DNA of 64,000 nt, taken from assembly GCF_028641065.1 (NCBI RefSeq), contig NC_073410.1, positions 6,882,001-6,946,000 on the forward strand. The letters run 5' to 3'. This DNA comes from Leucoraja erinacea. Taxonomy: Eukaryota. Under the pieces are notes generated by a model. The model saw nothing but the letters and a program-made list of their open reading frames with translations, ran no database searches and was not told where the DNA came from. Positions within the stretch are counted from its first letter, which is position 1. The number at the start of each line of letters is the position of its first letter. Position numbers and translations under genes: made by a program. This document shows positions 1 through 64,000 of this stretch, piece by piece.

Positions 1-218
1 ACAGTATCACTCTGCCCAACAAATGAAAGCGGTGAATGCAATTTAAACGATTGGAATTAAGCTGTCTGTAAATGCGATTTCATTCTTGAATAATGCTGAA
101 AGCATGTGGAAAAAGTTGTGACATCTGAATATACTTGAGTTTACACCAACAGATCAGTCACACACCGCAGTGGCACAACATCATCATGCTTTTATTTCAT
201 AGAGGCACTAGGAACCAC

Positions 219-503
219 AGTTTAGTTTATTTTAGAGATACAGCGCGGAACCATGCCCTTCGGCCCAACAGGTCCGTGCCAACCAGCGACCCCCGCATAT
301 TAGCACTATCCTACACACACTAGGGACAATTTTTACATTTGCCAAGCCAATTATCTTTGGAGTGTGGGAGGAAACCGAAGAACTCGGAGAAAACCCACGC
401 AGGTCACGGGGAGAACGTACAAACTCCATACAGACAGCACCCGCAGTCAGGATCGAGCCTGGATCTCTGGCGTTGTAAGGCAGCAACTCTACCACCTTGC
501 CGC
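219..503 (-). mobile_element. tRNA-derived V-SINE (HE1-like)
   Basis: Minus strand: tRNA-like head with A/B boxes, V-domain (gtttgtacgttctccccgtgacctgcgtgggtt...ttcctcccacactccaaag), CR1-like 3' end and (ctaaa)n tail. Confidence 0.88.
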
Positions 504-2395
504 CCATTCTATAGTGAAAACCATTTTAGGCAAAATTTGGGTTCCCTGCTCTGCTATATGGCACCAAATCAAATTCCAATTGAAAAGTATGTTATGAGGC
601 AACCTAAGACTTTTTGCCTCTCCTAACAGTGGTTTCTAAATAGAAGTTCTTGTAGCTATTGGCATCTCTGCCTTTCTAAGTGGAGCAATGGTCAATGCTA
701 CTGTAGTTCTACTTGCACTGTTATTTATAGAGGTGCACCTGCAAATAGATGCAGCTACAGAAGGAGCTACCTATCTTTATAAAGGACTTTGTGAAGGAAA
801 TTGTCAGGTTCAAATCACTTGATAACTCCTTGTCTCCAGCTCAAAGCTGTAAAGGATGTACTTCCTCTCATTCTCACATCTCAGTGATGTGTATCTATTC
901 TACAATAGAGCATCCATTCAATATCAATACGAATGAATGATTGGAAAACCATTTCTCATCAAAGACACTGTGGGAGGTCAATGAAACACAAATGCTTTCA
1001 CAATTACAATCCTGGCAAATTGGACAAGAGTTTATATATTGAGCACAACTTTCTTCAACTCCAATAACTAATCAGTTGATTAATTAAACAAAACAGCGTG
1101 GAACCAGGCCCTTCAGCCCACTGAGTCCATTGATCACCTGTTCACATTATCTCAAAGTTATTCCACTACTCCCTACACACCAGGGACCTTTACAGAAGCC
1201 AATTAACTTACATAGGGTGTCAGGGGTTATAGGGAGAAGGAGTATGGAGTTGGGAGGGAAAGCTAGATCAGCCATGATTGAATGGTGGACTAGAAATGAT
1301 GGGCCAAATGGCCTACTTCTGCTCCTATCACTTTTTCTTTTAGTTTAGAGATACAGCACGAAGAGACTATCACAAAGAGAATAGTTAGAGTGAACGCACA
1401 GTGTGGTGGAGTGGAGGAAGAGAGGGCACACAGAAAGAGTTAATAGTAACCTGAGGGACATTGTTTTAACTCGACTGCCTGAAGAACGGTCCCAACCCGA
1501 ATTATCAGCTATCCATGTTCTCCAGAGATGCTGCCTGACCCACTGAGTTACTCCAACACTTTGTGTCATCTTCTTCATTCAGTCCACCGACCGATTAGCA
1601 CACGACGAAAGCTTTTCACTGTACATCGATACACGTAACAATGAACTAAACTGAACTGCGGTTGGCGGACACGTATGGAACGAGCTGCCAGAAGAGGTAG
1701 TTGAGGCAGGTATTACAGCTCAATTTACAGGTACAATGATGGGGAAGGTTTAGAGGGATATGGGCCAGATGGGAATGAGACTTGATGGGACATCCTGGTT
1801 GGCATGGATGCATTGAGCCAAAGGCTCTGTTTCTATGCAATATAACGACCCAACTCTAAAGTATTAGTGGTGGGATTTATCTACAACCAAGGAAGACTGT
1901 GTAATCAAACTAAGAAGCTGAAGAAAGCCAAGCTCAAATCACCTGAAATGGTCGCATAGCACGATCTTAGGCCAAAGATTCACAAATCTGATTGCAATCC
2001 AAACTAAAGTCTGCAATCTATACAAGAGGTTCAACGTTGAATGAAAAACAATGTGAAAAGCTTTCTGAAACTTTCCAAAGCCTTTACCATTCAGGCAGAA
2101 ACACCATTTCCTCAAGTCCGGGAGTAGAAAGCCAATTGATTGTTTAATTCAGATCTTGGTTGACTGACTCACTGTTTTGTGGATGAATAAGGTTTAGAGT
2201 CAGTGACAGTCACTTGGGAGGGATAGGGTGTTACGAGGTCAGGCCTCTACTTCTCAGAAACATTTTGTTAAAAGCACCCGAGGCTACACGAGTTCAAACA
2301 ATATTGATCAATAATGGTCTGGAAACCACTGGAGTAGCAGAATGCCTGACGTGAACAGAGAGCTTCGTCTCCTCACCCCAGCCTGCAACCTGCTG

Positions 2396-2703
2396 GGCGG
2401 CACGGTGGCAGAGCGGTAGAGTTGCTGCCTCACAGCGCTTTCAGTGCCAGAGTGCCGGGTTCGATCCTGACTATGGGTGCTGTCTGTACAGAGTTTGTGC
2501 GTTCTCCCTGTGACCTGCGTGGTTTTTATCTCCGAGATCTTCGGTTTCCTCCCACATTCCAAAGGCGTACGGGTTTGTAGGTTAATTGGCTTGGTCTAAA
2601 CGTTCACAGTGTGTGTAGGGTAGTGTTAGGGGATCGCTGGTCGATGCGGACTCGGTGGGCCGAAGGGCCTGTTTCCGCACTGTATCTCGAAACTAAACTA
2701 AAC
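2396..2703 (+). mobile_element. tRNA-derived V-SINE (HE1-like), full length
   Basis: gggcggcacggtggcagagcggtagag...gggttcgatcc head, V-domain, tail gggccgaagggcctgtttccgcactgtatctc(aaact)n. Further copies or fragments at about 3447-3742(-), 6859-7120(+), 9105-9390(+), 20874-21152(+), 29080-29397(-), 29922-30190(+), 41531-41816(-), 43061-43300(-), 43936-44258(+), 53118-53330(+). Confidence 0.9.
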
Positions 2704-2807
2704 CAACGCTGTACCACACTGCTTGCCCGTGTCGTGGCTCTAGGTGGGAAGGCACGGTGGCGCTGCAGTGGAGTTGCTACCTTACAGCACCAGAGACCCT
2801 GAATATG

Positions 2808-2995
2808 CAGCTGCTCCTCGGCCTACTATGGGGTTACGTTCCAATAAACCCATCGTATATCGGAAGTCGGAAACACATTTAATACAATGTGATCACGTGA
2901 CGGACGTGCGCTGTGGCTCGTTGTCGCTACCCAGCGTTAGCACCATCGTAAAGGTGAAATATCATGTCGAAGCATCGTAAATCGAGGAGCATCTG
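2808..2995. mobile_element. Tc1/mariner (Tigger/pogo-type) MITE
   Basis: Terminal inverted repeats CAGCTGCTCCTCG ... CGAGGAGCATCTG, TA on the right flank (TG on the left), subterminal catcgta repeats. The ends resemble mammalian MER47/Tigger5 from memory (not searched). Confidence 0.75.
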
Positions 2996-3983
2996 TAATA
3001 TGGAATGGATGCCTGACATATGATTTAACCATGAAGACCCTGAAGGGAAACAGTGAAATTGCACTGTTACATATCTTGTTGCAAGGGACCATTAACACTG
3101 AATTTCCATTTTGCATCTCTATATACCTCCATTCGCCCTTTACTTCACGTTACTGCTGTTTCACGTCCTGTTTCTTGGTCTCAGCCTTCCTGTCATGGCT
3201 AACGCATGTGTGGACTTTAGCTTTTAGAGATACAGTGCAGAAAGAGGCCCTTTGGCCCGCCGAGTCCATGCCGACCAGCGATCACCCTGTACACTAGCAC
3301 TAATAGAACAGCAAGAGGTAGAAGATGTCTCATTTTAGCATCTCATACACTGGGCCACATCTGCAGCATTCCTCCAATCCTGAGTGTAGTCACCCCTGAC
3401 CATGTGTTTGCCTTTCAGAGTAGTTACATCCTCTGTGTTCTGACTATGGAGATAGAGTGCAGAAATAGGCCCTTCGGCCCACCGACCAGCGATCCCCATA
3501 CACCCCCATACACTAGCACTATCCTACACACTAGGGACAATTTTACAATTTTAACAAAGCCAATTAATCTACAATCCTTTACATCTTTGGAATGTGGGAG
3601 GAAACCGGAGAACCTGGAGAAAACCCACGCGGTCACAGGGAGAACATACAAACTCCGTACAGACAGCGCCCAAAGTCAGGATCGAACCCCTGTCACTGGT
3701 GCAGAAAGACAGCAACTCTACCTCCGGGCCACCATGTCGCCCTTTAACTCCAGAGATATTTTTTGCAGAAACTCGGTTCCATTTGTAAAAGTTCTGCAAC
3801 ATATCTCTTTCTGAACGAGACACGGAAATGCCCAAACATAAAAAAACATTGATGAAAACACCCGGCAGCTCAGGTGGCATCAGTGGAGAGTTTGGGCCAA
3901 TCTTCACGCGTTATTAGAATTTTAAAACGCCATCAAAACCACAGTCACAGAAAGCAATTACAATGGTCAATTTACAAAATTTA

Positions 3984-4388
3984 GGAGATTGAGAGGGGAT
4001 CTTATAGAAACTTACAAAATTCTTAACGGGTTGGACAGGCTAGATGCAGGAAGATTGTTCCCGATGTTGGGGAAGTCCAGGACAAGGGGTCACAGCTTAA
4101 GGATAAAGGGGAAATCCTTTAAAACCGAGATGAGAAGAACGTTTTTCACACAGAGAGTGGTGAATCTCTGGAACTCTCTGCCACAGAGGGTAGTTGAGGC
4201 CAGTTCATTGGCTATATTTAAGAGGGAGTTAGATGTGGCCCTTGTGGCCAAGGGGATCAGAGGGTATGGAGAGAAGGCAGGTACGGGATACTGAGTTGAT
4301 GATCAGCCATGATCATATTGAATGGCGGTGCAGGCTCGAAGGGCCGAATGGCCTCCTCCTGCACCTAATTTCTATGTTTCTATGTTTC
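3984..4388 (+). mobile_element. CR1 LINE 3' fragment
   Basis: ORF 3989..4294 is the CR1 ORF2 C-terminus (RGDLIETYKIL...FFTQRVVNLWNSLP), followed by a 3' UTR and a (tttctatg)n tail. Confidence 0.92.
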
Positions 4389-5259
4389 TGTGGTCACATT
4401 ATTCTTGAGGGGCCTGGAACATTTTTCAAACTGTAAAACATCACGGACTACGCCACAATACAACTTTCTCGACACCAAGGGTCTCGACCCACAAGTGTCA
4501 CCTGTCCATGTTTTTCAGGCATGCTGCCTGACCTGCTGAGTTTGTGGCCTTTTTGTGTATGCACCAGCATCTGCAATTCCTTATTTCTACACGTTGCGAC
4601 TGGTCTGATATCGGGGATGTGTAAATAAATGCACAAATGCGCACAATCTCTCATGGGGGTGAATAAAACTTTTTCCCCAGTGGCGAGATTCTCTTCAAGA
4701 ATTACAGCACCTCTGCCATGAGCTGAGATACACGGTGCAATTTAGCAGCCACAAGTGACAGATTTAAGCAAGAACATTTTTTCGCTTAAAATCAGCTTTC
4801 TGAGCCACATGTTTTTTTTTTCTCTTCTCTGCTTCTTGACCCAGCTACGAAGGAAAACTGTCTAGACACCGTGGAATTGCACGATAGATCAAAGATGTGG
4901 TGCGTTGCCCAACCGTAACAGAGCGACCATGCAGAAACGAAATTGGTCGATAATATTCAGGACTTTGAAGAAGCACACTGAAGTGTATAGTCTGGAATTA
5001 AATTCCCTCCCAACATTTCTGCTGTGGAGAAGCAATCTCCCTCACAAACAGTTCACTTAATATATGGCGGGTCCAACCACAGTTTATTCTTTATGACCAT
5101 TGTCAGTGATGTTCATTCTTATCAGGGCCATTTCTATTCGGGCGATAAATTTGCACAAAATGCTTGTGCTGAAAACCAGTATTGAGTAATTCACAAGTCT
5201 CTGGGCGTGTATGTGACATGACAGCATCCAGCACCAAGTATTCGTACATGTTTTCATAA

Positions 5260-5914
5260 CTTGCAGACTTGATTACTGTAATGCCTTATTTACCGGTCTG
5301 CCTTCAAAATCCACCAACAAGTTACAGCTCATTTCAAAATGCCGCAGCCCGGCTTTTAACAAAAACCAAGAAAAGGGAACATATCGCCCCAGTATTATAC
5401 TCCCTTCATTGGCTCCCAGTGAGATCCAGGATAGACTATAAAGTCCTCCTTCTTGTCTATGAAGCCCTAAATGTCTCAGGAGCAGCATATTTTACAGTCT
5501 CCCCTTCCCTTTGCCCCTACTCGAGCCCGCAGGTCTTCTGATGCCGGACTGTTAGCCTCTCAATGCCCCAGCAATGAGAAAATTGAAGAGGCCTTTTTCA
5601 ATGACGCCCCCAAGCTGTGGAATACCCAACCCAGGGGGGGCTACGAGAGATGCCCACTCAGTTGACATTTTTAAACGGCAGCTTAAAACGTATCTTTTTA
5701 ATCAAGCTTTGAACTGACTTTACTTCCATTGTCCTTTTACACTCTCAATTTTATATTCGATATTTTATATTTTTATATAAATCTGTGCTTTTTATGCTAT
5801 TAACTGTTCTTTCTGTTTTATATTGTATTCTGTTCAGTCCTGTGGAAAGCACTTTGTGTTGCATTCAATTGTAGGAAAAGTGCTATATAAATAAAGTTAT
5901 TATTATTATTATTA
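5260..5914 (+). mobile_element. L2-clade LINE 3' fragment (decayed)
   Basis: Frameshifted LDYCNALFTGLP...QNAAARLLTKTKKREHIAPVLYSLHWLPVRSRIDYKVLLL...PKLWN, ending in aagtgctatataaataaag(tta)n, typical of L2. Confidence 0.88.
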
Positions 5915-6082
5915 TACAATGACTAGACCGGCAGAAAATTATTTATTTTGCTCCCCTGACAGCGTGCACAGAGAACAAGGTGGGATGACAAAGAGATTAA
6001 AATGTTAATTTGAAATTCTCCCAATCCATCCACGTCCACCGCAGCAGAATCACAGAACTGCACAGCACAAACAAGGCAATGC

Positions 6083-6172
6083 GGAAGGGTCTCGACGCGA
6101 AACGTCACCCATTCCTTCTCTCCAGAGATGCTGCCTGTCCCGCTGAGTTACTCCAGCTTTTTGTGTCTATCT
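6083..6172 (+). mobile_element. Short Penelope-derived hammerhead unit with TSD
   Basis: 90-bp unit (aagggtctcgacgcgaaacgtc...ttgtgtctatct) flanked by the direct repeat aaggcaatgc (6073-6082 / 6173-6182). Confidence 0.82.
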
Positions 6173-6366
6173 AAGGCAATGCATCTATTATGCTTGGGAA
6201 AATCCTGTGCAACTAGCCCCACTCCACAGCAGTGCTTCAGACCGCTACATCCATGTCGATCCATCAGGTACCAATCTACAGTTTAAGTTTTAGGGTTACA
6301 GCATGGAAACCTTTAGCCCTTTTAGCCCAGCTGGTCCACGCCGAACAGCGATCAACTGCCCACTAA

Positions 6367-6673
6367 CGGGCCTGTCCCACAGTACGTGGTAATTCAAGAG
6401 TTCTCCCGAGTTTCCCCTGATTCGAACTCGGAGAATTACGGTAATAGCCGTTCGTAGGTACTAAGGGCTCTCGTGGACATTTTTCACAATGCTGAAAAAA
6501 CGTCACGAGGTACCGCGTTTCCCCGAGTACCTGCCGTTAGCGTTACGAGCCGCTACGAGACGTCCATGAGCTCCGACATAGCCTCTACGTCCATTCTACG
6601 TGCTTACCATGAGTTTGATTTTTTTTAAACTCGGGAGAGCTCTTGAAATATCTCGGACAGTGGGACAGGCCCT
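6367..6673. mobile_element. PIF/Harbinger-like MITE (internal family A) inserted in a V-SINE
   Basis: TIRs cgggcctgtcccac...gtgggacaggccct, TAA on both flanks; splits a minus-strand V-SINE (about 6283-6838). Confidence 0.82.
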
Positions 6674-7994
6674 TAATTCTATCTTACACACGAGGGGCAA
6701 TCGACATAAACCAATTAACCTTCAAACCTTTGCGTCTTTGGAATGTGGGAGAAAACTGGGAGCATCCTGAGAAAATCCACTCAGTCACAGGGAGAATGTG
6801 CAAACTCCACACAGTAGAGTTGCCGCAGCACTGCACCATAAAGACAACCTTGATAGAATGGCACAATGGTAGAGTCAGAGACCGAGGTTCGATCCTGACT
6901 ACGGATGCTGTCTGTGTGGAGTTCGTACGTTCTCTCAGTGACCACGTGGGTTTTCTCCGGGATCTCTAGTTCCCTCCCACATTCCAAAGACGTGCAGGTT
7001 TTTGTAGGTTAATTGGTTTGTGTAAATCGCCCTAGTGCTTAGGATGGAATTCGTGTATAGATGATTGCTGGTTGGCCTGGACCCAGTGGCCAGGGGCTTT
7101 TCACTCTGTATTTCTAAACGAAAAAGGTGATGCAGCTGAAAGGTCTTTCACAATCCATCATCCTGGATTAAGACACCATCTGGAATTGGTGTCAATGAAA
7201 GAGGAAAGACTTGTGTTTGTGCAGTGCCTTTAATAGCAAAAACCTTTCAGCCAACTCAGCAGTTTTGGAGGGCATTGACTGTTTGACCATACAATGCATG
7301 ACACCCAATTACCACACATGAACCTCACTCAAACAGCACTTGCAATGGCAAACCTTATTATTTTGACACTGTTGATCAAAGGATAAATGTAAAGTGCTTG
7401 AACATCGAAACACCGGTCTCGGCAAAAATGATCACGGGCAGGCCAGTGTTGAACCATTAACAACTGATGTCCCTCCCCACGTAGCTAATGAATCTCATGC
7501 TGAAATTATGAGTTTTAATTAAAAATTAACGATCTCCTCCTGAGCAAATGGGATTGATATGTCAAGCCTTTGAGACCAATAAATTGGTCTCTGTTAGCGA
7601 AAGTGGCAACTATTGACTGGGAAGGGTTATTCAACCTCGAGCAGAACTCAATGCGATTTAATCAAATTCTCAGATGCATTTGATTGTAAATTGAAGCTGG
7701 CTGTTTTAAAATGCAGTGTGCTTTATTAGTAAGGTCTTGTTTATACTGTTGACGTTCTGCCTAATGAAAAACGTGAATATATAGAAAATGCTTTTCGACA
7801 TGAATGAGATGGACGTTTGTCGGCGATTTAAGGCTGTAATGGAATGCTCGCTGGCCCAAAAACTTTTTCTTTCAAGAAAAATAAGTAAAAGAAAATTCAA
7901 AGAAAAGTGGAGAATATTGTGAGTGTTCAGGAGCCATTGTGGAGAGGGAAACAGATAAAGACTTGGGATGGTGACTTGCATTGTGTATTTTAAA

Positions 7995-8560
7995 AGTGCA
8001 GATTTGCATTTATATAGCACCTTGAGAACCTCAGGACATCCCCGAACACTTCACAACCAGTTATGTATTTTTCAGGATAGACACAAAATGCTGGAGTAAC
8101 TCAGCGGGACAGGCAGCATCTCTGGAGGTTAGGAATGGGTGACGTTTCGGGTCTGAAGAAGGGTCTCGACCCGAAACGTCACCTATTCCATCTCTCCAGA
8201 GGTTCTGCCTGTCCTGCTGAGTTACTCCAGCATCTTGTATCTATCTTCGGTTTATACCGGCATCTGCAGTTCCTTCCTACACAGGTGTAATACAGGATAT
8301 ATGGCAGTCTGTTTATGCACAGCAAGCTCCCATTATTAGCAATGTTATAATCATGAGATATTACACTTCTATGCTGTAAAGGCATGAATGTTGGCAGACA
8401 TCAAAGAAAGCTCTGCTCTTGTAAGGAATGATTAATGGGACCTTCAGATCAATGATCTCAACCACAGGTTAACACTGCAGGAGTTCTTTATCGTAGATCA
8501 TCAGGGTAATTTTTGTGCTCATTCTGGCGAAGGACACAAGCCAACAATTTATTTACTCTG
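7995..8560 (-). mobile_element. Old DeuSINE/SacSINE1-like relic interrupted by a Penelope-derived hairpin unit
   Basis: L2-type tail ttgcatttatatagcacctt...ctcaggacatccc...cttcacaacc resumes after 8285 (ggcagtctgtttatgcacagcaagctccc). Similar decayed copies at about 7205-7400, 10385-10720 and 22955-23150. Confidence 0.6.
8076..8283. mobile_element. Penelope-derived inverted (tail-to-tail) unit with hammerhead motif at 8153-8180(+)
   Basis: Left arm 8076-8152 is the reverse complement of the right arm. The centre reads CTGAAGA-A-GGGT-CTCG-ACCC-GAAA-CGTC. Similar inverted units at about 19750-19955, 25450-25615, 31838-32045, 56567-56760 and 59354-59705. Confidence 0.82.
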
Positions 8561-11500
8561 ACAACATTGAAGAAATATGTAGATTGGTGCATGGATAGGA
8601 TAGGTTTAGAGGGATATGGGCCAGGTGGGACTAGTGTAGATGGGGCTTATGATGCACAGGCTTGTAGGTTAATTGGCTGGGCATAATTGTAAATTGTCCC
8701 CAGTGTGTGTAGGATAGGTTAGTGTGCAGGGATCACAGGTCAGCGTTGATCCGATGGGCCGAAGGGCCTGTTCCCGCGCTGCATCTTGTAACTCCACACC
8801 CCAAGAAGCAGGACGTGTCTGCTCCTATGCATCAGCAGATGTGCAGAGTACAGAGGTTACACTGATCACGACGCCTGGATCTAAAACAATGTCATAGTTG
8901 CTAAAATTCATCCATTTATTAAATCTCTGGAACCAGAATAGTCTTCAAATTTTCTTCATATTCTGCACTCGAGTCTATATTTTGCTCAAGGTACAATGAG
9001 CAATTTCTATTCTTTCATTTGTTAAAATTGCAGTCATTCAAGTAGATGAATACTTATCATTGATCTGTCTACGATAAGAGACTGGGAGAAATCAAGAGGA
9101 GGGTGCACGCTGGTGAAGCAGTAGAGTTGCTGCCTTACAGCGCCAGAGGCCCAGTTTCGATCCTGGCTATGAGTGCTGTCTGTACGGAGTTTGCACGTTC
9201 TCCCCGTGTGTCTTCTCTGGTTTCCTCCCACACTCCACTGACGTGCAGGTTTGTAGGTTAATTCGCTTCTGTAGAAATTGTAAATTGTCTCTAATGTGTC
9301 GGATAGTGCTCGTGTACGGGGATCGCTGCTTGGCGCGGACGTGCTGGGCCAAAGGGCCTGACTCCGCTCTGGGTCTCTAAACTAATCTAAAGATTCATGG
9401 AACTGATCAGAGAATAGATGTTAGGCAGAATGTCCATCAAAATCTTATTCAACAGTAAAACAGGCAGAAATGGTGTTGGATTGATTCCCATTTCACATAT
9501 AAAAAGGACACAAAGTGCTGGAGTAACGCAGTGGGTCAGGCAGCATCCCGGGAGAACATGGATGGGCAACGTTTCAGGTTGGGACCCTTCTTCAGACCTT
9601 ACGTTTTTTGGAGTTTGTGATTACTACTTCCTTGACTTCCCTGTATCATACGTTCTGATTTGATCTTTTAATGGTTAACCTTTTATTGAAATATTTCCGG
9701 ACTTAACAGATTCCTCGAGACCTTTTTTCAAAGGCCATAATATATTGTGTGGCTGTAAAATTACCGATGCACACACATGCACTTTCAAAAAAGAAATTGA
9801 GTGAATTAATGAACTCCCGACACAAACAAGCTCCAAGATCCAATTACTCACTTAACGTAATCCTTCCCTGAGTTAACAAAGCACAAAAAAAACACAATAA
9901 GGGCTTTGATTGAAAAGTGCATTTAATTTCTGACTTGCGCTCAAGTGGGTCCATTACTATAATACAACAGTCATGTGGCTTTTTGTTACACAACTGTAAT
10001 GATTTGAACCAAACATAAAACTCAGGTCCCTGAGGGCAGGCTTTCTCTTCTTGTGAACGGAATGAAGTGAGATCTTGTGCGTTGGGATACCCAGAGCCAG
10101 CGGTAAACTAATTTGTCGCGTTTGGTATTACATGTGGAATTTTGATTCTCTGCTCCCGTCTCTCCAGGTAAGGATTAATATCCTCAGGAACTTTCCTCAG
10201 GGACCAAATTTCCAAATAGCTTTTATTTGCAGACTGGTAGTTTCAGAGAGAAGCGGCCACAATCAGTTGTTTAGCTAACCGTGGCCTTTTAACTGGCCAC
10301 CAAAAGGTCAAAGAGACAAATTAGCGTGTTGCGCGGCTTTGGAGCAATGACTGGAAACCCAAGCGGAGAGTAATTCCAGAGCATTTTTTCAGCATGTCCT
10401 GAATTGCTTTGCAGCCAATGACAGTTTTTGGAAGTGCAGTCGCAATGTCATGAAGGAAATTTGGCAGCTAATTTGCACGACGAGCCCAGTCAGATACGAT
10501 ATGTTGGAGGACAGATATGGTTTGCTATGGTTGGTGATGAATATTGGCCAGGCCATGGGATATCTCCCAGTTTTCTTTGTTGCAATAGTGTTAATGTAAT
10601 AATTTACAGTTAGCTGGAGCACCAGACTGGGCCTTGGCTTAATGTTCTATTTCTAAGGCAACATCTTTGACAGGGCGACACTCCTTTGATGACGCACTCA
10701 AATCCCTGTGTCAGTCTGAGTCATTTGTTCTTCCTCACCACTTGCTTCATGCCAAGTGTTGGCCTGGATACTTGAAATGATTTTTCTGGGAGCACATTTA
10801 AATCTGCCAACCTTCTGAACAAGTGACAAGGAACTAACCGCCATGAGTCAGATAACGCAATTCTTTCATTTAGACTCTCCTGAAGCTGACTGCAGTTTGA
10901 TGTTCCCCAGAATCTCTGTTATGTGGCGAACTCCCACCGACTGCATTTGGCAGGAGAGATCACTCTGCTTTCAGTAAACGTAGCTTCTCGTTTAAGTTGT
11001 TACAGATACGACTTGGTGCGACAACTGAAGACAATTCAGTCGCCGGTGCCTGTCGCCGGTTGACGTAGGTAGTCGCCAATGGAATTCACCAAAGTCAGCC
11101 TACGTCACCCAGCGACAACCTACAACAGCACCTACATCAGGAGAAGTCAAGCTACACCCACTGTTGCCAACATTTTTTGAATATGCTGAAAATCCAACGC
11201 TATGACTCTTTGGGCGACCGAGGAGACTACTCACGATAATACAGGCGACACCTCGGTGACCATGTGGCAACAGCCCAGTCGCTTGTAGTCAACTAAAAAA
11301 TAGCCTAAGTGGGACTGGTATTTTATGTTCCAGAGAAAGCAACATGAAAGAATTCACTTTGCAAGCTAATGTTGCTCAGAGCTGTAATTGAAAATCTCTC
11401 CGAGCTCTTGACACAGCCACCAGGCTTCATGAGAAGGGACCACTTCCATTTCACAATAACCAGTTTACACAATGTTCCCAATTGTGACAGTTACATTACT

Positions 11501-11648
11501 CAATAGCTCTATTATTCACTCCTTGTTTTCCATTCCTGTTGGATGCATTTGCAAATTCCTTTCACCACCAATGGAGGTCCTTGCTCATCTCTTTTCACCA
11601 ATGGATAGCAAAATGGCATTAAAACAAAAGCAATACCAACTCTCTTAC

Positions 11649-11727
11649 CCGAAACGATGGTGTAACCAATTCCCCGAGGCCGTCCGCGGTCTTGATCCAG
11701 CGCCGTAATAACTCGCACGGTCTTACC
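11649..11727 (-). CDS. CDH23: Cadherin-23 coding exon (equivalent to human c.754-832; EC3)
   Basis: Inside ORF 11512..11748(-). Acceptor ...gttttccag|GGT, donor TCG G|gtaaga; 79 nt. GKTVRVITALDQDRGRPRGIGYTIVS-G matches human GTTVRIITAIDQDKGRPRGIGYTIVSG. I did not find the next exon in 1-11648 or the previous exon in 60237-64000. Confidence 0.96.
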
Positions 11728-13364
11728 CTGGAAAACAATTGCAAACAAATAGCTGAAATCCTATTTGGAAAGGAAGAATTTGCATGGGCAGTTAATATCA
11801 TCAGAGGCCCACACCACCCTGGCCACGCTCTCACTTCACTCCTACCATCGGCAAGAAGGGAAAGGAGATCAAACAATGTACCTCCAGGTTCAAGAAGAGC
11901 TTCTTCCCAACAATCATTAGACTATTGAACGCAACGGTAATGTCAACAATGAACTTCTACGGACCTGTTTTGGTTGCAATTAGTGTAGTGGCCATTTGGC
12001 CTGTTTTGCATGTCATTGATGATAGAAACATAGAAACATAGAAAATAGGTGCAGGAGTAGGCCATTCGGCTCTTAGAGCCTGCACTGCCATTTGATATGA
12101 TCACGACTGATCATCCAACTCAGTATCCCATCCCTGCCTTCTCTCCATACCCCCTGATCCCTTTAGCCACAAGGGTCACATCTAACTCCCTCTTAAATAT
12201 AGCCAATGAACTGGCCTCAACTACCTTCTGTGGCAGAGAATTCCACAGATTCACCACTCTCTGTGTAAAATGATGGCATGTGCCTTTACATTTTAGACTG
12301 CCTGTGGGGTGAGATTTATGACATATTTTTGAGCGTGTTTTGGGCTATTTATTGAATTTGTGTTTATTATATATTATCTATGTATTATCTGTGCTTACCA
12401 GCCTGTTGTGCTGTTGCATGCAAGGATTTATTGTTCAGTGGTGATACACATGACAATTTAAACACACTCGATTCTTTTCACAGTGAACTCTTTCCCAAAG
12501 CCCTTTATGATAATTGAGGTATATTTATATTTGACTTAAATCTAATGAGTTGGCCAAAGAGTTGGAAATGGTCAAGTCTAATTATGCGGCACACACAGAT
12601 TGTACAATATTCAATTAGATTCGAAGACAGACCACTTAAACAGAACACAAGGCGGAAAGAGATTTTAAGAAACTATGGTAATGTCCTCCAATCATAAGTT
12701 CATAGGTTGTAGGAGCAGAGTTAGGCCATTCGGCCCATCACGTCCACTCCACCAGTCAATCAGGCTGATCTATCTTTCCCTCTCATCCTCATTCATCTGC
12801 CATCTCCCCATAACCCCTGACACCCATACTAATCAAGAGTCTATCAATCTAAGATTAATTTCACTACAAAATGTTGTGAATGGGATGTAGTTCTATCCAA
12901 ATTATCTGCATAAAAATCACATTCTCAGACGCTGATGAATAAGTTCACACATTTTCTGGGATTAGTTGTGTCATTACATGCAGCATGTTATTTTCATATT
13001 ATTTTGTCTATCAAGTCCTCTCCTACTCTCAGAGTATTTCTGTCATCCATTCCTGCACTTATTTGCATGTAACCTAGTTGCCCTCTCATTTCTATCAAGT
13101 CCCCCAGCCCTCCTGCAACTCACCTACACCAGAAATAACTAACAGGTGACTAACAATGAGATGATATTATGGATGTGGGAAGATAATGGAGCACCAATGG
13201 TCAAATAGAGGACATGCAAACTCCACATAGATAGCACTGGAAGTGCACTGCAATCTCCGATAGCTGCTAAACTGATAAATGACGTTAAATGTTGGCTAAA
13301 ACTGGGAAATAAATAGCCTTGCGTATTCAAAATTGTATCAAGGATTCATCCACAACGAGGGGAA

Positions 13365-13702
13365 TTGTCTGCGGAGGGCGCTCAGCATCGCCAAGGACTG
13401 CTCTCACCCCAACCATGGACTGTTTACCCTCCTACCATCCGGGAGGCGCTACAGGTCTCTCCGTTGCCGAACCAGCAGGTCGAGGACCAGCTTCTACCCG
13501 GCGGCTGTCACTCTACTCAACAACGTACCTCGGTGACTGCCAATCACCACCCCCCCCCCCCGGACACTTATTATTATTCATTCAAATCATGTGCTATGTC
13601 GCTCTTCCAGGGAGATGCTAAATGCATTTCGTTGTCTCTGTACTGTACACTGACAATGACAATTAAAATTGAATCTGAATCTGAATCTGAATCTGAATCT
13701 GA
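13365..13702 (+). mobile_element. Rex1/Babar LINE 3' fragment (family with TGAATC tail)
   Basis: CLRRALSIAKDCSHPNHGLFTLLPSGRRYRSLRCRTSRSRTSFYPAAVTLLN is the Rex1-type ORF C-terminus; 3' UTR ends in (tgaatc)n. Confidence 0.88.
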
Positions 13703-14702
13703 TGGTGTGAATGCACAGCCTTTTATCCAAAGTCGGGGAACCGAGAAGCAGAGATTATAGGTCTAAGGTAAGAGGGGAAAGATATATACAGTATCCTGGA
13801 GGGGGAACCTTTTCACTCAGAAGGTGTGGGTATATCAAACAAGCTGCCAGCAGAGGTAGTTGAGACTGGTACTATAGCAACATTTAATGGACAATTGGAC
13901 AGGTACATGGACAGGAAAGGTTTAGAGGGATATCAATGGTTCAATGGTGCTTTTATTATCACAGGTGCAAATATACAGATAAATTATGTTCTCACAGATA
14001 GTCCAGTACAGTATTCCCATGTCCAAGCACATCCTGGATTAACAAAGTGTACAGAAATAGACCACTGAGCCCACGTACAAGACACGGCACATTTTGGCGC
14101 CATTTTCATAGTCCAGCCCGCGCTCTCGTTGTTAAGAGCGGCATCCAAATGGGTCAACTGCAGGTAAATGGGATTACTTTAGATGGGGCAGCATGGACTA
14201 GTTGTGCCAAAGAGCCAAGCTCCATGACTATGACTGACTGTAACAGGCAAAGGCTGGATTCAATGTCTCCTCTGATCAACATTCCAACCTTCACTCCTGA
14301 GGTTTGTGCTTCGCCCCCTCAGTCCACAGCCTCATCGCTCAATGTTGAGAATGTTGCCAGCGGGCAGAAGCAAACACTAATACCAAGACAGCAGCAATGC
14401 AGCATATCAGCGCTGCCCGGCTGCACTTAAACTGCAAGGGAAAGCTAGCCTGAATGATGCTCCATCATTGCAGCCCCACTTCCCACCACAATCTAACTTC
14501 ATTCACAGCAACTAAGCCATCGATCCATTTTCCTCCCACATTCCCAATGTAATCGGGCTGCTCGGATCAGCCATCTCTCCTCTCAGCCTCAAAATGGTCT
14601 TAATTCGGCTATTACCGCCCCTGTAGTTTGTGGCAACCAATGTGCACACAATCCCCATTCGCTGCATCAGACAATGCCTGTATTGTATTGTATTGTACAG
14701 TG

Positions 14703-14931
14703 TTTGGCAGTCTGATAAACCACTCCTGGAGTTTTCCACCAATACTTTATTCAAAAGTTTAAGTTGCAGCATACAGGTTTAACAGACACGTCTGGCCACA
14801 TCGGTGGTCAGCGCTGAACTAACGCGCGCAAGGGAAAAAACGCACGAAAACCCCAGCCCCTCCCGAGTCACGTGACCGCGGCTTCCGAACGCCGGGTTCG
14901 ATATCTGCGTGCGCTAGCAGGCGCCGCTACA
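14703..14931 (-). mobile_element. Candidate solo LTR (Gypsy-like)
   Basis: 229-bp CpG-rich segment flanked by the 4-bp direct repeat AGTG (14699-14702 / 14932-14935). Minus strand starts TGTAGCGG and ends CTGCCAAA (imperfect IR, one change from ...CACA), with AATAAA at 14746-14751(-). Confidence 0.6.
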
Positions 14932-15349
14932 AGTGATCATTTTCTTATGACCATGGAGACCATTCGGTCCATCAATTCCATGCTGTCCTTGATTTATTTC
15001 ATAAGTACCCCAGTGTAGCATAAAGGGATCACAATAGGTGCTACAGAAATGCAGGACTTTCCGGGGTACTGGGAACGGGTTTGCTATCTGCGTTACTGCA
15101 TTGCCGCTTGTCTGCATTACCTCAACTTCCCGTGAATGGGAAACGAGAGCTCTCCCACAATTTCACACCAGAGTTTTAATGGAAGCTCCGTCGAGTTGGC
15201 AGAGTCAGGGAACAACAGGCTTCCACTGTGAAGTACAGGGCAGTCTAACCCAGGCACCAAACCTCAGGGAAAATGCCCGGAGCTGTCAAGGCAAGCTTCT
15301 CCTCCAACCTCATCTACTGCATCCGTTGTTCAGGATGTGGACTCTTATA

Positions 15350-15443
15350 TCTGAAGAAGGGTTTCGGCCCGAAAAGTTGCCTATTTCCTTCGCTCCATAG
15401 ATGCTGCTGCACCCGCTGAGTTTCTCCAGCATTTTTGTGTACC
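15350..15443 (+). mobile_element. 94-bp Penelope-derived hammerhead unit with 14-bp TSD
   Basis: Starts tCTGAAGAagggtttcggcccGAAA; flanked by tgtggactcttata at 15336-15349 and 15444-15457. Confidence 0.88.
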
Positions 15444-15841
15444 TGTGGACTCTTATACATTGGGCGAGACCAAACGTAGACTGTGCGATTGTTGCGCTCA
15501 ACACCTTCGCTCAGTCCGCCTGAACCTACCTGATCTCCTGGTTACTGAACACTTTAATTCTCCTTCCCATTCCCACACTGACCTTTCTGTCCTAGGTCTC
15601 CTCCATTGTCAGAGTGAGGCTAAACGCAAATTGGAGGAACAGCATCTCATATTTCGCTTGGGCAGCTTACAGCCCAGTGGTATTAACATTGATTTCTCTA
15701 ACTTCCCTCTCTCTCCATCCCTCCCCCAGCCAAGATGCACCAGCTTCTCGCTTTCACCCAACAGCTAACAATGGCCAGTTTCCTTCATCATCGTTACTTT
15801 TTTGCACATCTTTCATTCATTGTTCTTTATCTCTCTATATC

Positions 15842-16262
15842 ATAGAAACATAGAAATTAGGTGCAGGAGTAGGCCATTCGGCCCTTCGAGCCTGCACCGC
15901 CATTCAATATGATCATGGCTGATCATCCAACTCAGTATCCCGTACCTGCCTTCTCTCCATACCCCCTGATCCCCTTAGCCACAAGGGCCACATCTAACTC
16001 CCTCTTAAATATAGCCAATGAACTGGCCTCAACTACCCTCTGTGGCATTCTTCACCACTCTCTGCGTAAAAAAAGTTCTTCTCATCTCGGTTCTAAATGA
16101 TTTCCCCTTTATCCTTAAGCTGTGACCCCTTGTCCTGGACTTCCCTAACATCGGGAACAATCTTCCTGCATCTAGCCTGTCCAACCCCTTAAGAATTTTG
16201 TAAGTTTCTATAAGATCCCCTCTCAATCTTCTAAATTCTAGAGAGTATAAACCAAGTCTATA
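15842..16262 (-). mobile_element. CR1 LINE 3' fragment nested in the Penelope 3' UTR
   Basis: ORF 16029..16268(-) RLGLYSLEFRRLRGDLIETYKIL...; (catagaaa)n tail at the left end. Confidence 0.9.
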
Positions 16263-17419
16263 AACCAAGGTATAAACCTGACTATCATCGTCTATATCTC
16301 TCGTTTCCCTTATCCTGAACTAGTCCGAAGAAGGGCCTCGACCCATTCCTTCTCTCCAGAGATGCTGCCTGTCCGACTGAATTACTCCAGCTTTTTGTGT
16401 CCTTCCGTTGAAATGCAATAGCTGTCGGGGGGGTAGTGCTGGTTAAAATCCACTCTGCTGCTCTGTGTACTGGAATTCCATGCGCTACCAACAGAACTGA
16501 CCCTGGTAATCAACATTCATTTAAGTGTTCCACCACACTGCGCATAAAGTGCCCAAACCAATTTAGACCCGACCACCAGAAGCGTTCGTTATTTTTATGG
16601 TGTCACGGATTAATTTCTCCCCTCATCCTGACTTTTAACAGAAAGAAAGGGCGAAATATTGCGTAAATGTCGTCCGTTCATGCGGAAAATGCTGAACAAA
16701 ACAATCAGTTTAATTGTCGAACCAAAAGATGACGGGACCTGTACAGACAGCAAATTGTTCTGAAATGACGGGGGTCGCGACACTTCTTCCACTGGCCTCC
16801 TGGTATCGTTCTGCTTTGAAAGGCAGTGAAGTGTTTTTGCTTTCAAATTATGATTTAACAATTCAAAACAAGACGCAAGTACTTGGGGCAGATGAAGTCC
16901 GAGTGGGGCTTAAAATAAAAATATGTTGGTGTTTCTGGGAAAGATCTTCTTCACTCCGACAAAGTTATTTGATTTACACAGTGAACATTTAAGATTCCCG
17001 TCTCTCAAGTCCCATCACATCAGCTGGAATAACTCAGCGGGACAGGCAGCATCTCTGGAGACCCTTCTTCAGACTCTGTGTGTGAGATCGAGCTTCCTAG
17101 TCAGCTGGTTTTTGGTTCAGTTTGAAGAAGGGTCTCGACCCGAAACGTCACCCATTCCTTCTCTCCAGCGAAGCTGCCTGTCCCACACAGTGGCACAGCG
17201 GGAGAGCTACTGCCTTACACCACCAGAGACCCGGGTTCGATCCTGACTCCGGGTGCTGTTTGTACGGAATTTGTACGTTTTCCCCGTGACCTGCGTGGGT
17301 TTTTTCTCCGAGATCTTCGGTTTCCTCCCACACTCCAAAGACGTACAGATTGGTAGGATAACTGGCTGGGTATGAATGTAAAATTGTCCCTAGTGTGTGT
17401 GGTGGTGGTGATAATGTGC

Positions 17420-17925
17420 GGGTACAGAGATGGTTCACCAGACTGATTCCTGTGATGGCAGGACTTTCATATGAAGAAAGACTGGATAGACTCGGCTTTT
17501 ACATGTTAGAATTTAGAAGACTGAGGGGGGATCTTATAGAAACTTACAAAATTCTTAAAGGGTTGGACAGGCTAGAAGCAGGAAGATTATTCCCGATGTT
17601 GGGGAAGTCCAGAACTAGGGGTCACAGTTTAAGGATAAGAGGGAAGTCTTTTAGGACCGAAATGAGAAAATCATTTTTTACACAGAGAGTGGTGAATCTG
17701 TGGAATTCTCTGCCACAGAAGGTAGTTGAGGCCAGTTCATTGGCTATATTTAAGAGGGTGTTAGATGTGGCCCTTGTGGCTCAAGGGATCAGGGGGTATG
17801 GAGAGAAGGCAGGGATGGGATACTGAGTTGGAAGATCAGCCATGATCATATCGAATGGCGGTGCTGGCTCGAAGGGCCGAATGGCCTCCTCCTGCACCTA
17901 TTTTCTATGTTTCTATGTTTCTATG
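17420..17925 (+). mobile_element. CR1 LINE 3' fragment nested in a V-SINE (17185-17992)
   Basis: ORF 17395..17826 RVQRWFTRLIP...LSYEERLDRLG...; (tttctatg)n tail; the SINE resumes at tatcgttggtcggtgcggactcgg. Confidence 0.92.
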
Positions 17926-18930
17926 TATCGTTGGTCGGTGCGGACTCGGTGGGCCATAGGGCCTGTTTCTGCATTTCATCTCTAAACTAAACAGTCTGCC
18001 AATAAATGCTACTAAACCGTACCAGGGTCTCAGCTCTATCTTGTCTTGAGATCAAACAGCAGAAAATAATGTGTTGCCTGCTCTGTTGCAGTAGCTGAAA
18101 TTTGCAGCATGTTCACCAAGCTTACAGAATCAAAAGTGCATTCGACTTAGACAGCGATACCTATAAATCCAAGGCCACTGACCTTTCCATGTAGAGAGAC
18201 CAGAGAGGGGGTGGGGAAAGAACGCAAATGGTCTCTGGTGGCCATAAGTCATGCGGTAATTGTTTTCCAAATCAGCCACAGTATTAAAGAGAGGGGGAAA
18301 GAGACGCAACGTGTGATATTTAACATCCCATTTCCAGAATTTATCGCAGTTAATTTAAATCAGCCTGGGAATCTCTCGTTCAGAGCAAAACTGACATTCT
18401 GTTTTCTTAAAGGCAGTAAACAGTGTCTGACAGTTGTGTCAGGGTGGGTTAACCTTCAGGGGGACAATCTGCACAATCACAAGCACGTTTCAGCAGCTTT
18501 CCCTGTGAAGCATAAAAGCCTACTGCCAGGTATAAAAACATAGACGCACTCGCTGAGAATCTCCAGCGGAGCTTTGAGTCCCTAAGGTTTCAAGGGGCCA
18601 TCATGCATCTTATCTGGTGAAACAGCTTACATTTTACATTTACCTGCGAAAAGTGAAGTGTCCATTTACGTTTCCTGGTCTTTCATTCGTTGTTCTGTGT
18701 CATTGTCACTATCATTTGTTTCCCTCTCCCCTGAATCTTAGTCTGAAGAAGGTTCTTGACCCGAAATGTCGCCCATTCCTTCTCCCCAGAGATGCTGCCT
18801 GCCCCCCCGAGATACTCCAGCATTTTGTATCTATCTGATGTTTCCTTCAAGATGCTTGGATAGACACTACCAGAGAGCCTTCTTGCAAATAACAACAGAC
18901 AAGAGGAAGAACACGAGGAAGTTGGAACAG

Positions 18931-19167
18931 AAGACCTGTCCCACTTGGCGACTTTTTCGGCAACTGCCGGCGACATTGACTGATGCATCAGGGACAGCAA
19001 AAGATTTTGAACATTTCAAAATCCAGCGGGCGACAAAAAAAATGTTGCCACACTTGAGGAGACACTGCGCGTCATTCGTCATCACGCCGCAACTTTATCG
19101 GTGACCGGATACATCAGTCAATGATGCTGGAAGTCGCCGAAAAATATCGCCAAGTGGGACAGGCCCT
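18931..19167. mobile_element. Harbinger-like MITE (internal family C)
   Basis: cctgtcccacttggcgac ... tcgccaagtgggacaggccct TIRs; interior differs from family A. Confidence 0.75.
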
Positions 19168-21257
19168 TACAGCTCCAGAGACCCAGGTTCGATCCTGACC
19201 ACAGGAGTTGTCTGTACGGAGATTGTACATTCACCCAGTGACCGTGTAGGTTTCAATCTCTGTTGAAATGTTACAAAAACCTCATAATACAAATCGAGAA
19301 TGTGTAGAGTTTTGCATTACATTGTAAATTGTTTTTAATCTGCTCTTTCCCGTGGCTATCAGTAAGAAGGACCGTCTGAATTTAATTGACTGCACCAGTC
19401 CCAGAAGATTGCTTGTAAAAGTCAATAACTGACATCGTGAAATCCTATTCACACAATGGCTTACCATTAAATACTGCCTTGTAAATACTGACACATGAAG
19501 CCTTACCCCCCCCCTACTGAATATACCAGCACGCCTGGAGATATGCCCTCTCCTGCAAATATTACCACAACAACCGATGCCAACAACACCTCCTCCCACC
19601 TACAAATCCTTGGGAAATTCCTTCATGTAGAGACACAGAGACAAAGTCCCATGGAAGTCTGATCAACCATCTACTTTGTGAGGAGAAATAACAGAGGTTG
19701 TACCAATGGCAAAAACACTCAGCACACATCAGTAGAAGCCTATAGTCACAAAGAACTGCAGATGCTGGTTTATAGCAGAGATAGATACAGAGTGCTGGAG
19801 TAACTCAGCAGGCAGGCAGAATCTCTGGAGATAAAGGATAGGTAACGTTTTGGGTCGGTACCAAAAGATGGGTCTGAAGAAGGGTCCCGACCCAAAGCCT
19901 ATTTCTCCTGAGATGCTGCCTGACCTGCTTAGCCATAGCTCGTTGTGTCCATCTAAAGCCTGTAAGAATATTGGTTACAACATATGTAGGCAAAATACTT
20001 AGTAGTTAAGCACTGCCTGTCAAAGGGTTGAAGTTCCACAGAGCAATGTTCCCTGAACAGCAACAAGCCCATGTGGCGATCTTGTGGAGATCCCATGGGA
20101 GACCAAACTCACCCAACAAGACTCGAGTTAGATAGAGCTCTTAGGGCTAGCAGAATCAAGGGGTACGGGGAAGAGGCAGGGACGGGGTACTGATGTGGAT
20201 GATCTGCCAAGATCACATTGAATGGCGGTGCTGGCTCAAAGGGCTGAATGGCCTACTCCTGAACCTAATGTCTATGAATCTATGTCAGCCATTCCTCCTC
20301 TCCAGAGATGCTGCCTGTCCCGCTGAGTTACTCCAGCATTTGGTGTCAATATGCACTGTTTTATTATCATTAATATTAATGTCTTTACTTTCTGTCACAA
20401 ATATATTTTAAGCAAAATTGAACTTTTTTAAGAACTTAATTTTTTTAATTATTCAAATGAATGTCAGCTCATCAGCGTTACTGAAGGCAATTGACCTTCC
20501 GGCCATGATGTGGAGATGGGGACAGTCAGAGAAATGATCTCAGGATCCTCCACCAAAGGCTCAGTTCCCCTTCGAGGACCTCTCTACCCCACAGGGTTGC
20601 TGCACCAAGCAAAGCCCAGAGCTCCACAGGCCCCACAGGCCCCAGTGCAAGCCACGGGCCCCAGGCTTCTGAACTCAGTACGCCATGCTGAGCAATAATA
20701 AATCAAGCCGCTCCACAAGGATTAGAGTCAAAGAATCGGCCTTGTGGCCCATCACGTGCATGGCGACTGCTTTGCCCATCTACACCAATCCCATCTGCCC
20801 GCATTAGGTCTATATCCTTCAATGCCTCGCTTATTGGAGATTCGATCTAAATGCCCCTTCACTAAAGTGGAGTGGGCGGCAAGGTGGTTCCGCGGTGGAG
20901 TTGCTGCCTTACAGCGCCTTCAGCGCCAGAGACCCAGGTTCGATTCCGACTGCAGGTGCTGTCTGTACGGAGTTTGTACGTTCACCCCGTGAACACGAGG
21001 GTTTTTCTCCGAGATCTTCGGTTTCCTCCCGCACTCCAAAAACGTACAGGTTTGTAGGTTAAATGGCTCGGTATAAATGTTATAAATGTATAAATGTAAA
21101 TTGTCCCTGGTGTGTAGGTTAGTGTTAGTGTGCGGGGATCACTGGTCGGTGCGAAAGGTGGCATTCCCACCCGGAAGTGTCAGGATATATTCATGTGCGC
21201 CCTCATCTCTGCACTTCAACCTATGATAGTTCAATTTTAGTTTAGAGATACAGCACG

Positions 21258-21633
21258 GAAACATAGAAACATAGAAAAAAGGTGCAGGAGTAGGCCATTC
21301 GGCCCTTCACCGCCATTCAATATGATCATGGCTGATAATCCAACTCAGTATCCTGTACCTGCCTTCTCTCCATACCCCCTGATCCCTTTAGCCACAAGGG
21401 CAACATCTAACTCCCTCTTAAATATAGCCACTGAACTGGCCTCAACTACCTTCTGTGGCAGAGAATTCCACAGATTCACCACTCTCTGTGTAAAAAATGA
21501 TTTTCTCATCTCGGTCCTAAAAGACTTCCCCCTTATCCTTAAACTGTGACCCCTTGTTCTGGACTTCCCCAACATCGGGAATAATCTTCCTGCATCTAGT
21601 CTGTCCAACCCCTTAAGAATTTTGTAAGTTTCT
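21258..21633 (-). mobile_element. CR1 3' fragment nested in the tail of a minus-strand V-SINE (21232-21928)
   Basis: ORF 21345..21692(-) fuses SINE tail sequence to the CR1 C-terminus; (catagaaa)n tail. Confidence 0.9.
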
Positions 21634-23347
21634 AAAACAGGCCCTTCAGCCCACCGGGTCCGCGCCGCCTTGCGTTTCCTGCACATTAGCATTATCCTGC
21701 ACCCACTAGGGACAATTTTTTTACATTTACCAAGCCAATTTACCTACAAACCTGTACGTCTTTGGAGTGTGGGAGGAAACCGAAGATCTCGGAGAAAACC
21801 CAAGCAGGTCATGGGGAGAACGTACAAACTCCGTACAGACAGCACCCGTAGTCGGGGTCGAACCAGGGTGTCTGGCGCTGCATTCGCTGTAAGGCAACAA
21901 CACTACCACTGCACCACCGTGACTGCCCTCTTTAAAAGTAAGAACTCAGTGCATACCAAGGACCAGCCGCCACTGTGTGTGTGATGGTGGTGGGAGAGGC
22001 AGAGGGCTGTGTGGATTACATCGTGTCAAGTAGGACAACTGAAAGCCACAAGATATCTCTGAGAATATCCCTTGGGGTGTAAAACAAACATCGTGTTTAT
22101 GTTCAGTTAGAAGCATTTGTTGCAGCAAATAATTAAATTCTATTATGTAGTAATTTCATTAAGCAAATGCAACTCTCTGTGTATCATTTAATTTCCTTGA
22201 TATAAAAAGGATTAAGAGATTTGGAGCTGGTTTTAATTATATTTATAATGGATACAACAGAGGTTTTGAAGTCTCTCTTCACTATTTTAATGTATTAGCC
22301 TCACACAGAGAAAAACGCACCAGATAGTCTCTGAAGCCACTGCTATTTGCATCGAAACAGAGAACCGCAGGGCCTATTATTCTGCGTTTTAGAAGAGTAA
22401 CTCCAGTTTGTTGGTAATTATTTCTGACTGAAAGCACATGGGTTGAATATTAAAAGTACCAACAGTGACACAAGCCCTTGCTTGCCATTATTGCAACACT
22501 TGAAGGAAATGGTCGATTGAGCCTCATTGATACATGAGCACTTAATCGCTACTATTCACTTCAATTATCTTTAAATATTTAATTAAAGGGTTTGATGCAT
22601 TACTGAGCAAGGCTGTATACAAAAATAGGGCTGTAATGGGGATATTAATTGAAATCCCTCAGGAAGATTTGGTTCTAACCAAATGGCCCCGCACATGTTT
22701 AGAAGTTTAAATAAGGGGTTCCAGTTCTATTGCAGGTTCCACACTTGGACATTCAGAGCTGTTGAGTTTTATGGGCCACCATAAACCTTCACCACATGGG
22801 GGACATACAAGTCACTTTATCACAGTCTATTAACTTGATTAACAAGTTAGAAGGTGAGTAATTTCACACCAATGCTTTGATATCGCAACTAGAAACATAT
22901 TTACAAATCTCTACATTTTTAAACCTTCAGTGGGTCAAATAAAGTCCATGATGCATAGACTTGCATTTATATATTGAACTCACTGCATCTCAGAAATTAA
23001 TTACTTCAAAGTGCAGCACCTGTAGCCATTATATGCTCCAACATGCTCAGCTAAATATTGACACAAAGATTAGTCAGCTCATTTATTTTTAGTGGCATTT
23101 GGTTGGGGAAGCTGGTGCATAAAGTAATCTTTCTGTAATCCCTTCGTTGGTTGCTGCATTGCCTTCCACCTGGGCCATAACAATGGACGTGTTAAATTGA
23201 GATGAAGCTAGAATGGGTGGCCAGCTCCAAGACATTCCTCACGTTGAGCAGTCCACCACTCTTGAGAAGACAGCAAGCCAAATCCCCAATGTGTGATATA
23301 CAAACTAAAAATGACAACCGTATATATAATTTACCTTGTTTAAGAAA

Positions 23348-23634
23348 CACCCCAGCGGTATGAACATTGAATTCTCCAGTTTCAGGTAATCCTTGCTTTC
23401 AAGCTTGGGTAGTTTACACCCCAGCGGTACGAACATTGGATTTCTCCCTCCTTCCCCTCCCCTTCCCAGCTCTCCAACAGCCTTCTGTCTCCGCCTCTTC
23501 CTTTCTTCTTTCCGCCCTCCACCCCGCACCCCCCACGTCAGTCTGAAGAAGGGTCTCGACCCGAAACGTCACCTATTCCTTCGCTCCATAGATGCTGCCT
23601 CACCCGCTGAGTTTCTCCAGCATTTTTGTCTACC
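23348..23634 (+). mobile_element. Penelope-like 3' fragment (duplicated GIY-YIG end plus hammerhead at 23543-23570)
   Basis: caccccagcggtatgaacattga (HPSGMNIE) occurs twice, followed by a pyrimidine-rich UTR and CTGAAGAAGGGTCTCGACCCGAAACGTC. Confidence 0.8.
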
Positions 23635-23740
23635 ATATAATTTACCTTAATCATTTCTAACTCTGAGCAGTTAATAACATTAGTAATGCATCCACGGGAA
23701 GGCTCATGGATTGAGTCAGTCGGATTCTTACAGCATGGAA

Positions 23741-23834
23741 GGTAGACACAAAATGCTGGAGGAACTCAGCGGGACGGGCAGCATCTCTGGAGAGAAGGGA
23801 TGGGTGATGTTTCGGGTCCAGACCCTTCTTCAGA
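23741..23834 (-). mobile_element. 94-bp Penelope-derived hammerhead unit with 14-bp TSD, inserted in a CR1 tail
   Basis: Flanked by cttacagcatggaa (23727-23740 / 23835-23848); the minus strand begins TCTGAAGAAGGG. Confidence 0.88.
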
Positions 23835-25048
23835 CTTACAGCATGGAAACAGGCCCTTCGACCCAACCTGCTCATGCCAACCACGATGTCCTATCTACAC
23901 TAGTCCCAGTTTGCCATCATTTGGCCCATAATCCTCTAAATCTTCCCTGTTCATGTAGCAGTCCAAATATCTTTTAAATGGTTTTGTAGTATTTTCCTTA
24001 ACCACTTCTTCTGGCAGCTCGATCCATATTTCTACTATCCTCTGTGTGAAAAAGTTGCCCCTCAGGTTCCTATTAAATTTTTCCCCTCTCACCTTAAGCC
24101 TAGGTCACCTGGACCTTGGTTCTTTACCCAAGGCAAAGGACTGTGCATTCATATTTGGTATGAGGTTTGATAAAATAATAACAGCTTTAATATGTTCAAA
24201 GGATCAAACCACACTTGGTGGCATTACTCAAGGAGGCATTAGAACAGTGTTTTAAAGTACCTCTGGAGGAAGTTACAATTTCTGAGGAATATTTACATGA
24301 ATCATTCACTATTTGAGCAGCCAAAACCAGTGGCATAGGCTTTATGCTTTTACGTTAGGAAAATCATACGTGAGATGTGAGTCACGGGATGGATAAGGGA
24401 GAACTAGTAGATGTAATATATTTAGATTGAAAAAGACATTCAATTAGTTACCACATAAAAATTTCTATTAAAAGTAACGGTTCATGGGTTGAAATAAAAC
24501 ATTAATATTCACTGAGAATCAATCCCTGAAGAAACAAAAAACAATAATCATGTCTTATATCTAAGACCTATCTTCTTCCATGTTAAGTATTTCTCATGAG
24601 CTGGCATCTACAACTCTCTGGGGGGCAGAGAAAGCCAGAGATTTGCTACCTTCTGCAGCAAGAAAATGTTTTGTACCTTGGTTTTTAATGACCATCTCCT
24701 TATCTTCAAATGCCTCTTCAAGAAAGGGCCAAATACCTGAATATGAGATGGCCCCAAATACAGGTAACACAACAAAGGACAACTGGTGGAAAGTATCTCA
24801 ACATTACTCTGTCAATAAGGTCAACACTTATTATTCTAAACTCCAAAGAATACAGACCTAATATGTTTAGTCTATCCTGAGAGACAATCCTCACATCCAA
24901 GGAATTAGCCTGGAGAATCCCTTTTGCATTGCCTAATCCCCTTTCTTTGGTTGGTGGACCCTAAGTGTGTGCACAACCCCATGTTTGGCTTCACCAAGAT
25001 CATGTCAACACTTCCCTATTGCTAAACTCCAAACTCTTTGCAATAATA

Positions 25049-25359
25049 TGGCACGGTGGCGCAGAGTTAAGAGTTGCTGCCTTACAGCCGCAGAGACCCG
25101 AGTTCGATCCTGACCACGGGTGCTGTCTGTATGGAGTTTGTATGCTCTCCCCCTGACCTGCGTGGGTTTTCTCCGGGAGCTCCGGTTTCCTCCCGCACTC
25201 CAAAGACATACAGTACAGGTTTAAAGGCCAATTGGCTTCGGTAAAAATTGTAAATTGCCCCTGGTATGTGTAGGATGATGTTAGTGTTCGGGGATCGCTG
25301 GTCGGCGCGGACTCGGTGGGCTGAAGTTCCCTGCTGTAACTCTAAATTGAACTAAACTA
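25049..25359 (+). mobile_element. V-SINE (HE1-like), full length
   Basis: tRNA head, V-domain, (aacta)n tail. Confidence 0.88.
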
Positions 25360-25892
25360 ATGGCCATTTGAAATCTCAACCTCTTGCTAAACTCGCCCAC
25401 CAGTTTTTTGAGATTCATACACATTTACCACAATCCCTTTATCCTCATTGTGTAGGAAGGAACTGCAGATGCTGGTTTAAACTGAAGACAGACACAAAAT
25501 GCTGCAGTAATTCAGCGGGACAGGCAGCATCCCTGAAGAGAAGGGATGAGTGACGTAACGGGTTGAGACCCTTCTTCAGACGTCAGTATGAGGGTCTCGA
25601 CCTGAAACGTTACCCTTTATACACATTTGCAGTCTCCTTCCATTTAGATAATAACCTGCCCTTTGACTATGTTCCTACAATCTCCCACATTAATTTCAAT
25701 TTGCTAGATTTTCAGCCACCAACTCAACCTGTCCCAATGCATAGTCACAATATCTTCAACATAACTTTCCTTCCTTCCCCACTTTTCTTCGCGACATTTT
25801 GAAAATCCTCGTCCACCATACATTTAGGAAGCTGTTGCTGCAATGCTTATATCTTATTGCAGAGAGATATAAAACAAAACACTGCTACTCAC

Positions 25893-26021
25893 AGGTGGGG
25901 AGTTTTCATGTATGTTTGTGCTGTAAGGAAGGTTGTTGAAAATGGGGTCCATATCCTGGATATCTGTGATAGTGATCGCCAGGTTAGCCAACGTGGAGAG
26001 TGGGTGGTCTTTATCCTGGTC
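25893..26021 (-). CDS. CDH23: Cadherin-23 coding exon (equivalent to human/mouse c.625-753; EC2-EC3 linker)
   Basis: Acceptor ...ctttgtttcag|GAC, donor CCT|gtgagt; 129 nt. DQDKDHPLSTLANLAITITDIQDMDPIFNNLPYSTNIHENSPP carries the CDH23-typical DxQDMDP linker and is in frame with the flanking exons. Confidence 0.96.
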
Positions 26022-28052
26022 CTGAAACAAAGAGAAATTAATTTACATTTATTTATCCCAGCTTTTTCATCCTCGTTTCAGCGATGGATTTCTTAACCGT
26101 GCCATCGTTCGCTTTATTCTGTACACACCAAGGGTAGGTCAGCAGAGGGGTGACAATGAAGAGTCCACTACAGATCGCTGGAGAAGGGACCAAGTCCTCA
26201 CAAAGGCAGACACCGGGGCTAAAGCTCACTGCCATCTTTTACACACCAGCCCAGATTGCGGCTGTTTGGGGAAAAGCTTCGGCGCCCTCCAGGTCCCTCG
26301 GAGCTGACAATGGAGGAGAGCAGCGTTGAGACCCTTCACATAGACATGCTGGGCCAAATGGCAAGTTCCCATGCCGTGTTCTTCTGCAATGGAACAAGAC
26401 CCACACACTGCAACAGTGGCTGCACGTCGACAAGTATGTCGGTGAGTACGGGCGGCACAGTGGTGCTAATGACCCAGTGATGGGTCAAGGACCCAGCTGA
26501 TGATCCTGATCCCTTGGTGCTTTCTGTGTGGAGTTTGCATGTTTTCCCAGCACCAACATGCACTTCCTGTTGGTACTCTGCCCCCCCTCATACCCCAAAG
26601 GTTGGTTGGTTAAGTAGCTGCTGTAAATTTGCCTCCTGTGTAGAGGTTAGGGTAATCAATTGGTGAGGGAAGAACAAAATAAGATGTGTAAAATGCCCGC
26701 TTGATGGTCAGCATGGACTTGGTGGGCCGAAGGGTCTGTTTCCATGTTTTATGAATCGTTAATTATGACTATATAATATGTCCTGAGGCAGGGAAAGACT
26801 TTACACAAGCCCGTCATTCTTTTTACACAGACATTGATGTATGTCACATTGGTTTCTGCAGCAGTGTTGCTCATTTGCAAGTTGAAACAGGTTGTCAGAA
26901 AGCAATTGCTCCAGTTCCTTTCATGCAGAGCTAGTATTTCATTCAAGTCAAACTGTGACACTAGTACCACTGTGACCATCTGTAGACACAAGAAGCCCAG
27001 CTGCACGCTCAGGTAGACGCCAAGCAACAAGCTGTGTCTTTGAGAGGTAACACCAGTCCAGCAGTTTTGTGGACAACGGAACAACAATCCACCTGACTCC
27101 CCCAACGTTTGGACATTTAGTGATCATTGCTTGACCCAGCTCCAAATCAAGAGATGCTCACCAGAGCCAGGAGAAACAAGTGATCTCGTTAAACGAGTCT
27201 GGAGGAGGGAATCCACCCGAAACGTCACCCATTCCTTCTCTCAAATGTCACACCCATTCCTTGCCTGCCCCGCTGAGTTACGCCAGCATTTTGTGCCTAT
27301 CTTTGGTTAAAAGAAGAGGTTGCACAGACTTGGATTGTTTTCTCTGCAATGCCAGAGACTGAGGGGAGATTGATATAGAAGTCCATAAAAATATGGGAGG
27401 CTTAGAGAGGGTAAGCAGTCAGAACTGGGGGGTTTAGAGGACATAGCTTTATGGTTAGAGGGGGAAAGTGTAAAGGAGACGTGTGGGGCAAGTTTTTACA
27501 TAGGGTGTCTGGAACATGCCACGAGGTGTGGCGGAGAAGGCAGATATGATGGATGTGTTTAGGAGGATTTTAGATGGGCACATGGATATCAAAGTCAAAG
27601 TCAAATGTATTCATCACATGCACCCGAAGGTGCAGTGAAATGAATTTGCCAGCAGCGATACACTTAAAAAAAGAACAAACAATACACAATAGAATTTAAC
27701 ACAAACATCCACCACAGCATTCTTCACGGTGGAAGGCAAGAAAGTTCAGCCAGTCGTCCTCCTTTGTTCATCCGTGGTCGGGGCTATAAACCCTCCGTAG
27801 TCGTACGGATGGCCCAATGTACAGGCCATCGTGTTCACTGCACACATCGTGGGTCAAAGGGCTTGAATTCTATGCTAGACTATAATATGTTCTATGATTA
27901 TTTCATTCATATTTATTGGCCATTGAACCAGCTCTAATCAACTGATTTAATAGGATTTGAGTTAATTTCTAGATATCTATTTCATTGATCTCAAGTGAAT
28001 GCATTCAGTAAGGGATTCAGTTGGGCAGCTCAGTGATCCAGCGGTAGAGTTA

Positions 28053-28224
28053 AGGGCCTGTCCCACTTGGACGTCATTTGTGCGTGATTTACGCGACATA
28101 ATTACGTGTCACGACGCACGGTGCACGATGACATAGGCAGTAACGCACGGCCGCGCGCGGAGTCGCAAAATCTTCGCTCGCCATCTGCGTGACCCGCAAA
28201 TGACGGCCAAGTGGGACAGGCCCT
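28053..28224. mobile_element. Harbinger-like MITE (internal family D) in a V-SINE head
   Basis: TIR AGGGCCTGTCCCACTTGG / CCAAGTGGGACAGGCCCT with TSD TTA; host reads gtagag-TTA-ctgc. Related copy at 37715-37894. Confidence 0.86.
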
Positions 28225-30241
28225 TTACTGCTTAACAGCACCAGAGACCTGGGTTCGATCCTGACTACAGGTGCTGTCCGGACGGAGTTTGTACGTTCTC
28301 CCCGTGGGTTTTCTTGGGGTGCTCCGGTTTCCTCCCACACTCCAAAGACGTGAAGGTCTGTACGTTAATTGTCTTCTGTAAATTGTCCCCAGTGTGTAAG
28401 ACAGAACTAGTGTATGGGTGATAGCTTGTTGACATGGACTCGGTGGGCTGAAGGGTTTTTGCCACACAGTTACTCCAGCACTTTGTGCTTTATTTAATCT
28501 TCACTTGTGTTATTTGCAGCAGTTTGTTATGTACTAATTGGCCAGAAAGTTACCTGCGGGGGATAAAGGTGACCATGTATTAAAAGGTCCTTTAGACTAT
28601 AAACCACTTTTCAACATCCCCAGATTGTAAAAGGCAGTATATAAAATCCAAGTCTTTCACAAGCACAGAGGTCAAATTTAGCCACAATAAATGAATATTA
28701 CAAATGCATCGAGTCAAATGGCATCATCTCTCTCTGATGCCGGAAGTCATTAATGGCTGCAAATTAAATTCTAAATAAATGAATAATAAATGACGCTGAC
28801 TTCTAGGTTATTTGTCATTGCCTCTGATTAATATGCTAACATTGATAAAGATGGCAACCAAATTGCCTGCAATCACATCCTGCTGCACAAAAAGCAAATC
28901 CACTCAAATTAATTTTAATGTTGATTTGTCTTTGTACAACTTCTCCTATTGATTGCCTTTTTTTGCAGTTAGCATTTTGCATGTTCTACAGATTTCCTCG
29001 CACTGAAATCATTTCAGTGAAATGTACACTCTTGCATCTCGCTCTCCCTCCCTGAATCAATACCTTCTGAACCTTCTGAATGTTGTTGTCAGCAGGGCAG
29101 TACTCTGCACATCGCCAACTTGGACAATTTTACATTTTTTTATCAAGCCAACCAGCGATCCCCGCACACTAACACCATCCTACACCCACCAGGGACAATT
29201 TTTACATTTACCAAGCCAATTGATTTACAAACTTGTACGTCTGGAGTGTGGGAGGAAACCGAAGATCTCAGAGAAAACCTACGCAGGTCACGGGGAGATC
29301 GTACAAACTCCATGCAAATAGCACCCGTAGTCGGGATCAAACCCGGGTCTCTAGTGCTGCAATTTGATGTAAGGCAGCAACTCTACCACCGTGCCACAAT
29401 AAGACAATCATCTCTCTCTCTCTCTCTGCAATTTCACAATTGGTCTCGGCAATTTCACAATTATCCATAATTTGGATACGATCTCTCGCTCATATCCACA
29501 GTATGGCAAATCATATTTCACTGTATCCCGGTACACGTGACAATAATGAACCATTGAAGTCTACAAGACGTCGGAGAGGCCACATCTGGAGCATATCTGG
29601 AGACATAAATGACACATAAATGGCACAAGACAGCGAGAAGAGAAAAACTGCAAGAAAAATATATTTGTGCCAGAATACACAATTAGGAAACAAGTCCATG
29701 GCAGTACAAGAGTTGGCCCTGCCTCAAATTGTAAACTCCACCCAATGGACACATAGCCTGTCCAACGTCTCCTCATCAGCCCACACAATCATTTCAGGTA
29801 CTCTTCTTTACGACAGTGTGATCGCATCAGGGAAATGAAAGGTGGGATTTGGTCAGCTTCCCATGCCCAAGAGAATTCCCCCCGGCTCCCTGTGTGTACC
29901 TGTAAAGGGAAGGGAGCAAGGGGGTGGCAAGGTGGTGCAGTGGTAGAGCAACTGCTTCACAGCGCCAGACTCCTGGGTTCGATCCTGACTACGGGTGCTG
30001 TCTGTACGGAGTTTGTACGTTCTCCCCGTGAACTGCGTTGGTTTTCTCCATGTAGCTACGGTTACCTCCCACAGTCCAAAGACGTGCAGGTTTGTAGGTT
30101 AATTGGCTTCTGTAAATTGTAGATTGTCGCTAGTGTATAGGATCGTGCTAGCGTATAGGGGTGATCACCGAAGGGCGTGTTTCTGCACGATGTTCGGGCT
30201 AACGGAACCAAGGGATATGGGGAGAAAGCAGGAACGGGGTA

Positions 30242-31112
30242 CAAGTGCACAACCTTTTATCCAAAAGCCTTGGGACCAGACACTTCTCGGATTTTGGAAT
30301 TTTTCGGATTTCCGAATGGAAGATTTTTAGCGTAGATTAGGTAGGTAGCGCGGGCGGCTTGAAAAGTCTGGAGCGGCTGCCTCCTCCCCGGAGACCGGGG
30401 AATCATTGTAAATCATTGCTTAAATGTTAGTCAGTTAGTTTGGAGGGATTTTATGTGATGGGGGGGGGGGGGGGGTGAAGGGGGAAACTTTAATTCTTAG
30501 TCCCCTACCTGGTCGGAGAGGCGGGGAGCGGGCAATGCCTTACCGGGTCGCCGTGCAGTAAGCTCCGGAGCGCTGTGGCCGCCGACTCCCAACATCGCGG
30601 AGCTGGGGGCTGCGGGAATCCGGCCACGGGCCGCGCTGGATTTGGAGCGCCGTGCAGCCAGGGGTAGAGTTGCCGGGGTCAGAGCTACAACCGGCGCCGC
30701 CCGCGGCCGGACGCCCGCAGCCCCAGCTCCGCGATGTTGGGAGTCGGCGGCCACAGCGCTCCGGAGCTTACTGCACGGCGACCCGGTAAGGCATTGCCCG
30801 CTCCCCGCCTCTCCGACCAGGTAGGGGACTAAGAATTAAAGTTTTCCCTTTCACCCGCCCCCCCTCACATAAAAGCCCTCCAAACTAACTGACTAACATT
30901 TAAGCAATGATTTACAGATGTTTAAGTGTCTCCCCGGTCTCCGGGGAGGAGGCAGCCGCTACAGTAGTACAGACCTGGGTTGACCGTGGGTCGTTTCGGG
31001 TCAAGTTTGGCGCCAAACGCGAGCTTTGGTGCGCAGACGACATCCTGGAAAAAATGTCCGGTTTTCGGAGCTTTTCAGTTTCCGGAACTCCGGATAAAAG
31101 GTTGTGTACCTG
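30242..31112. mobile_element. Tc1/mariner (Tigger4/Zombi-like ends) non-autonomous element with a large internal palindrome
   Basis: TIRs CAAGTGCACAACCTTTTATCC / GGATAAAAGGTTGTGTACCTG, TA duplication (30240-41 / 31113-14), inserted in a CR1 3' UTR (ggaacggggTActg). The interior is GC-rich and self-complementary. Confidence 0.87.
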
Positions 31113-31246
31113 TACTGGTTTTGGATGATCAGCCATGATCGTATTGAATGGTGGGGTTGGTTCGAAGGGCCAAATTGCCCACTGCTGCACTTATTTTCTA
31201 CATCGATGTTTCCGTGTCTCTAAAGTGTAATGATAATGAATCATAC

Positions 31247-31441
31247 CGTTGCATTGACTTGTAGCTGGTAGGCTCGAGTGGTCTCATAATCCAGGGGTCT
31301 TTGGACAGTCACCACTCCCCTGGCACCGTCAATGGTGAAGAAGCGTGATGGAGGCTGGAAGGAATACAGCACACTGCCCCCGGTTCCCTGATCGCGGTCC
31401 GTGGCATTCACTATGAATATCGGTGTCCCTGTCGGTGTGTT
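31247..31441 (-). CDS. CDH23: Cadherin-23 coding exon (equivalent to human c.430-624; core of EC2)
   Basis: Inside ORF 31241..31447(-). Acceptor ...tcttccttgcag|AAC, donor ACG|gtatga; 195 nt. NTPTGTPIFIVNATDRDQGTGGSVLYSFQPPSRFFTIDGARGVVTVQRPLDYETTRAYQLQVNAT has the DxD and LDYE cadherin motifs and closely matches CDH23 EC2. Confidence 0.97.
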
Positions 31442-31546
31442 CTGCAAGGAAGAGAAAGGAAAGACTTAACACAAAAGCATCCACAAAAAAAACCCAGCGA
31501 AATACCTATGAGTAACTTCTGACTTTTTTCAAAAGTGAAGATAGAC

Positions 31547-31838
31547 AGGGGCCACAGTTTAAGAATACGGAGTAAGCCATTTAGAACGGAGACGAGGAAA
31601 CACTTTTTCTCACAGAGAGTGGTGAGTCTGTGGAATTCTCTGCCTCAGAAGGCGGTGGAGGAAGGTTCTCTGGATGCTTTCAAGGGCTAGATAGGGCTCT
31701 TAAAAATAGCAGAGTCAGGGGATATGGGGAGAAGGCAGGAACGGGGTACTGATTGGGGATGATCAGCCTTGATCACATTGAATGGCGGTGCTGGTTCGAA
31801 GGGCCAAATGGCCTACTCCTGCACCTATTGTCTATTGA
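31547..31838 (+). mobile_element. CR1 3' fragment (second subfamily, ctattgt tail)
   Basis: GHSLRIR..FRTETRKHFFSQRVVSLWNSLPQK coding remnant plus 3' UTR; related copy at 59748-59985(-). Confidence 0.85.
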
Positions 31839-32743
31839 CACAAAATGCTGGAGTAACTGTGCGGGACAGGCAGCATCGCTGGGGAGAAGGAATGGGTCAA
31901 GATTCTTCTTCAGACTGAAGAAGGGTCTCGACCCGAAACGTCACTCATTCCTTCTCTCCAGAGTTGCTGCCTGTCCCGCAGAGTTACTCCAGCATTTCCC
32001 GTCTATCTTCGGTTTCAACCAGCATCTGCAGTTCCTTCCTACACATGTACTCAAAAGTGCGCAGATGTTGGAAAACTGAAATAAAACACAACCAATATGT
32101 CAGGCAGCATCCGCCAAGAGTGAAATTTAATATTTCATGTCGAACAACTTTGATTCATTCCTCAACTGGAACTAAAAACTGCTTCTCTCCTCACACATGC
32201 TGCTTGCCTTTCAATGCCATTGCAGAGTTGCCAGATTTCACATCACCTTACTTCTGTTGGTAAAATTACAGAAAAAGATTCAAAAGATAAAATTAATTAA
32301 CTCAGCAAATTGTCACATACAACAAACAAAAAAAAAAATCACATAACGACCACTTTTCGAGCTGAAAACTGCCCAAGATTTTTTTTTTTTGCACCATAAT
32401 TTCCTGGAGAGGTGTCTCAGATAATTGTCCATTTTCTTGCGTGTTTGAGGTAAGGTTCGTATTATAAGTTGCTAAGTTCTAGCGGATCAAGGGCATTCAG
32501 CCAATACCCAATGATAGTTCCAGTAATGAGTTGTAGGAGCAGTTATAGGCAGAGATGCTGCCTTACAATGCTAGGGCCCCGGGTTCGATCCTGACCACAG
32601 TTGCTATCTGTAACATGGTTTGTGCGTTCTCCCCGTGACCTGTGTATGTTTTCTCTGGAAACTCCGTCCTCCCACACTCCAAAGACGTACAGGTTTGTAG
32701 GTTAATTGGCTTGGTATCAATGTAAATCGTCACTAGTGTGTGT

Positions 32744-33290
32744 AGATTCAGATTCAGATTCAGATTCAATTTTAATTGTCATTGTCAGTGTACAGTACAG
32801 AGACAACGAAATGCATTTAGCATCTCCCTTGAAGAGCGACATAGCAAACGATTTGAATAAAAAATAATAAGTGTCCGAGGGGGGGTGATTGGCAGTCACC
32901 GAGGTACGTTGTTGAGTAGAGTGACAGCCGCCGGAAAGAAGCTGGTCCTCGACCTGCTGGTTCGGCAACGGAGAGACCTGTAGCGCCTCCCGGATGGTAG
33001 GAGGGTAAACAGTCCATGGTTGGGGTGAGAGCAGTCCTTGGCGATGCTGAGCGCCCTCCGCAGACAGCGCTTGCTTTGGACAGACTCAATGGAGGGGAGC
33101 GTGGAACTGGTGATGCGTTGGGCAATTTTCACCACCCTCTGCAATGCCTTCCGGTCGGAGACAGAGCAGTTGCCATACCATACTGTGATGCAGTTGGTAA
33201 GGATGCTCTCGATGGTGCAGCGGTAGAAGTTCACCAGGATCTGAGGAGACAGATGGACCTTCTTCAGTCTCCTCAGGAAGAAGAGACGCT
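32744..33290 (-). mobile_element. Rex1/Babar LINE 3' fragment nested in a V-SINE (about 32545-33380)
   Basis: ORF 32896..33234(-) NFYRCTIESILTNCITVWYGNCS...LPSGRRYRS; (tgaatc)n tail; near-identical to 13365-13702. Confidence 0.9.
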
Positions 33291-35033
33291 GAGGATAGTG
33301 TTGATGGGCGGGGTCGCTGGTCGGCGCGCACTCGGTGGGCCGATGGACTTGTTTCCGCGCTGTATCTCCAAGCTAAACTATATTAGGCCATTCGGCTCGT
33401 CAAGTCTACTCTTCATTCAATCATGGCTGATCTATCTCTCCCCCCTAACCCCATTCTCCTGCCCTTGCCCCATAGCCCCTGACACCCGTACTAATCAAAA
33501 CCTGTCAATCTCCACCTTAAAGGTATCCATTTACTTGGCCTCCATAGACAGCCGTCTGTGGCAATGAATTCCACAGATTCACCACCCTCTGACTGAAGAC
33601 ATTCCTTCTCATCTGCTTTCTAAAGGTACATCCTTTTATTCTTGTGGTTGGAAGCTGCCGGAAGTTGTCGATTGTTCGGCCAGTACAATTGGACACGGGG
33701 ACAATGGCAGGGGTGAGGGATAACGGGAAAATCAAGCATTGTTAATGAATTAATTAAAAAACCAAGCAAGAAATTTTTAATCTGCAAAACCACCCACTTC
33801 AATTCCTGAATCAATGGAGCTCCTTCCTCATAACTGTTAACTCTCTTGGACAGAGTTGACATGCAATCAATTCCATAAATCATACATAAACTATTGATTA
33901 TCAGACTGGATAATCCTGTTCAAATACACCAACTTTTAGAAATGAAACTGCCAAAGAAATTAGCAATGGCAGGGATAATCTGTCCGTCATATATGAGAAG
34001 TGCCACTCTTTACTTGTTGGCCCTCCAAGCAACTTAGATTGGTTCCTGGGAAATTCTGACCCACCTTCAAACCCCGAGTCGAATTGGAAATCAAACAAAT
34101 TGCAGATGTTGGAAATCTGAAATAAAAACAGAAAATGCTGGAAAACGCCTCCTGTAGATCCCTTAGATGGTGGGGAGGTGGGGAGGGTGTGATGGACCGG
34201 GCAGATTACTTTTTGTAATCTCCTTAATACCTGGGACTTTGAGCTGCCAGACCAGGCCGTGGTTGATATTTCCACCTGGAAGAACAGTTCTGACTCTCTA
34301 TTCTATCGATGGTGCAATGAAATGAGGGATAAAAATGCAATCACTGGAAAGAAAGGTCAAGTTTAAAATGATCAGATGGCTTTAAGATCTTTCCAACTTC
34401 CCAGAGCTTATGTGCATTTTCCTTGAACTTAGCCCACTTTGATGTCCCAGTTTCACACCTTACCCCTCCTTATCTCTGTGTCTCCTCCCCCCGACTCTCA
34501 GTCTGAAGAAGGGTCTCGGCCCGAAACGCCACCCATTCCTTCTCTCCAGAGACGCTGCCTGTCCCGCTGAGTTACTCCAGCATTTTGTGTCTATTTTCCG
34601 CAGTTGGTGTTGCTTCTTGACTATATTTTATTTTAATTACCGCCCCGCAGGGCATTTCCATGCACATAAATCATGCATTGTTCCACTGCTCACAGTCTTT
34701 GTTGTATTATTTATTTGAATCGTACACTGCACCTGTTGGTTGTAGTTCTAACTGGAGACATTTTCAATGAGGCAAAAGGCAACACCAATAAAATCAGCCA
34801 CGGAAAGAAATTCACAGTCGTGCAACATGTAAATAGTTCCGTGTAAGAAGGAACTACAGATGCGGGTTTAAACCACAGATTGACACAAAAAGCAGGAGTA
34901 ACTCATCGGGACAGGCAGCATCTCTGGAGAGATGGAATAGTGAGTCTCTTTCTCAAATCTCTCCCAACATACACTCTCTGTATTTTTACTTGCTGCACTC
35001 AACGCTGGATGGAGTCAGTTTGAATTTTCCTCA

Positions 35034-35331
35034 AGGCTCTGACCCACGGTACGAGTTTATCCAAGAGCTCTCCCGAGTTTAAAAAAAAAATCAAACTCAT
35101 GGTAAGTATGTAGAATGTACGTAGCGGGTACGTCGGAGCTCGTGGATGTCTCGTAGCGGCTTGTAATGCTAACGGCAGGTACTCGGGAAACGCGGAAACT
35201 CGTGACGTTTTTTCAACAGTGTGAAAAATTTCCAAGAGTAGAAAAATACTCGTGATGAAGTACCACGAGTTTGATTTTTTTTTTAAACTCGGGAGAGCTC
35301 TTGGGTAAACTCGCATCATGGGACAGGGCCT
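35034..35331. mobile_element. Harbinger-like MITE (family A variant)
   Basis: Diverged TIRs aggctctgacccac...tgggacagggcct; subterminal IR caagagctctcccgagtttaaaaaaaaaatcaaactc. Confidence 0.75.
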
Positions 35332-36917
35332 TAACACTGCCTCTGCTCTGCTTCTTGTGAGCGACTGGCTGACTGACTGCCACTGAATACACAAACACCA
35401 ATGTTGTATTCAAAGTGATGCCTCGATGTGCAGTCACATGTGGCCAGTACTGGGAGATAAAGCCCAGCCAGCATACCCAGGCAAAACTGTAGATCGGGAG
35501 ATGAAATTTAAGAGTTTAATAGAACAGAGGCTTATTAAAAAAAAAAAAAAAAAAATCCAATTTCTAAGATCAGGCGATCGATTTGAAAGGTCAGATCTAA
35601 GGAGAAGGTAGAGAGGTGCAGAATGCAGAGTAGAGACGGGAGAGAAATAAAGAGCAGGAGCCTGGAGAGTTCAGACAATCGCAGCACTCGGGGAGGAAGG
35701 TAACACTTCATCAACCCACACGAGGGGGAGAGAGCACAATCTATAAAAACTATAAAAATGGGGGAAACATGAGCCAATAAATGGAAAACCAATGTGATAC
35801 CAACCAAGAGATTTTGCTTGCCACTACAATACATATTGCTGCAGGCCGTAGACAATGGAGGGAGTATTTAGGGGAGGCACAGTGTCGCAGCGGTAGAGTT
35901 GCTGCCTTACAACCACCAGTGATGGGGGTTCGATCCAGACCACGGATGCTGTCCGCACGGTATTTATACGTTCTTCCTGTGACCACCTGGGTCTGCCACA
36001 GAAGGTAGTTGAGGCCAGTTCATTGGCTATATTTAAGAGGGAGTTAGATGTGGCCCTTGTGGCTAAGGGGATCAGGGGGTATGGAGAGAAGGCAGGTACA
36101 GGACACCGAGTTGGATGATCAGCCATGATCATATTGAATGGCGGTGCAGGCTCGAAGGGCCGAATGACCTACTCCTGCACCTATTTTCTATGTTTCACCG
36201 GGTGCTCCGGTTTCCTCCCACATTCCACAGATGTGCGGGTTCCTTGGTTGATTTGAACTCGCAATGACCCAGTCTCAAGCCCCTCATGTGGCATCTGCTG
36301 AGATACCACTGGGCAGACTGGCAAGGTTGCACCCTCAATCAAATATTCTGAACACAATGGCCACCAATATTGGAACATAACAGCACAAGATATAAGAGCA
36401 AGAATACGCCATATGTTTCCTGATCCTGTTGCACCCTTCAATAAGATCGTGGCTGATCTGGCCTTCTTTCCTGACTGGCCCTAAAATCTTTGGTGCCCCT
36501 AAGCCGACCATCTGAATATACTCCAGGCCATGATGCAAAGACTCTCCAGAGTGGAGAATTGCCAAGGCCCAATTACCAGGGAAGACATGTGTAGGAAGGA
36601 ACTGCAGATGCTGGTTTAAACCGTAGATAGACACAAAATGCTGGAGTAACTCAACGGGACAGGCAGCTTCTCTGGAGAGAAGGAATGGGTTACATTTCGA
36701 GTCAAGACCCTACTTCAGACTGGTTAGGGATAAGGGAAAGGGATGGGATGGGGGGGAGGGGGGGGGGGGGAGGGCTGACATAATTTCTGGTTGGAATCTT
36801 TCTTCAAACTGAATACCACTCCCCACCCCATGTTCATAAGCAGCCCCTGGACATCCATCCATGACCTTGCTGGCACAAAGGTCCAAGGAAAGATGCCTAC
36901 TGTCTCTATTCAGTGCA

Positions 36918-37211
36918 AACACGGTGCCGCAGCGGTAGATTTGCTGCCTTACAGCGCCAGAGACACAAGTTCTATCCTGACTACGGGTGCTTGGCTGTAC
37001 ACAGTTTGTACGTTCTCCCTGAGACGAGACCTGCGTGGGTTTTCCCCGAGTGCTCCACTTCCCTCCCACACTCCAAAGACTGGCAGGTTTGTAGGTTAAT
37101 CGGCTTCGGTGAAAAAAATGTAAATTGTCCCTAGAGTTTTAGTGGATGGGGATCGCTGGTCGGCACGGACTGAGTGGCCTGTTTCCGCGCTGTATTTCTA
37201 AACTAAACTAA
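36918..37211 (+). mobile_element. V-SINE (HE1-like)
   Basis: tRNA head, V-domain, ctaaactaaact tail. Confidence 0.85.
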
Positions 37212-38178
37212 GCTCTCTCCCCTCAAGGGATGGAACGCTAAAAGATGATCAGACATACTGCGTAAACAGGTCATTGAAAGATTAAATCTATCAAATGTAA
37301 AACAAATGTATCAAGAATAATACAATGCAGCCTTGGAGTCAGTACTTCCAGTTATGGGTGCTTTTAAAGACCCCAATTTAAAATGTTTTTTCGCTGTTAC
37401 AGGAAAACACAAGCAATTGAAATCCTTTGGACTGGAAGACCTGTACGTCTTTAAATCAATTTCGAAACAAAAACAGCTTTCATCCACGAGAAATGAATTG
37501 CATTGTAAATGGAAACTTGAAGCTTGAAGAAACTATTTATTTTGTGCTGGCTAACAATATAATGAATTAAGAAAACAGAAAGGAAGAAAAAAAAAATCAC
37601 ACCAGCCAGGCTGTACAAGAGCACAAGTCAAATGGGATTCACTGCTAATTAATGGACACATTATTCCATCCTATCCCAGAAATTCCCTTTGTTCCTGAAC
37701 TTTAAAAAAACCTCAGGGCCTGTCCCACTTGGGCGTCATTTACGCAACATAATGTACGCGTCACGAGGCGCTACACGCGCATGGTACGTGGTGACATAGG
37801 CAGTGACGCGCGGCGCCCCAGGATTTTGGGATGTACAAAATCTTCGCACGCCATCTGCTTGATGTGAAAATGACGCCCAAGCGGGACAAGCCCTTACCAC
37901 GACCAACCTGTTTCTCTCTAGTATAGTTCCAACGAAGGGTCTTTGACCTGAAACGTTCACCGTTCCTCACCGATCTAATGAATTTTTCAAACATTTTCTA
38001 TTTTTATTCAAGAGACTTGCTAGAGATGAGTGATAATAATAGTAATATTAATAGTAGTAGTAATAATAATAATGAGTTATTTGTCATTCGAACATATAAG
38101 TATACATTTGAACGAAGTGCCGTTCGTCACAGGGCTGAGGTGCAAGGTGCGTAGAGGTTGATATTGATATAAGGTGCC

Positions 38179-38918
38179 GGTGTGTGTGTTCCAGGTGAGG
38201 TGTGTGTGTGTTCCAGGTGAGGTGTGTGTGTGTTCCAGGTGAGGTGTGTGTGTGTGTTCCAGGTGAGGTGTGTGTGTGTTTCCAGGTGAGGTGTGTGTGT
38301 GTGTTCCAGGTGAGGTGTGTGTGTTCTAGGTGAGGTGTGTGTGTGTTCCAGGTGAGGTGTGTGTGTGTGTTCCAGGTGAGGTGTGTGTGTTCCAGGTGAG
38401 GTGTGTGTGTGTGTTCTAGTGTGAGGTGTGTGTGTTCCAGGTGAGGTGTGTGTGTGTTTTAGGTGAGGTGTGTGTGTTCCAGGTGAGGTGTGTGTGTGTT
38501 TTTGGGTGATGTGTGTGTGTTCCAGGTGAGGCCTGTGTGTTCCAGGTGAGGTGTGTGTGTTCCAGGTGTGGTGTGTGTGTGTCAGGTGTGTGGTGTGTGG
38601 TGAGGTGTGTGTGTGTGTTCCAGGTGAGGTGTGTATGTTCCAGGTGAGGTGTGTGTGTGTTCTAGGTGAGGTGTGTGTGTTCTAGGTGAGGTGTGTGTGT
38701 TCTAGGTGAGGTGTATGTGTTCCAGGTGAGGTGTGTGTGTGTTTTAGGTGAGGTGTGTGTGTTCCAGGTGAGGCGTGTGTGTGTGTTCCAGGTGAGGTGT
38801 GTGTGTTCCAGGTGAGGTGTGTGTGTTCCAGGTGAGGTGTGTGTGTGTTCCAGGTGAGGTGTGTGTGTTGTTCTAGGTGAGGTGTGTGTGTTCTAGGTGA
38901 GGTGTGTGTGTGTGTGTG
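38179..38918. repeat. Compound minisatellite [ttccaggtgag(gt)4-6]n, roughly 30-35 units, inside a decayed Rex1-like 3' end (about 38030-39113, minus)
   Basis: Directly visible tandem units of about 20-24 bp with a variable GT tract. The right flank translates (-) KASNIIKDSSYPSHGLFAPLPSGMRY; the left flank is a (taa)n tail. Confidence 0.93.
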
Positions 38919-39278
38919 CGTTGGAGGGTAGCAAGGTCATCATTCTACCAGCCAGGAGGCAGAAGCTGTTTCACATCCTGGTGGTGCTGGCCTTGATGCC
39001 TCAGGTACCTCATGCCGGAGGGCAAAGGGGCAAACAGTCCATGGGAAGGGTAGGAGGAGTCCTTTATAATGTTGGAGGCTTTTCGGAGTGTCTTTTGTTG
39101 AAAATGTCCAGAATGTAAATGGAAACTTGATGCAAAACTATTTATTTTGTGTTGGCTAACAATATAATGAGTCAAGAAAACAAAAACAAAAAAATCACAC
39201 AACCTAGGCTATACAAGAACAGGGTAAATGGGATTAACTGCTAATATAACTGCTAATTAACTGTTAGATATTACGTCA

Positions 39279-39962
39279 TCGGGTGGCGCTGCGCAGCAGT
39301 CTGTTCGTCCTTTCACCATTTTTGTTATTTTTAATCTGTTTAAAAGTATGTTCCTGGATGTTGCTTAGACGTTTTTATGTGGGGGAGGTGGGAAGGGGAA
39401 GGGGGAAACCATTTCACAGTCACTTCATGATCGGGATGTGTCTATTCTCCGAGCCCTCCCCCCTCGCGGCCTACCATCTGGATTAGCGCAGCCTTTCCTG
39501 CCGGAGATCGGCCAGAGCTTCAGCGGCGGAGCAGCACTGAATCCCGTCGTGAAACAGGTGATGCCTTACCGGGGGTCGCCTGTGTTGGAGCTCCAGAGAG
39601 TTGGGTCAGCTGATTACATCGTACAGCTGTAGTTTCCGGGGCTTCCAGCCGCGGGCGGCATTGACTTTTAACATCGCGGAGTCCTGGGATCTTTTGCCGA
39701 GGATCGCCAGTGTTGGAGCTCCACCCAGCTCGGCCTGTGGACTTCGGAAGCCATGGTCTCCGGTAAGAAGTGGCCGATTCGTAAATCCAAGCGGCTGAGA
39801 GTGTTCTCCCGTTCAGACACCGGAGTTCCGATCATCCCGGCGAGAGGGCCTGAAACATCGGGCCAGCGTTGCGGTGACTGCGGAGCGCTCAAAGGCCCCG
39901 ACCACGGATGAACAAAGAGGAAGATGACTGGACTTTATTGCCTTCCCGCACAGTGGGGAACG
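39279..39962 (+). repeat. Unclassified GC/CpG-rich interspersed repeat
   Basis: Sharp GC-rich block with short recurring motifs; shares aacatcgcggag with the interior of 30242-31112. No ORF recognised. Confidence 0.5.
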
Positions 39963-40062
39963 TTGAGGGTAGTAGGGGTGGACTTTCTCCCAGGCATGGT
40001 GTTGAGCGCCTCAAAGGTGCGCTTATGAAGTCAATCCGAAGGTAGACAAACTGCTGGAGTAA

Positions 40063-40279
40063 AGGGCCTGTCCCACTTTCACAACCTAATTCACGACCTC
40101 TGCCGAGTTTGTCCTTGACTCATACTCGCAGCATGGTCGTCATGAGGTCATAGGTAGGTCGTGATGCTAGTCGTAGATACTCGTGGCATCAAGTAGGTCG
40201 GGGCGTTTTTCTAGCCTGATGAAAAATGTCCACGAGTAAAAACGGTCGTGAATTAGGACGTGAAAGTGGAACAGACCCT
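40063..40279. mobile_element. Harbinger-like MITE (family E) inserted in a hammerhead unit
   Basis: ctggag-TAA-[AGGGCCTGTCCCACT...AGTGGAACAGACCCT]-TAA-ctcagcggg. Inverted relative at 56761-56965. Confidence 0.86.
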
Positions 40280-40323
40280 TAACTCAGCGGGTGAGGCAGC
40301 ATCTCTGGAGTGAAGGAATGGGC

Positions 40324-40351
40324 GACGTTTCGGGTCGAGACCCTTCTTCAG
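40324..40351 (-). ncRNA. Minimal hammerhead ribozyme motif, sense to the CDH23 pre-mRNA (activity untested)
   Basis: Minus strand reads CUGAAGA-A-GGGU-CUCG-ACCC-GAAA-CGUC: conserved core boxes, 4-bp stem II, palindromic ACGU stem III and GUC triplet. Stem I is weak. Confidence 0.6.
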
Positions 40352-43300
40352 AAGATTCAATCGCTTTAACAACGATTTAATTCAATTATCTTTGTTTAGT
40401 TATCCTAGAGTATTAGCCCATATTTAACAGCCACCACATCCTCATTTGTCTGCTACATATGCAATGTTTAAACGATATTACAGTGGGCAATCTTCAGTTT
40501 AAAAACATGCACTAAAACAGAAGATACTGCTGACCATTCTCTCCAGTGGATTGACTCACACGATCAGGCTGCAAGATTTGCAAAGTCAAACACAATAAAG
40601 ACCAACAGAGGATGCCAGGGGACTGAGTTGTCTTCATCCACATTAGCCTTTTAGCCTTTCATTTGCAACACCAAGGCACCAAGGTTTGGGGTCATCATTC
40701 ACTATCACGAGCCAAAGCAATCAGACTGCATGAGGAGTCACAATGCGTCCGATTCCCCAGCGAGGAGCACGTTGCACTTTAGGACTGTGAGCTGGGACAG
40801 CGCAAGAGTACCCGAGGCAAAACACTGCGAATGCCAGGAATACGAAATGAAGACATCACCAGCAGGAAAAGATCTACCGTTCAGGCAGTAGTGGAGGAAC
40901 AGTTGGCACTGAAGGGGAAAAAGACCATGCCGACCAAGATGCCCCATCCAAGCCCGTCCCATCTGCCCTATGGCCCTCCAAACCGTTCCTATCCATGAAC
41001 CTGTTTCAAGTGTCTGTTACATTATTTTATTGTTTCCTGCCTCAACTATTTCCTGTGGCAGCTCATTCCATTTACCCACCACCCTCCGCATGTAAACGTT
41101 GCCACTCAGGCGCAGCACAATGGCGCAGCGGTAGAGTTGCTGCCTTGCAGCACCAGAGACTGGGGTTCGATCCTGACTGCGGGTGCTGTCTGTGGGTGCG
41201 GAGTTTGACTTTCTCCCTGTTACTGTGCCTGCCCAACCCCTTATAGGTCAAAACCCACAAGTCCCAGCATCATCATTGCAAATCTTCTCTGGGCTCTTTA
41301 CAGCTTGCTGGCATCTTTCCTGTAACAGACTGAGCAAAACTGAACACAGTACTGCATGAGTAGCCGGAACATGAGTGACCAAGCCACAAAGACAAAACAC
41401 TGCAGAAGTCAGGGTGATGAAATAAAAACATAATGAAAACAAACAAATAAAGTGACCAACTAGCACTTCAGGTTGGTGATCTTCCTTCAGAATAGTATTG
41501 AGGAAATGTAGAAACAAACAAACTGCAGATTTAATTTAGTTTAGTTTGGAGATCCAGTGTGAAAACAGGCCCGCACTGGCCAGCGATCCCCGCACATTAA
41601 CGCTATCGTACACACACTCAGGGAAATTTACATTTACACCAAGTCAATTAACCTACAGACCTGTACGTCTTTGGAGTGTGGGAGGAAACCAAAGATCTCA
41701 GAGAAAATCCACGCAGGTCACGTACAAATTCCGTACAGACTAGCACCCGTAGTCAGGATCGAACCGGGGTCTCTGGCGGTGTAAGGCAGTCGCTCTACCA
41801 CTGCACCATGCCGCCCGCAGATGCTGGTTTATACCAAAGATAAATACGACGCAAGCTGATGTCCCTTTCCTCGGCCGGAAATCTTTGTGTCCCGGGAGCG
41901 CCTCCTACAGGCGACCTTGAAGGGGCCGGAGGCAGTACTCCAGTTCACCTTCTGACCGGCTCTTGCTCCTCACGTCCAGAGTAAATGTGGAGTAAACTAG
42001 GACAGAGCTGAATGAAACATATTCTGCTTTTAAAGTTCTGAGTTTTTGCAGTTCTTGGTATTGGTTTATTGTTGTCATGTATATTGAGATACAGAAAAAC
42101 AAAGTACTGTCCAGGTAAATTATCGATAAATGATTACAATCAAATCATCCATGAGTATGAGGGATGGTGCAAATGGTGAAAGGATTAAGTGCAGAATAAA
42201 ATGTGCAGATAAAAAGCAGATAGGAAAAATGCAAGGGTCGCAATGTGGTAGATTGGAGGATCCGGAATACATCCTTGTCTTTGGAGAGGACAATTCACAG
42301 GTCTGATACAGCAGGGAGGAAGCTGCGTTTTTAACCTGGAGGCAAATGCTTTCATTCTTTTATATTTTCTGCCTGACGGGAGAGGAGCGGAAAGGGAATG
42401 ACCAGGGTGTGAGTGGTTCTTGATTACGTTGGCTGCTTTCCCGAGGCAGTGTGAAATGTCAATAGAGTCTTGCTCAAAGGACGGTGGAATCAAGGTCCAT
42501 TTTACATTGCTTGGGTTATTTCCAAACTCTTCTTTTGATGGAGAATAAATATACTTATCATGCCCTGAAGTTATCCCAAAACGCATGACTAATATTATTG
42601 ATGTGCTGTCACTGAACGTAATGAGATTGCTGTGAATATTTTGAAGGCAGAGGTTGGCAGATTCTTGATAAGTAAGGGGTGAGAGTTTACCTTGGGTGGG
42701 CAGGAGTGCAGAGTCCAGGCTGCATTCATAGTATACATTATCTGATTCAATGTTACAACAGGCTTGAGGGACCAAGCAGCCTGGTCCTGGTCCTAATTCC
42801 TACCTTCCTATGAAGTTTCATACTTCATGCAACATACTTCCCCTGCAGAACAAGCCAAGAGACTCTTAATATGCAGAGTTACGGGTGTTTTGTTGTTCAT
42901 CTTAGTATTTTGTTTGGAGATACAGCGTGGAAAAAGGCCCTTCTGCCCACCAAGTCTGTGCCGACCATTGGTCCCCCATGCACTAACACAGCAGCCTTCA
43001 ACCAATTCTGCGCTATTAACGGAAGCACCTCTCTCATCGTCCCTGGAACAACCACAGCAGAATTTAGTTTAGTTTAGTTTTGGAGATACAGTGCGGAAAT
43101 AGGCCCTTCGGCCCACCGTGTCCGCACTGACCAGCGATCCCTGTACACTCGTACTATCCTACACACCAGGGACAAGTTACAATTTTTACCAAAGCCAAAT
43201 CAACCTACAAACCTGTACGTCTTTGGAGTGTGGGAGGAAACCGGAGGGCCTGGAGAGAACCCACACGGTCACGGGGAGAACGGGCAAACTCCGTACAGAC

Positions 43301-43530
43301 AAGATTAGATTCGATTAGATTCAACTTTATTGTCATTGCACAAATACGAGTACAGGTACAACGAAATGCAGTTAAGCATCTAATCAGTGGAAAGTAGTAA
43401 AATACTAGTTAAAACAATATGTACAATGTGGGTAAATTAATCTAGTAATCTAGATTAATCTAGATTACAGACGTAATCAGGATCGAACCCGGGTCATTTG
43501 TTCCAAAACGGAGCAATGGAAGTCTTATTT

Positions 43531-43539
43531 GCAGCAGCA

Positions 43540-43578
<39 letters not shown>
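43531..43578. repeat. (GCA)16 trinucleotide repeat with one interruption
   Basis: Directly visible; reads as (CUG)n in the CDH23 pre-mRNA. Confidence 0.95.
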
Positions 43579-43579
<1 letters not shown>

Positions 43580-45070
43580 GACAGATTTGTCAACATAGTA
43601 CTCAATAATAGATAAAATAATAAACAGAAATAAAAGTTCAATACATAAAAACGGCAATAGAGTGCAAAAACATAAAGCCCAATGTCCTTACTGCAACCAA
43701 GGGAGTTTATAGTTTGGACTTTAGATGGAGTTAGTGTATGTTGGATAAATGAGAACCAACTAATGTCTTGGTTATACACAGAAAGGTACAAAACATTCAG
43801 AGACTACCTGAATCTCTACACTTGAACCATGATTTCGAAGTGATATCACAATCAACAAACCCAATCAGCTGCAAAAATCTAACTGCTGGAGGAGCTCTTT
43901 GTGTCAGGCAGCATCTTTGGAGAGAAATGAGCCTGGAGGTACAGTAACGCAGAGGCTGGAGCTGCTGCCTCACAGCACCAGAGATCCCGACTCCACCCTG
44001 ACCTCAGGTGCTGTATGTGTGGAGTTTGCACGATCTCCCTGGGACCACGTAGGTCTCCTCTTGGTACTCGGTCTCATCCCACATCCTAAAGACGTGCGGG
44101 GTTGTTGGCCTCTGTAAAGTGGCCTCTGTAAATCGTCTCTCATGCGCAGTGAGTGGATGAGAAAGTGGAATGACATGGAACTAGTGATCGATGGTTGGCG
44201 TGGACTCAGTGGGTTGAAGGCCCCGTTTCCATGCTGTATCTCCAAAACTAAAACTAAATGAAAAAGGATATTGATTTTTTTTCATCTTGATCTCCCATTG
44301 CACCTCAGCGTCAGAGAATATGGTCTCACTTTTTGACCTGTGGTCAACTGTGACTCCAAGTCACTTGGGCTGAATCACAACTCCAAATTGTGCTTCTTAC
44401 AGTCTCTGACTTTGTTCACACATCTTTTCTCTTCCCTATTAAACAACTGATTTAACCCCAACATAACAAACTGAACATAGCCGTCTGAGGAAGGGTCTCG
44501 ACCCGAAACGTTGCCCATCGCTTCTCTCCAGAGATGTTGCCTGTCCCGCTGAGTTACTCCAGCATTTTGTGTCTCTGACAAGCCCAACCCCACGCTCCCC
44601 ACCACCCTTCCACTCCGTCCATCCACCCTCCCACGCTCACTCACAAAGCATAACACAAGGTTCCTGTCACCATCACTGACTCCACACACAATCCGACATC
44701 TACATCATTCATTTCCTCATAGACTTCCTCAAGGTTTTGTAGCTTTATTGGGATTAGATCAATATTCAGACGCATTTTCACTCCACAATTTACATCTACC
44801 CAGAGTCTTACAGCGTGGAAACAGGCCCTTCTGCCCAACATGTCCATGCTTGACCAACATGTCCCACCTATACTAGTCCCACCTGCCTGCATTTGGCCCA
44901 TATCTCTCTAAACCTATCCCATCCATGTACATGTCTAAATGTTTCTCAAATGTTGTGATAGTTCCTGCCTCCTCTACCTCCTCCGGCAGCTCGTTCCGTA
45001 TACCTACCACCCTTTGTGTAAAAAAATTTTGCCCCTCGGCTTCCGATTAAATCTTTTCCCAATCACCTTA

Positions 45071-45162
45071 AACCTATGTCCTCTGGTGCTCAAAAGGTAT
45101 GCCCTCTGGTTCTCGAAACCTATGCTCTCTGGTTCTCAAAACCTATGTCCTCTGGTTCTCGA
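45071..45162. repeat. About 4 x 23-bp tandem repeat at the end of a CR1 fragment (about 44805-45165, minus)
   Basis: Unit aacctatgtcctctggttctcRa. Confidence 0.85.
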
Positions 45163-45357
45163 TAGGCCGTGAGAATCAAGGAGCATCAGGAACAGGCCCT
45201 TTGGCTCACTACATCCATGCCCACCACTTTACCCACCTACACTAATCCAACTGAACAGCAATTGCTATGCAGCCTTCCAAACCCTGGTGATCCAAGTGCC
45301 CATCAAGGTACTTCTCCCTCCTTTGGCCATTAAGTTCAGATTCCAATCACCCACTAA

Positions 45358-45694
45358 AGGGCCTGTCCCACTGTACGAGGTAATTCCCCCGAGTTTTCCC
45401 CTGATTCGAACTCGGAGAATGTCCGTAGCGGGTACGTTGGAGTTCGTGGATGTCTCGTAATGCTAACGGCGGGTACTCGGGACATCCGGCAAACTCATGA
45501 CTTTTTTTTCCAACACTGTGAAAAATGTCAGCGAGTAAAAAAAAATACTTGTGATGAAAAAAATTGTTACTTTTTACTCGTACGAGCCGCTACGGACATT
45601 CCTACGGACCCGCTACGGACATTCTCCGAGTTCAAATCAGGGGAAAACCCGGGAGAATTACTCTTGAATTACCTCGTACAGTGCGACAGGCCCT
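45358..45694. mobile_element. Harbinger-like MITE (family A)
   Basis: TIRs agggcctgtcccactgtacgaggtaattc / gaattacctcgtacagtgcgacaggccct; flanks TAA / TAC. Confidence 0.84.
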
Positions 45695-47394
45695 TACGTG
45701 TAAAACCTCTTCTTCAGATCCCCTCGAAACCTTGACCCATTTTCTTACACCCATGCCACTGAGCTTGAGATGTATCTCTCTGTTGGGAAGAAACAACTAT
45801 CTCTCCATCTCCCCCTACCCCCCTCAGCCTCCACTCGTCCAAAGAAACCAGGATCAGTCTATCTTGTCTCACCTTATAACTGAGCTACTCCAGCCCAGGC
45901 AACATTATTTTAAGCTTCGTCCACTAAACCTTGCAGTCTTTGAATCATTTTATTTTCTCACCTGCCCTCCAAATCGTTGTCAGGTCGGAAATTAGCCCTG
46001 TTATATTTTTTAGTCGGCATTTAGGTTGTAGCAATGGTTCATTACTGTAGGGATCCACCTTTAATGCTTCAGCTCGCGATTCATAGAGGGAGACCATCTT
46101 TCTCACAGCTTATTACGCTTTCAAAATCTCACAAAACTCACTGGCAAAAGCTACAGCATTCAGGTAATCAGTTTAATCCATCACAATTTCAAACCCGCAC
46201 TGGTTTGAAAACAAAAAAACACAAATGAATTTTTATTTCACCAAAGGAAAATGCTTTTTGAAATGTGTCCTCTGGGTCAGCTTAAAATATATTTGAAAAG
46301 AGGCAAACATCTGGAAGCAACAAAATATTGCCACCTACGGATTAGGTATTACTCATTGGGAAATTGTTAACATGTTAACATCGAGACATGCACTTCATTT
46401 TAAGCAATAGAATGTGTTAAATGCAAATCAAATGATGAACAATCAGGGTGAAATAACCCAGCAAAGTGCTGGAATAACTCAGTGGGTCAGGCGGCGTCTG
46501 TGGAGGGAATGGGTTGACAGTATTTTCGGATCGGGACAGTGCTCTGATAAACAATATGGGGGGTGTTTTCTCATGTGTTCTGTGTAGGTGGCCGGTGCAG
46601 ACAAATTTAGTGTTTCCCCCATCATGGAAATAAGCCTTTCTGCTCACGCGATCCATCCAGTAACTATTTACCCCAAATTCTCTTTTTTCCCCAACGCATT
46701 CCAAGGGGAACCACAAATGGGATACTTTGTGTTAAAATGGAATACTATGTAACCTTGTCAGCGCCCTTTATCTAGTGACTCTTTGCATACCTTGAGTTTG
46801 CAATGCAAAGAATCTTCACCACGACTTGCCGCATATGACAAAAAAGTATCTTTCATTCATTCACTCACTCAGCTCCCCCCAGATGCTTCCACTCATCTGC
46901 ACACTTGGGGCAATCTATTATGGCCAACTAACCGACCAACTCTGAAGCCTTTGGGACGTGGGAGGAGACGGCAGCAGTCGGAGGAAACTCACTGAACGTG
47001 GTTGCAGAGAGAACATGCAAACTCCGCAAAAGACAGCAGCCAAGATCAGGACTGAACCGAGGTAACAGCAGCAGTGAGGCATGACTGTGCTGCCATCTGT
47101 ATGCAATCATGTCTGCCGCTGTTAAGCAAAGCTCCGTAGAAGATTTATTAGAGACAACAAAATGCTGATGCCCATTCACCAAACAAAGAAAACAAACTGT
47201 TTAAGAAGGAACTGCAGATGCTGGAAAATCGAAGGTACACAAAAAAGCTGGAGAAACTCAGCGGGTGCAACAGCATCTATGGAGCGAAGGAAAAAGGCAA
47301 CGTTTCGGGCCAAAACCCTTCTTCAGACAACAAAGAGGTGGAGTAACGCAGCGGGTCAGGCAGTGCCTCTGTAAAACATGGATAGGTGACGCTT

Positions 47395-48098
47395 CATAGA
47401 AACATAGAAAATAGGTGCAGGAGTTGGCCATTCAGCCCTTTGAGCCAGCACTGCCATTCAATATGATCATGGCTGATCATCTAAAATCAGTACCCTGTTC
47501 CTGCTTTTTCCCATATCCCTTGATTCTTTTAACACTAAGAGCTAAATCTCTCTTGAAAACATCCAGTGAATTGGCCTCCACTGCCTTCTGTGGCAGAGAA
47601 TTCCACAGATTCACAACTCTCTGGGTGAAGAAGTTTTCCTCACCTCAGTCCTAAATGGCCTACCCCTTATTCTTAAACTGCGACCCCTTGTTTTGGACTC
47701 CCCCAACATCGGGAACATTTTCCTGCATCTAGCCTGTCCAATCATTTTATGTTTCTGTAAGATCCCCCTCATATCCTTCCAAATTCCAGTGAATACAAGC
47801 CCAGTCCACCCATTCTTTCATATGTCAGTCCCGTCATCCCAGGAATTAACCTGGTGAATTTACGTTGCACTCCCTCAATGGCAATAATGTCCTTCCACAA
47901 ATTAGGTGACCAAAATTGCATACAGTACTGCAGGTACACAAAATTTCTGGAGAAACTCAGCGGGTGCAGCAGCATCTATGGAGCGAAGGAAATAGGTGAC
48001 ATTTCGGGCCGAAACCCTTCTTCAGACTGATGACTGCAGGTGCAGTTTCACCAGGGTCCCGTACAACTGCAGTAGGACTACCTTGCTCCTAAACTCCA
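47395..48098 (-). mobile_element. CR1 3' fragment interrupted by a hammerhead unit (47936-48032, TSD actgcaggt)
   Basis: YCMQFWSP...IEGVQRKFTRLIPGM remnant; direct repeat actgcaggt at 47927-47935 / 48033-48041. Confidence 0.86.
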
Positions 48099-50185
48099 AA
48101 GTTTTCCTTTAACCTGCCAGATGCTCCTAATACTGATTAGCTCGAAGGGCCGAATGGCCTCTACTCCTGCACCTATTTTCTATGTTTCTATCTGGAGATG
48201 TCATAAAAGGCTTCCAGACCAAATATGTAGCTCATTTTAAATAACCCTGATTTTGAGGAGAATTTCTGTAGCCAGAACTCGAGGGCCTGAGCTATGGGGA
48301 GATGTTGGTCCAACTCAGATTTTATTCCTTGGACCATGGGAGAATGAGGGGTGATCTTATAGAGGTGTATACAATCATGAGGGGAAATAGATAGGGTGGA
48401 TGCACAGAGTCTTTTACACAGGGTGGGGGAATCAAGAACCAGAGGTCATAAGCTTTAAGGTAAGATTTTATAGAGAACCTGGCGGGGGGGAACTTTTTCA
48501 CTTCGAGGGTGGTGGGCATATGGAACAAGCTGCCAGAGGAGGTAATTGAGGCAGGTACCATACAGCATTTAAAAGACACTTGGATAGATACCTGGGTAAG
48601 AAAGGTTCAGACAGATATGGGCAAAAATCAGGCCAAGGAGACTGGCTAAGATGGTGCATCATGGTTGGAATGGGTGAGTTTGGTCATATGGCCAGTTTCT
48701 CTGCTGTGTGATTCTATGACATGTTTTGCCCTCAATCCAAGATGCCCATCCAATATGGGGAGCCCACCTTGCCCAAATAATTGCCACGGCTTAAAGTTTG
48801 TCTAAAATTGAACGAGACCCTCACAAATGGCATTTGCGGCAAAGCATAAACTACGCCTGGCTGAAATGCGTCTCCTTTATTAAGTGTCAGCATCACTGCA
48901 TGTAAACAGCTCAATGACCCGACAACGGCAGCAGCTAATGTAAAATTTGATGCAAAAATAAGGAGGCGGTGAGGGTAAATTAAATGCTCCGACATGATTT
49001 AATCTTGCTTCAGTAAATGAGGAATTCCAATTAAGTATTTCACCTAGTAATTGTTTCCATAGTTGTGCTGTAACTGCTAAATTGAAAGGTTTTAATTTAT
49101 AGCTTAATTTCCCACTTGGCCTCTCATGGGCCCTAAACAGAGACCAGAGCAGCTACAACTTGCTGTTGAGTTTGCTCTACGGCAACAGAAAATCTCAGGA
49201 TACAACACCTACGATCGCCATTCAAGATTCAAGAGAGTTTATTGTCAAGTGTCCCAGATAGGACAGTGAAATTCTTGCTTTGCTTCAGCACAACAGAATA
49301 TAGTAGGCATAAATAAACACAAAACAAATCAGTGTGACCACATACCATTGAATACACACACAAATAAGCAGATAAAGTGCAAAAGGTTCTACCTCCGAAC
49401 GATATTAACTTGACTCCCGAAAAGACAAAATTGAGAGAATGGAAAACAAATTCTTGACTCTTGATCCAATTTTATTTTTCCCACATTCCCATTATCATAT
49501 CTGGGATTTTACCACTTCCTCCGTACTAGGAACAATTTATAACAGTCAATTTACCCCCCCCCCCCCCCCCCATTTGTGTGATGGTGGAGGAAACTGGGCC
49601 CTCGCAGGGTTAATGCATGTGGTCACAAGTATCAAAAATAAATTGCAAAGCTTCAAGAAGACGGCAAGGCTTAGGGATAGGTAGAATGTGTAAAATGTTT
49701 AAAGTCCTCTTCATGTGCTATAACAATTCTGTGCTTTAAAGGGGGTTGGAACTGAGCATGTGCACCTGGCACTTACTGCAGTCTACTGTAGTCAGGTTCT
49801 CTTCTCTGTTGACAAAGGACAAATAGCAATCGTAAAAGTGTAAAATAAGGTCGAAAGCGTAACAGGACATTGGTAATGGGGTGGAATAGGGCTGTGTTTA
49901 CTCTGCTGGGTCTTTCAGAGATGCACGATGTATATTTGTTGGAAGACCATTTGGAAGAAGGAAAAGTTATAAAGTGCCTTCTTCAATAAACAAATAACAA
50001 AGGAAAATTCTGTATAAAAGAAGCAGATGAATCTTTGTTCGTTGAGTTACATGTAATCACTGTATTTGGCGCTCTTAAATAAAGCCTTGATCGTCTTACC
50101 CGATCTTTGTGTTGTGTTTTAAAGTTTTGTTTAACACAGGGAAAACATGTAGAGATCTCAAAAGCGTGGATAATGAATTCAGTAG

Positions 50186-50904
50186 AGTCAAGTCAAGTCA
50201 AGTCAAGTTTATTTGTCACATACACATACGAGATGTGCAGTGAAATGAAAGTGGCAATGCTCGCGGACTTTTGTGCAAAAGACAAACAACAAAACAACCA
50301 AACAAATTATAAACACAATCATAACACACATATTCTTTTACATAATAAATAATAGAAGGAAAAAACGTTCTGTAGAGTTATTCCCTGGTGGGAAAGGCGT
50401 TTACAGTCCGAATTGCCTCTGGGAAGAAACTCCTTCTCAACCTCTCCGTTCTCACCGCATGGCAACGGAGGCGTTTGCCTGACCGTAGCGGCTGGAACAG
50501 TCCGTTGCAGGGGTGGAAGAGGTCTCTCATGATTTTATTTGCTCTGGAGTTGCACCTCCTGTTGTATAGTTCCTGCAGGGGGGTGAGTGAAGTTCCCATA
50601 GTGCGTTCGGCCGAATGGCACTACTCTCTGCAGAGCCTTCTTGTCCTTGGCAGAGCAATTCCCAAACCAGATGGTAATGTTCCCGGACAAGATGCTTTCC
50701 ACCACCGCTGCGTAGAAGCACTGGAGGATCCTCGGAGACACTCTGAATTTCCTCAATTGCCTGAGGTAAAGGCGCTGCCTTGCCTTACTCACCAGTGCTG
50801 AGGCGTGTGATGACCATGTCATATCCTCAGAGATGTGGACTCCCAGATATTTAAAACAGTTCATCCTATCCACAGGATCCCCATTTATACTCAATGGAGT
50901 GTGC
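50186..50904 (-). mobile_element. Rex1/Babar LINE 3' fragment (CTTGA-tail family)
   Basis: ORF 50535..50906(-) [15 protein letters not shown]...; (cttga)n tail; near-identical to the 3' part of 53642-54930. Confidence 0.92.
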
Positions 50905-51425
50905 AAAGCCAGGGACTTGAGACAGAATACTTGGTATTAAGGAGAAAAAAGAGGCTGAGAAGCTGAATTCTTGAGCAAAACAGCAAGCAGTTCATAAGTT
51001 ATAGAAGCAGAACTAGGCCATTCAGCCCATCATGTCCACTGCCATTCCTTCTCAACCCCATTCTCCTGCCTTCTACCCATTAACCCCCCAACACCCGACT
51101 GGTCTCGAACCTAAACATCGCCCATCCATTCCCTTCCCCAGATGCTGTCTGACCCACTAAGTTCCTCAAGCACTTTGTGTTTTACTCTGGTATTAATAGA
51201 AACACTTCAGGGAACCAGGAAATCTTGGAGATGCCAAATGGTAAGAACGACACAGCCAATGCCAATAGCTTATTGCAGTTCCTTGCCTCGACCTCATCTC
51301 CCACCACTTAGGCAACTAGATAAAAACATCTCAAAACAGAAGTGACTTGCTGCAAAATTGGCCAATGCACCCCGAAGTGAGATATTAACAACAAGGCCCT
51401 TCGTTTAAAACCTTGTGTGAACAAA

Positions 51426-51651
51426 TGCCCCTGTCCCACATAGGAAACCTGAACGGAAACCTCTGGAGACTTTGCGCCCCACACAAGGTTTCCGTGCAGT
51501 TCCTGGAGGTTGCAGGTGGTTGCCGGATGTTGCAGGTAGTGGAAGCAGGTAGGGAGACTGACAAAAACCTCCGGGAACCTCACGGAAACCTTTGGTGGGG
51601 CGCAAAGTCTCCAGAGGTTTCCATGCAGGTTTCCTAAGTGGGACAGGGGCA
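51426..51651. mobile_element. Harbinger-like MITE (family F, long palindromic arms)
   Basis: TGCCCCTGTCCCAC...GTGGGACAGGGGCA with about 65-bp inverted arms (ggaaacctctggagactttgcgcccc). Confidence 0.82.
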
Positions 51652-53321
51652 TAATGAAGCACAAAACGGCGGGACCCTCTAGTGGGGAAAATCACTGGCC
51701 TGAAACAACCCCTTGGTGAATGCTCATGTTAATTCACTCACCATGGAGCTGAAGGAAAACCATTAAACATGTTTCTGTAGTCAAGTTATTAAAATACAGA
51801 CAAGTAAAATTAGTTGTTCCAGATTCATATTTGCTCAGCATGTGTGAATTTAATTAAAACACTTCTACAGTATGCAATCTGTGATGCATGTTAATAAATC
51901 AGCATCATCAGCAATCTGAACCTCACCTCCTTTTACCACAAAAACAATGTTTCTGTTCCATCAAATGAATAGCTTCACGCAGACGAAACGTGTGAAACCG
52001 TGCGAAATATTTATTACCTGAATTATTGTGTCATTCCTAACCTCTCAACCAACTTTGGCCGTCTTCTGTGGAGGAAGGAACTGCAGATGCTGGTTTAAAC
52101 CCAAAGACAAGACACAAAATGCTGGAGTAACTCAGCGGGACAGGCAGCATCTCTGGAGAGAAGGAATGGGTGACAGAGCTATGATGGTACAAAACTGACC
52201 CACAAACTGATGCCTGTCTCAGGGGGCTGGTAGATTACCCCAGCCGGGAGCCGTTGCCTTAGATGAACAAAAAAGTGATTCTGGATGATCAGCCATGATC
52301 ATATTGAATTGAATTGAATTGAATATTATTTTTGTCATTCAGACCTTTCGGTCTGAGCGAAATTTTGTTGCCTTGCAGTCGTACATATAATAAAAATGAT
52401 AAAAACACACAATAAACACAAATTTAACATCCATACAGTGAGTTCACCAGGCACCTCCTCACTGTGACGGAAGGCAAAAGTCTTAAAGTCTTATATTAAA
52501 TTGAATGGCAGTGCTGGCTCGAAGGGCCGAATGGCCAACTCCTGGACCTATTTTGTATGTTTCCACATCTCAAATGTTTCATTGTTGGGTTTGAGTTAAA
52601 TCACAATAAGAGCCCGCACTGTGACACTGTGACTCCTGTGCAATCTGTATCTTTTCCGTGCCTCCTGCAACGCTGTGTAATGTGAAACAACATTATGGAC
52701 AGCTATGGCTGGTCCCAAGTGTATCATCTGAAATAATGGACCTTCCCCAGCTTGCTTCACCGAGCAAACATTAGCTGAGCCAACAGATAAACACAGAGGC
52801 AGGAAGTGGAACATCTGAATTATTCAGCCTCACAGGAGCTAATCTGCCAGAGTACAATCTAAGTCAACACATTGCTCCTGATTCGCGATAAAAATCTTTC
52901 AAACCAATGGTAGCAAATGTACTTCAGTTGGAAGCATTCTTGCACCTTTCACATTGAAGCCTTCCTCCAACATGAAGCATTTAACCTCAGCTAACACATC
53001 CAAGCAGAGGGCATGTTGGTGCAGATGCAGAGAGGGTGTAGAACTGAACTCCAAGAGGCCAAGGGAAAAGCAATTTCCACGGTTCAAGCCTTGATGAATT
53101 TATCACAGCTACTGTGGTGGCACGGTGGCACAGCGGTAGAGTTACTGCCTTCCAGCACCAGAGACCTGGGTTCTATCCTGACTATGGGTGTTGGCTGTTT
53201 GGAGTTTGTACGTTCTCCCCATGACCTTCATGGTTTTTCTCTGGGATCTCTGTTTTCCTCCCACACTCCAAAGGCGTACAGTTTTGTGGATCAATTGACT
53301 TGGTAAAATTGTAAATAGTCT

Positions 53322-53334
53322 TGTGTGCGTGTGC

Positions 53335-53393
<59 letters not shown>

Positions 53394-53520
53394 TGTGTGT
53401 GTGTGTGCTTAGGTATGTGGGAGTCCATATGTGTATCTGTCACTGGGTGTGTGTGGGTCAGTGGGTGTATGGGTGTGCGTGTGTGTGAGTGTGTGTGAGT
53501 GTGTGTGTGTGTGTGTGTTA
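53322..53520. repeat. (GT)n-rich microsatellite expanded within a V-SINE
   Basis: Pure GT run of about 50 bp plus degenerate GT extensions. Confidence 0.93.
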
Positions 53521-53641
53521 GTGTAATGGGCCTGTCCCACTTAGGCGATGTTTTAGGCAACTACAGGCGACTGCCTCAAAATTCTCAACATGTTGAAACA
53601 TTTTAGGTGACAGTGGTGACAATTATTGCTGTCGTGGGTTG

Positions 53642-54930
53642 ACATCTGCGCCTTCCTCCCTCGGAACATGGACCCGTTGCAGTTTGCATACTGTCCGAAC
53701 AGATCCACGGACGATGCGGTCTCCCAGGTCTTGCACACCGCTCTCTCCCATCTGGACAGCCAGAAGGGGGACTACGTGAGGATGCTGTTCATAGACTACA
53801 GTTCAGCCTTCAACACGATAGTCCCCACCAGACTGCCCTGGGAAGCTACTGGAATTGGGGCTCAACACCTCCCTGTGTGCCTGGGTCCTGGACTTTCTCA
53901 CCGCCAGGCCCCAGGTGGTCAAGATGGGAGGGAATACATCAAAGTCCCTCACCCTGAGCACAGGATCGCCCCAGGGTTGCGTCCTCAGCCCCCTATTGTA
54001 CTCCCTGTACACACATGACTGTGTGGCTAGGTTCAGCTCCAACTCAATAATTAAGTTTGCTGATGACACTGTGGTGGTGGGCCTGATCTCAGACAATGAT
54101 GAGAAGGCCTACTGGGAGGAGGTGGCTGATCTAGCACTCTGGTGCCAGGATAACAGCCTCCTCTTGAACATCAAAAAAACGAAGGAGCTGATCATGGACT
54201 TTAGGAGGGCACATCATCCGAGGACGTACACTCCATTGAGTATAAATGGGGATCCTGTGGATAGGGTGAACTGTTTTAAATATCTGGGAGTCCACATCTC
54301 TGAGGATATGACATGGTCATCACACGCCTCAGCACTGGTGAGTAAGGCAAGGCAGCGCCTTTACCACCTCAGGCAATTGAGGAAATTCAGAGTGTCTCCG
54401 AGGATCCTCCAGTGCTTCTACGCAGCGGCGGTGGAAAGCATCTTGTCCGGGAACATTACCATCTGGTTCGGGAATTGCTCTGCCAAGGACAAGAAGGCTC
54501 TGCAGAGAGTAGTGCGTTCGGCCGAACGCACTATGGGAACTTCACTCACCCCCCTGCAGGAACTATACAACAGGAGGTGCAACTCCAGAGCAAACAAAAT
54601 CATGAGAGACCTCTTCCACCCCTGCAACGGACTGTTCCAGCCGCTACGGTCAGGCAAACGCCTCCGTTGCCATGCAGTGAGAACGGAGAGGTTGAGAAGG
54701 AGTTTCTTCCCAGAGGCAATTCGGACTGTAAACGCCTTTCTCACCAGGGACTAACTCTACAGAACGTTTTTCCTTCTATTATTTATTATGTAAAAGAATA
54801 TGTGTGTTATGATTGTGTTTATAATTTGTTTGGTTGTTTTGTTGTTCCGCGAGCATTGCCACTTTCATTTCACTGCACATCTCGTATGTGTATGTGACAA
54901 ATAAACTTGACTTGACTTGACTTGACTTGA
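53642..54930 (+). mobile_element. 5'-truncated Rex1/Babar LINE with most of the reverse transcriptase (one frameshift near 53835)
   Basis: ORFs 53626..54018 and 53855..54754: DPLQFAY..NRSTDDA...[15 protein letters not shown]; [17 protein letters not shown]; KFADD; FKYLG; (cttga)n tail. Follows a truncated Harbinger-like MITE starting at 53526. Confidence 0.95.
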
Positions 54931-55284
54931 CATAGGTGGCGTGGATTGTGTGGGCTGAAGGGCCTGTTTTCATGCTGTATCTCTAAACTAAACTGAACTA
55001 AGCATTGAAAATGCATTTGGATTCTGTACAATAAGCACTCTGCTTTCCAATGGTCTCACTTCAACCTGTGTGTACTTATCAGCCATTCCTGTTTTCAAAA
55101 TGATGGTGATATTTCAGTTAGTCACAAAATAATTTGGGCTAGGTGAGAATATTAAAGGTTCTCAGTGGGAAGGGCAATAGCAGGGAATCAGGTTTTTTTA
55201 TTGACTGACGACCGGCCAGTTACAAATACAGGAAATAGAAGTGACGCAAAAAGCTGGAGTAACTCAGCGGGACAGGCAGCATCT

Positions 55285-55320
55285 CTGGGCGGAAATCCTG
55301 GGGGGGGAACGGGGGGGATC

Positions 55321-55386
<66 letters not shown>

Positions 55387-55931
55387 AATCCAAATATCAA
55401 AATAACCTAAAGATTTGAATAAAAAGTGTGTGGAGCTCTTTGCCAATATAAGCTGTGCTTGACGATGTTTTCCTATAGACTTCATAAATAAAACAGTAAG
55501 ATTGCATGGTCCAAGCTTTCAAGTAAGTTGCAATATTTAAACGTAAGCTGCTTTGAGATATGGGGGACAATCTCCCTCCCCCCCATGTTTTATCAGACGT
55601 TTTCTAAGGGGTGAATCGGCCCATTCGTGGGGCCTTTCAGCCCCCGTCGTGGCTTAAAATCAAACTGCTGCGTCGAGGCGATCAAGACTCCTGATGTTGA
55701 AGCCCCCGCCGGCTGATGAAAGACCCCGTGAACGGGCCGATTCAAGCCCCACGATTCGGGGGCGGACGAAGCTGCTGTTGCTGGAGTGTTGAGTCAGTCA
55801 CCAACCAGGTCAGCTCCCGTTGTTACCGTCCACAGGGCCCACGGCCGAAACCTCACGTGTGTGCGCATACGCGCGCGCGGTCGACAGGAAATTGTGTCCC
55901 CCCCCATGTTTTGATAGCGATTTCCGTGCCT
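55285..55931. mobile_element. Probable non-autonomous DNA element (hAT-like?) inserted in a Penelope 3' unit; contains a G63 run
   Basis: Imperfect IR ggcggaaatc ... gatttccgtgcc; repeated ccccccatgtttt motif; the host unit is broken at gcagcatctctg and resumes at ggtgacgttttgggtcgag. No clean 8-bp TSD seen. Confidence 0.5.
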
Positions 55932-55939
55932 CAAAGGGA

Positions 55940-56090
55940 TCGGTGACGTTTTGGGTCGAGACCCTTCTTCAGACTGGTTCAGGACGAGGGAAACGAGAGA
56001 TATGGATGATGATGTAGAGAGATAGAGTACAATGAATAAAGGATAGGCAAAATAAGTAACGATGATGAAGGAAACGAGCCATTGTTAGCC
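55940..56090 (-). mobile_element. Penelope 3' UTR plus hammerhead-like repeat (reverse copy of the 15760-16345 UTR)
   Basis: Reverse complement matches gctaacaatggc..tttccttcatcatcgttact...atctctcgtttccct...agtctgaagaagggtctcgaccc without the CR1 interruption. Confidence 0.82.
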
Positions 56091-57758
56091 CAGGAATTGG
56101 AAATCTTTCGTCAGAAATCTGGATCACCAGCATGGGCGGCATGTTTGTGTAAATTATTTATGGTCTGGGAATGGTTTTATAGCTTAATTTATGGAATACA
56201 AATCACAATGCTTATTCATGAATAAAGTATGAAAACAGGTTACCAATTGCACAAAACTTTCTTTGTGAAGCCGTAATGATTCTTTCGTCATCTTAAAGGA
56301 TGGCTGAGTGTCGGCGTGGCTGAAACTGACACCAGGAGCTGAACGTGACAAACCTCATTAAATTTGCATGTATTCATTTTATGCGTATCACTGTTCTCTG
56401 CCGGGGTATTTGATTCCTTGTAATAGAGTTTTATGACTCTCCAATTTGCAGAATGTCTGTCAACCAGCGCTCATTGTTGCACATTAGTTAAGGGCTGAAA
56501 GATGTTTTTAAACTGACCTTCAGCTCCCATTTGCTGAGATAAACTTGCAGCGTCACTCCTCATGTTGGACACAAAAAGCTGGAGTAACTCAGCGGGACGG
56601 GCAGCATCTCTGGAGAGAAGTCGTGTGTGAGAGGAGGTGACGTGTCGGGTCGGGACTCTTCTTCAGACTTCTTCTGAAGAAGAAGAAGAAGAAGGAGGGT
56701 CTCGACCCAAAACATCACCCATTCCTTCTCTCTAGAGATGCTGCCTGTCCCGCTGAGATAAGGGCCCGTCCTACGACCTTTCACGACCTTTTTAACTCGT
56801 GGACATTTTTCATCATGTTGAAAAAACGCCCCGATCTACTTGATGCCACGAGTACCTACGACTAGCATCACGACCTACCTATGACCTCCTACGACCTCGT
56901 GACGACCATGCTGCGAGCATGAGTCAAGGGGAAACTTGGCAGAGGATGTAGGTGGGACAGGCCCTTTAGTCCAGCTTTTTGTGCCTATCTTCGCTTTAAA
57001 CCAGCGTGTTACAACTTTTGCCTTTTAACTGTTAGTAGAGACAGTGTTCTTTTGCAATTTGTAATCCTAATGGCATTTTACAAATATTAATTGCATTCAT
57101 ATCTAATCTCATCAATACAATCTTGCTGAAAATTTGTACCTTCTGAACATTGTCTCGGCAATTGATTTTGGACCACTTTAAGTGACTTTGGATCACTTGC
57201 CACTTTAAGCTGAACAGCTAATAATACATGGTCAATAATTGCGTTTGAAAATGCAAAGACAATATTTCTCTTCTTGGCATCAACAAATGCACAACAATTC
57301 TGAACATTTATTTTAGAACTTGCTTCCTGATAAAGGTGTTTGATTTTCATCCAGTATTAAAGGATACCATACAGAGCAGAACGTTGGCATGGTCTGAAGA
57401 AGGTTCTCAACCTGAAACGCCACCTATTCCTTTTCTCCAGAGATGCTCTCTTGCCCGCTAAGTTACTCCAGCTTTTTAGGTCTATCCAAGGTGCTTTAAT
57501 TGTTGGTTCTACTTTGTTCAGCATCACCAAATGGCAAGAGTATTAAATACACATCAGATTTATAATCCAAACTCTATATTTGCAACTTTAGCTGAAAATA
57601 TACACCTTGTTACAAATTTGAGTACGCATTATCCGAATGTTGAATTTGAATTTATACAGCACCTATAACACTGCAAAATGTCCCATTGGGTTTTACAGGG
57701 CCTTTGCCAACTAAGATCTAACATTGAACCAGGTTGGAGATGCTAGGATAGATGGAAA

Positions 57759-58098
57759 GGGCATCACAGTGGCGTAGCGGTACAGATACTGCTTCACAGC
57801 GCCAGAGACCCGGGTTTGACCCTGACTATACGTGCTGTCTGTACGAAGTTTGTACGTTCTCTCCGTGACCTGCGTGGGTTTTCTCCGGGATCTTCGGTTT
57901 CCTCCCACAATCCAAAGACGAACAGGTTTGTAGGTTACTTGGCTTGGTATAAATGTAAATTCTCCCTAGTGTGTGTAGGAGAGCGTCAGTGTGTGGGTAT
58001 CGCTGGTCGGTGAATACTCGACGGGCCGAAGGGCCTGTTTCCACGCAGCATCTCTAAACAAAACTTAAAAAAAACTAAACAAAACTAAAAAGAACTAA
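57759..58098 (+). mobile_element. V-SINE (HE1-like)
   Basis: tRNA head, V-domain, A-rich (ctaaa) tail. Confidence 0.87.
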
Positions 58099-60143
58099 AG
58101 TTTGGCAAAACAGAACAGTCTTAAAGAGAAACTTTGAGGCGAGGCAAGTAGAGTGGTAATGACAGTTTAGCAGTAAACCCAGGGGCTTTGGATTATAGGA
58201 ACAGCTCTAACCAGGAACACATAATATCAACCAGAATTGGAGCAGCGCAGAGGTGACAAGTCAGGTGCTTAGGAAGACAGAGAGGGGCCAAGTCATAAAG
58301 TGACACACACACAATGGTTTTCAAATACACAGTTATAAAATAAACGATCCTATATCTGTTCTCTATAGAAACACATCTGCTCTCAGGACCCTGGGGAAAT
58401 GTTGGCATTCGCCATGTTGTGCTGTGAATTTCTAAAAGGCACGAAACAAAAATATTCCAGGAACAACCATCACACTTTCCAGGTGCCCCTGAATAGTAGG
58501 TCATAGATTCATTGTCTCATAGACTCATAGACCCATAGAGTCATAAGCGTGGAAATAGGCCCTTCTGCCCAAATAGGCCCTTCTGCCCAACCCTCTCAAC
58601 CTATCCTATTCATGTCCCTGTCTTCTTAAATGTTGTGATAGTACCTACCTCAACTACCTCCTCCAGCAGCGCGTTCTATATGTTGCCCCTCAGATTCATC
58701 TTAAATCTTTCCTCCCCCCCCCGCCTCACCTTAAACCCATTAACAATGACAAAGATGGGATTAGTATAGAATTCATTTGTAGCATAAACATGGCAGCCAT
58801 TTCTCACTTAGTAAACGCCGGTATTGAGTAGAACAACAATCTCACCCAAAATACTCAGTAGGTCAGGCAACATTTTGTAAAGGGAGAAAAACATTGCAAT
58901 TAAAATGAAACCCTCGTCAGAAGTCGCACACCAAGGAATTGAGTGAATTGGAGATTGAGGAGGAGTGGAGAGAACCGAGTGAGTATCCGTGAGAAGATGA
59001 AATGAAAGGTTGTCCAAGGAACACATGCTTTTCAAGTCCAGTTAATACTTGAATGAGGAAAATTAGTGAAAGAATAACTCCAATCATTTCACTTAATTTT
59101 GTTGGTGCAAACAGTGACTCGGAATCATTTCACTTGGTTTTCCTCAGTGAACGATGGATGAAGTATACGAAAAACATTCTGCAAATAACACCATGGTGTC
59201 TTCAATTAATTCTGAAACATTAGTTCATCTCAGCTATAAAAAACAGCGACCTCATTATTGTTGTACAATCTCAACATCGCATTTGGAATGTCAACCTAAG
59301 TTAGTCAGTGGTGCATGAATCCGGAGTGTTTGGACTTGGAGCCAAGATGCTCTAGACACAAAAAGCTGGAGTAACTCAGCGGGACAGCCACCATCACTGG
59401 AGAGAAGGGAATGTGTCTGAAGAAGGGTTTCGGCCCGAAACGTTGCCTATTTCCTTCGCTCCATAGATGCTGCTGCACCCGCTGAGTTTCTCCAGCATTT
59501 TTGTCTACCTACACTGGACGGAAGGAATGGGTGATGTCTCGGGTCGAGACCCTTCTTCAGGCTCAAAGTTCTTCAGACTACTTCAGTCTCGACGTAAAAA
59601 GTCACCCATTCCTTCTCTCCAGAGATGCAGCCTGTCCCGCTGAGTTACTCCAGCACTTTGTGGCTATCTTCAATTTAAATCAGCATCTGTAGTTCCTTCC
59701 TGCACAAGTTCCACCATTCTGTTGCACTGGCCTCATAAAATGAAGAAAGACAATAGACAATAGACAATGGGTGCAGGAGTAGGCCATTCTGCCCTTCGAG
59801 CCAGCACCGCCATTCAACGTGATCATGGCCGATCATCCCCAATCAGTAGCCCGTTCCTGCCTTCTCCCCATATCCCCTGACTCCGCTATTTTTAAGAGCC
59901 CTATCTAGCTCTCTCTTGAAAGCTACCAGAGAACCTGCCTCCACCGCCCTCTGAGGCAGAGAATTCCACAGACTCACCACTCTCTGCCTAAACCTAAAAT
60001 AAACACAATTGTCGAGGTAGCGCAATCCACAAGTGGTTGTCATGGAGAGAAATTCGATGACCTTGCAGAGAGCAGGTAAATTAACATTAACTGGGCAATA
60101 ATTGGGTTTAATACAAGGCTCCCCATCCGGGATTGTCACTGAC

Positions 60144-60236
60144 CTCAGGGATTCTCACGCTGTAGGGCTGGTTGTGGAACACGGGTGGATTGTCGTTCAC
60201 GTCGCCCACTTGAATATTGACAATGCCTTTAATCAC
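60144..60236 (-). CDS. CDH23: Cadherin-23 coding exon (equivalent to human c.337-429; end of EC1 / EC1-EC2 linker)
   Basis: Minus strand reads ...tttgcag|GTG ATT AAA...ATC CCT GAG|gtcagt; 93 nt, phase 0/0. Translation VIKGIVNIQVGDVNDNPPVFHNQPYSVRIPE matches CDH23 (human VITRKVNIQVGDVNDNAPTFHNQPYSVRIPE) and contains the DxNDN calcium motif. Too short for the ORF track. Confidence 0.96.
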
Positions 60237-60279
60237 CTGCAAATTAAAAGTCAAGAAGGGTTTCAGAAGTTGTACTGCA

Positions 60280-60749
60280 CTTTAGTTTAATTTAACTTAG
60301 AGATGCAGCGCGGAAACAGGCCCTTCGGCCCACCGGGTCCGTGCCGACCAGCGATCCCCGCACATTAACACCATCCTACACCCACTAGGGACAATTTTTA
60401 CATTTACCAATCCAATTAACCTACAAACCCATACGTCATTGGATTGTGGGAGGGGGGTGGAAGATTGCAACCTTCACGTGGTCCGCCCTGTTTCGACTAA
60501 TGCAATCAACTCGACGTGCACAAACAGAAGATCAAATAGAACAAGTTGTCCAATAACGTTAGGCTGTGCACGCCACACGAAAGAAGAAGAAGTGGAGGAA
60601 ACCGGAGATCTCGGAGAAAACCCACGGAGGTCACGGGGAGAACGTATAAACTCCGTACAGACAAGCGCCCGTAGTTGGGATCGAACCGGGTCTCCGGCGC
60701 TGCATTCGGTGTAAGGCAGCAACTCTACCGCTGCACCACCGTGCCGCCC
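60280..60749 (-). mobile_element. V-SINE about 45 bp upstream of a CDH23 acceptor, interrupted by a ~140-bp (AAG)n-tailed retroposon (about 60453-60592, +)
   Basis: SINE broken at gtgggagg; the insert ends aagaagaagaag followed by gtggagg (imperfect TSD). Second copy of the insert at about 63414-64000. Confidence 0.82.
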
Positions 60750-60798
60750 TTGGTTGTAAATTAATCAAATTCTCAACAGAATGGATCCCTCCACCTGA

Positions 60799-60889
60799 CT
60801 GAAGAAGGGTCTCGACCCGAAATGTCGCCTATTTCTTTCGCTGCATAGATGCTGCCTCACCCACTGAGTTTCTCCAGCACTTTTGTCTA
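60799..60889 (+). mobile_element. ~90-bp hammerhead unit with 15-bp flanking direct repeat
   Basis: ccctccacctgactg at 60787-60801 and 60890-60904 (the left copy overlaps the CTG of the core). Confidence 0.85.
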
Positions 60890-61269
60890 CCCTCCACCTG
60901 ACTGCTAGTTTGGCGTTCATTAGGCTTCTCTACCCCAATGCAGGAGAGGACAGAGCTCCCAACTAATCATTATGCATTATGCTAAATGTGAAATAGCTTG
61001 ATTAATTCATGCAGATCACTGACTGTGCTACCAGTTATGGGCTTGTATAGTTAATCAGTACAACTAACCAAAATCAAAATTGTATTTTTAGAACTGAAGC
61101 AATGCATGTACACTGCAGTGTTTAAATATGCATCCAACAGAACCTTAGCAAAGTCAACTTTTAGTTCCTTTTTATTCATAACTTTAGAGTAAAAGGATCT
61201 GGGAACAGCTGCAGTGGAGAGGAGATAGTTCCCCGCCTCTTCTCCGAATCTGGATTTGTAAAGAGGGTC

Positions 61270-61475
61270 TAGAGGAGGATGCAAGGGCCCTTGTCACGGT
61301 TCATCCCTAGGAGTTGTGCGACTGTCGACTCTTCCATCTACGGCTGTTCCCAGGGACACGCATGGTGACAGACATCATGCTGCTACAAGGCCAACAACTC
61401 AGTGGAAGACGTTCGTTGGTCTGTCCAAAACGTGTTGATCTCCCAGCGCAGTGAGATGTGCGTTAGGGAATATTG
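61270..61475 (+). mobile_element. Decayed Tx1/L1-clade ORF2 C-terminal relic
   Basis: Frameshifted LSRFIP...YGLFPGTH..TDI...NSVED..WSVQNVLISQRSEM pattern. A weaker similar relic lies at about 41850-41995(-). Confidence 0.5.
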
Positions 61476-61541
61476 AAGGGTCTCGATCCGAAACGTCACC
61501 TATCCACATTCTCCAGAGATGCTGCCTGACCCGTTGAGTAA

Positions 61542-61859
61542 TGGGCCTGTCCCACTGTACGAGCTAATTCAAGAGCTCTCCCGAGTTTAAAAAAAAAATC
61601 TAACTTGTGGTAAGCACGTAGAATGTACGTAGCGGGTACGTCGGAGCTCGGGACGTCTCTTAGCGGCTCGTAACGCCAATGGCAGGTACTCGGGAAACGC
61701 GGTAAGTTCGGGAAGACTCGTGAAGATTTTTCAACATGTTGAAAAATGTCCACGAGAGCTCCGAGTACCTACGAGCGGCTATTATCGCAATTCTCCAAGT
61801 TTGAATCAGGGGAAACTCGGGAGAACTCTTGAATTAGCTCGTACAGTGGGGCAGCCCCA
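61542..61859. mobile_element. Harbinger-like MITE (family A) inserted in a hammerhead unit
   Basis: ttgag-TAA-[TGGGCCTGTCCCACTGTACGAG...CTCGTACAGTGGGGCAGCCCCA]-TTA-ctc. Confidence 0.86.
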
Positions 61860-63518
61860 TTACTCAATTAACCAGCATCTGCAGTTTGTTTCCTCCACAA
61901 GGACTATTGCCAACTGGCCCATTCCAGCATTTCATGCTGAGGGACTCACTGAAGCTTGGTGCCACCAATACAAATACTCAGCAGGGGGTGGACAACAATC
62001 CGGGGTCCTTCCGCTGCTGGACATTGAGGGGCTGTGTCCGGTGGGGACTGGTCAAACTGTAGTTGGAGAATCGCGAACAGTTTTGAGCTCTGTCCATTCA
62101 CTTTCTCGAAGAGTTGTGTAATGGACACATCTATCTCATCCGCAGTCTCTCAAATAGAGGTGCTTTGTTTTAACATTGATGGTGAAAAACGACTAAACTT
62201 CACAAATCACATCTTTAAACTCAGCTGAAAGAATATTACTTACACTCTGCTTGTCGCTTACGGAGAATTCCACTTGAAGTTCCGAGATCAGCTGGAAAAA
62301 AAAAGTTGAAAAAAAAAACGAAACATGTGAAGTTAGATCAAAACTTCAATTTCTGAGTTTTTACCAAAAAAAATTGAAAAGAAGTACGAGATCAAAGTTT
62401 TGTCCGATACACAGCAGTTATTTGGACGAGATAACTTTGCAGAACAATATTGATCAGTTGGGAGGATGGGCAAAGAGATGGCAGATGGAAATTAATACTG
62501 CAAGAGGCAATGCATTTTGAGATGGCTAATATGACTTTAAAAAGGAGTGAAGATCTGTGAGTATATATGTCCAAGGATTACTCAGGTGGAGGACAGGTAG
62601 ACAAGGTAGGCACCCCAAGGGTGGTGGAAATCAGGAACACACCACCTGATGGGTTGGACAAAACAGGTATTCTCACGTTTAATGTTGAGATGGGCATTTT
62701 TGAAATGCCGTGGCATAAAAGGCTGGGGCTGAGTGCTGGAAAAACAGAACAATATAAACAGGTCTTTGATTGCTGTTACAGACGTGATGGGTGATAGGAC
62801 CCGTTTCTGAGCTGTACGACTTTGTGACAACATGAAATAAAACAGTTTGGATAGTAATTCTATGTCCTGACAGAAAAAAGCTATAATCAAAAGTACAGAA
62901 AGCCTTGCATGTCTCTCGAAACTAAGTGTACACCATCAATAAAAAAGGCACTCCAGCTTATAAAACATTCAATACTGTGAAGGTTATATTTTCGCTGCAA
63001 GTTTGTTCGATTTGCATACTGCCATTAAGCCGGTAGGAATTGCTGAAACATGGAGACACTCACATTAGGAACAATAATTGGCTTTCTTCTTGCAATTTTC
63101 TGTGTCGATAGAAAAGCTTCCAAAGAGGACTTGCAATTTATGCCCTGCCTTGTTTCCAATTTAAACTACTGATTATGCATCCCATAATTTGTTTCAATTT
63201 ATAATCCATAGCTTCAGCCTAATTCTTTATTTTCGAAGAAAGTGAGTGCTTTCAGGATACCCAATACAATTACAGATTTATAATGGAATGATCAGGGGGC
63301 TTGCAGCTTACTGTTCCAGCCTCTGACTTGTATCATTAGGCAGGTGGGCTAATTTGTATGAAAAATGAACTTTTACAAAATAAATTGCAAATCACATTGT
63401 GCACTCAAATCAAGGGTGGGAGATTGCAACTTTCACGTGGTCCACCTTGTTTCGACGAATGCAATCAACCCGACGTGTACAAACGAGATCAAATGGAACA
63501 AATTGACCTACAACTTAA

Positions 63519-63989
63519 AGGGGCTGTCCCACTGCGGAGACCTAATGGGCGAGTTTAGAAGTGTATAGAAGACTAGCTTCGACTAGAAGACTAGCTTCGA
63601 CTAGCTTCGAAAATTGGACACCGAATATTTGAGAGTGAAGACGACCTCCTTCGACCTCCCTTCAACTATGTTGAAGACTACCTTCGATCACCTTCGACTA
63701 CCCTCGATTGCCTACGACTAACATGCCGATCTACTACGACCTACTTCGACTAAACCTACGAGTAAAAAAAAGAATCGATTTTTTTCCCTGGCGACCTTTT
63801 TTTACTCGCGGCCATTTTTCAACATGTTACAAAATACGCCGCGACCTAGCTGAGGCCTCGAGTATGTGGGGATTACTCTCGAGCATGAAGGAGAGTTACA
63901 AAGACCTCCTAGGACCTCATGTCGCCCATACTGCAAGTATGAGTCGAGGGCGAACTCGCGGATTAGGTTGCCGCAGTGAGACAGCCCCT
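63519..63989. mobile_element. Harbinger-like MITE (family G) with many internal cgacta/cgacct repeats
   Basis: AGGGGCTGTCCCACTGCGG ... CCGCAGTGAGACAGCCCCT; flanks TAA / TTA; splits the (AAG)n-tail retroposon. Confidence 0.84.
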
Positions 63990-64000
63990 TTAGGCTGTGC

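Follow-up and report, generated by a model that had tools for sequence, protein, structure and literature searches.

The window, a stretch of 64,000 nucleotides of the Leucoraja erinacea genome (contig NC_073410.1, positions 6,882,001 to 6,946,000 of the forward strand), contains coding exons of CDH23 and many copies of a short repeat with a hammerhead-ribozyme-like motif (Table 1). The sequence-only reading had put CDH23 on the minus strand, and matches to Cadherin-23 in the PDB agree: for the exon 31247-31441 the best single-domain matches are Cadherin-23 residues 119-184. The sense copies at 40324, 47299 and 47998 do lie in a single CDH23 intron, namely 31442-60143 (28.7 kb), which carries 15 sense and 8 antisense copies in all.

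Table 1. CDH23 exons and Penelope-like repeat copies in the window (CDH23 lies on the minus strand).
Feature	Position	Strand	Basis
Head-to-head pair: truncated minus copy and intact plus hammerhead (core 8153-8180, antisense to CDH23)	8078..8236	.	single long hairpin fold
Sense-strand hammerhead fitting the strict descriptor; G-U pair in stem II, stem I of 3 bp	9568..9595	-	
CDH23 coding exon (GKTVRVITALDQD...IVS)	11649..11727	-	
5'-truncated Penelope-like GIY-YIG fragment (SSNLIYCIRCSGCGLLY...HLIFRLGSLQPSGINIDFSNF); frame broken by nested insertion and frameshift	15300..15706	+	sequence
Solo unit of hammerhead and short tail (UUCG subfamily) inside the GIY-YIG fragment; palindrome disrupted	15350..15443	+	
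Hammerhead and tail belonging to the 15300 element; dead, a 13-nt deletion takes out GAAACGUC	16325..16396	+	
Last ORF codons, then pyrimidine-rich UTR and YYAGU, followed by an intact hammerhead at 23543-23570 and a short tail	23351..23634	+	
Solo sense unit, 14-bp target duplication, palindrome broken (ACAU)	23741..23833	-	
CDH23 coding exon (DQDKDHP...NSPP)	25893..26021	-	
CDH23 coding exon (NTPTGTP...VNAT), next after 60144..60236	31247..31441	-	Pfam Cadherin 1e-15; borders
Head-to-head pair; intact plus hammerhead 31915-31942 with long tail	31841..31998	.	
Sense copy, exact core; 5' truncation leaves stem I of 1 bp	40280..40351	-	
Antisense intact copy in intron 31442-60143, complementary to the sense copies there	44485..44568	+	
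Sense copy of the UUCG subfamily with loop UUUG; stem I of 2 bp, core and ACGU preserved	47234..47326	-	
Solo sense unit, helix III AUGU (CpG transition), 9-nt target duplication	47933..48025	-	
Four clustered copies, nested or inverted, one with an intact antisense hammerhead (59417-59444)	59355..59663	.	
CDH23 coding exon (VIKGIVNIQVGDVNDNPP...IPE)	60144..60236	-	AG/GT borders and translation
Solo unit, 15-bp target duplication overlapping CUG, helix III AUGU	60799..60891	+	

More than 20 such motifs on both strands had been reported; a profile search gave 43 family copies, 22 on the plus and 21 on the minus strand. The 28-mer described as intact is indeed exact at all four places (8153, 23543 and 31915 on the plus strand, 40324-40351 on the minus strand), and 28 sites match it with up to six substitutions. 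There is a copy at each of the 15 positions that had been named, 55946 being corrected to 55945-55972. The catalytic core (CUGANGA...GAAA...UH in type I topology) is kept in 13 of the 43 window copies and in 153 of 746 sampled genomic copies, and core, 4-bp stem II and ACGU palindrome are all kept in 8 of the 43. Seven of the 15 named copies (8153, 23543, 31915, 40324, 44485, 47299 and 59417) fit a strict descriptor of core, 4-bp stem II, ACGU and NUH; the eighth strict copy of the window, 9568, was absent from the earlier list. A core base is lost at 17122 (C3), 34503 (U16.1) and 55945 (G12), and the palindrome at 15351, 18743, 23806, 47998 and 60799. An Rfam scan of the window yielded no family reaching its gathering score, as would be expected for a motif without helix III.

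Genome-wide we counted 111,152 copies with core, ACGU and NUH (55,488 forward, 55,664 reverse) against 45 in the control, and 76 of 100 sampled copies also keep the 4-bp stem II. The motifs of the window are therefore not specific to CDH23. Markov-resampled windows contain on average 0.05 core matches and no strict match (20 resamples), and the genome controls gave 0 and 45; a chance origin of the motifs is excluded. The genome mean predicts 3.2 core-and-ACGU copies for the window, which has eight (p 0.018), whereas the surrounding 864 kb predict 6.4; the density being close to the latter, the window is typical of its chromosome region. A strand bias inside introns had been proposed as a check, and none was found in the CDH23 span of 408 kb (6,541,384-6,949,205), which may include a nested gene on the opposite strand: there are 158 sense and 149 antisense copies, and 18 and 19 strictly intact ones, a small sample with a confidence interval of 0.32-0.66 for the sense fraction. 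Copies number 75 per 100 kb in the span vs 74 outside.

The motifs represent minimal type I hammerheads, carried in the pseudo-LTR (pLTR) of a Penelope-like element with reverse transcriptase (RT) and GIY-YIG endonuclease. The assignment to Penelope made by the sequence-only reading holds, as the consensuses match the published minimal hammerhead (min-HHR) and a same-strand hammerhead-tail unit follows the GIY-YIG end, at a distance of 75-290 nt in 55 genomic copies. The order in long copies is RT, Zn-linker, GIY-YIG, a pyrimidine-rich UTR of 110-200 nt, YYAGU, hammerhead and tail, the tail stopping about 65 or about 105 nt beyond the cut site, that is at two ends about 40 nt apart. Copy L108 is a full partial tandem whose next ORF starts 170 nt after C3, with the tail running on into the ORF start; L108 and L048 both show a pLTR partial tandem, an inverted 5'-truncated copy and an optional tail of 30-40 bp. 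RT and C-terminal GIY-YIG share a single ORF, with frames of up to 797 aa, and Pfam finds both at the cut-off in L108 and L008 (RVT_1 30.1 bits, GIY-YIG 22.6 bits), three other copies staying below it. The Zn-finger-like linker between RT and endonuclease (CNRKKCNTC or CNRRRCNTC) fits the CX2-5CxxC of the Neptune clade, a motif common to Neptune and Nematis in the accessible text of Craig et al. (2021; PMC8557442), and from its motifs rather than from a tree the element appears to be of the Neptune/Nematis type.

All subfamily consensuses with a complete motif have an extra base between A9 and G10.1, the pair G10.1-C11.1 and a loop-less palindromic 15.1-16.1. Stem I of the ORF-linked copies comprises 2 bp followed by a mismatch, short of the 4-5 bp of helix I in min-HHRs. 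This lowers the predicted activity, not the membership, because a D. virilis variant also has 2 bp (PMC4209133, as far as accessible).

Within the window the motif had been said to follow the GIY-YIG ORF and UTR in two places. This is correct for 23351-23634, but the copy at 15351 is nested inside the GIY-YIG frame, which it interrupts at the YIG motif, and is flanked by a 14-bp target duplication (15336-15349 and 15444-15457). The GIY-YIG piece itself (79-87% identity to the best 149 other genomic matches) has no Pfam match; it was identified via genomic relatives that match Pfam GIY-YIG. A donor-like site lies at the stop codon of 13,711 genomic copies, and YAG precedes the hammerhead motif. 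For a possible spliced intron in the UTR, there is against these 13,711 sites a single match to the spliced-junction pattern, which is an unspliced copy; among the 15 of 50 RNA joints listed from polyA reads of a relative there is no intron-type skip. A metagenome pattern scan for copies in other species gave 12 matches, none with the stem or tail of the repeat, and these were taken as chance.

The catalytic G12 decays like any CpG and the copies appear to decay like neutral DNA: G12 is changed in 14 of 109 subfamily A and 93 of 321 subfamily B copies, and other CpG sites are changed in 4-21% (A) and 18-24% (B). A lack of excess conservation or covariation of core over flank had been named, together with a lack of cleavage, as refuting the ribozyme. 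Excess conservation was seen at non-CpG positions, where the 3' core varies less than A/T positions of the tail in subfamily A (0.7% vs 3.3%, p 0.0015) and, at the border of significance, in B (6.2% vs 7.8%, p 0.053). The test is limited to the 3' core; choosing copies aligned to the motif start biases a whole-core comparison, and the difference in B shrinks under this limit. Covariation was not found: there are no compensatory stem changes within this genome, and 1 of 16 pair tests gave p <0.05, uncorrected. In stem II, the U-A to U-G exchange described for a second subfamily keeps the pairing as claimed, but it is one-sided and not compensatory. Because no covariation was found, the hammerhead fold rests on core motif and position.

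Many copies are short units. Of 376 copies, 264 lack the UTR and begin no more than 8 nt from the 5' edge of the ribozyme, and no peak of starts is present at the cut site (1, 5 and 2 starts at model positions 27-29 among 746 copies). The units measure about 95 or about 130 nt and have duplications of 9-18 bp or form head-to-head pairs, the inverted partners being called by profile-based pairing. Clean target duplications at fixed ends were seen in 18 copies, after two of 20 direct repeats had been dropped as tail sequence of a neighbouring copy. Solo and ORF-linked copies have identical subfamily sequences. Head-to-tail units each with a hammerhead were not seen, and in the tandems L007, L046 and L014 the repeated unit has no complete core. 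A cap-derived extra G was looked for at 5' junctions: before GU, G makes up 19 of 29 non-master bases (p 7e-5), at least five being remnants of inverted or duplicated copies; before AGU the figure is 12 of 22, which is not significant.

The solo units may be run-off cDNAs from uncut RNA. More tentatively, the 95- and 130-nt units could be complete run-off cDNAs similar to retroviral strong-stop DNA, with RT starting at a site inside the tail, close to where the element's own transcript has its 5' end, and reaching the first base of the RNA at the initiator-like YYAGUCU before the core, a sequence that presumably fits the initiator consensus. If so, hundreds of thousands of insertions would show, by the 5' ends of the units, where transcription of a vertebrate Neptune-type element begins, and hammerhead cleavage in the downstream pLTR would provide the RNA with a terminal repeat of 31 nt that could serve in strand transfer.

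Taken together, we consider it very probable that the motifs stem from the pLTR of a highly abundant Penelope-like retrotransposon, that they represent its minimal type I hammerheads, and that the short insertions it left in introns of CDH23 are likely inert passengers. By analogy with the Anolis element, RT would start in uncut RNA at either tail end and copy back across the cut site. Most cDNAs would stop at the ribozyme's 5' edge and be inserted as short units or head-to-head pairs. Selection would maintain the core in the masters that transpose, in which both a dimer and the protein of the element are likely required for cleavage, and inserted copies would decay neutrally and leave the host pre-mRNA unprocessed.

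The sequence-only reading had proposed instead that sense copies of the 28.7-kb intron could dimerise through ACGU and cut CDH23 pre-mRNA, and it had doubted monomer activity. The doubt is supported by ViennaRNA folding energies, which ignore hammerhead tertiary contacts and proteins: of 12 copies folded with their surrounding sequence, 11 have a predicted stem I pairing probability of <0.001. Cutting by dimers, which would affect the processing of the pre-mRNA, is in our view highly improbable, even though three sense copies fit the strict descriptor (9568, 40324 and 47299) and sense copies outnumber antisense ones in this intron. According to the accessible text, published min-HHRs show no cleavage as monomers and low but real cleavage as dimers (PMC4209133), and the hammerhead of the Anolis element PAc cuts only when protein is present, by which it can be switched on (PMC11167929). 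However, 47998 has AUGU in place of the palindrome, stem I of 40324 is 1 bp and the three copies 40324, 47299 and 47998 are 0.7-7.7 kb apart. Active dimers of 40324, 47299 and 47998 are predicted at -1.9 to -4.9 kcal/mol, 7.6-11.7 kcal/mol above two folded monomers, and each of the three could pair with an antisense copy of the same intron in competing duplexes of a predicted -113 to -178 kcal/mol. Sense copies are not depleted over the 408 kb, the family is genome-wide, and going by the genome count tens of thousands of similar copies must sit in other introns. Cutting of CDH23 pre-mRNA is unlikely. Read ends did not pile up in one polyA RNA run of a related species, about 6% of it read; polyA RNA misses 5'-OH and cyclic-phosphate ends and nascent introns.

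The short units might also be a non-autonomous SINE- or retrozyme-like family with its own transcript, mobilised in trans by Penelope protein. The many copies without UTR, the 18 target duplications with fixed ends and a hammerhead-tail read depth 10-20 times that of the ORF in the relative's polyA run would suit such a family, and retrozymes have been proposed to derive from pLTRs (bioRxiv 2026.07.22.740005, accessible part). Yet solo and ORF-linked copies have their subfamily sequences in common, the copies are dispersed monomers or head-to-head pairs and not head-to-tail hammerhead arrays, the units span the cut site instead of running from cut site to cut site, and the reads are near equal on both strands, like passengers in host transcripts; we regard this reading as improbable. 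Somewhat less improbable, though still unlikely, is that the ribozyme is vestigial even in the masters and its core is kept for another job, e.g., as promoter elements or as a binding site of the RT protein. YYAGUCU is compatible with what we take to be the initiator consensus, and ORF-linked copies have a stem I of just 2 bp. In the accessible parts of the publications, PAc insertion in vitro was unimpaired by hammerhead mutants (PMC11167929) and Naiads spread without hammerheads (PMC8557442). A vestigial ribozyme is at odds with the catalytic positions, the extra base after A9, G10.1-C11.1 and ACGU, which match the published min-HHR consensus (PMC4209133) in every complete-motif subfamily consensus, and with both inter-subfamily stem changes (U-A to U-G), which preserve pairing.

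The hammerhead class has been known since 2014 from the min-HHRs of the metazoan Penelope-like elements Xena, Poseidon, Neptune and Cercyon (Cervera and De la Pena 2014, PMC4209133), and the skate family is a further member. Going by the accessible part of that paper, the skate motif has the same CUGANGA with one extra base, G10.1-C11.1 stem II, GAAA-CG-UH and palindromic 15.1-16.1 without loop 3; it likewise sits in the pLTR, mostly as dispersed single copies from truncated elements with some opposite-strand pairs. Its stems II and I are 4 and 2 bp vs 7-8 and 4-5 bp in Schistosoma families, and about 111,000 copies compare with about 4,000 in coelacanth and about 9,000 in Xenopus, counted with different descriptors. 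Around 50 core-intact hammerheads per Mb would be far above the published vertebrate counts compared. In the part of the literature covered, with Repbase and Dfam outside the search, we found no description of these hammerheads from cartilaginous fish.

Poseidon PAc of Anolis carolinensis (Frangieh et al. 2024, PMC11167929), as described in the accessible text, resembles the skate element in its tandem pLTR, in having the hammerhead where pLTR and ORF join, in two 3' ends that lie some tens of nt from each other within AC-rich sequence, and in insertions templated across the uncut hammerhead. In the skate element, by contrast, about 170 nt separate C3 from the ORF start, and the tail does not code for protein. 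The CX4CxxC linker preceding the skate endonuclease is not a feature of Penelope/Poseidon in the accessible part of PMC8557442; endonuclease-positive Neptune elements described there have in common with the skate element a C-terminal GIY-YIG with CxxC...H...H, a Zn-finger-like linker (CNRKKCNTC in the skate), a DKG motif and partial tandems with an inverted 5'-truncated copy and optional 30-40-bp tail, as in L048 and L108. With animal non-LTR retrozymes (Cervera and De la Pena 2020, PMC7229834; Li et al., bioRxiv 2026.07.22.740005; both in their accessible parts) the family has in common the type I hammerhead, pLTR ancestry and very high copy number, the axolotl having 126,247 hammerhead motifs. 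Unlike these head-to-tail arrays with one hammerhead per unit, the skate units occur scattered or in head-to-head orientation, and they run across the cut site.

For CDH23 the copies are of little importance and represent ordinary repeat load. The family as a whole amounts to an extensive natural collection of Penelope insertion products, whose sharp 5' edge at the ribozyme and lack of cut-site ends bear on the role of the hammerhead in Penelope transposition, and the near-intact partial tandem L108 offers a test substrate.

The exact 28-nt hammerhead-like motif lies, as the sequence-only reading had it, at 8153, 23543 and 31915 on the plus strand and at 40324-40351 on the minus strand, and 28 sites in the window are within six substitutions of it. 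A profile built from these sites finds 43 copies (22 plus, 21 minus). The core is intact in 13 by a structural descriptor, and 8 combine the core with a 4-bp stem II and the ACGU palindrome (strict descriptor), against 0.05 and 0 per window expected by chance from 20 Markov resamples. Seven of the 15 copies named in that reading pass the strict test and eight fail. An Rfam search of the window left the motif unmatched.

At loci picked for long frames the motif stands on the same strand shortly past the stop codon of a frame encoding reverse transcriptase, a CX4CxxC linker and GIY-YIG; 55 copies have this order, with Pfam support for the domains. One long truncated copy (L048) is joined to an inverted 3′ end, another locus (L108) is a partial tandem running from ORF end through UTR, hammerhead and tail into the next ORF start, and tails stop at two points about 40 nt apart. 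Linker, inverted truncated copy, partial tandem and two tail ends all agree with EN+ Penelope-like elements, including the Neptune/Nematis linker, as described in the accessible parts of PMC8557442 and PMC3846280. With the published minimal type I hammerhead consensus (PMC4209133, in part) the motif has in common an extra base after A9, G10.1-C11.1 and a palindromic 15.1-16.1. The repeat is a real, new cartilaginous-fish member of the class described in 2014. The assignment to cartilaginous fish we presume from the types of repeat present; within a partial coverage of the literature no earlier account from this group was found.

The frame at 15454-15708 encodes the final part of a GIY-YIG domain, for which a first look gives 97,435 candidates genome-wide. 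That the motif follows GIY-YIG in the window holds at 23351-23634 and fails at 15351, where a unit flanked by a 14-bp duplication is inserted into a GIY-YIG fragment; the hammerhead of the interrupted element itself, at 16325, is deleted. The UTR of this Penelope fragment (15300-16396) is split by a LINE 3′ end, presumably CR1-like as are the others of its family. The non-LTR fragments in the table we take to be Rex1/Babar-like, and the L027 locus elsewhere in the genome a DIRS-type element. At a tandem junction in another locus (L114:245-1328) the endonuclease end directly joins the next ORF leader, and UTR, hammerhead and tail are absent.

Positions of inverted pairs and other repeats (window coordinates unless a locus is named)
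Feature	Position (strand)	Basis or remark
Head-to-head inverted pairs	8078-8236, 17021-17191, 19790-19933, 25496-25617, 31841-31998, 56568-56759, 59355-59663	Joined at or near ribozyme 5′ edge
Non-LTR reverse transcriptase frame fragments	53822-54754 (+), 50535-50936 (-), 32896-33372 (-)	Pfam RVT_1 and ALKBH8_N matches for 310-aa frame
3′ ends of another LINE family	~15824-16270 (-), 3926-4294, 17362-17826, 21345-21743	Presumably CR1-like
Low-complexity tandem repeat	38084-38681	Long open frames on minus strand
Reverse transcriptase/RNase H frame, then tyrosine-recombinase-like frame	L027:7476-9901 (-)	

Across the genome the unchanged 28-mer occurs 15,042 times and the UUCG form 22,358 times. 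The pattern of core, ACGU and NUH matches 111,152 times versus 45 for a reversed control, and 76 of 100 sampled matches keep the 4-bp stem II. Available portions of the literature give about 4,000 minimal hammerheads in coelacanth and 9,000 in Xenopus (PMC4209133) and, for the axolotl, whose genome is far larger, 126,247 type I motifs (PMC7229834), counts made with descriptors unlike ours. A sample chosen blind to the repeat (1,064,000 bases: 864 kb around the window and 100 kb from each of two other contigs) holds 746 copies.

CDH23 on the minus strand was correctly named as host gene: the exon at 31247-31441 matches Cadherin-23 residues 119-184 of solved structures, and four exons in the window have clean borders. 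Placed by cadherin exons, the gene spans at least 6,541,384-6,949,205 of the contig. Within it, a stretch of about 66 kb (G000:C34:6,579,395-6,645,102) yielded no cadherin exon; a mammalian CDH23 intron holds a nested gene on the opposite strand. The sense copies at 40324, 47299 and 47998 do share a single 28.7-kb intron, which holds 15 sense and 8 antisense copies. The proposal that they pair through ACGU and cut the pre-mRNA is not borne out. Over the span sense and antisense copies number 158 versus 149, core-intact ones 39 versus 29, strict ones 18 versus 19 and strict ones with a 2-bp stem I 11 versus 13, so there is no strand bias. Active dimers of the three are predicted to be 7.6-11.7 kcal/mol less stable than the monomer folds, and competing duplexes with antisense copies of the same intron reach a predicted -113 to -178 kcal/mol. 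In 11 of 12 copies folded in context stem I is essentially unpaired, the exception (59417) being antisense. Copy density per 100 kb is 75 within the span and 74 outside. The mild intronic depletion reported for Xenopus retrozymes (bioRxiv 2026.07.22.740005, in part) is not seen here. We find no sign of a role of the hammerhead copies in CDH23.

G12, within a CpG, is altered in 14/109 and 93/321 copies of the two subfamilies, at a rate equal to or above that of other CpG sites, and the palindrome CpG decays likewise. Non-CpG variation is 0.7% in the core versus 3.3% in the tail for subfamily A (p 0.0015), and 6.2% versus 7.8% for B (p 0.053), which may reflect selection on masters (the transposing ORF-linked elements) followed by neutral decay. 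Stem changes between the subfamilies are one-sided, and no compensatory base pair stands out. In the roughly 6% of reads inspected from polyA RNA of a related organism (run X24), depth is about 2,500 per strand over hammerhead and tail and falls below 70 beyond the tail; read ends pile up nowhere, a weak test with this library type. The parts of the published work available to us report neither monomer cleavage nor more than poor dimer cleavage for minimal hammerheads (PMC4209133), and eight of nine Xenopus retrozyme dimers uncut (bioRxiv 2026.07.22.740005). As far as PMC11167929 is accessible, the Anolis hammerhead needs its own protein to cleave, mutants of it remain able to insert, and RNA-seq shows no reads that stop at the cut site. 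Folding predicts for several copies that GAAGAAGGG, on the core strand of all subfamilies, pairs with CCYAUUYCCUUC at the start of the tail, possibly a built-in off state.

Model positions 1-3 are reached by 403 of the 746 sampled copies, with no start peak at the cut site. Among 376 copies that reach the motif start with enough flank, 264 share at most 8 nt with any ORF-linked UTR, 32 share at least 30 nt, and 108 have a head-to-head partner. A missing UTR subfamily does not explain this, because just 2 of 131 have upstream sequence in common with another copy. Direct repeats of at least 11 nt surround 20 of 224 copies, versus 1.2 for shuffled pairs; two were tail sequence and were dropped. 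In all 18 that remain, the 5′ end falls at -12 to +3 of C3 in a search extending out to -80, and the 3′ end coincides with either tail end. Master bases before C3 (n = 131) are kept in 99 at -1, 90 at -2, 70 at -3 and 48 at -4, reaching background by -6, and loose polyA read ends of the relative gather at the same edge. Copies bounded by this edge and the lack of cut-site ends indicate that uncut RNA served as template for the short copies, copying usually halting at the ribozyme's 5′ edge.

Our leading guess is that run-off at a transcription start explains this edge. Nearly all ORF-linked copies carry there a pyrimidine tract and YYAGUCU, which from its sequence would fit the initiator consensus and a 3′ splice site alike. 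The 5′ edge coincides with the intron end of D. virilis Penelope (PMC4209133), whose start lies 46 nt before the intron (PMC2377424), according to the available parts of both papers; no spliced copy was found among genome copies. A folded or protein-bound ribozyme may instead have arrested copying, and ends that scatter across about 8 nt speak against a single sharp start.

The inverted pairs, often joined in the window through a TCAG-T-CTGA palindrome, would fold pre-mRNA into long hairpins, which are possible targets of RNA editing. Behind one full copy (L007:958-1328, on G000:C36) stand five head-to-tail 58-nt tail units, each with its first base immediately past the hammerhead cut site; this single case may go back to template jumps off cut RNA or to duplication by microhomology. 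Arrays of 62-66-nt units starting at GAAACGUC, half of the core, occur at L046:131-690 and 5081-5599 and at L014:3240-3611; they have inverted junctions and form a satellite-like derivative on two contigs.

What the first reader, a model, noticed from the sequence alone, without database searches (positions are those of the whole stretch)
6073..60904. ~90-97 bp hammerhead units that insert on their own with 9-15 bp target-site duplications
Seen: five clean cases. 15350-15443 (94 bp, TSD tgtggactcttata), 23741-23834 (94 bp, cttacagcatggaa), 60799-60889 (ccctccacctgactg), 6083-6172 (aaggcaatgc) and 47936-48032 (actgcaggt). Their 5' ends fall within a few bases of the CUGAAGA core and their 3' ends at ...ttttgtgtMYacc/tatct; they come from more than one subfamily. 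One copy sits inside a Penelope GIY-YIG gene. Inference: this may be a non-autonomous, ribozyme-bounded mini-retroposon mobilised in trans by Penelope RT/EN, or a strong reverse-transcription stop at the ribozyme fold. The 5' end lies upstream of the predicted cleavage site, so simple cleavage does not explain it.
Basis: partly seen in the sequence, partly recalled or inferred. Interest (0 to 1): 0.72.

Follow-up and report, generated by a model that had tools for sequence, protein, structure and literature searches.

The report
Fixed-start stubs of a Penelope retrotransposon
These ~95-base inserts are short copies of the end piece of an active Penelope-type jumping gene, not a family of their own, and they start at one sharp point just before a hammerhead ribozyme motif, which likely marks where the template RNA begins and so offers a testable clue to how these poorly understood elements copy themselves.

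Summary
All five inserts and their 9-15 bp duplications are real; two have empty-site paralogues. The unit is not a separate mini-retroposon. It is both the 3' end and the 5' leader of a young, autonomous RT + GIY-YIG Penelope-like element. Short and long copies share subfamilies, 3' ends and duplication lengths.

The 5' boundary is real and sharp. In 94 young copies, 34 of the 75 that reach the core stop within 8 nt of it: 0.071 stops per nt against about 0.002 upstream. The mode is 2-3 nt before CUGA, about 30 nt upstream of the predicted cut site. These junctions carry extra bases more often than random truncations do (13 of 19 vs 4 of 16, p=0.018).

Best reading: run-off cDNA. RT primes internally in the 5' copy of the repeat on an uncleaved RNA that starts there. 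An RT stop at the fold is unlikely. RNA data did not show the start.

The class is known, and this scan noted the same pattern before in this and other genomes. I found no paper describing the fixed start.

The parts
15350..15443 (+). solo unit, -1 to +93, inserted in the coding sequence of a 5'-truncated Penelope GIY-YIG fragment; 14-bp TSD 15336-15349/15444-15457
   Evidence: 29 empty-site paralogues
15300..15711 (+). host: broken, 5'-truncated Penelope-like GIY-YIG coding fragment (start approximate); its own UTR follows and its unit lies at about 16322-16405 behind another inserted repeat
23741..23834 (-). solo unit, -1 (2-nt microhomology to -3) to about +93; 14-bp TSD 23727-23740/23835-23848
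60799..60889 (+). solo unit starting at +1; 15-bp TSD 60787-60801/60890-60904 overlaps the first three core bases
6083..6172 (+). solo unit starting at +6 after one extra G; lacks the CUGA core; 10-bp TSD 6073-6082/6173-6182
47936..48032 (-). solo unit, -7 to about +90; 9-bp TSD 47927-47935/48033-48041, inside another dispersed repeat
   Evidence: 58 empty-site paralogue matches
15351..15380 (+). minimal type I hammerhead motif as it lies in one copy: CUGAAGA, bulged A, 4-5 bp helix II, GAAA, 4-nt helix III palindrome (mutated here), predicted cut after +28, 2-bp helix I (-2/-1 with +29/+30)
   Evidence: sequence against the description in PMC4209133; no Rfam hit
23481..23637 (+). read-through copy: pyrimidine-rich 3' UTR followed by the unit (others with core C at 16325, 18743, 34503 and 36718 on the minus strand)
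8076..8300 (.). head-to-head pair: inverted shorter arm joined to a unit starting at -2 with the long (+133) tail; similar pairs at 31834-32048, 59353-59510, 25449-25614, 19750-19932, 56562-56760
47181..47395 (-). head-to-tail: older unit followed directly by a younger unit starting at -2

Best explanation
The units are short insertions of the terminal repeat (pLTR end) of an autonomous Penelope-like retrotransposon, likely made when its own RT primes at the internal start site in the 5' copy of that repeat and runs off the 5' end of an uncleaved RNA that likely begins 2-3 nt before CUGA. Shown: the unit stands at both ends of the 4-kb element; short and long copies share subfamilies, two 3' ends (+92-97 and +128-135) and 9-17 bp duplications; 5' ends pile up at -2/-3. 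Inferred from the anole element (PMC11167929): endonuclease nicking, internal priming at two sites that bound the tail, and use of uncleaved RNA. Inferred here: the boundary is an RNA 5' end, most simply a transcription start at the initiator-like TCAGTC (consensus recalled), otherwise an end trimmed back to helix I. Priming at the 3' copy would give the ordinary randomly truncated copies.
For: Unit follows GIY-YIG plus UTR in most of 29 other loci. It also precedes an ATG at +165 that opens the long ORF (RVT_1 and GIY-YIG matches below Pfam cut-offs). Young family: 5,819 exact copies of a 64-mer lying downstream of the cut site. In 94 of the first 100 listed, stop rate per nt was 0.0082 (+28..+3), 0.071 (+2..-6; 34 of 75) and 0.0017-0.0021 (-7..-400) (p=4e-21 against the inside rate). 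All subfamilies, 1.064 Mb sample: 218 of 285 copies that reach the core region (profile start at +8 or earlier) stop there, and 67 read through. Upstream base composition decays to background by -6. Extra non-target bases at 13 of 19 boundary junctions vs 4 of 16 upstream truncations, p=0.018, the run-off pattern recalled from full-length LINE insertions. 3 of 13 near-full-length copies that reach the core also start at -8, -2 or +3. 31 of 34 young copies starting at -6..+1 span the cut site with an intact core.
Against: No RNA evidence of a start at this point: raw reads showed no pile of starts (coverage is dominated by copies embedded in host transcripts). 10 of 13 near-full-length copies read through the 5' copy into upstream UTR, which a single fixed start cannot give without longer transcripts or a strand transfer. 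The mode in the young family is -2 (12) rather than the initiator A at -3 (9). A cap-derived G is not clear: 5 G, 3 C, 2 T before G-2. In D. virilis the start lies 46 nt upstream of an intron that ends at the hammerhead (PMC2377424, PMC4209133), not at the hammerhead. The junction test has small numbers.
Confidence: 0.62

Rival explanations
1. A sequence- or protein-dependent RT stop at -2/-3 on a longer tandem or circular template, met with similar probability at each passage.
For: Stop share does not differ significantly between first passage (34 of 75) and second passage in near-full-length copies (3 of 13), Fisher p=0.22. Read-through copies are common. The mode coincides with the first base of helix I.
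Against: The unit is not unusually stable (z 0.0 to -0.5) and the upstream 101 nt are nearly unstructured. RT has already unwound the fold when it reaches -2. Junctions carry extra bases rather than the microhomology seen at ordinary truncations.
Confidence: 0.2
2. A non-autonomous mini-retroposon (retrozyme- or SINE-like): short copies are themselves transcribed as a discrete 95-135 nt RNA and copied in trans.
For: Very many solo copies with their own duplications (about 170,000 extrapolated); fixed ends; animal retrozymes derive from pLTRs (bioRxiv 10.64898/2026.07.22.740005).
Against: No short-only subfamily or diagnostic base. 3' ends split alike in short (39 and 13 of 53) and long (29 and 11 of 41) copies. 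Ends are not at the cut site. Head-to-tail units are rare (11 of 285). Near-full-length elements start at the same point.
Confidence: 0.08
3. The boundary is a 3' splice site (pyrimidine tract, CAG, then TCTGA), and the units come from spliced or splice-processed RNA.
For: The UTR is pyrimidine-rich, variable in length and ends in CAG. In D. virilis the intron ends at helix I (PMC4209133).
Against: No copy has an upstream exon joined at that point. Of 144 boundary copies, 3 had element sequence just upstream, one being the window copy inserted into a GIY-YIG gene. Duplications abut the unit or lie a few bases off. No GT..AG joint among the 15 listed of 65 RNA joints.
Confidence: 0.06
4. Mapping artefact: alignments stop at CUGA because upstream UTRs differ between subfamilies.
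For: UTRs do differ (78 library copies); 9 read-through copies were found only by comparing sample copies with each other.
Against: The peak holds within one young family with one known UTR, and 28 of 34 boundary copies there are framed by duplications of 8 bp or more.
Confidence: 0.02

Closest known systems
EN+ Penelope-like elements with pLTR, optional 30-40 bp tail and inverted 5' copy (PMC8557442 Fig. 2 legend; Adineta Pen2a, PMC3846280; passages read)
   Same: RT then GIY-YIG ORF, partial tandems, tail, inverted 5' arm, 8-10 bp duplications there; solo pLTRs mentioned.
   Different: In the passages read, solo pLTRs without duplications are put down to recombination or deletion. Here they are primary insertions with their own duplications and a fixed 5' start.
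Anole Poseidon PAc (PMC11167929; parts 1-2 of 4 read)
   Same: Two internal RT start sites bounding the tail; hammerhead cleavage not needed; uncleaved RNA is the substrate; both strands nicked and extended.
   Different: PAc's ORF starts inside the hammerhead; here the ATG is at +165. The parts read do not report a fixed 5' end of insertions.
Minimal hammerheads of metazoan PLEs (PMC4209133; parts 1-2 of 4 read)
   Same: Core boxes, extra base before helix II, palindromic helix III, 2-bp helix I as in D. virilis; mostly single dispersed motifs, some opposite-strand pairs.
   Different: That paper ascribes single motifs to truncated PLEs without mapping ends. Position 10.1/11.1 here is G-C after the bulged A; activity untested.
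Animal non-LTR retrozymes (PMC7229834, passages; bioRxiv 10.64898/2026.07.22.740005, parts 1-3 of 5)
   Same: Non-coding, type I hammerhead, pLTR-related, dispersed monomers exist.
   Different: Retrozymes are tandem 170-400 nt units cut at the ribozyme into linear and circular RNA. These units are solo or head-to-head, about 95-135 nt, start about 30 nt before the cut site and have no lineage of their own.

Membership tests
EN+ Penelope-like element (parent) | single ORF with RT followed by C-terminal GIY-YIG endonuclease | tested here: met
   852-aa frame in L187: RVT_1 E=9e-6 and GIY-YIG E=0.007, both under Pfam cut-offs; GIY-YIG above cut-off in L033; 906-aa frame in L186
EN+ Penelope-like element (parent) | pLTR from partial tandem; optional 30-40 bp tail; inverted 5' copy | tested here: met
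   10 of 30 loci hold UTR-unit-leader tandems; 3' ends at +92-97 and +128-135; 35 of 94 young copies have an inverted arm
Neptune/Nematis type | CX2-5CxxC linker between RT and EN (PMC8557442) | tested here: met
   CxxxxCxxC motif before GIY-YIG in the L186 translation
Neptune/Nematis type | placement in an RT phylogeny | not tested
   no reference sequences fetched, no tree built
minimal type I hammerhead | core boxes, helix II, palindromic helix III, helix I | tested here: met
   core and helix pairs kept in 5 of 6 cluster majorities, with one-sided changes only (A17G, C13U, A29G); the sixth cluster has a deletion. No Rfam match.
minimal type I hammerhead | self-cleavage (as dimer or protein-assisted) | not testable with these tools
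   no assay; no pile of genomic starts at +29
non-LTR retrozyme | head-to-tail tandem repeats with a hammerhead in each unit | tested here: not met
   11 of 285 copies have a unit directly upstream
non-LTR retrozyme | monomer bounded by the ribozyme cut site | tested here: not met
   starts at -2/-3, about 30 nt before the cut; 10 of 384 at +27..+31
non-LTR retrozyme | abundant linear and circular RNA monomers | tested here: inconclusive
   poly(A) and single-cell reads cannot show such RNA
non-autonomous SINE-like family | own lineage with diagnostic bases absent from the autonomous partner | tested here: not met
   read-through share alike in 6 clusters, p=0.80; best column p=0.07 of 52

The most novel reading that the evidence does not exclude
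The unit is an R-region-like segment: RT first makes a 95-135 nt strong-stop cDNA on the 5' copy of the repeat, then transfers to the 3' copy to continue, rebuilding the pseudo-LTR. The solo units are failed transfers, so the genome holds hundreds of thousands of trapped first intermediates of Penelope retrotransposition.
Probability: 0.22. Interest if true: 0.72.

Novelty: new variant of a known kind. Interest (0 to 1): 0.4.

Why it matters
How Penelope-like elements copy themselves, what their hammerhead does and how pseudo-LTRs arise are open questions (PMC11167929, PMC8557442). A base-resolved 5' boundary read from thousands of young insertions says the template is uncleaved and has, or behaves as if it has, a defined end just before the ribozyme. 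That can be tested with 5'-end RNA sequencing and with the existing in vitro assay. It also warns annotators not to file these stubs as a SINE or retrozyme family. The element class and motif are known, so the gain is mechanistic, not a new system.

Tried and rejected
Rfam scan of the window: no hammerhead match at E<=1, three unrelated miRNA-precursor hits below their gathering scores. Two DNA searches of the genome with short unit queries returned nothing because very common words are skipped. A second young subfamily (29 loci) was noisy: the query included two flank bases and 8 copies failed to align past an indel. It gave 13 boundary, 5 read-through and 11 inside or unresolved and is not used as support. 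Run search: no RNA holder listed. RNA lay (three raw-read runs, one contig run): no pile of starts at the boundary, no GT..AG joint among 15 listed of 65; uninformative because embedded copies dominate. Lay of four contig runs of other organisms on 47500-61200: swamped by repeats, 15 of 12,338 joints shown, no orthologous empty site seen. Search for distant duplications that would frame captured exon sequence: no convincing case among the 6 boundary copies without an adjacent duplication. Folding gave no unusual stability. Look-up of earlier notes by sequence returned nothing. The literature search returned no paper.

Full report
Numbering: +1 is the C of CTGAAGA; the predicted hammerhead cut lies after +28.

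Observation. The five inserts are at the stated places and their duplications are exact: 14, 14, 15, 10 and 9 bp. Swapped flanks give 8 bp or more in 1.4% of about 2000 pairs. The 15350 insert interrupts the CGLLYIG coding stretch of a GIY-YIG fragment, and 29 paralogue matches among fetched loci carry the site once; the 47936 site is empty in 58 paralogue matches; the other three had none. The 5' ends are -1, -1, +1, +6 and -7, so one copy lacks the core. None of the five keeps the helix III palindrome.

What the unit is. A GIY-YIG query gave 97,858 first-look candidates in the 2.19-Gb genome. In most of 29 other loci the gene is followed by a UTR and then the unit. An RT query led to a young family with frames of up to 906 aa. 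In loci holding its 5' end, the same unit and tail run on into a short leader and an ATG at +165. So the unit is both the start and the end of the element. From 337 hits in 80 ten-kb loci taken at round coordinates, I extrapolate about 0.9 million copies (bootstrap 0.78-1.08 million), of which about 0.36 million start at the boundary and about 0.17 million are solo.

Is the 5' boundary real? A 64-mer lying downstream of the cut site has 5,819 exact copies. I took 94 of the first 100 listed, at 87 loci, all on one contig and chosen without regard to upstream sequence. Nineteen stop in +28..+3, 34 in +2..-6 (12 at -2, 9 at -3) and 41 spread over about 1.2 kb. Stop rates per nt are 0.0082, 0.071 and 0.0017-0.0021. 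The upstream rate is if anything too high, because several alignments broke early in low-complexity sequence. In the 1.064-Mb sample of all subfamilies, 536 hits had enough flank and 384 had an intact 3' end and score of 40 or more. Of these, 99 start inside, 218 at the boundary and 67 read through; unrecognised old UTRs may inflate the 218. There is no pile at the cut site.

Is it a family of its own? No sign of it. Among 249 aligned units in six clusters, the read-through share is 18-33% (p=0.80), and no column tracks short status. Short and long young copies share the two 3' ends and the duplication lengths: 8 bp or more in 17 of 19, 28 of 34 and 30 of 41. Three of 13 near-full-length copies that reach the core also begin at -8, -2 or +3.

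Mechanism. In the anole element, RT starts internally at two sites that bound the tail, extends both nicked strands and uses uncleaved RNA (PMC11167929). The two 3' ends and the inverted arms here fit that. Because the priming region is present in the 5' copy too, priming there gives a cDNA that runs to the RNA's 5' end. Boundary junctions carry extra bases in 13 of 19 non-inverted copies with a duplication, against 4 of 16 upstream truncations (p=0.018); that run-off ends look like this is recalled from LINE work. The boundary sits on TCAGTC, an initiator-like motif (consensus recalled), and also on the first base of the 2-bp helix I. Against: RNA reads showed no start; 10 of 13 long copies read through the 5' copy; a cap-derived G is unclear; D. 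virilis Penelope starts further upstream (PMC2377424). A per-passage RT stop is not excluded (p=0.22) but has no structural support. Splicing at the CAG left no trace.

Comparison. The parent meets the tested features of an EN+ Penelope-like element with a Neptune/Nematis-type linker; no tree was built. The motif matches the minimal hammerheads of PMC4209133. The units fail two defining features of non-LTR retrozymes: tandem organisation and ends at the cut site.

Novelty. Eight literature searches and the texts read gave no description of a fixed 5' start of such stubs. The library lacks most subscription papers. I opened no supplements, and the closed tables of the 2026 preprint may list this repeat. 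Seen: PMC11167929 parts 1-2 of 4; PMC4209133 parts 1-2 of 4; the preprint parts 1-3 of 5; passages of PMC2377424, PMC8557442, PMC3846280 and PMC7229834. This scan has noted the same pattern before, in this genome and in others; those notes are not independent support. My run-off reading predates them; the strong-stop and strand-transfer extension follows note e1-9854223.

Verdict. Real, and more than random truncation, but a by-product of a known element class rather than a new mobile family. Interest 0.4; new variant of a known kind.

Noticed in passing
window 8076-8300, 31834-32048, 59353-59510; L278, L287, L352: Head-to-head pairs framed by one duplication are very common: 100 of 218 boundary copies and 67 of 99 copies that start inside the unit have an inverted arm. 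This fits priming on both nicked strands; earlier notes cover it.
   Followed up: partly
L322, L310, L289: Young copies in which a piece of the leader or ORF start sits directly upstream of a truncated 3' end in the same orientation, like a template jump within a long RNA.
   Followed up: no
L027-L055, 3' UTRs: At least five unrelated pyrimidine-rich UTR types of about 70-290 nt lie between a conserved ORF end and a conserved unit, bounded by donor-like and CAG motifs; intron-like, but no splicing seen.
   Followed up: partly
L187 4030-4130; L186, L189, L196: The N-terminal part of the ORF holds a proline-rich tandem repeat of about 24-30 nt whose copy number varies between elements.
   Followed up: no
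window 51430-51647: Long imperfect inverted repeat (MITE-like); its Rfam miRNA hit is far below the gathering score.
   Followed up: no
window 53620-54754 and 50535-50936: Fragments of another retrotransposon RT ORF (310-aa frame); a contig of another organism covers 53755-54823 with 28 differences, which hints at recent activity or transfer.
   Followed up: no
young family Y, position +28: The youngest family has GUU at the predicted cut site with a G-U pair in helix I, where older ones have GUC.
   Followed up: no
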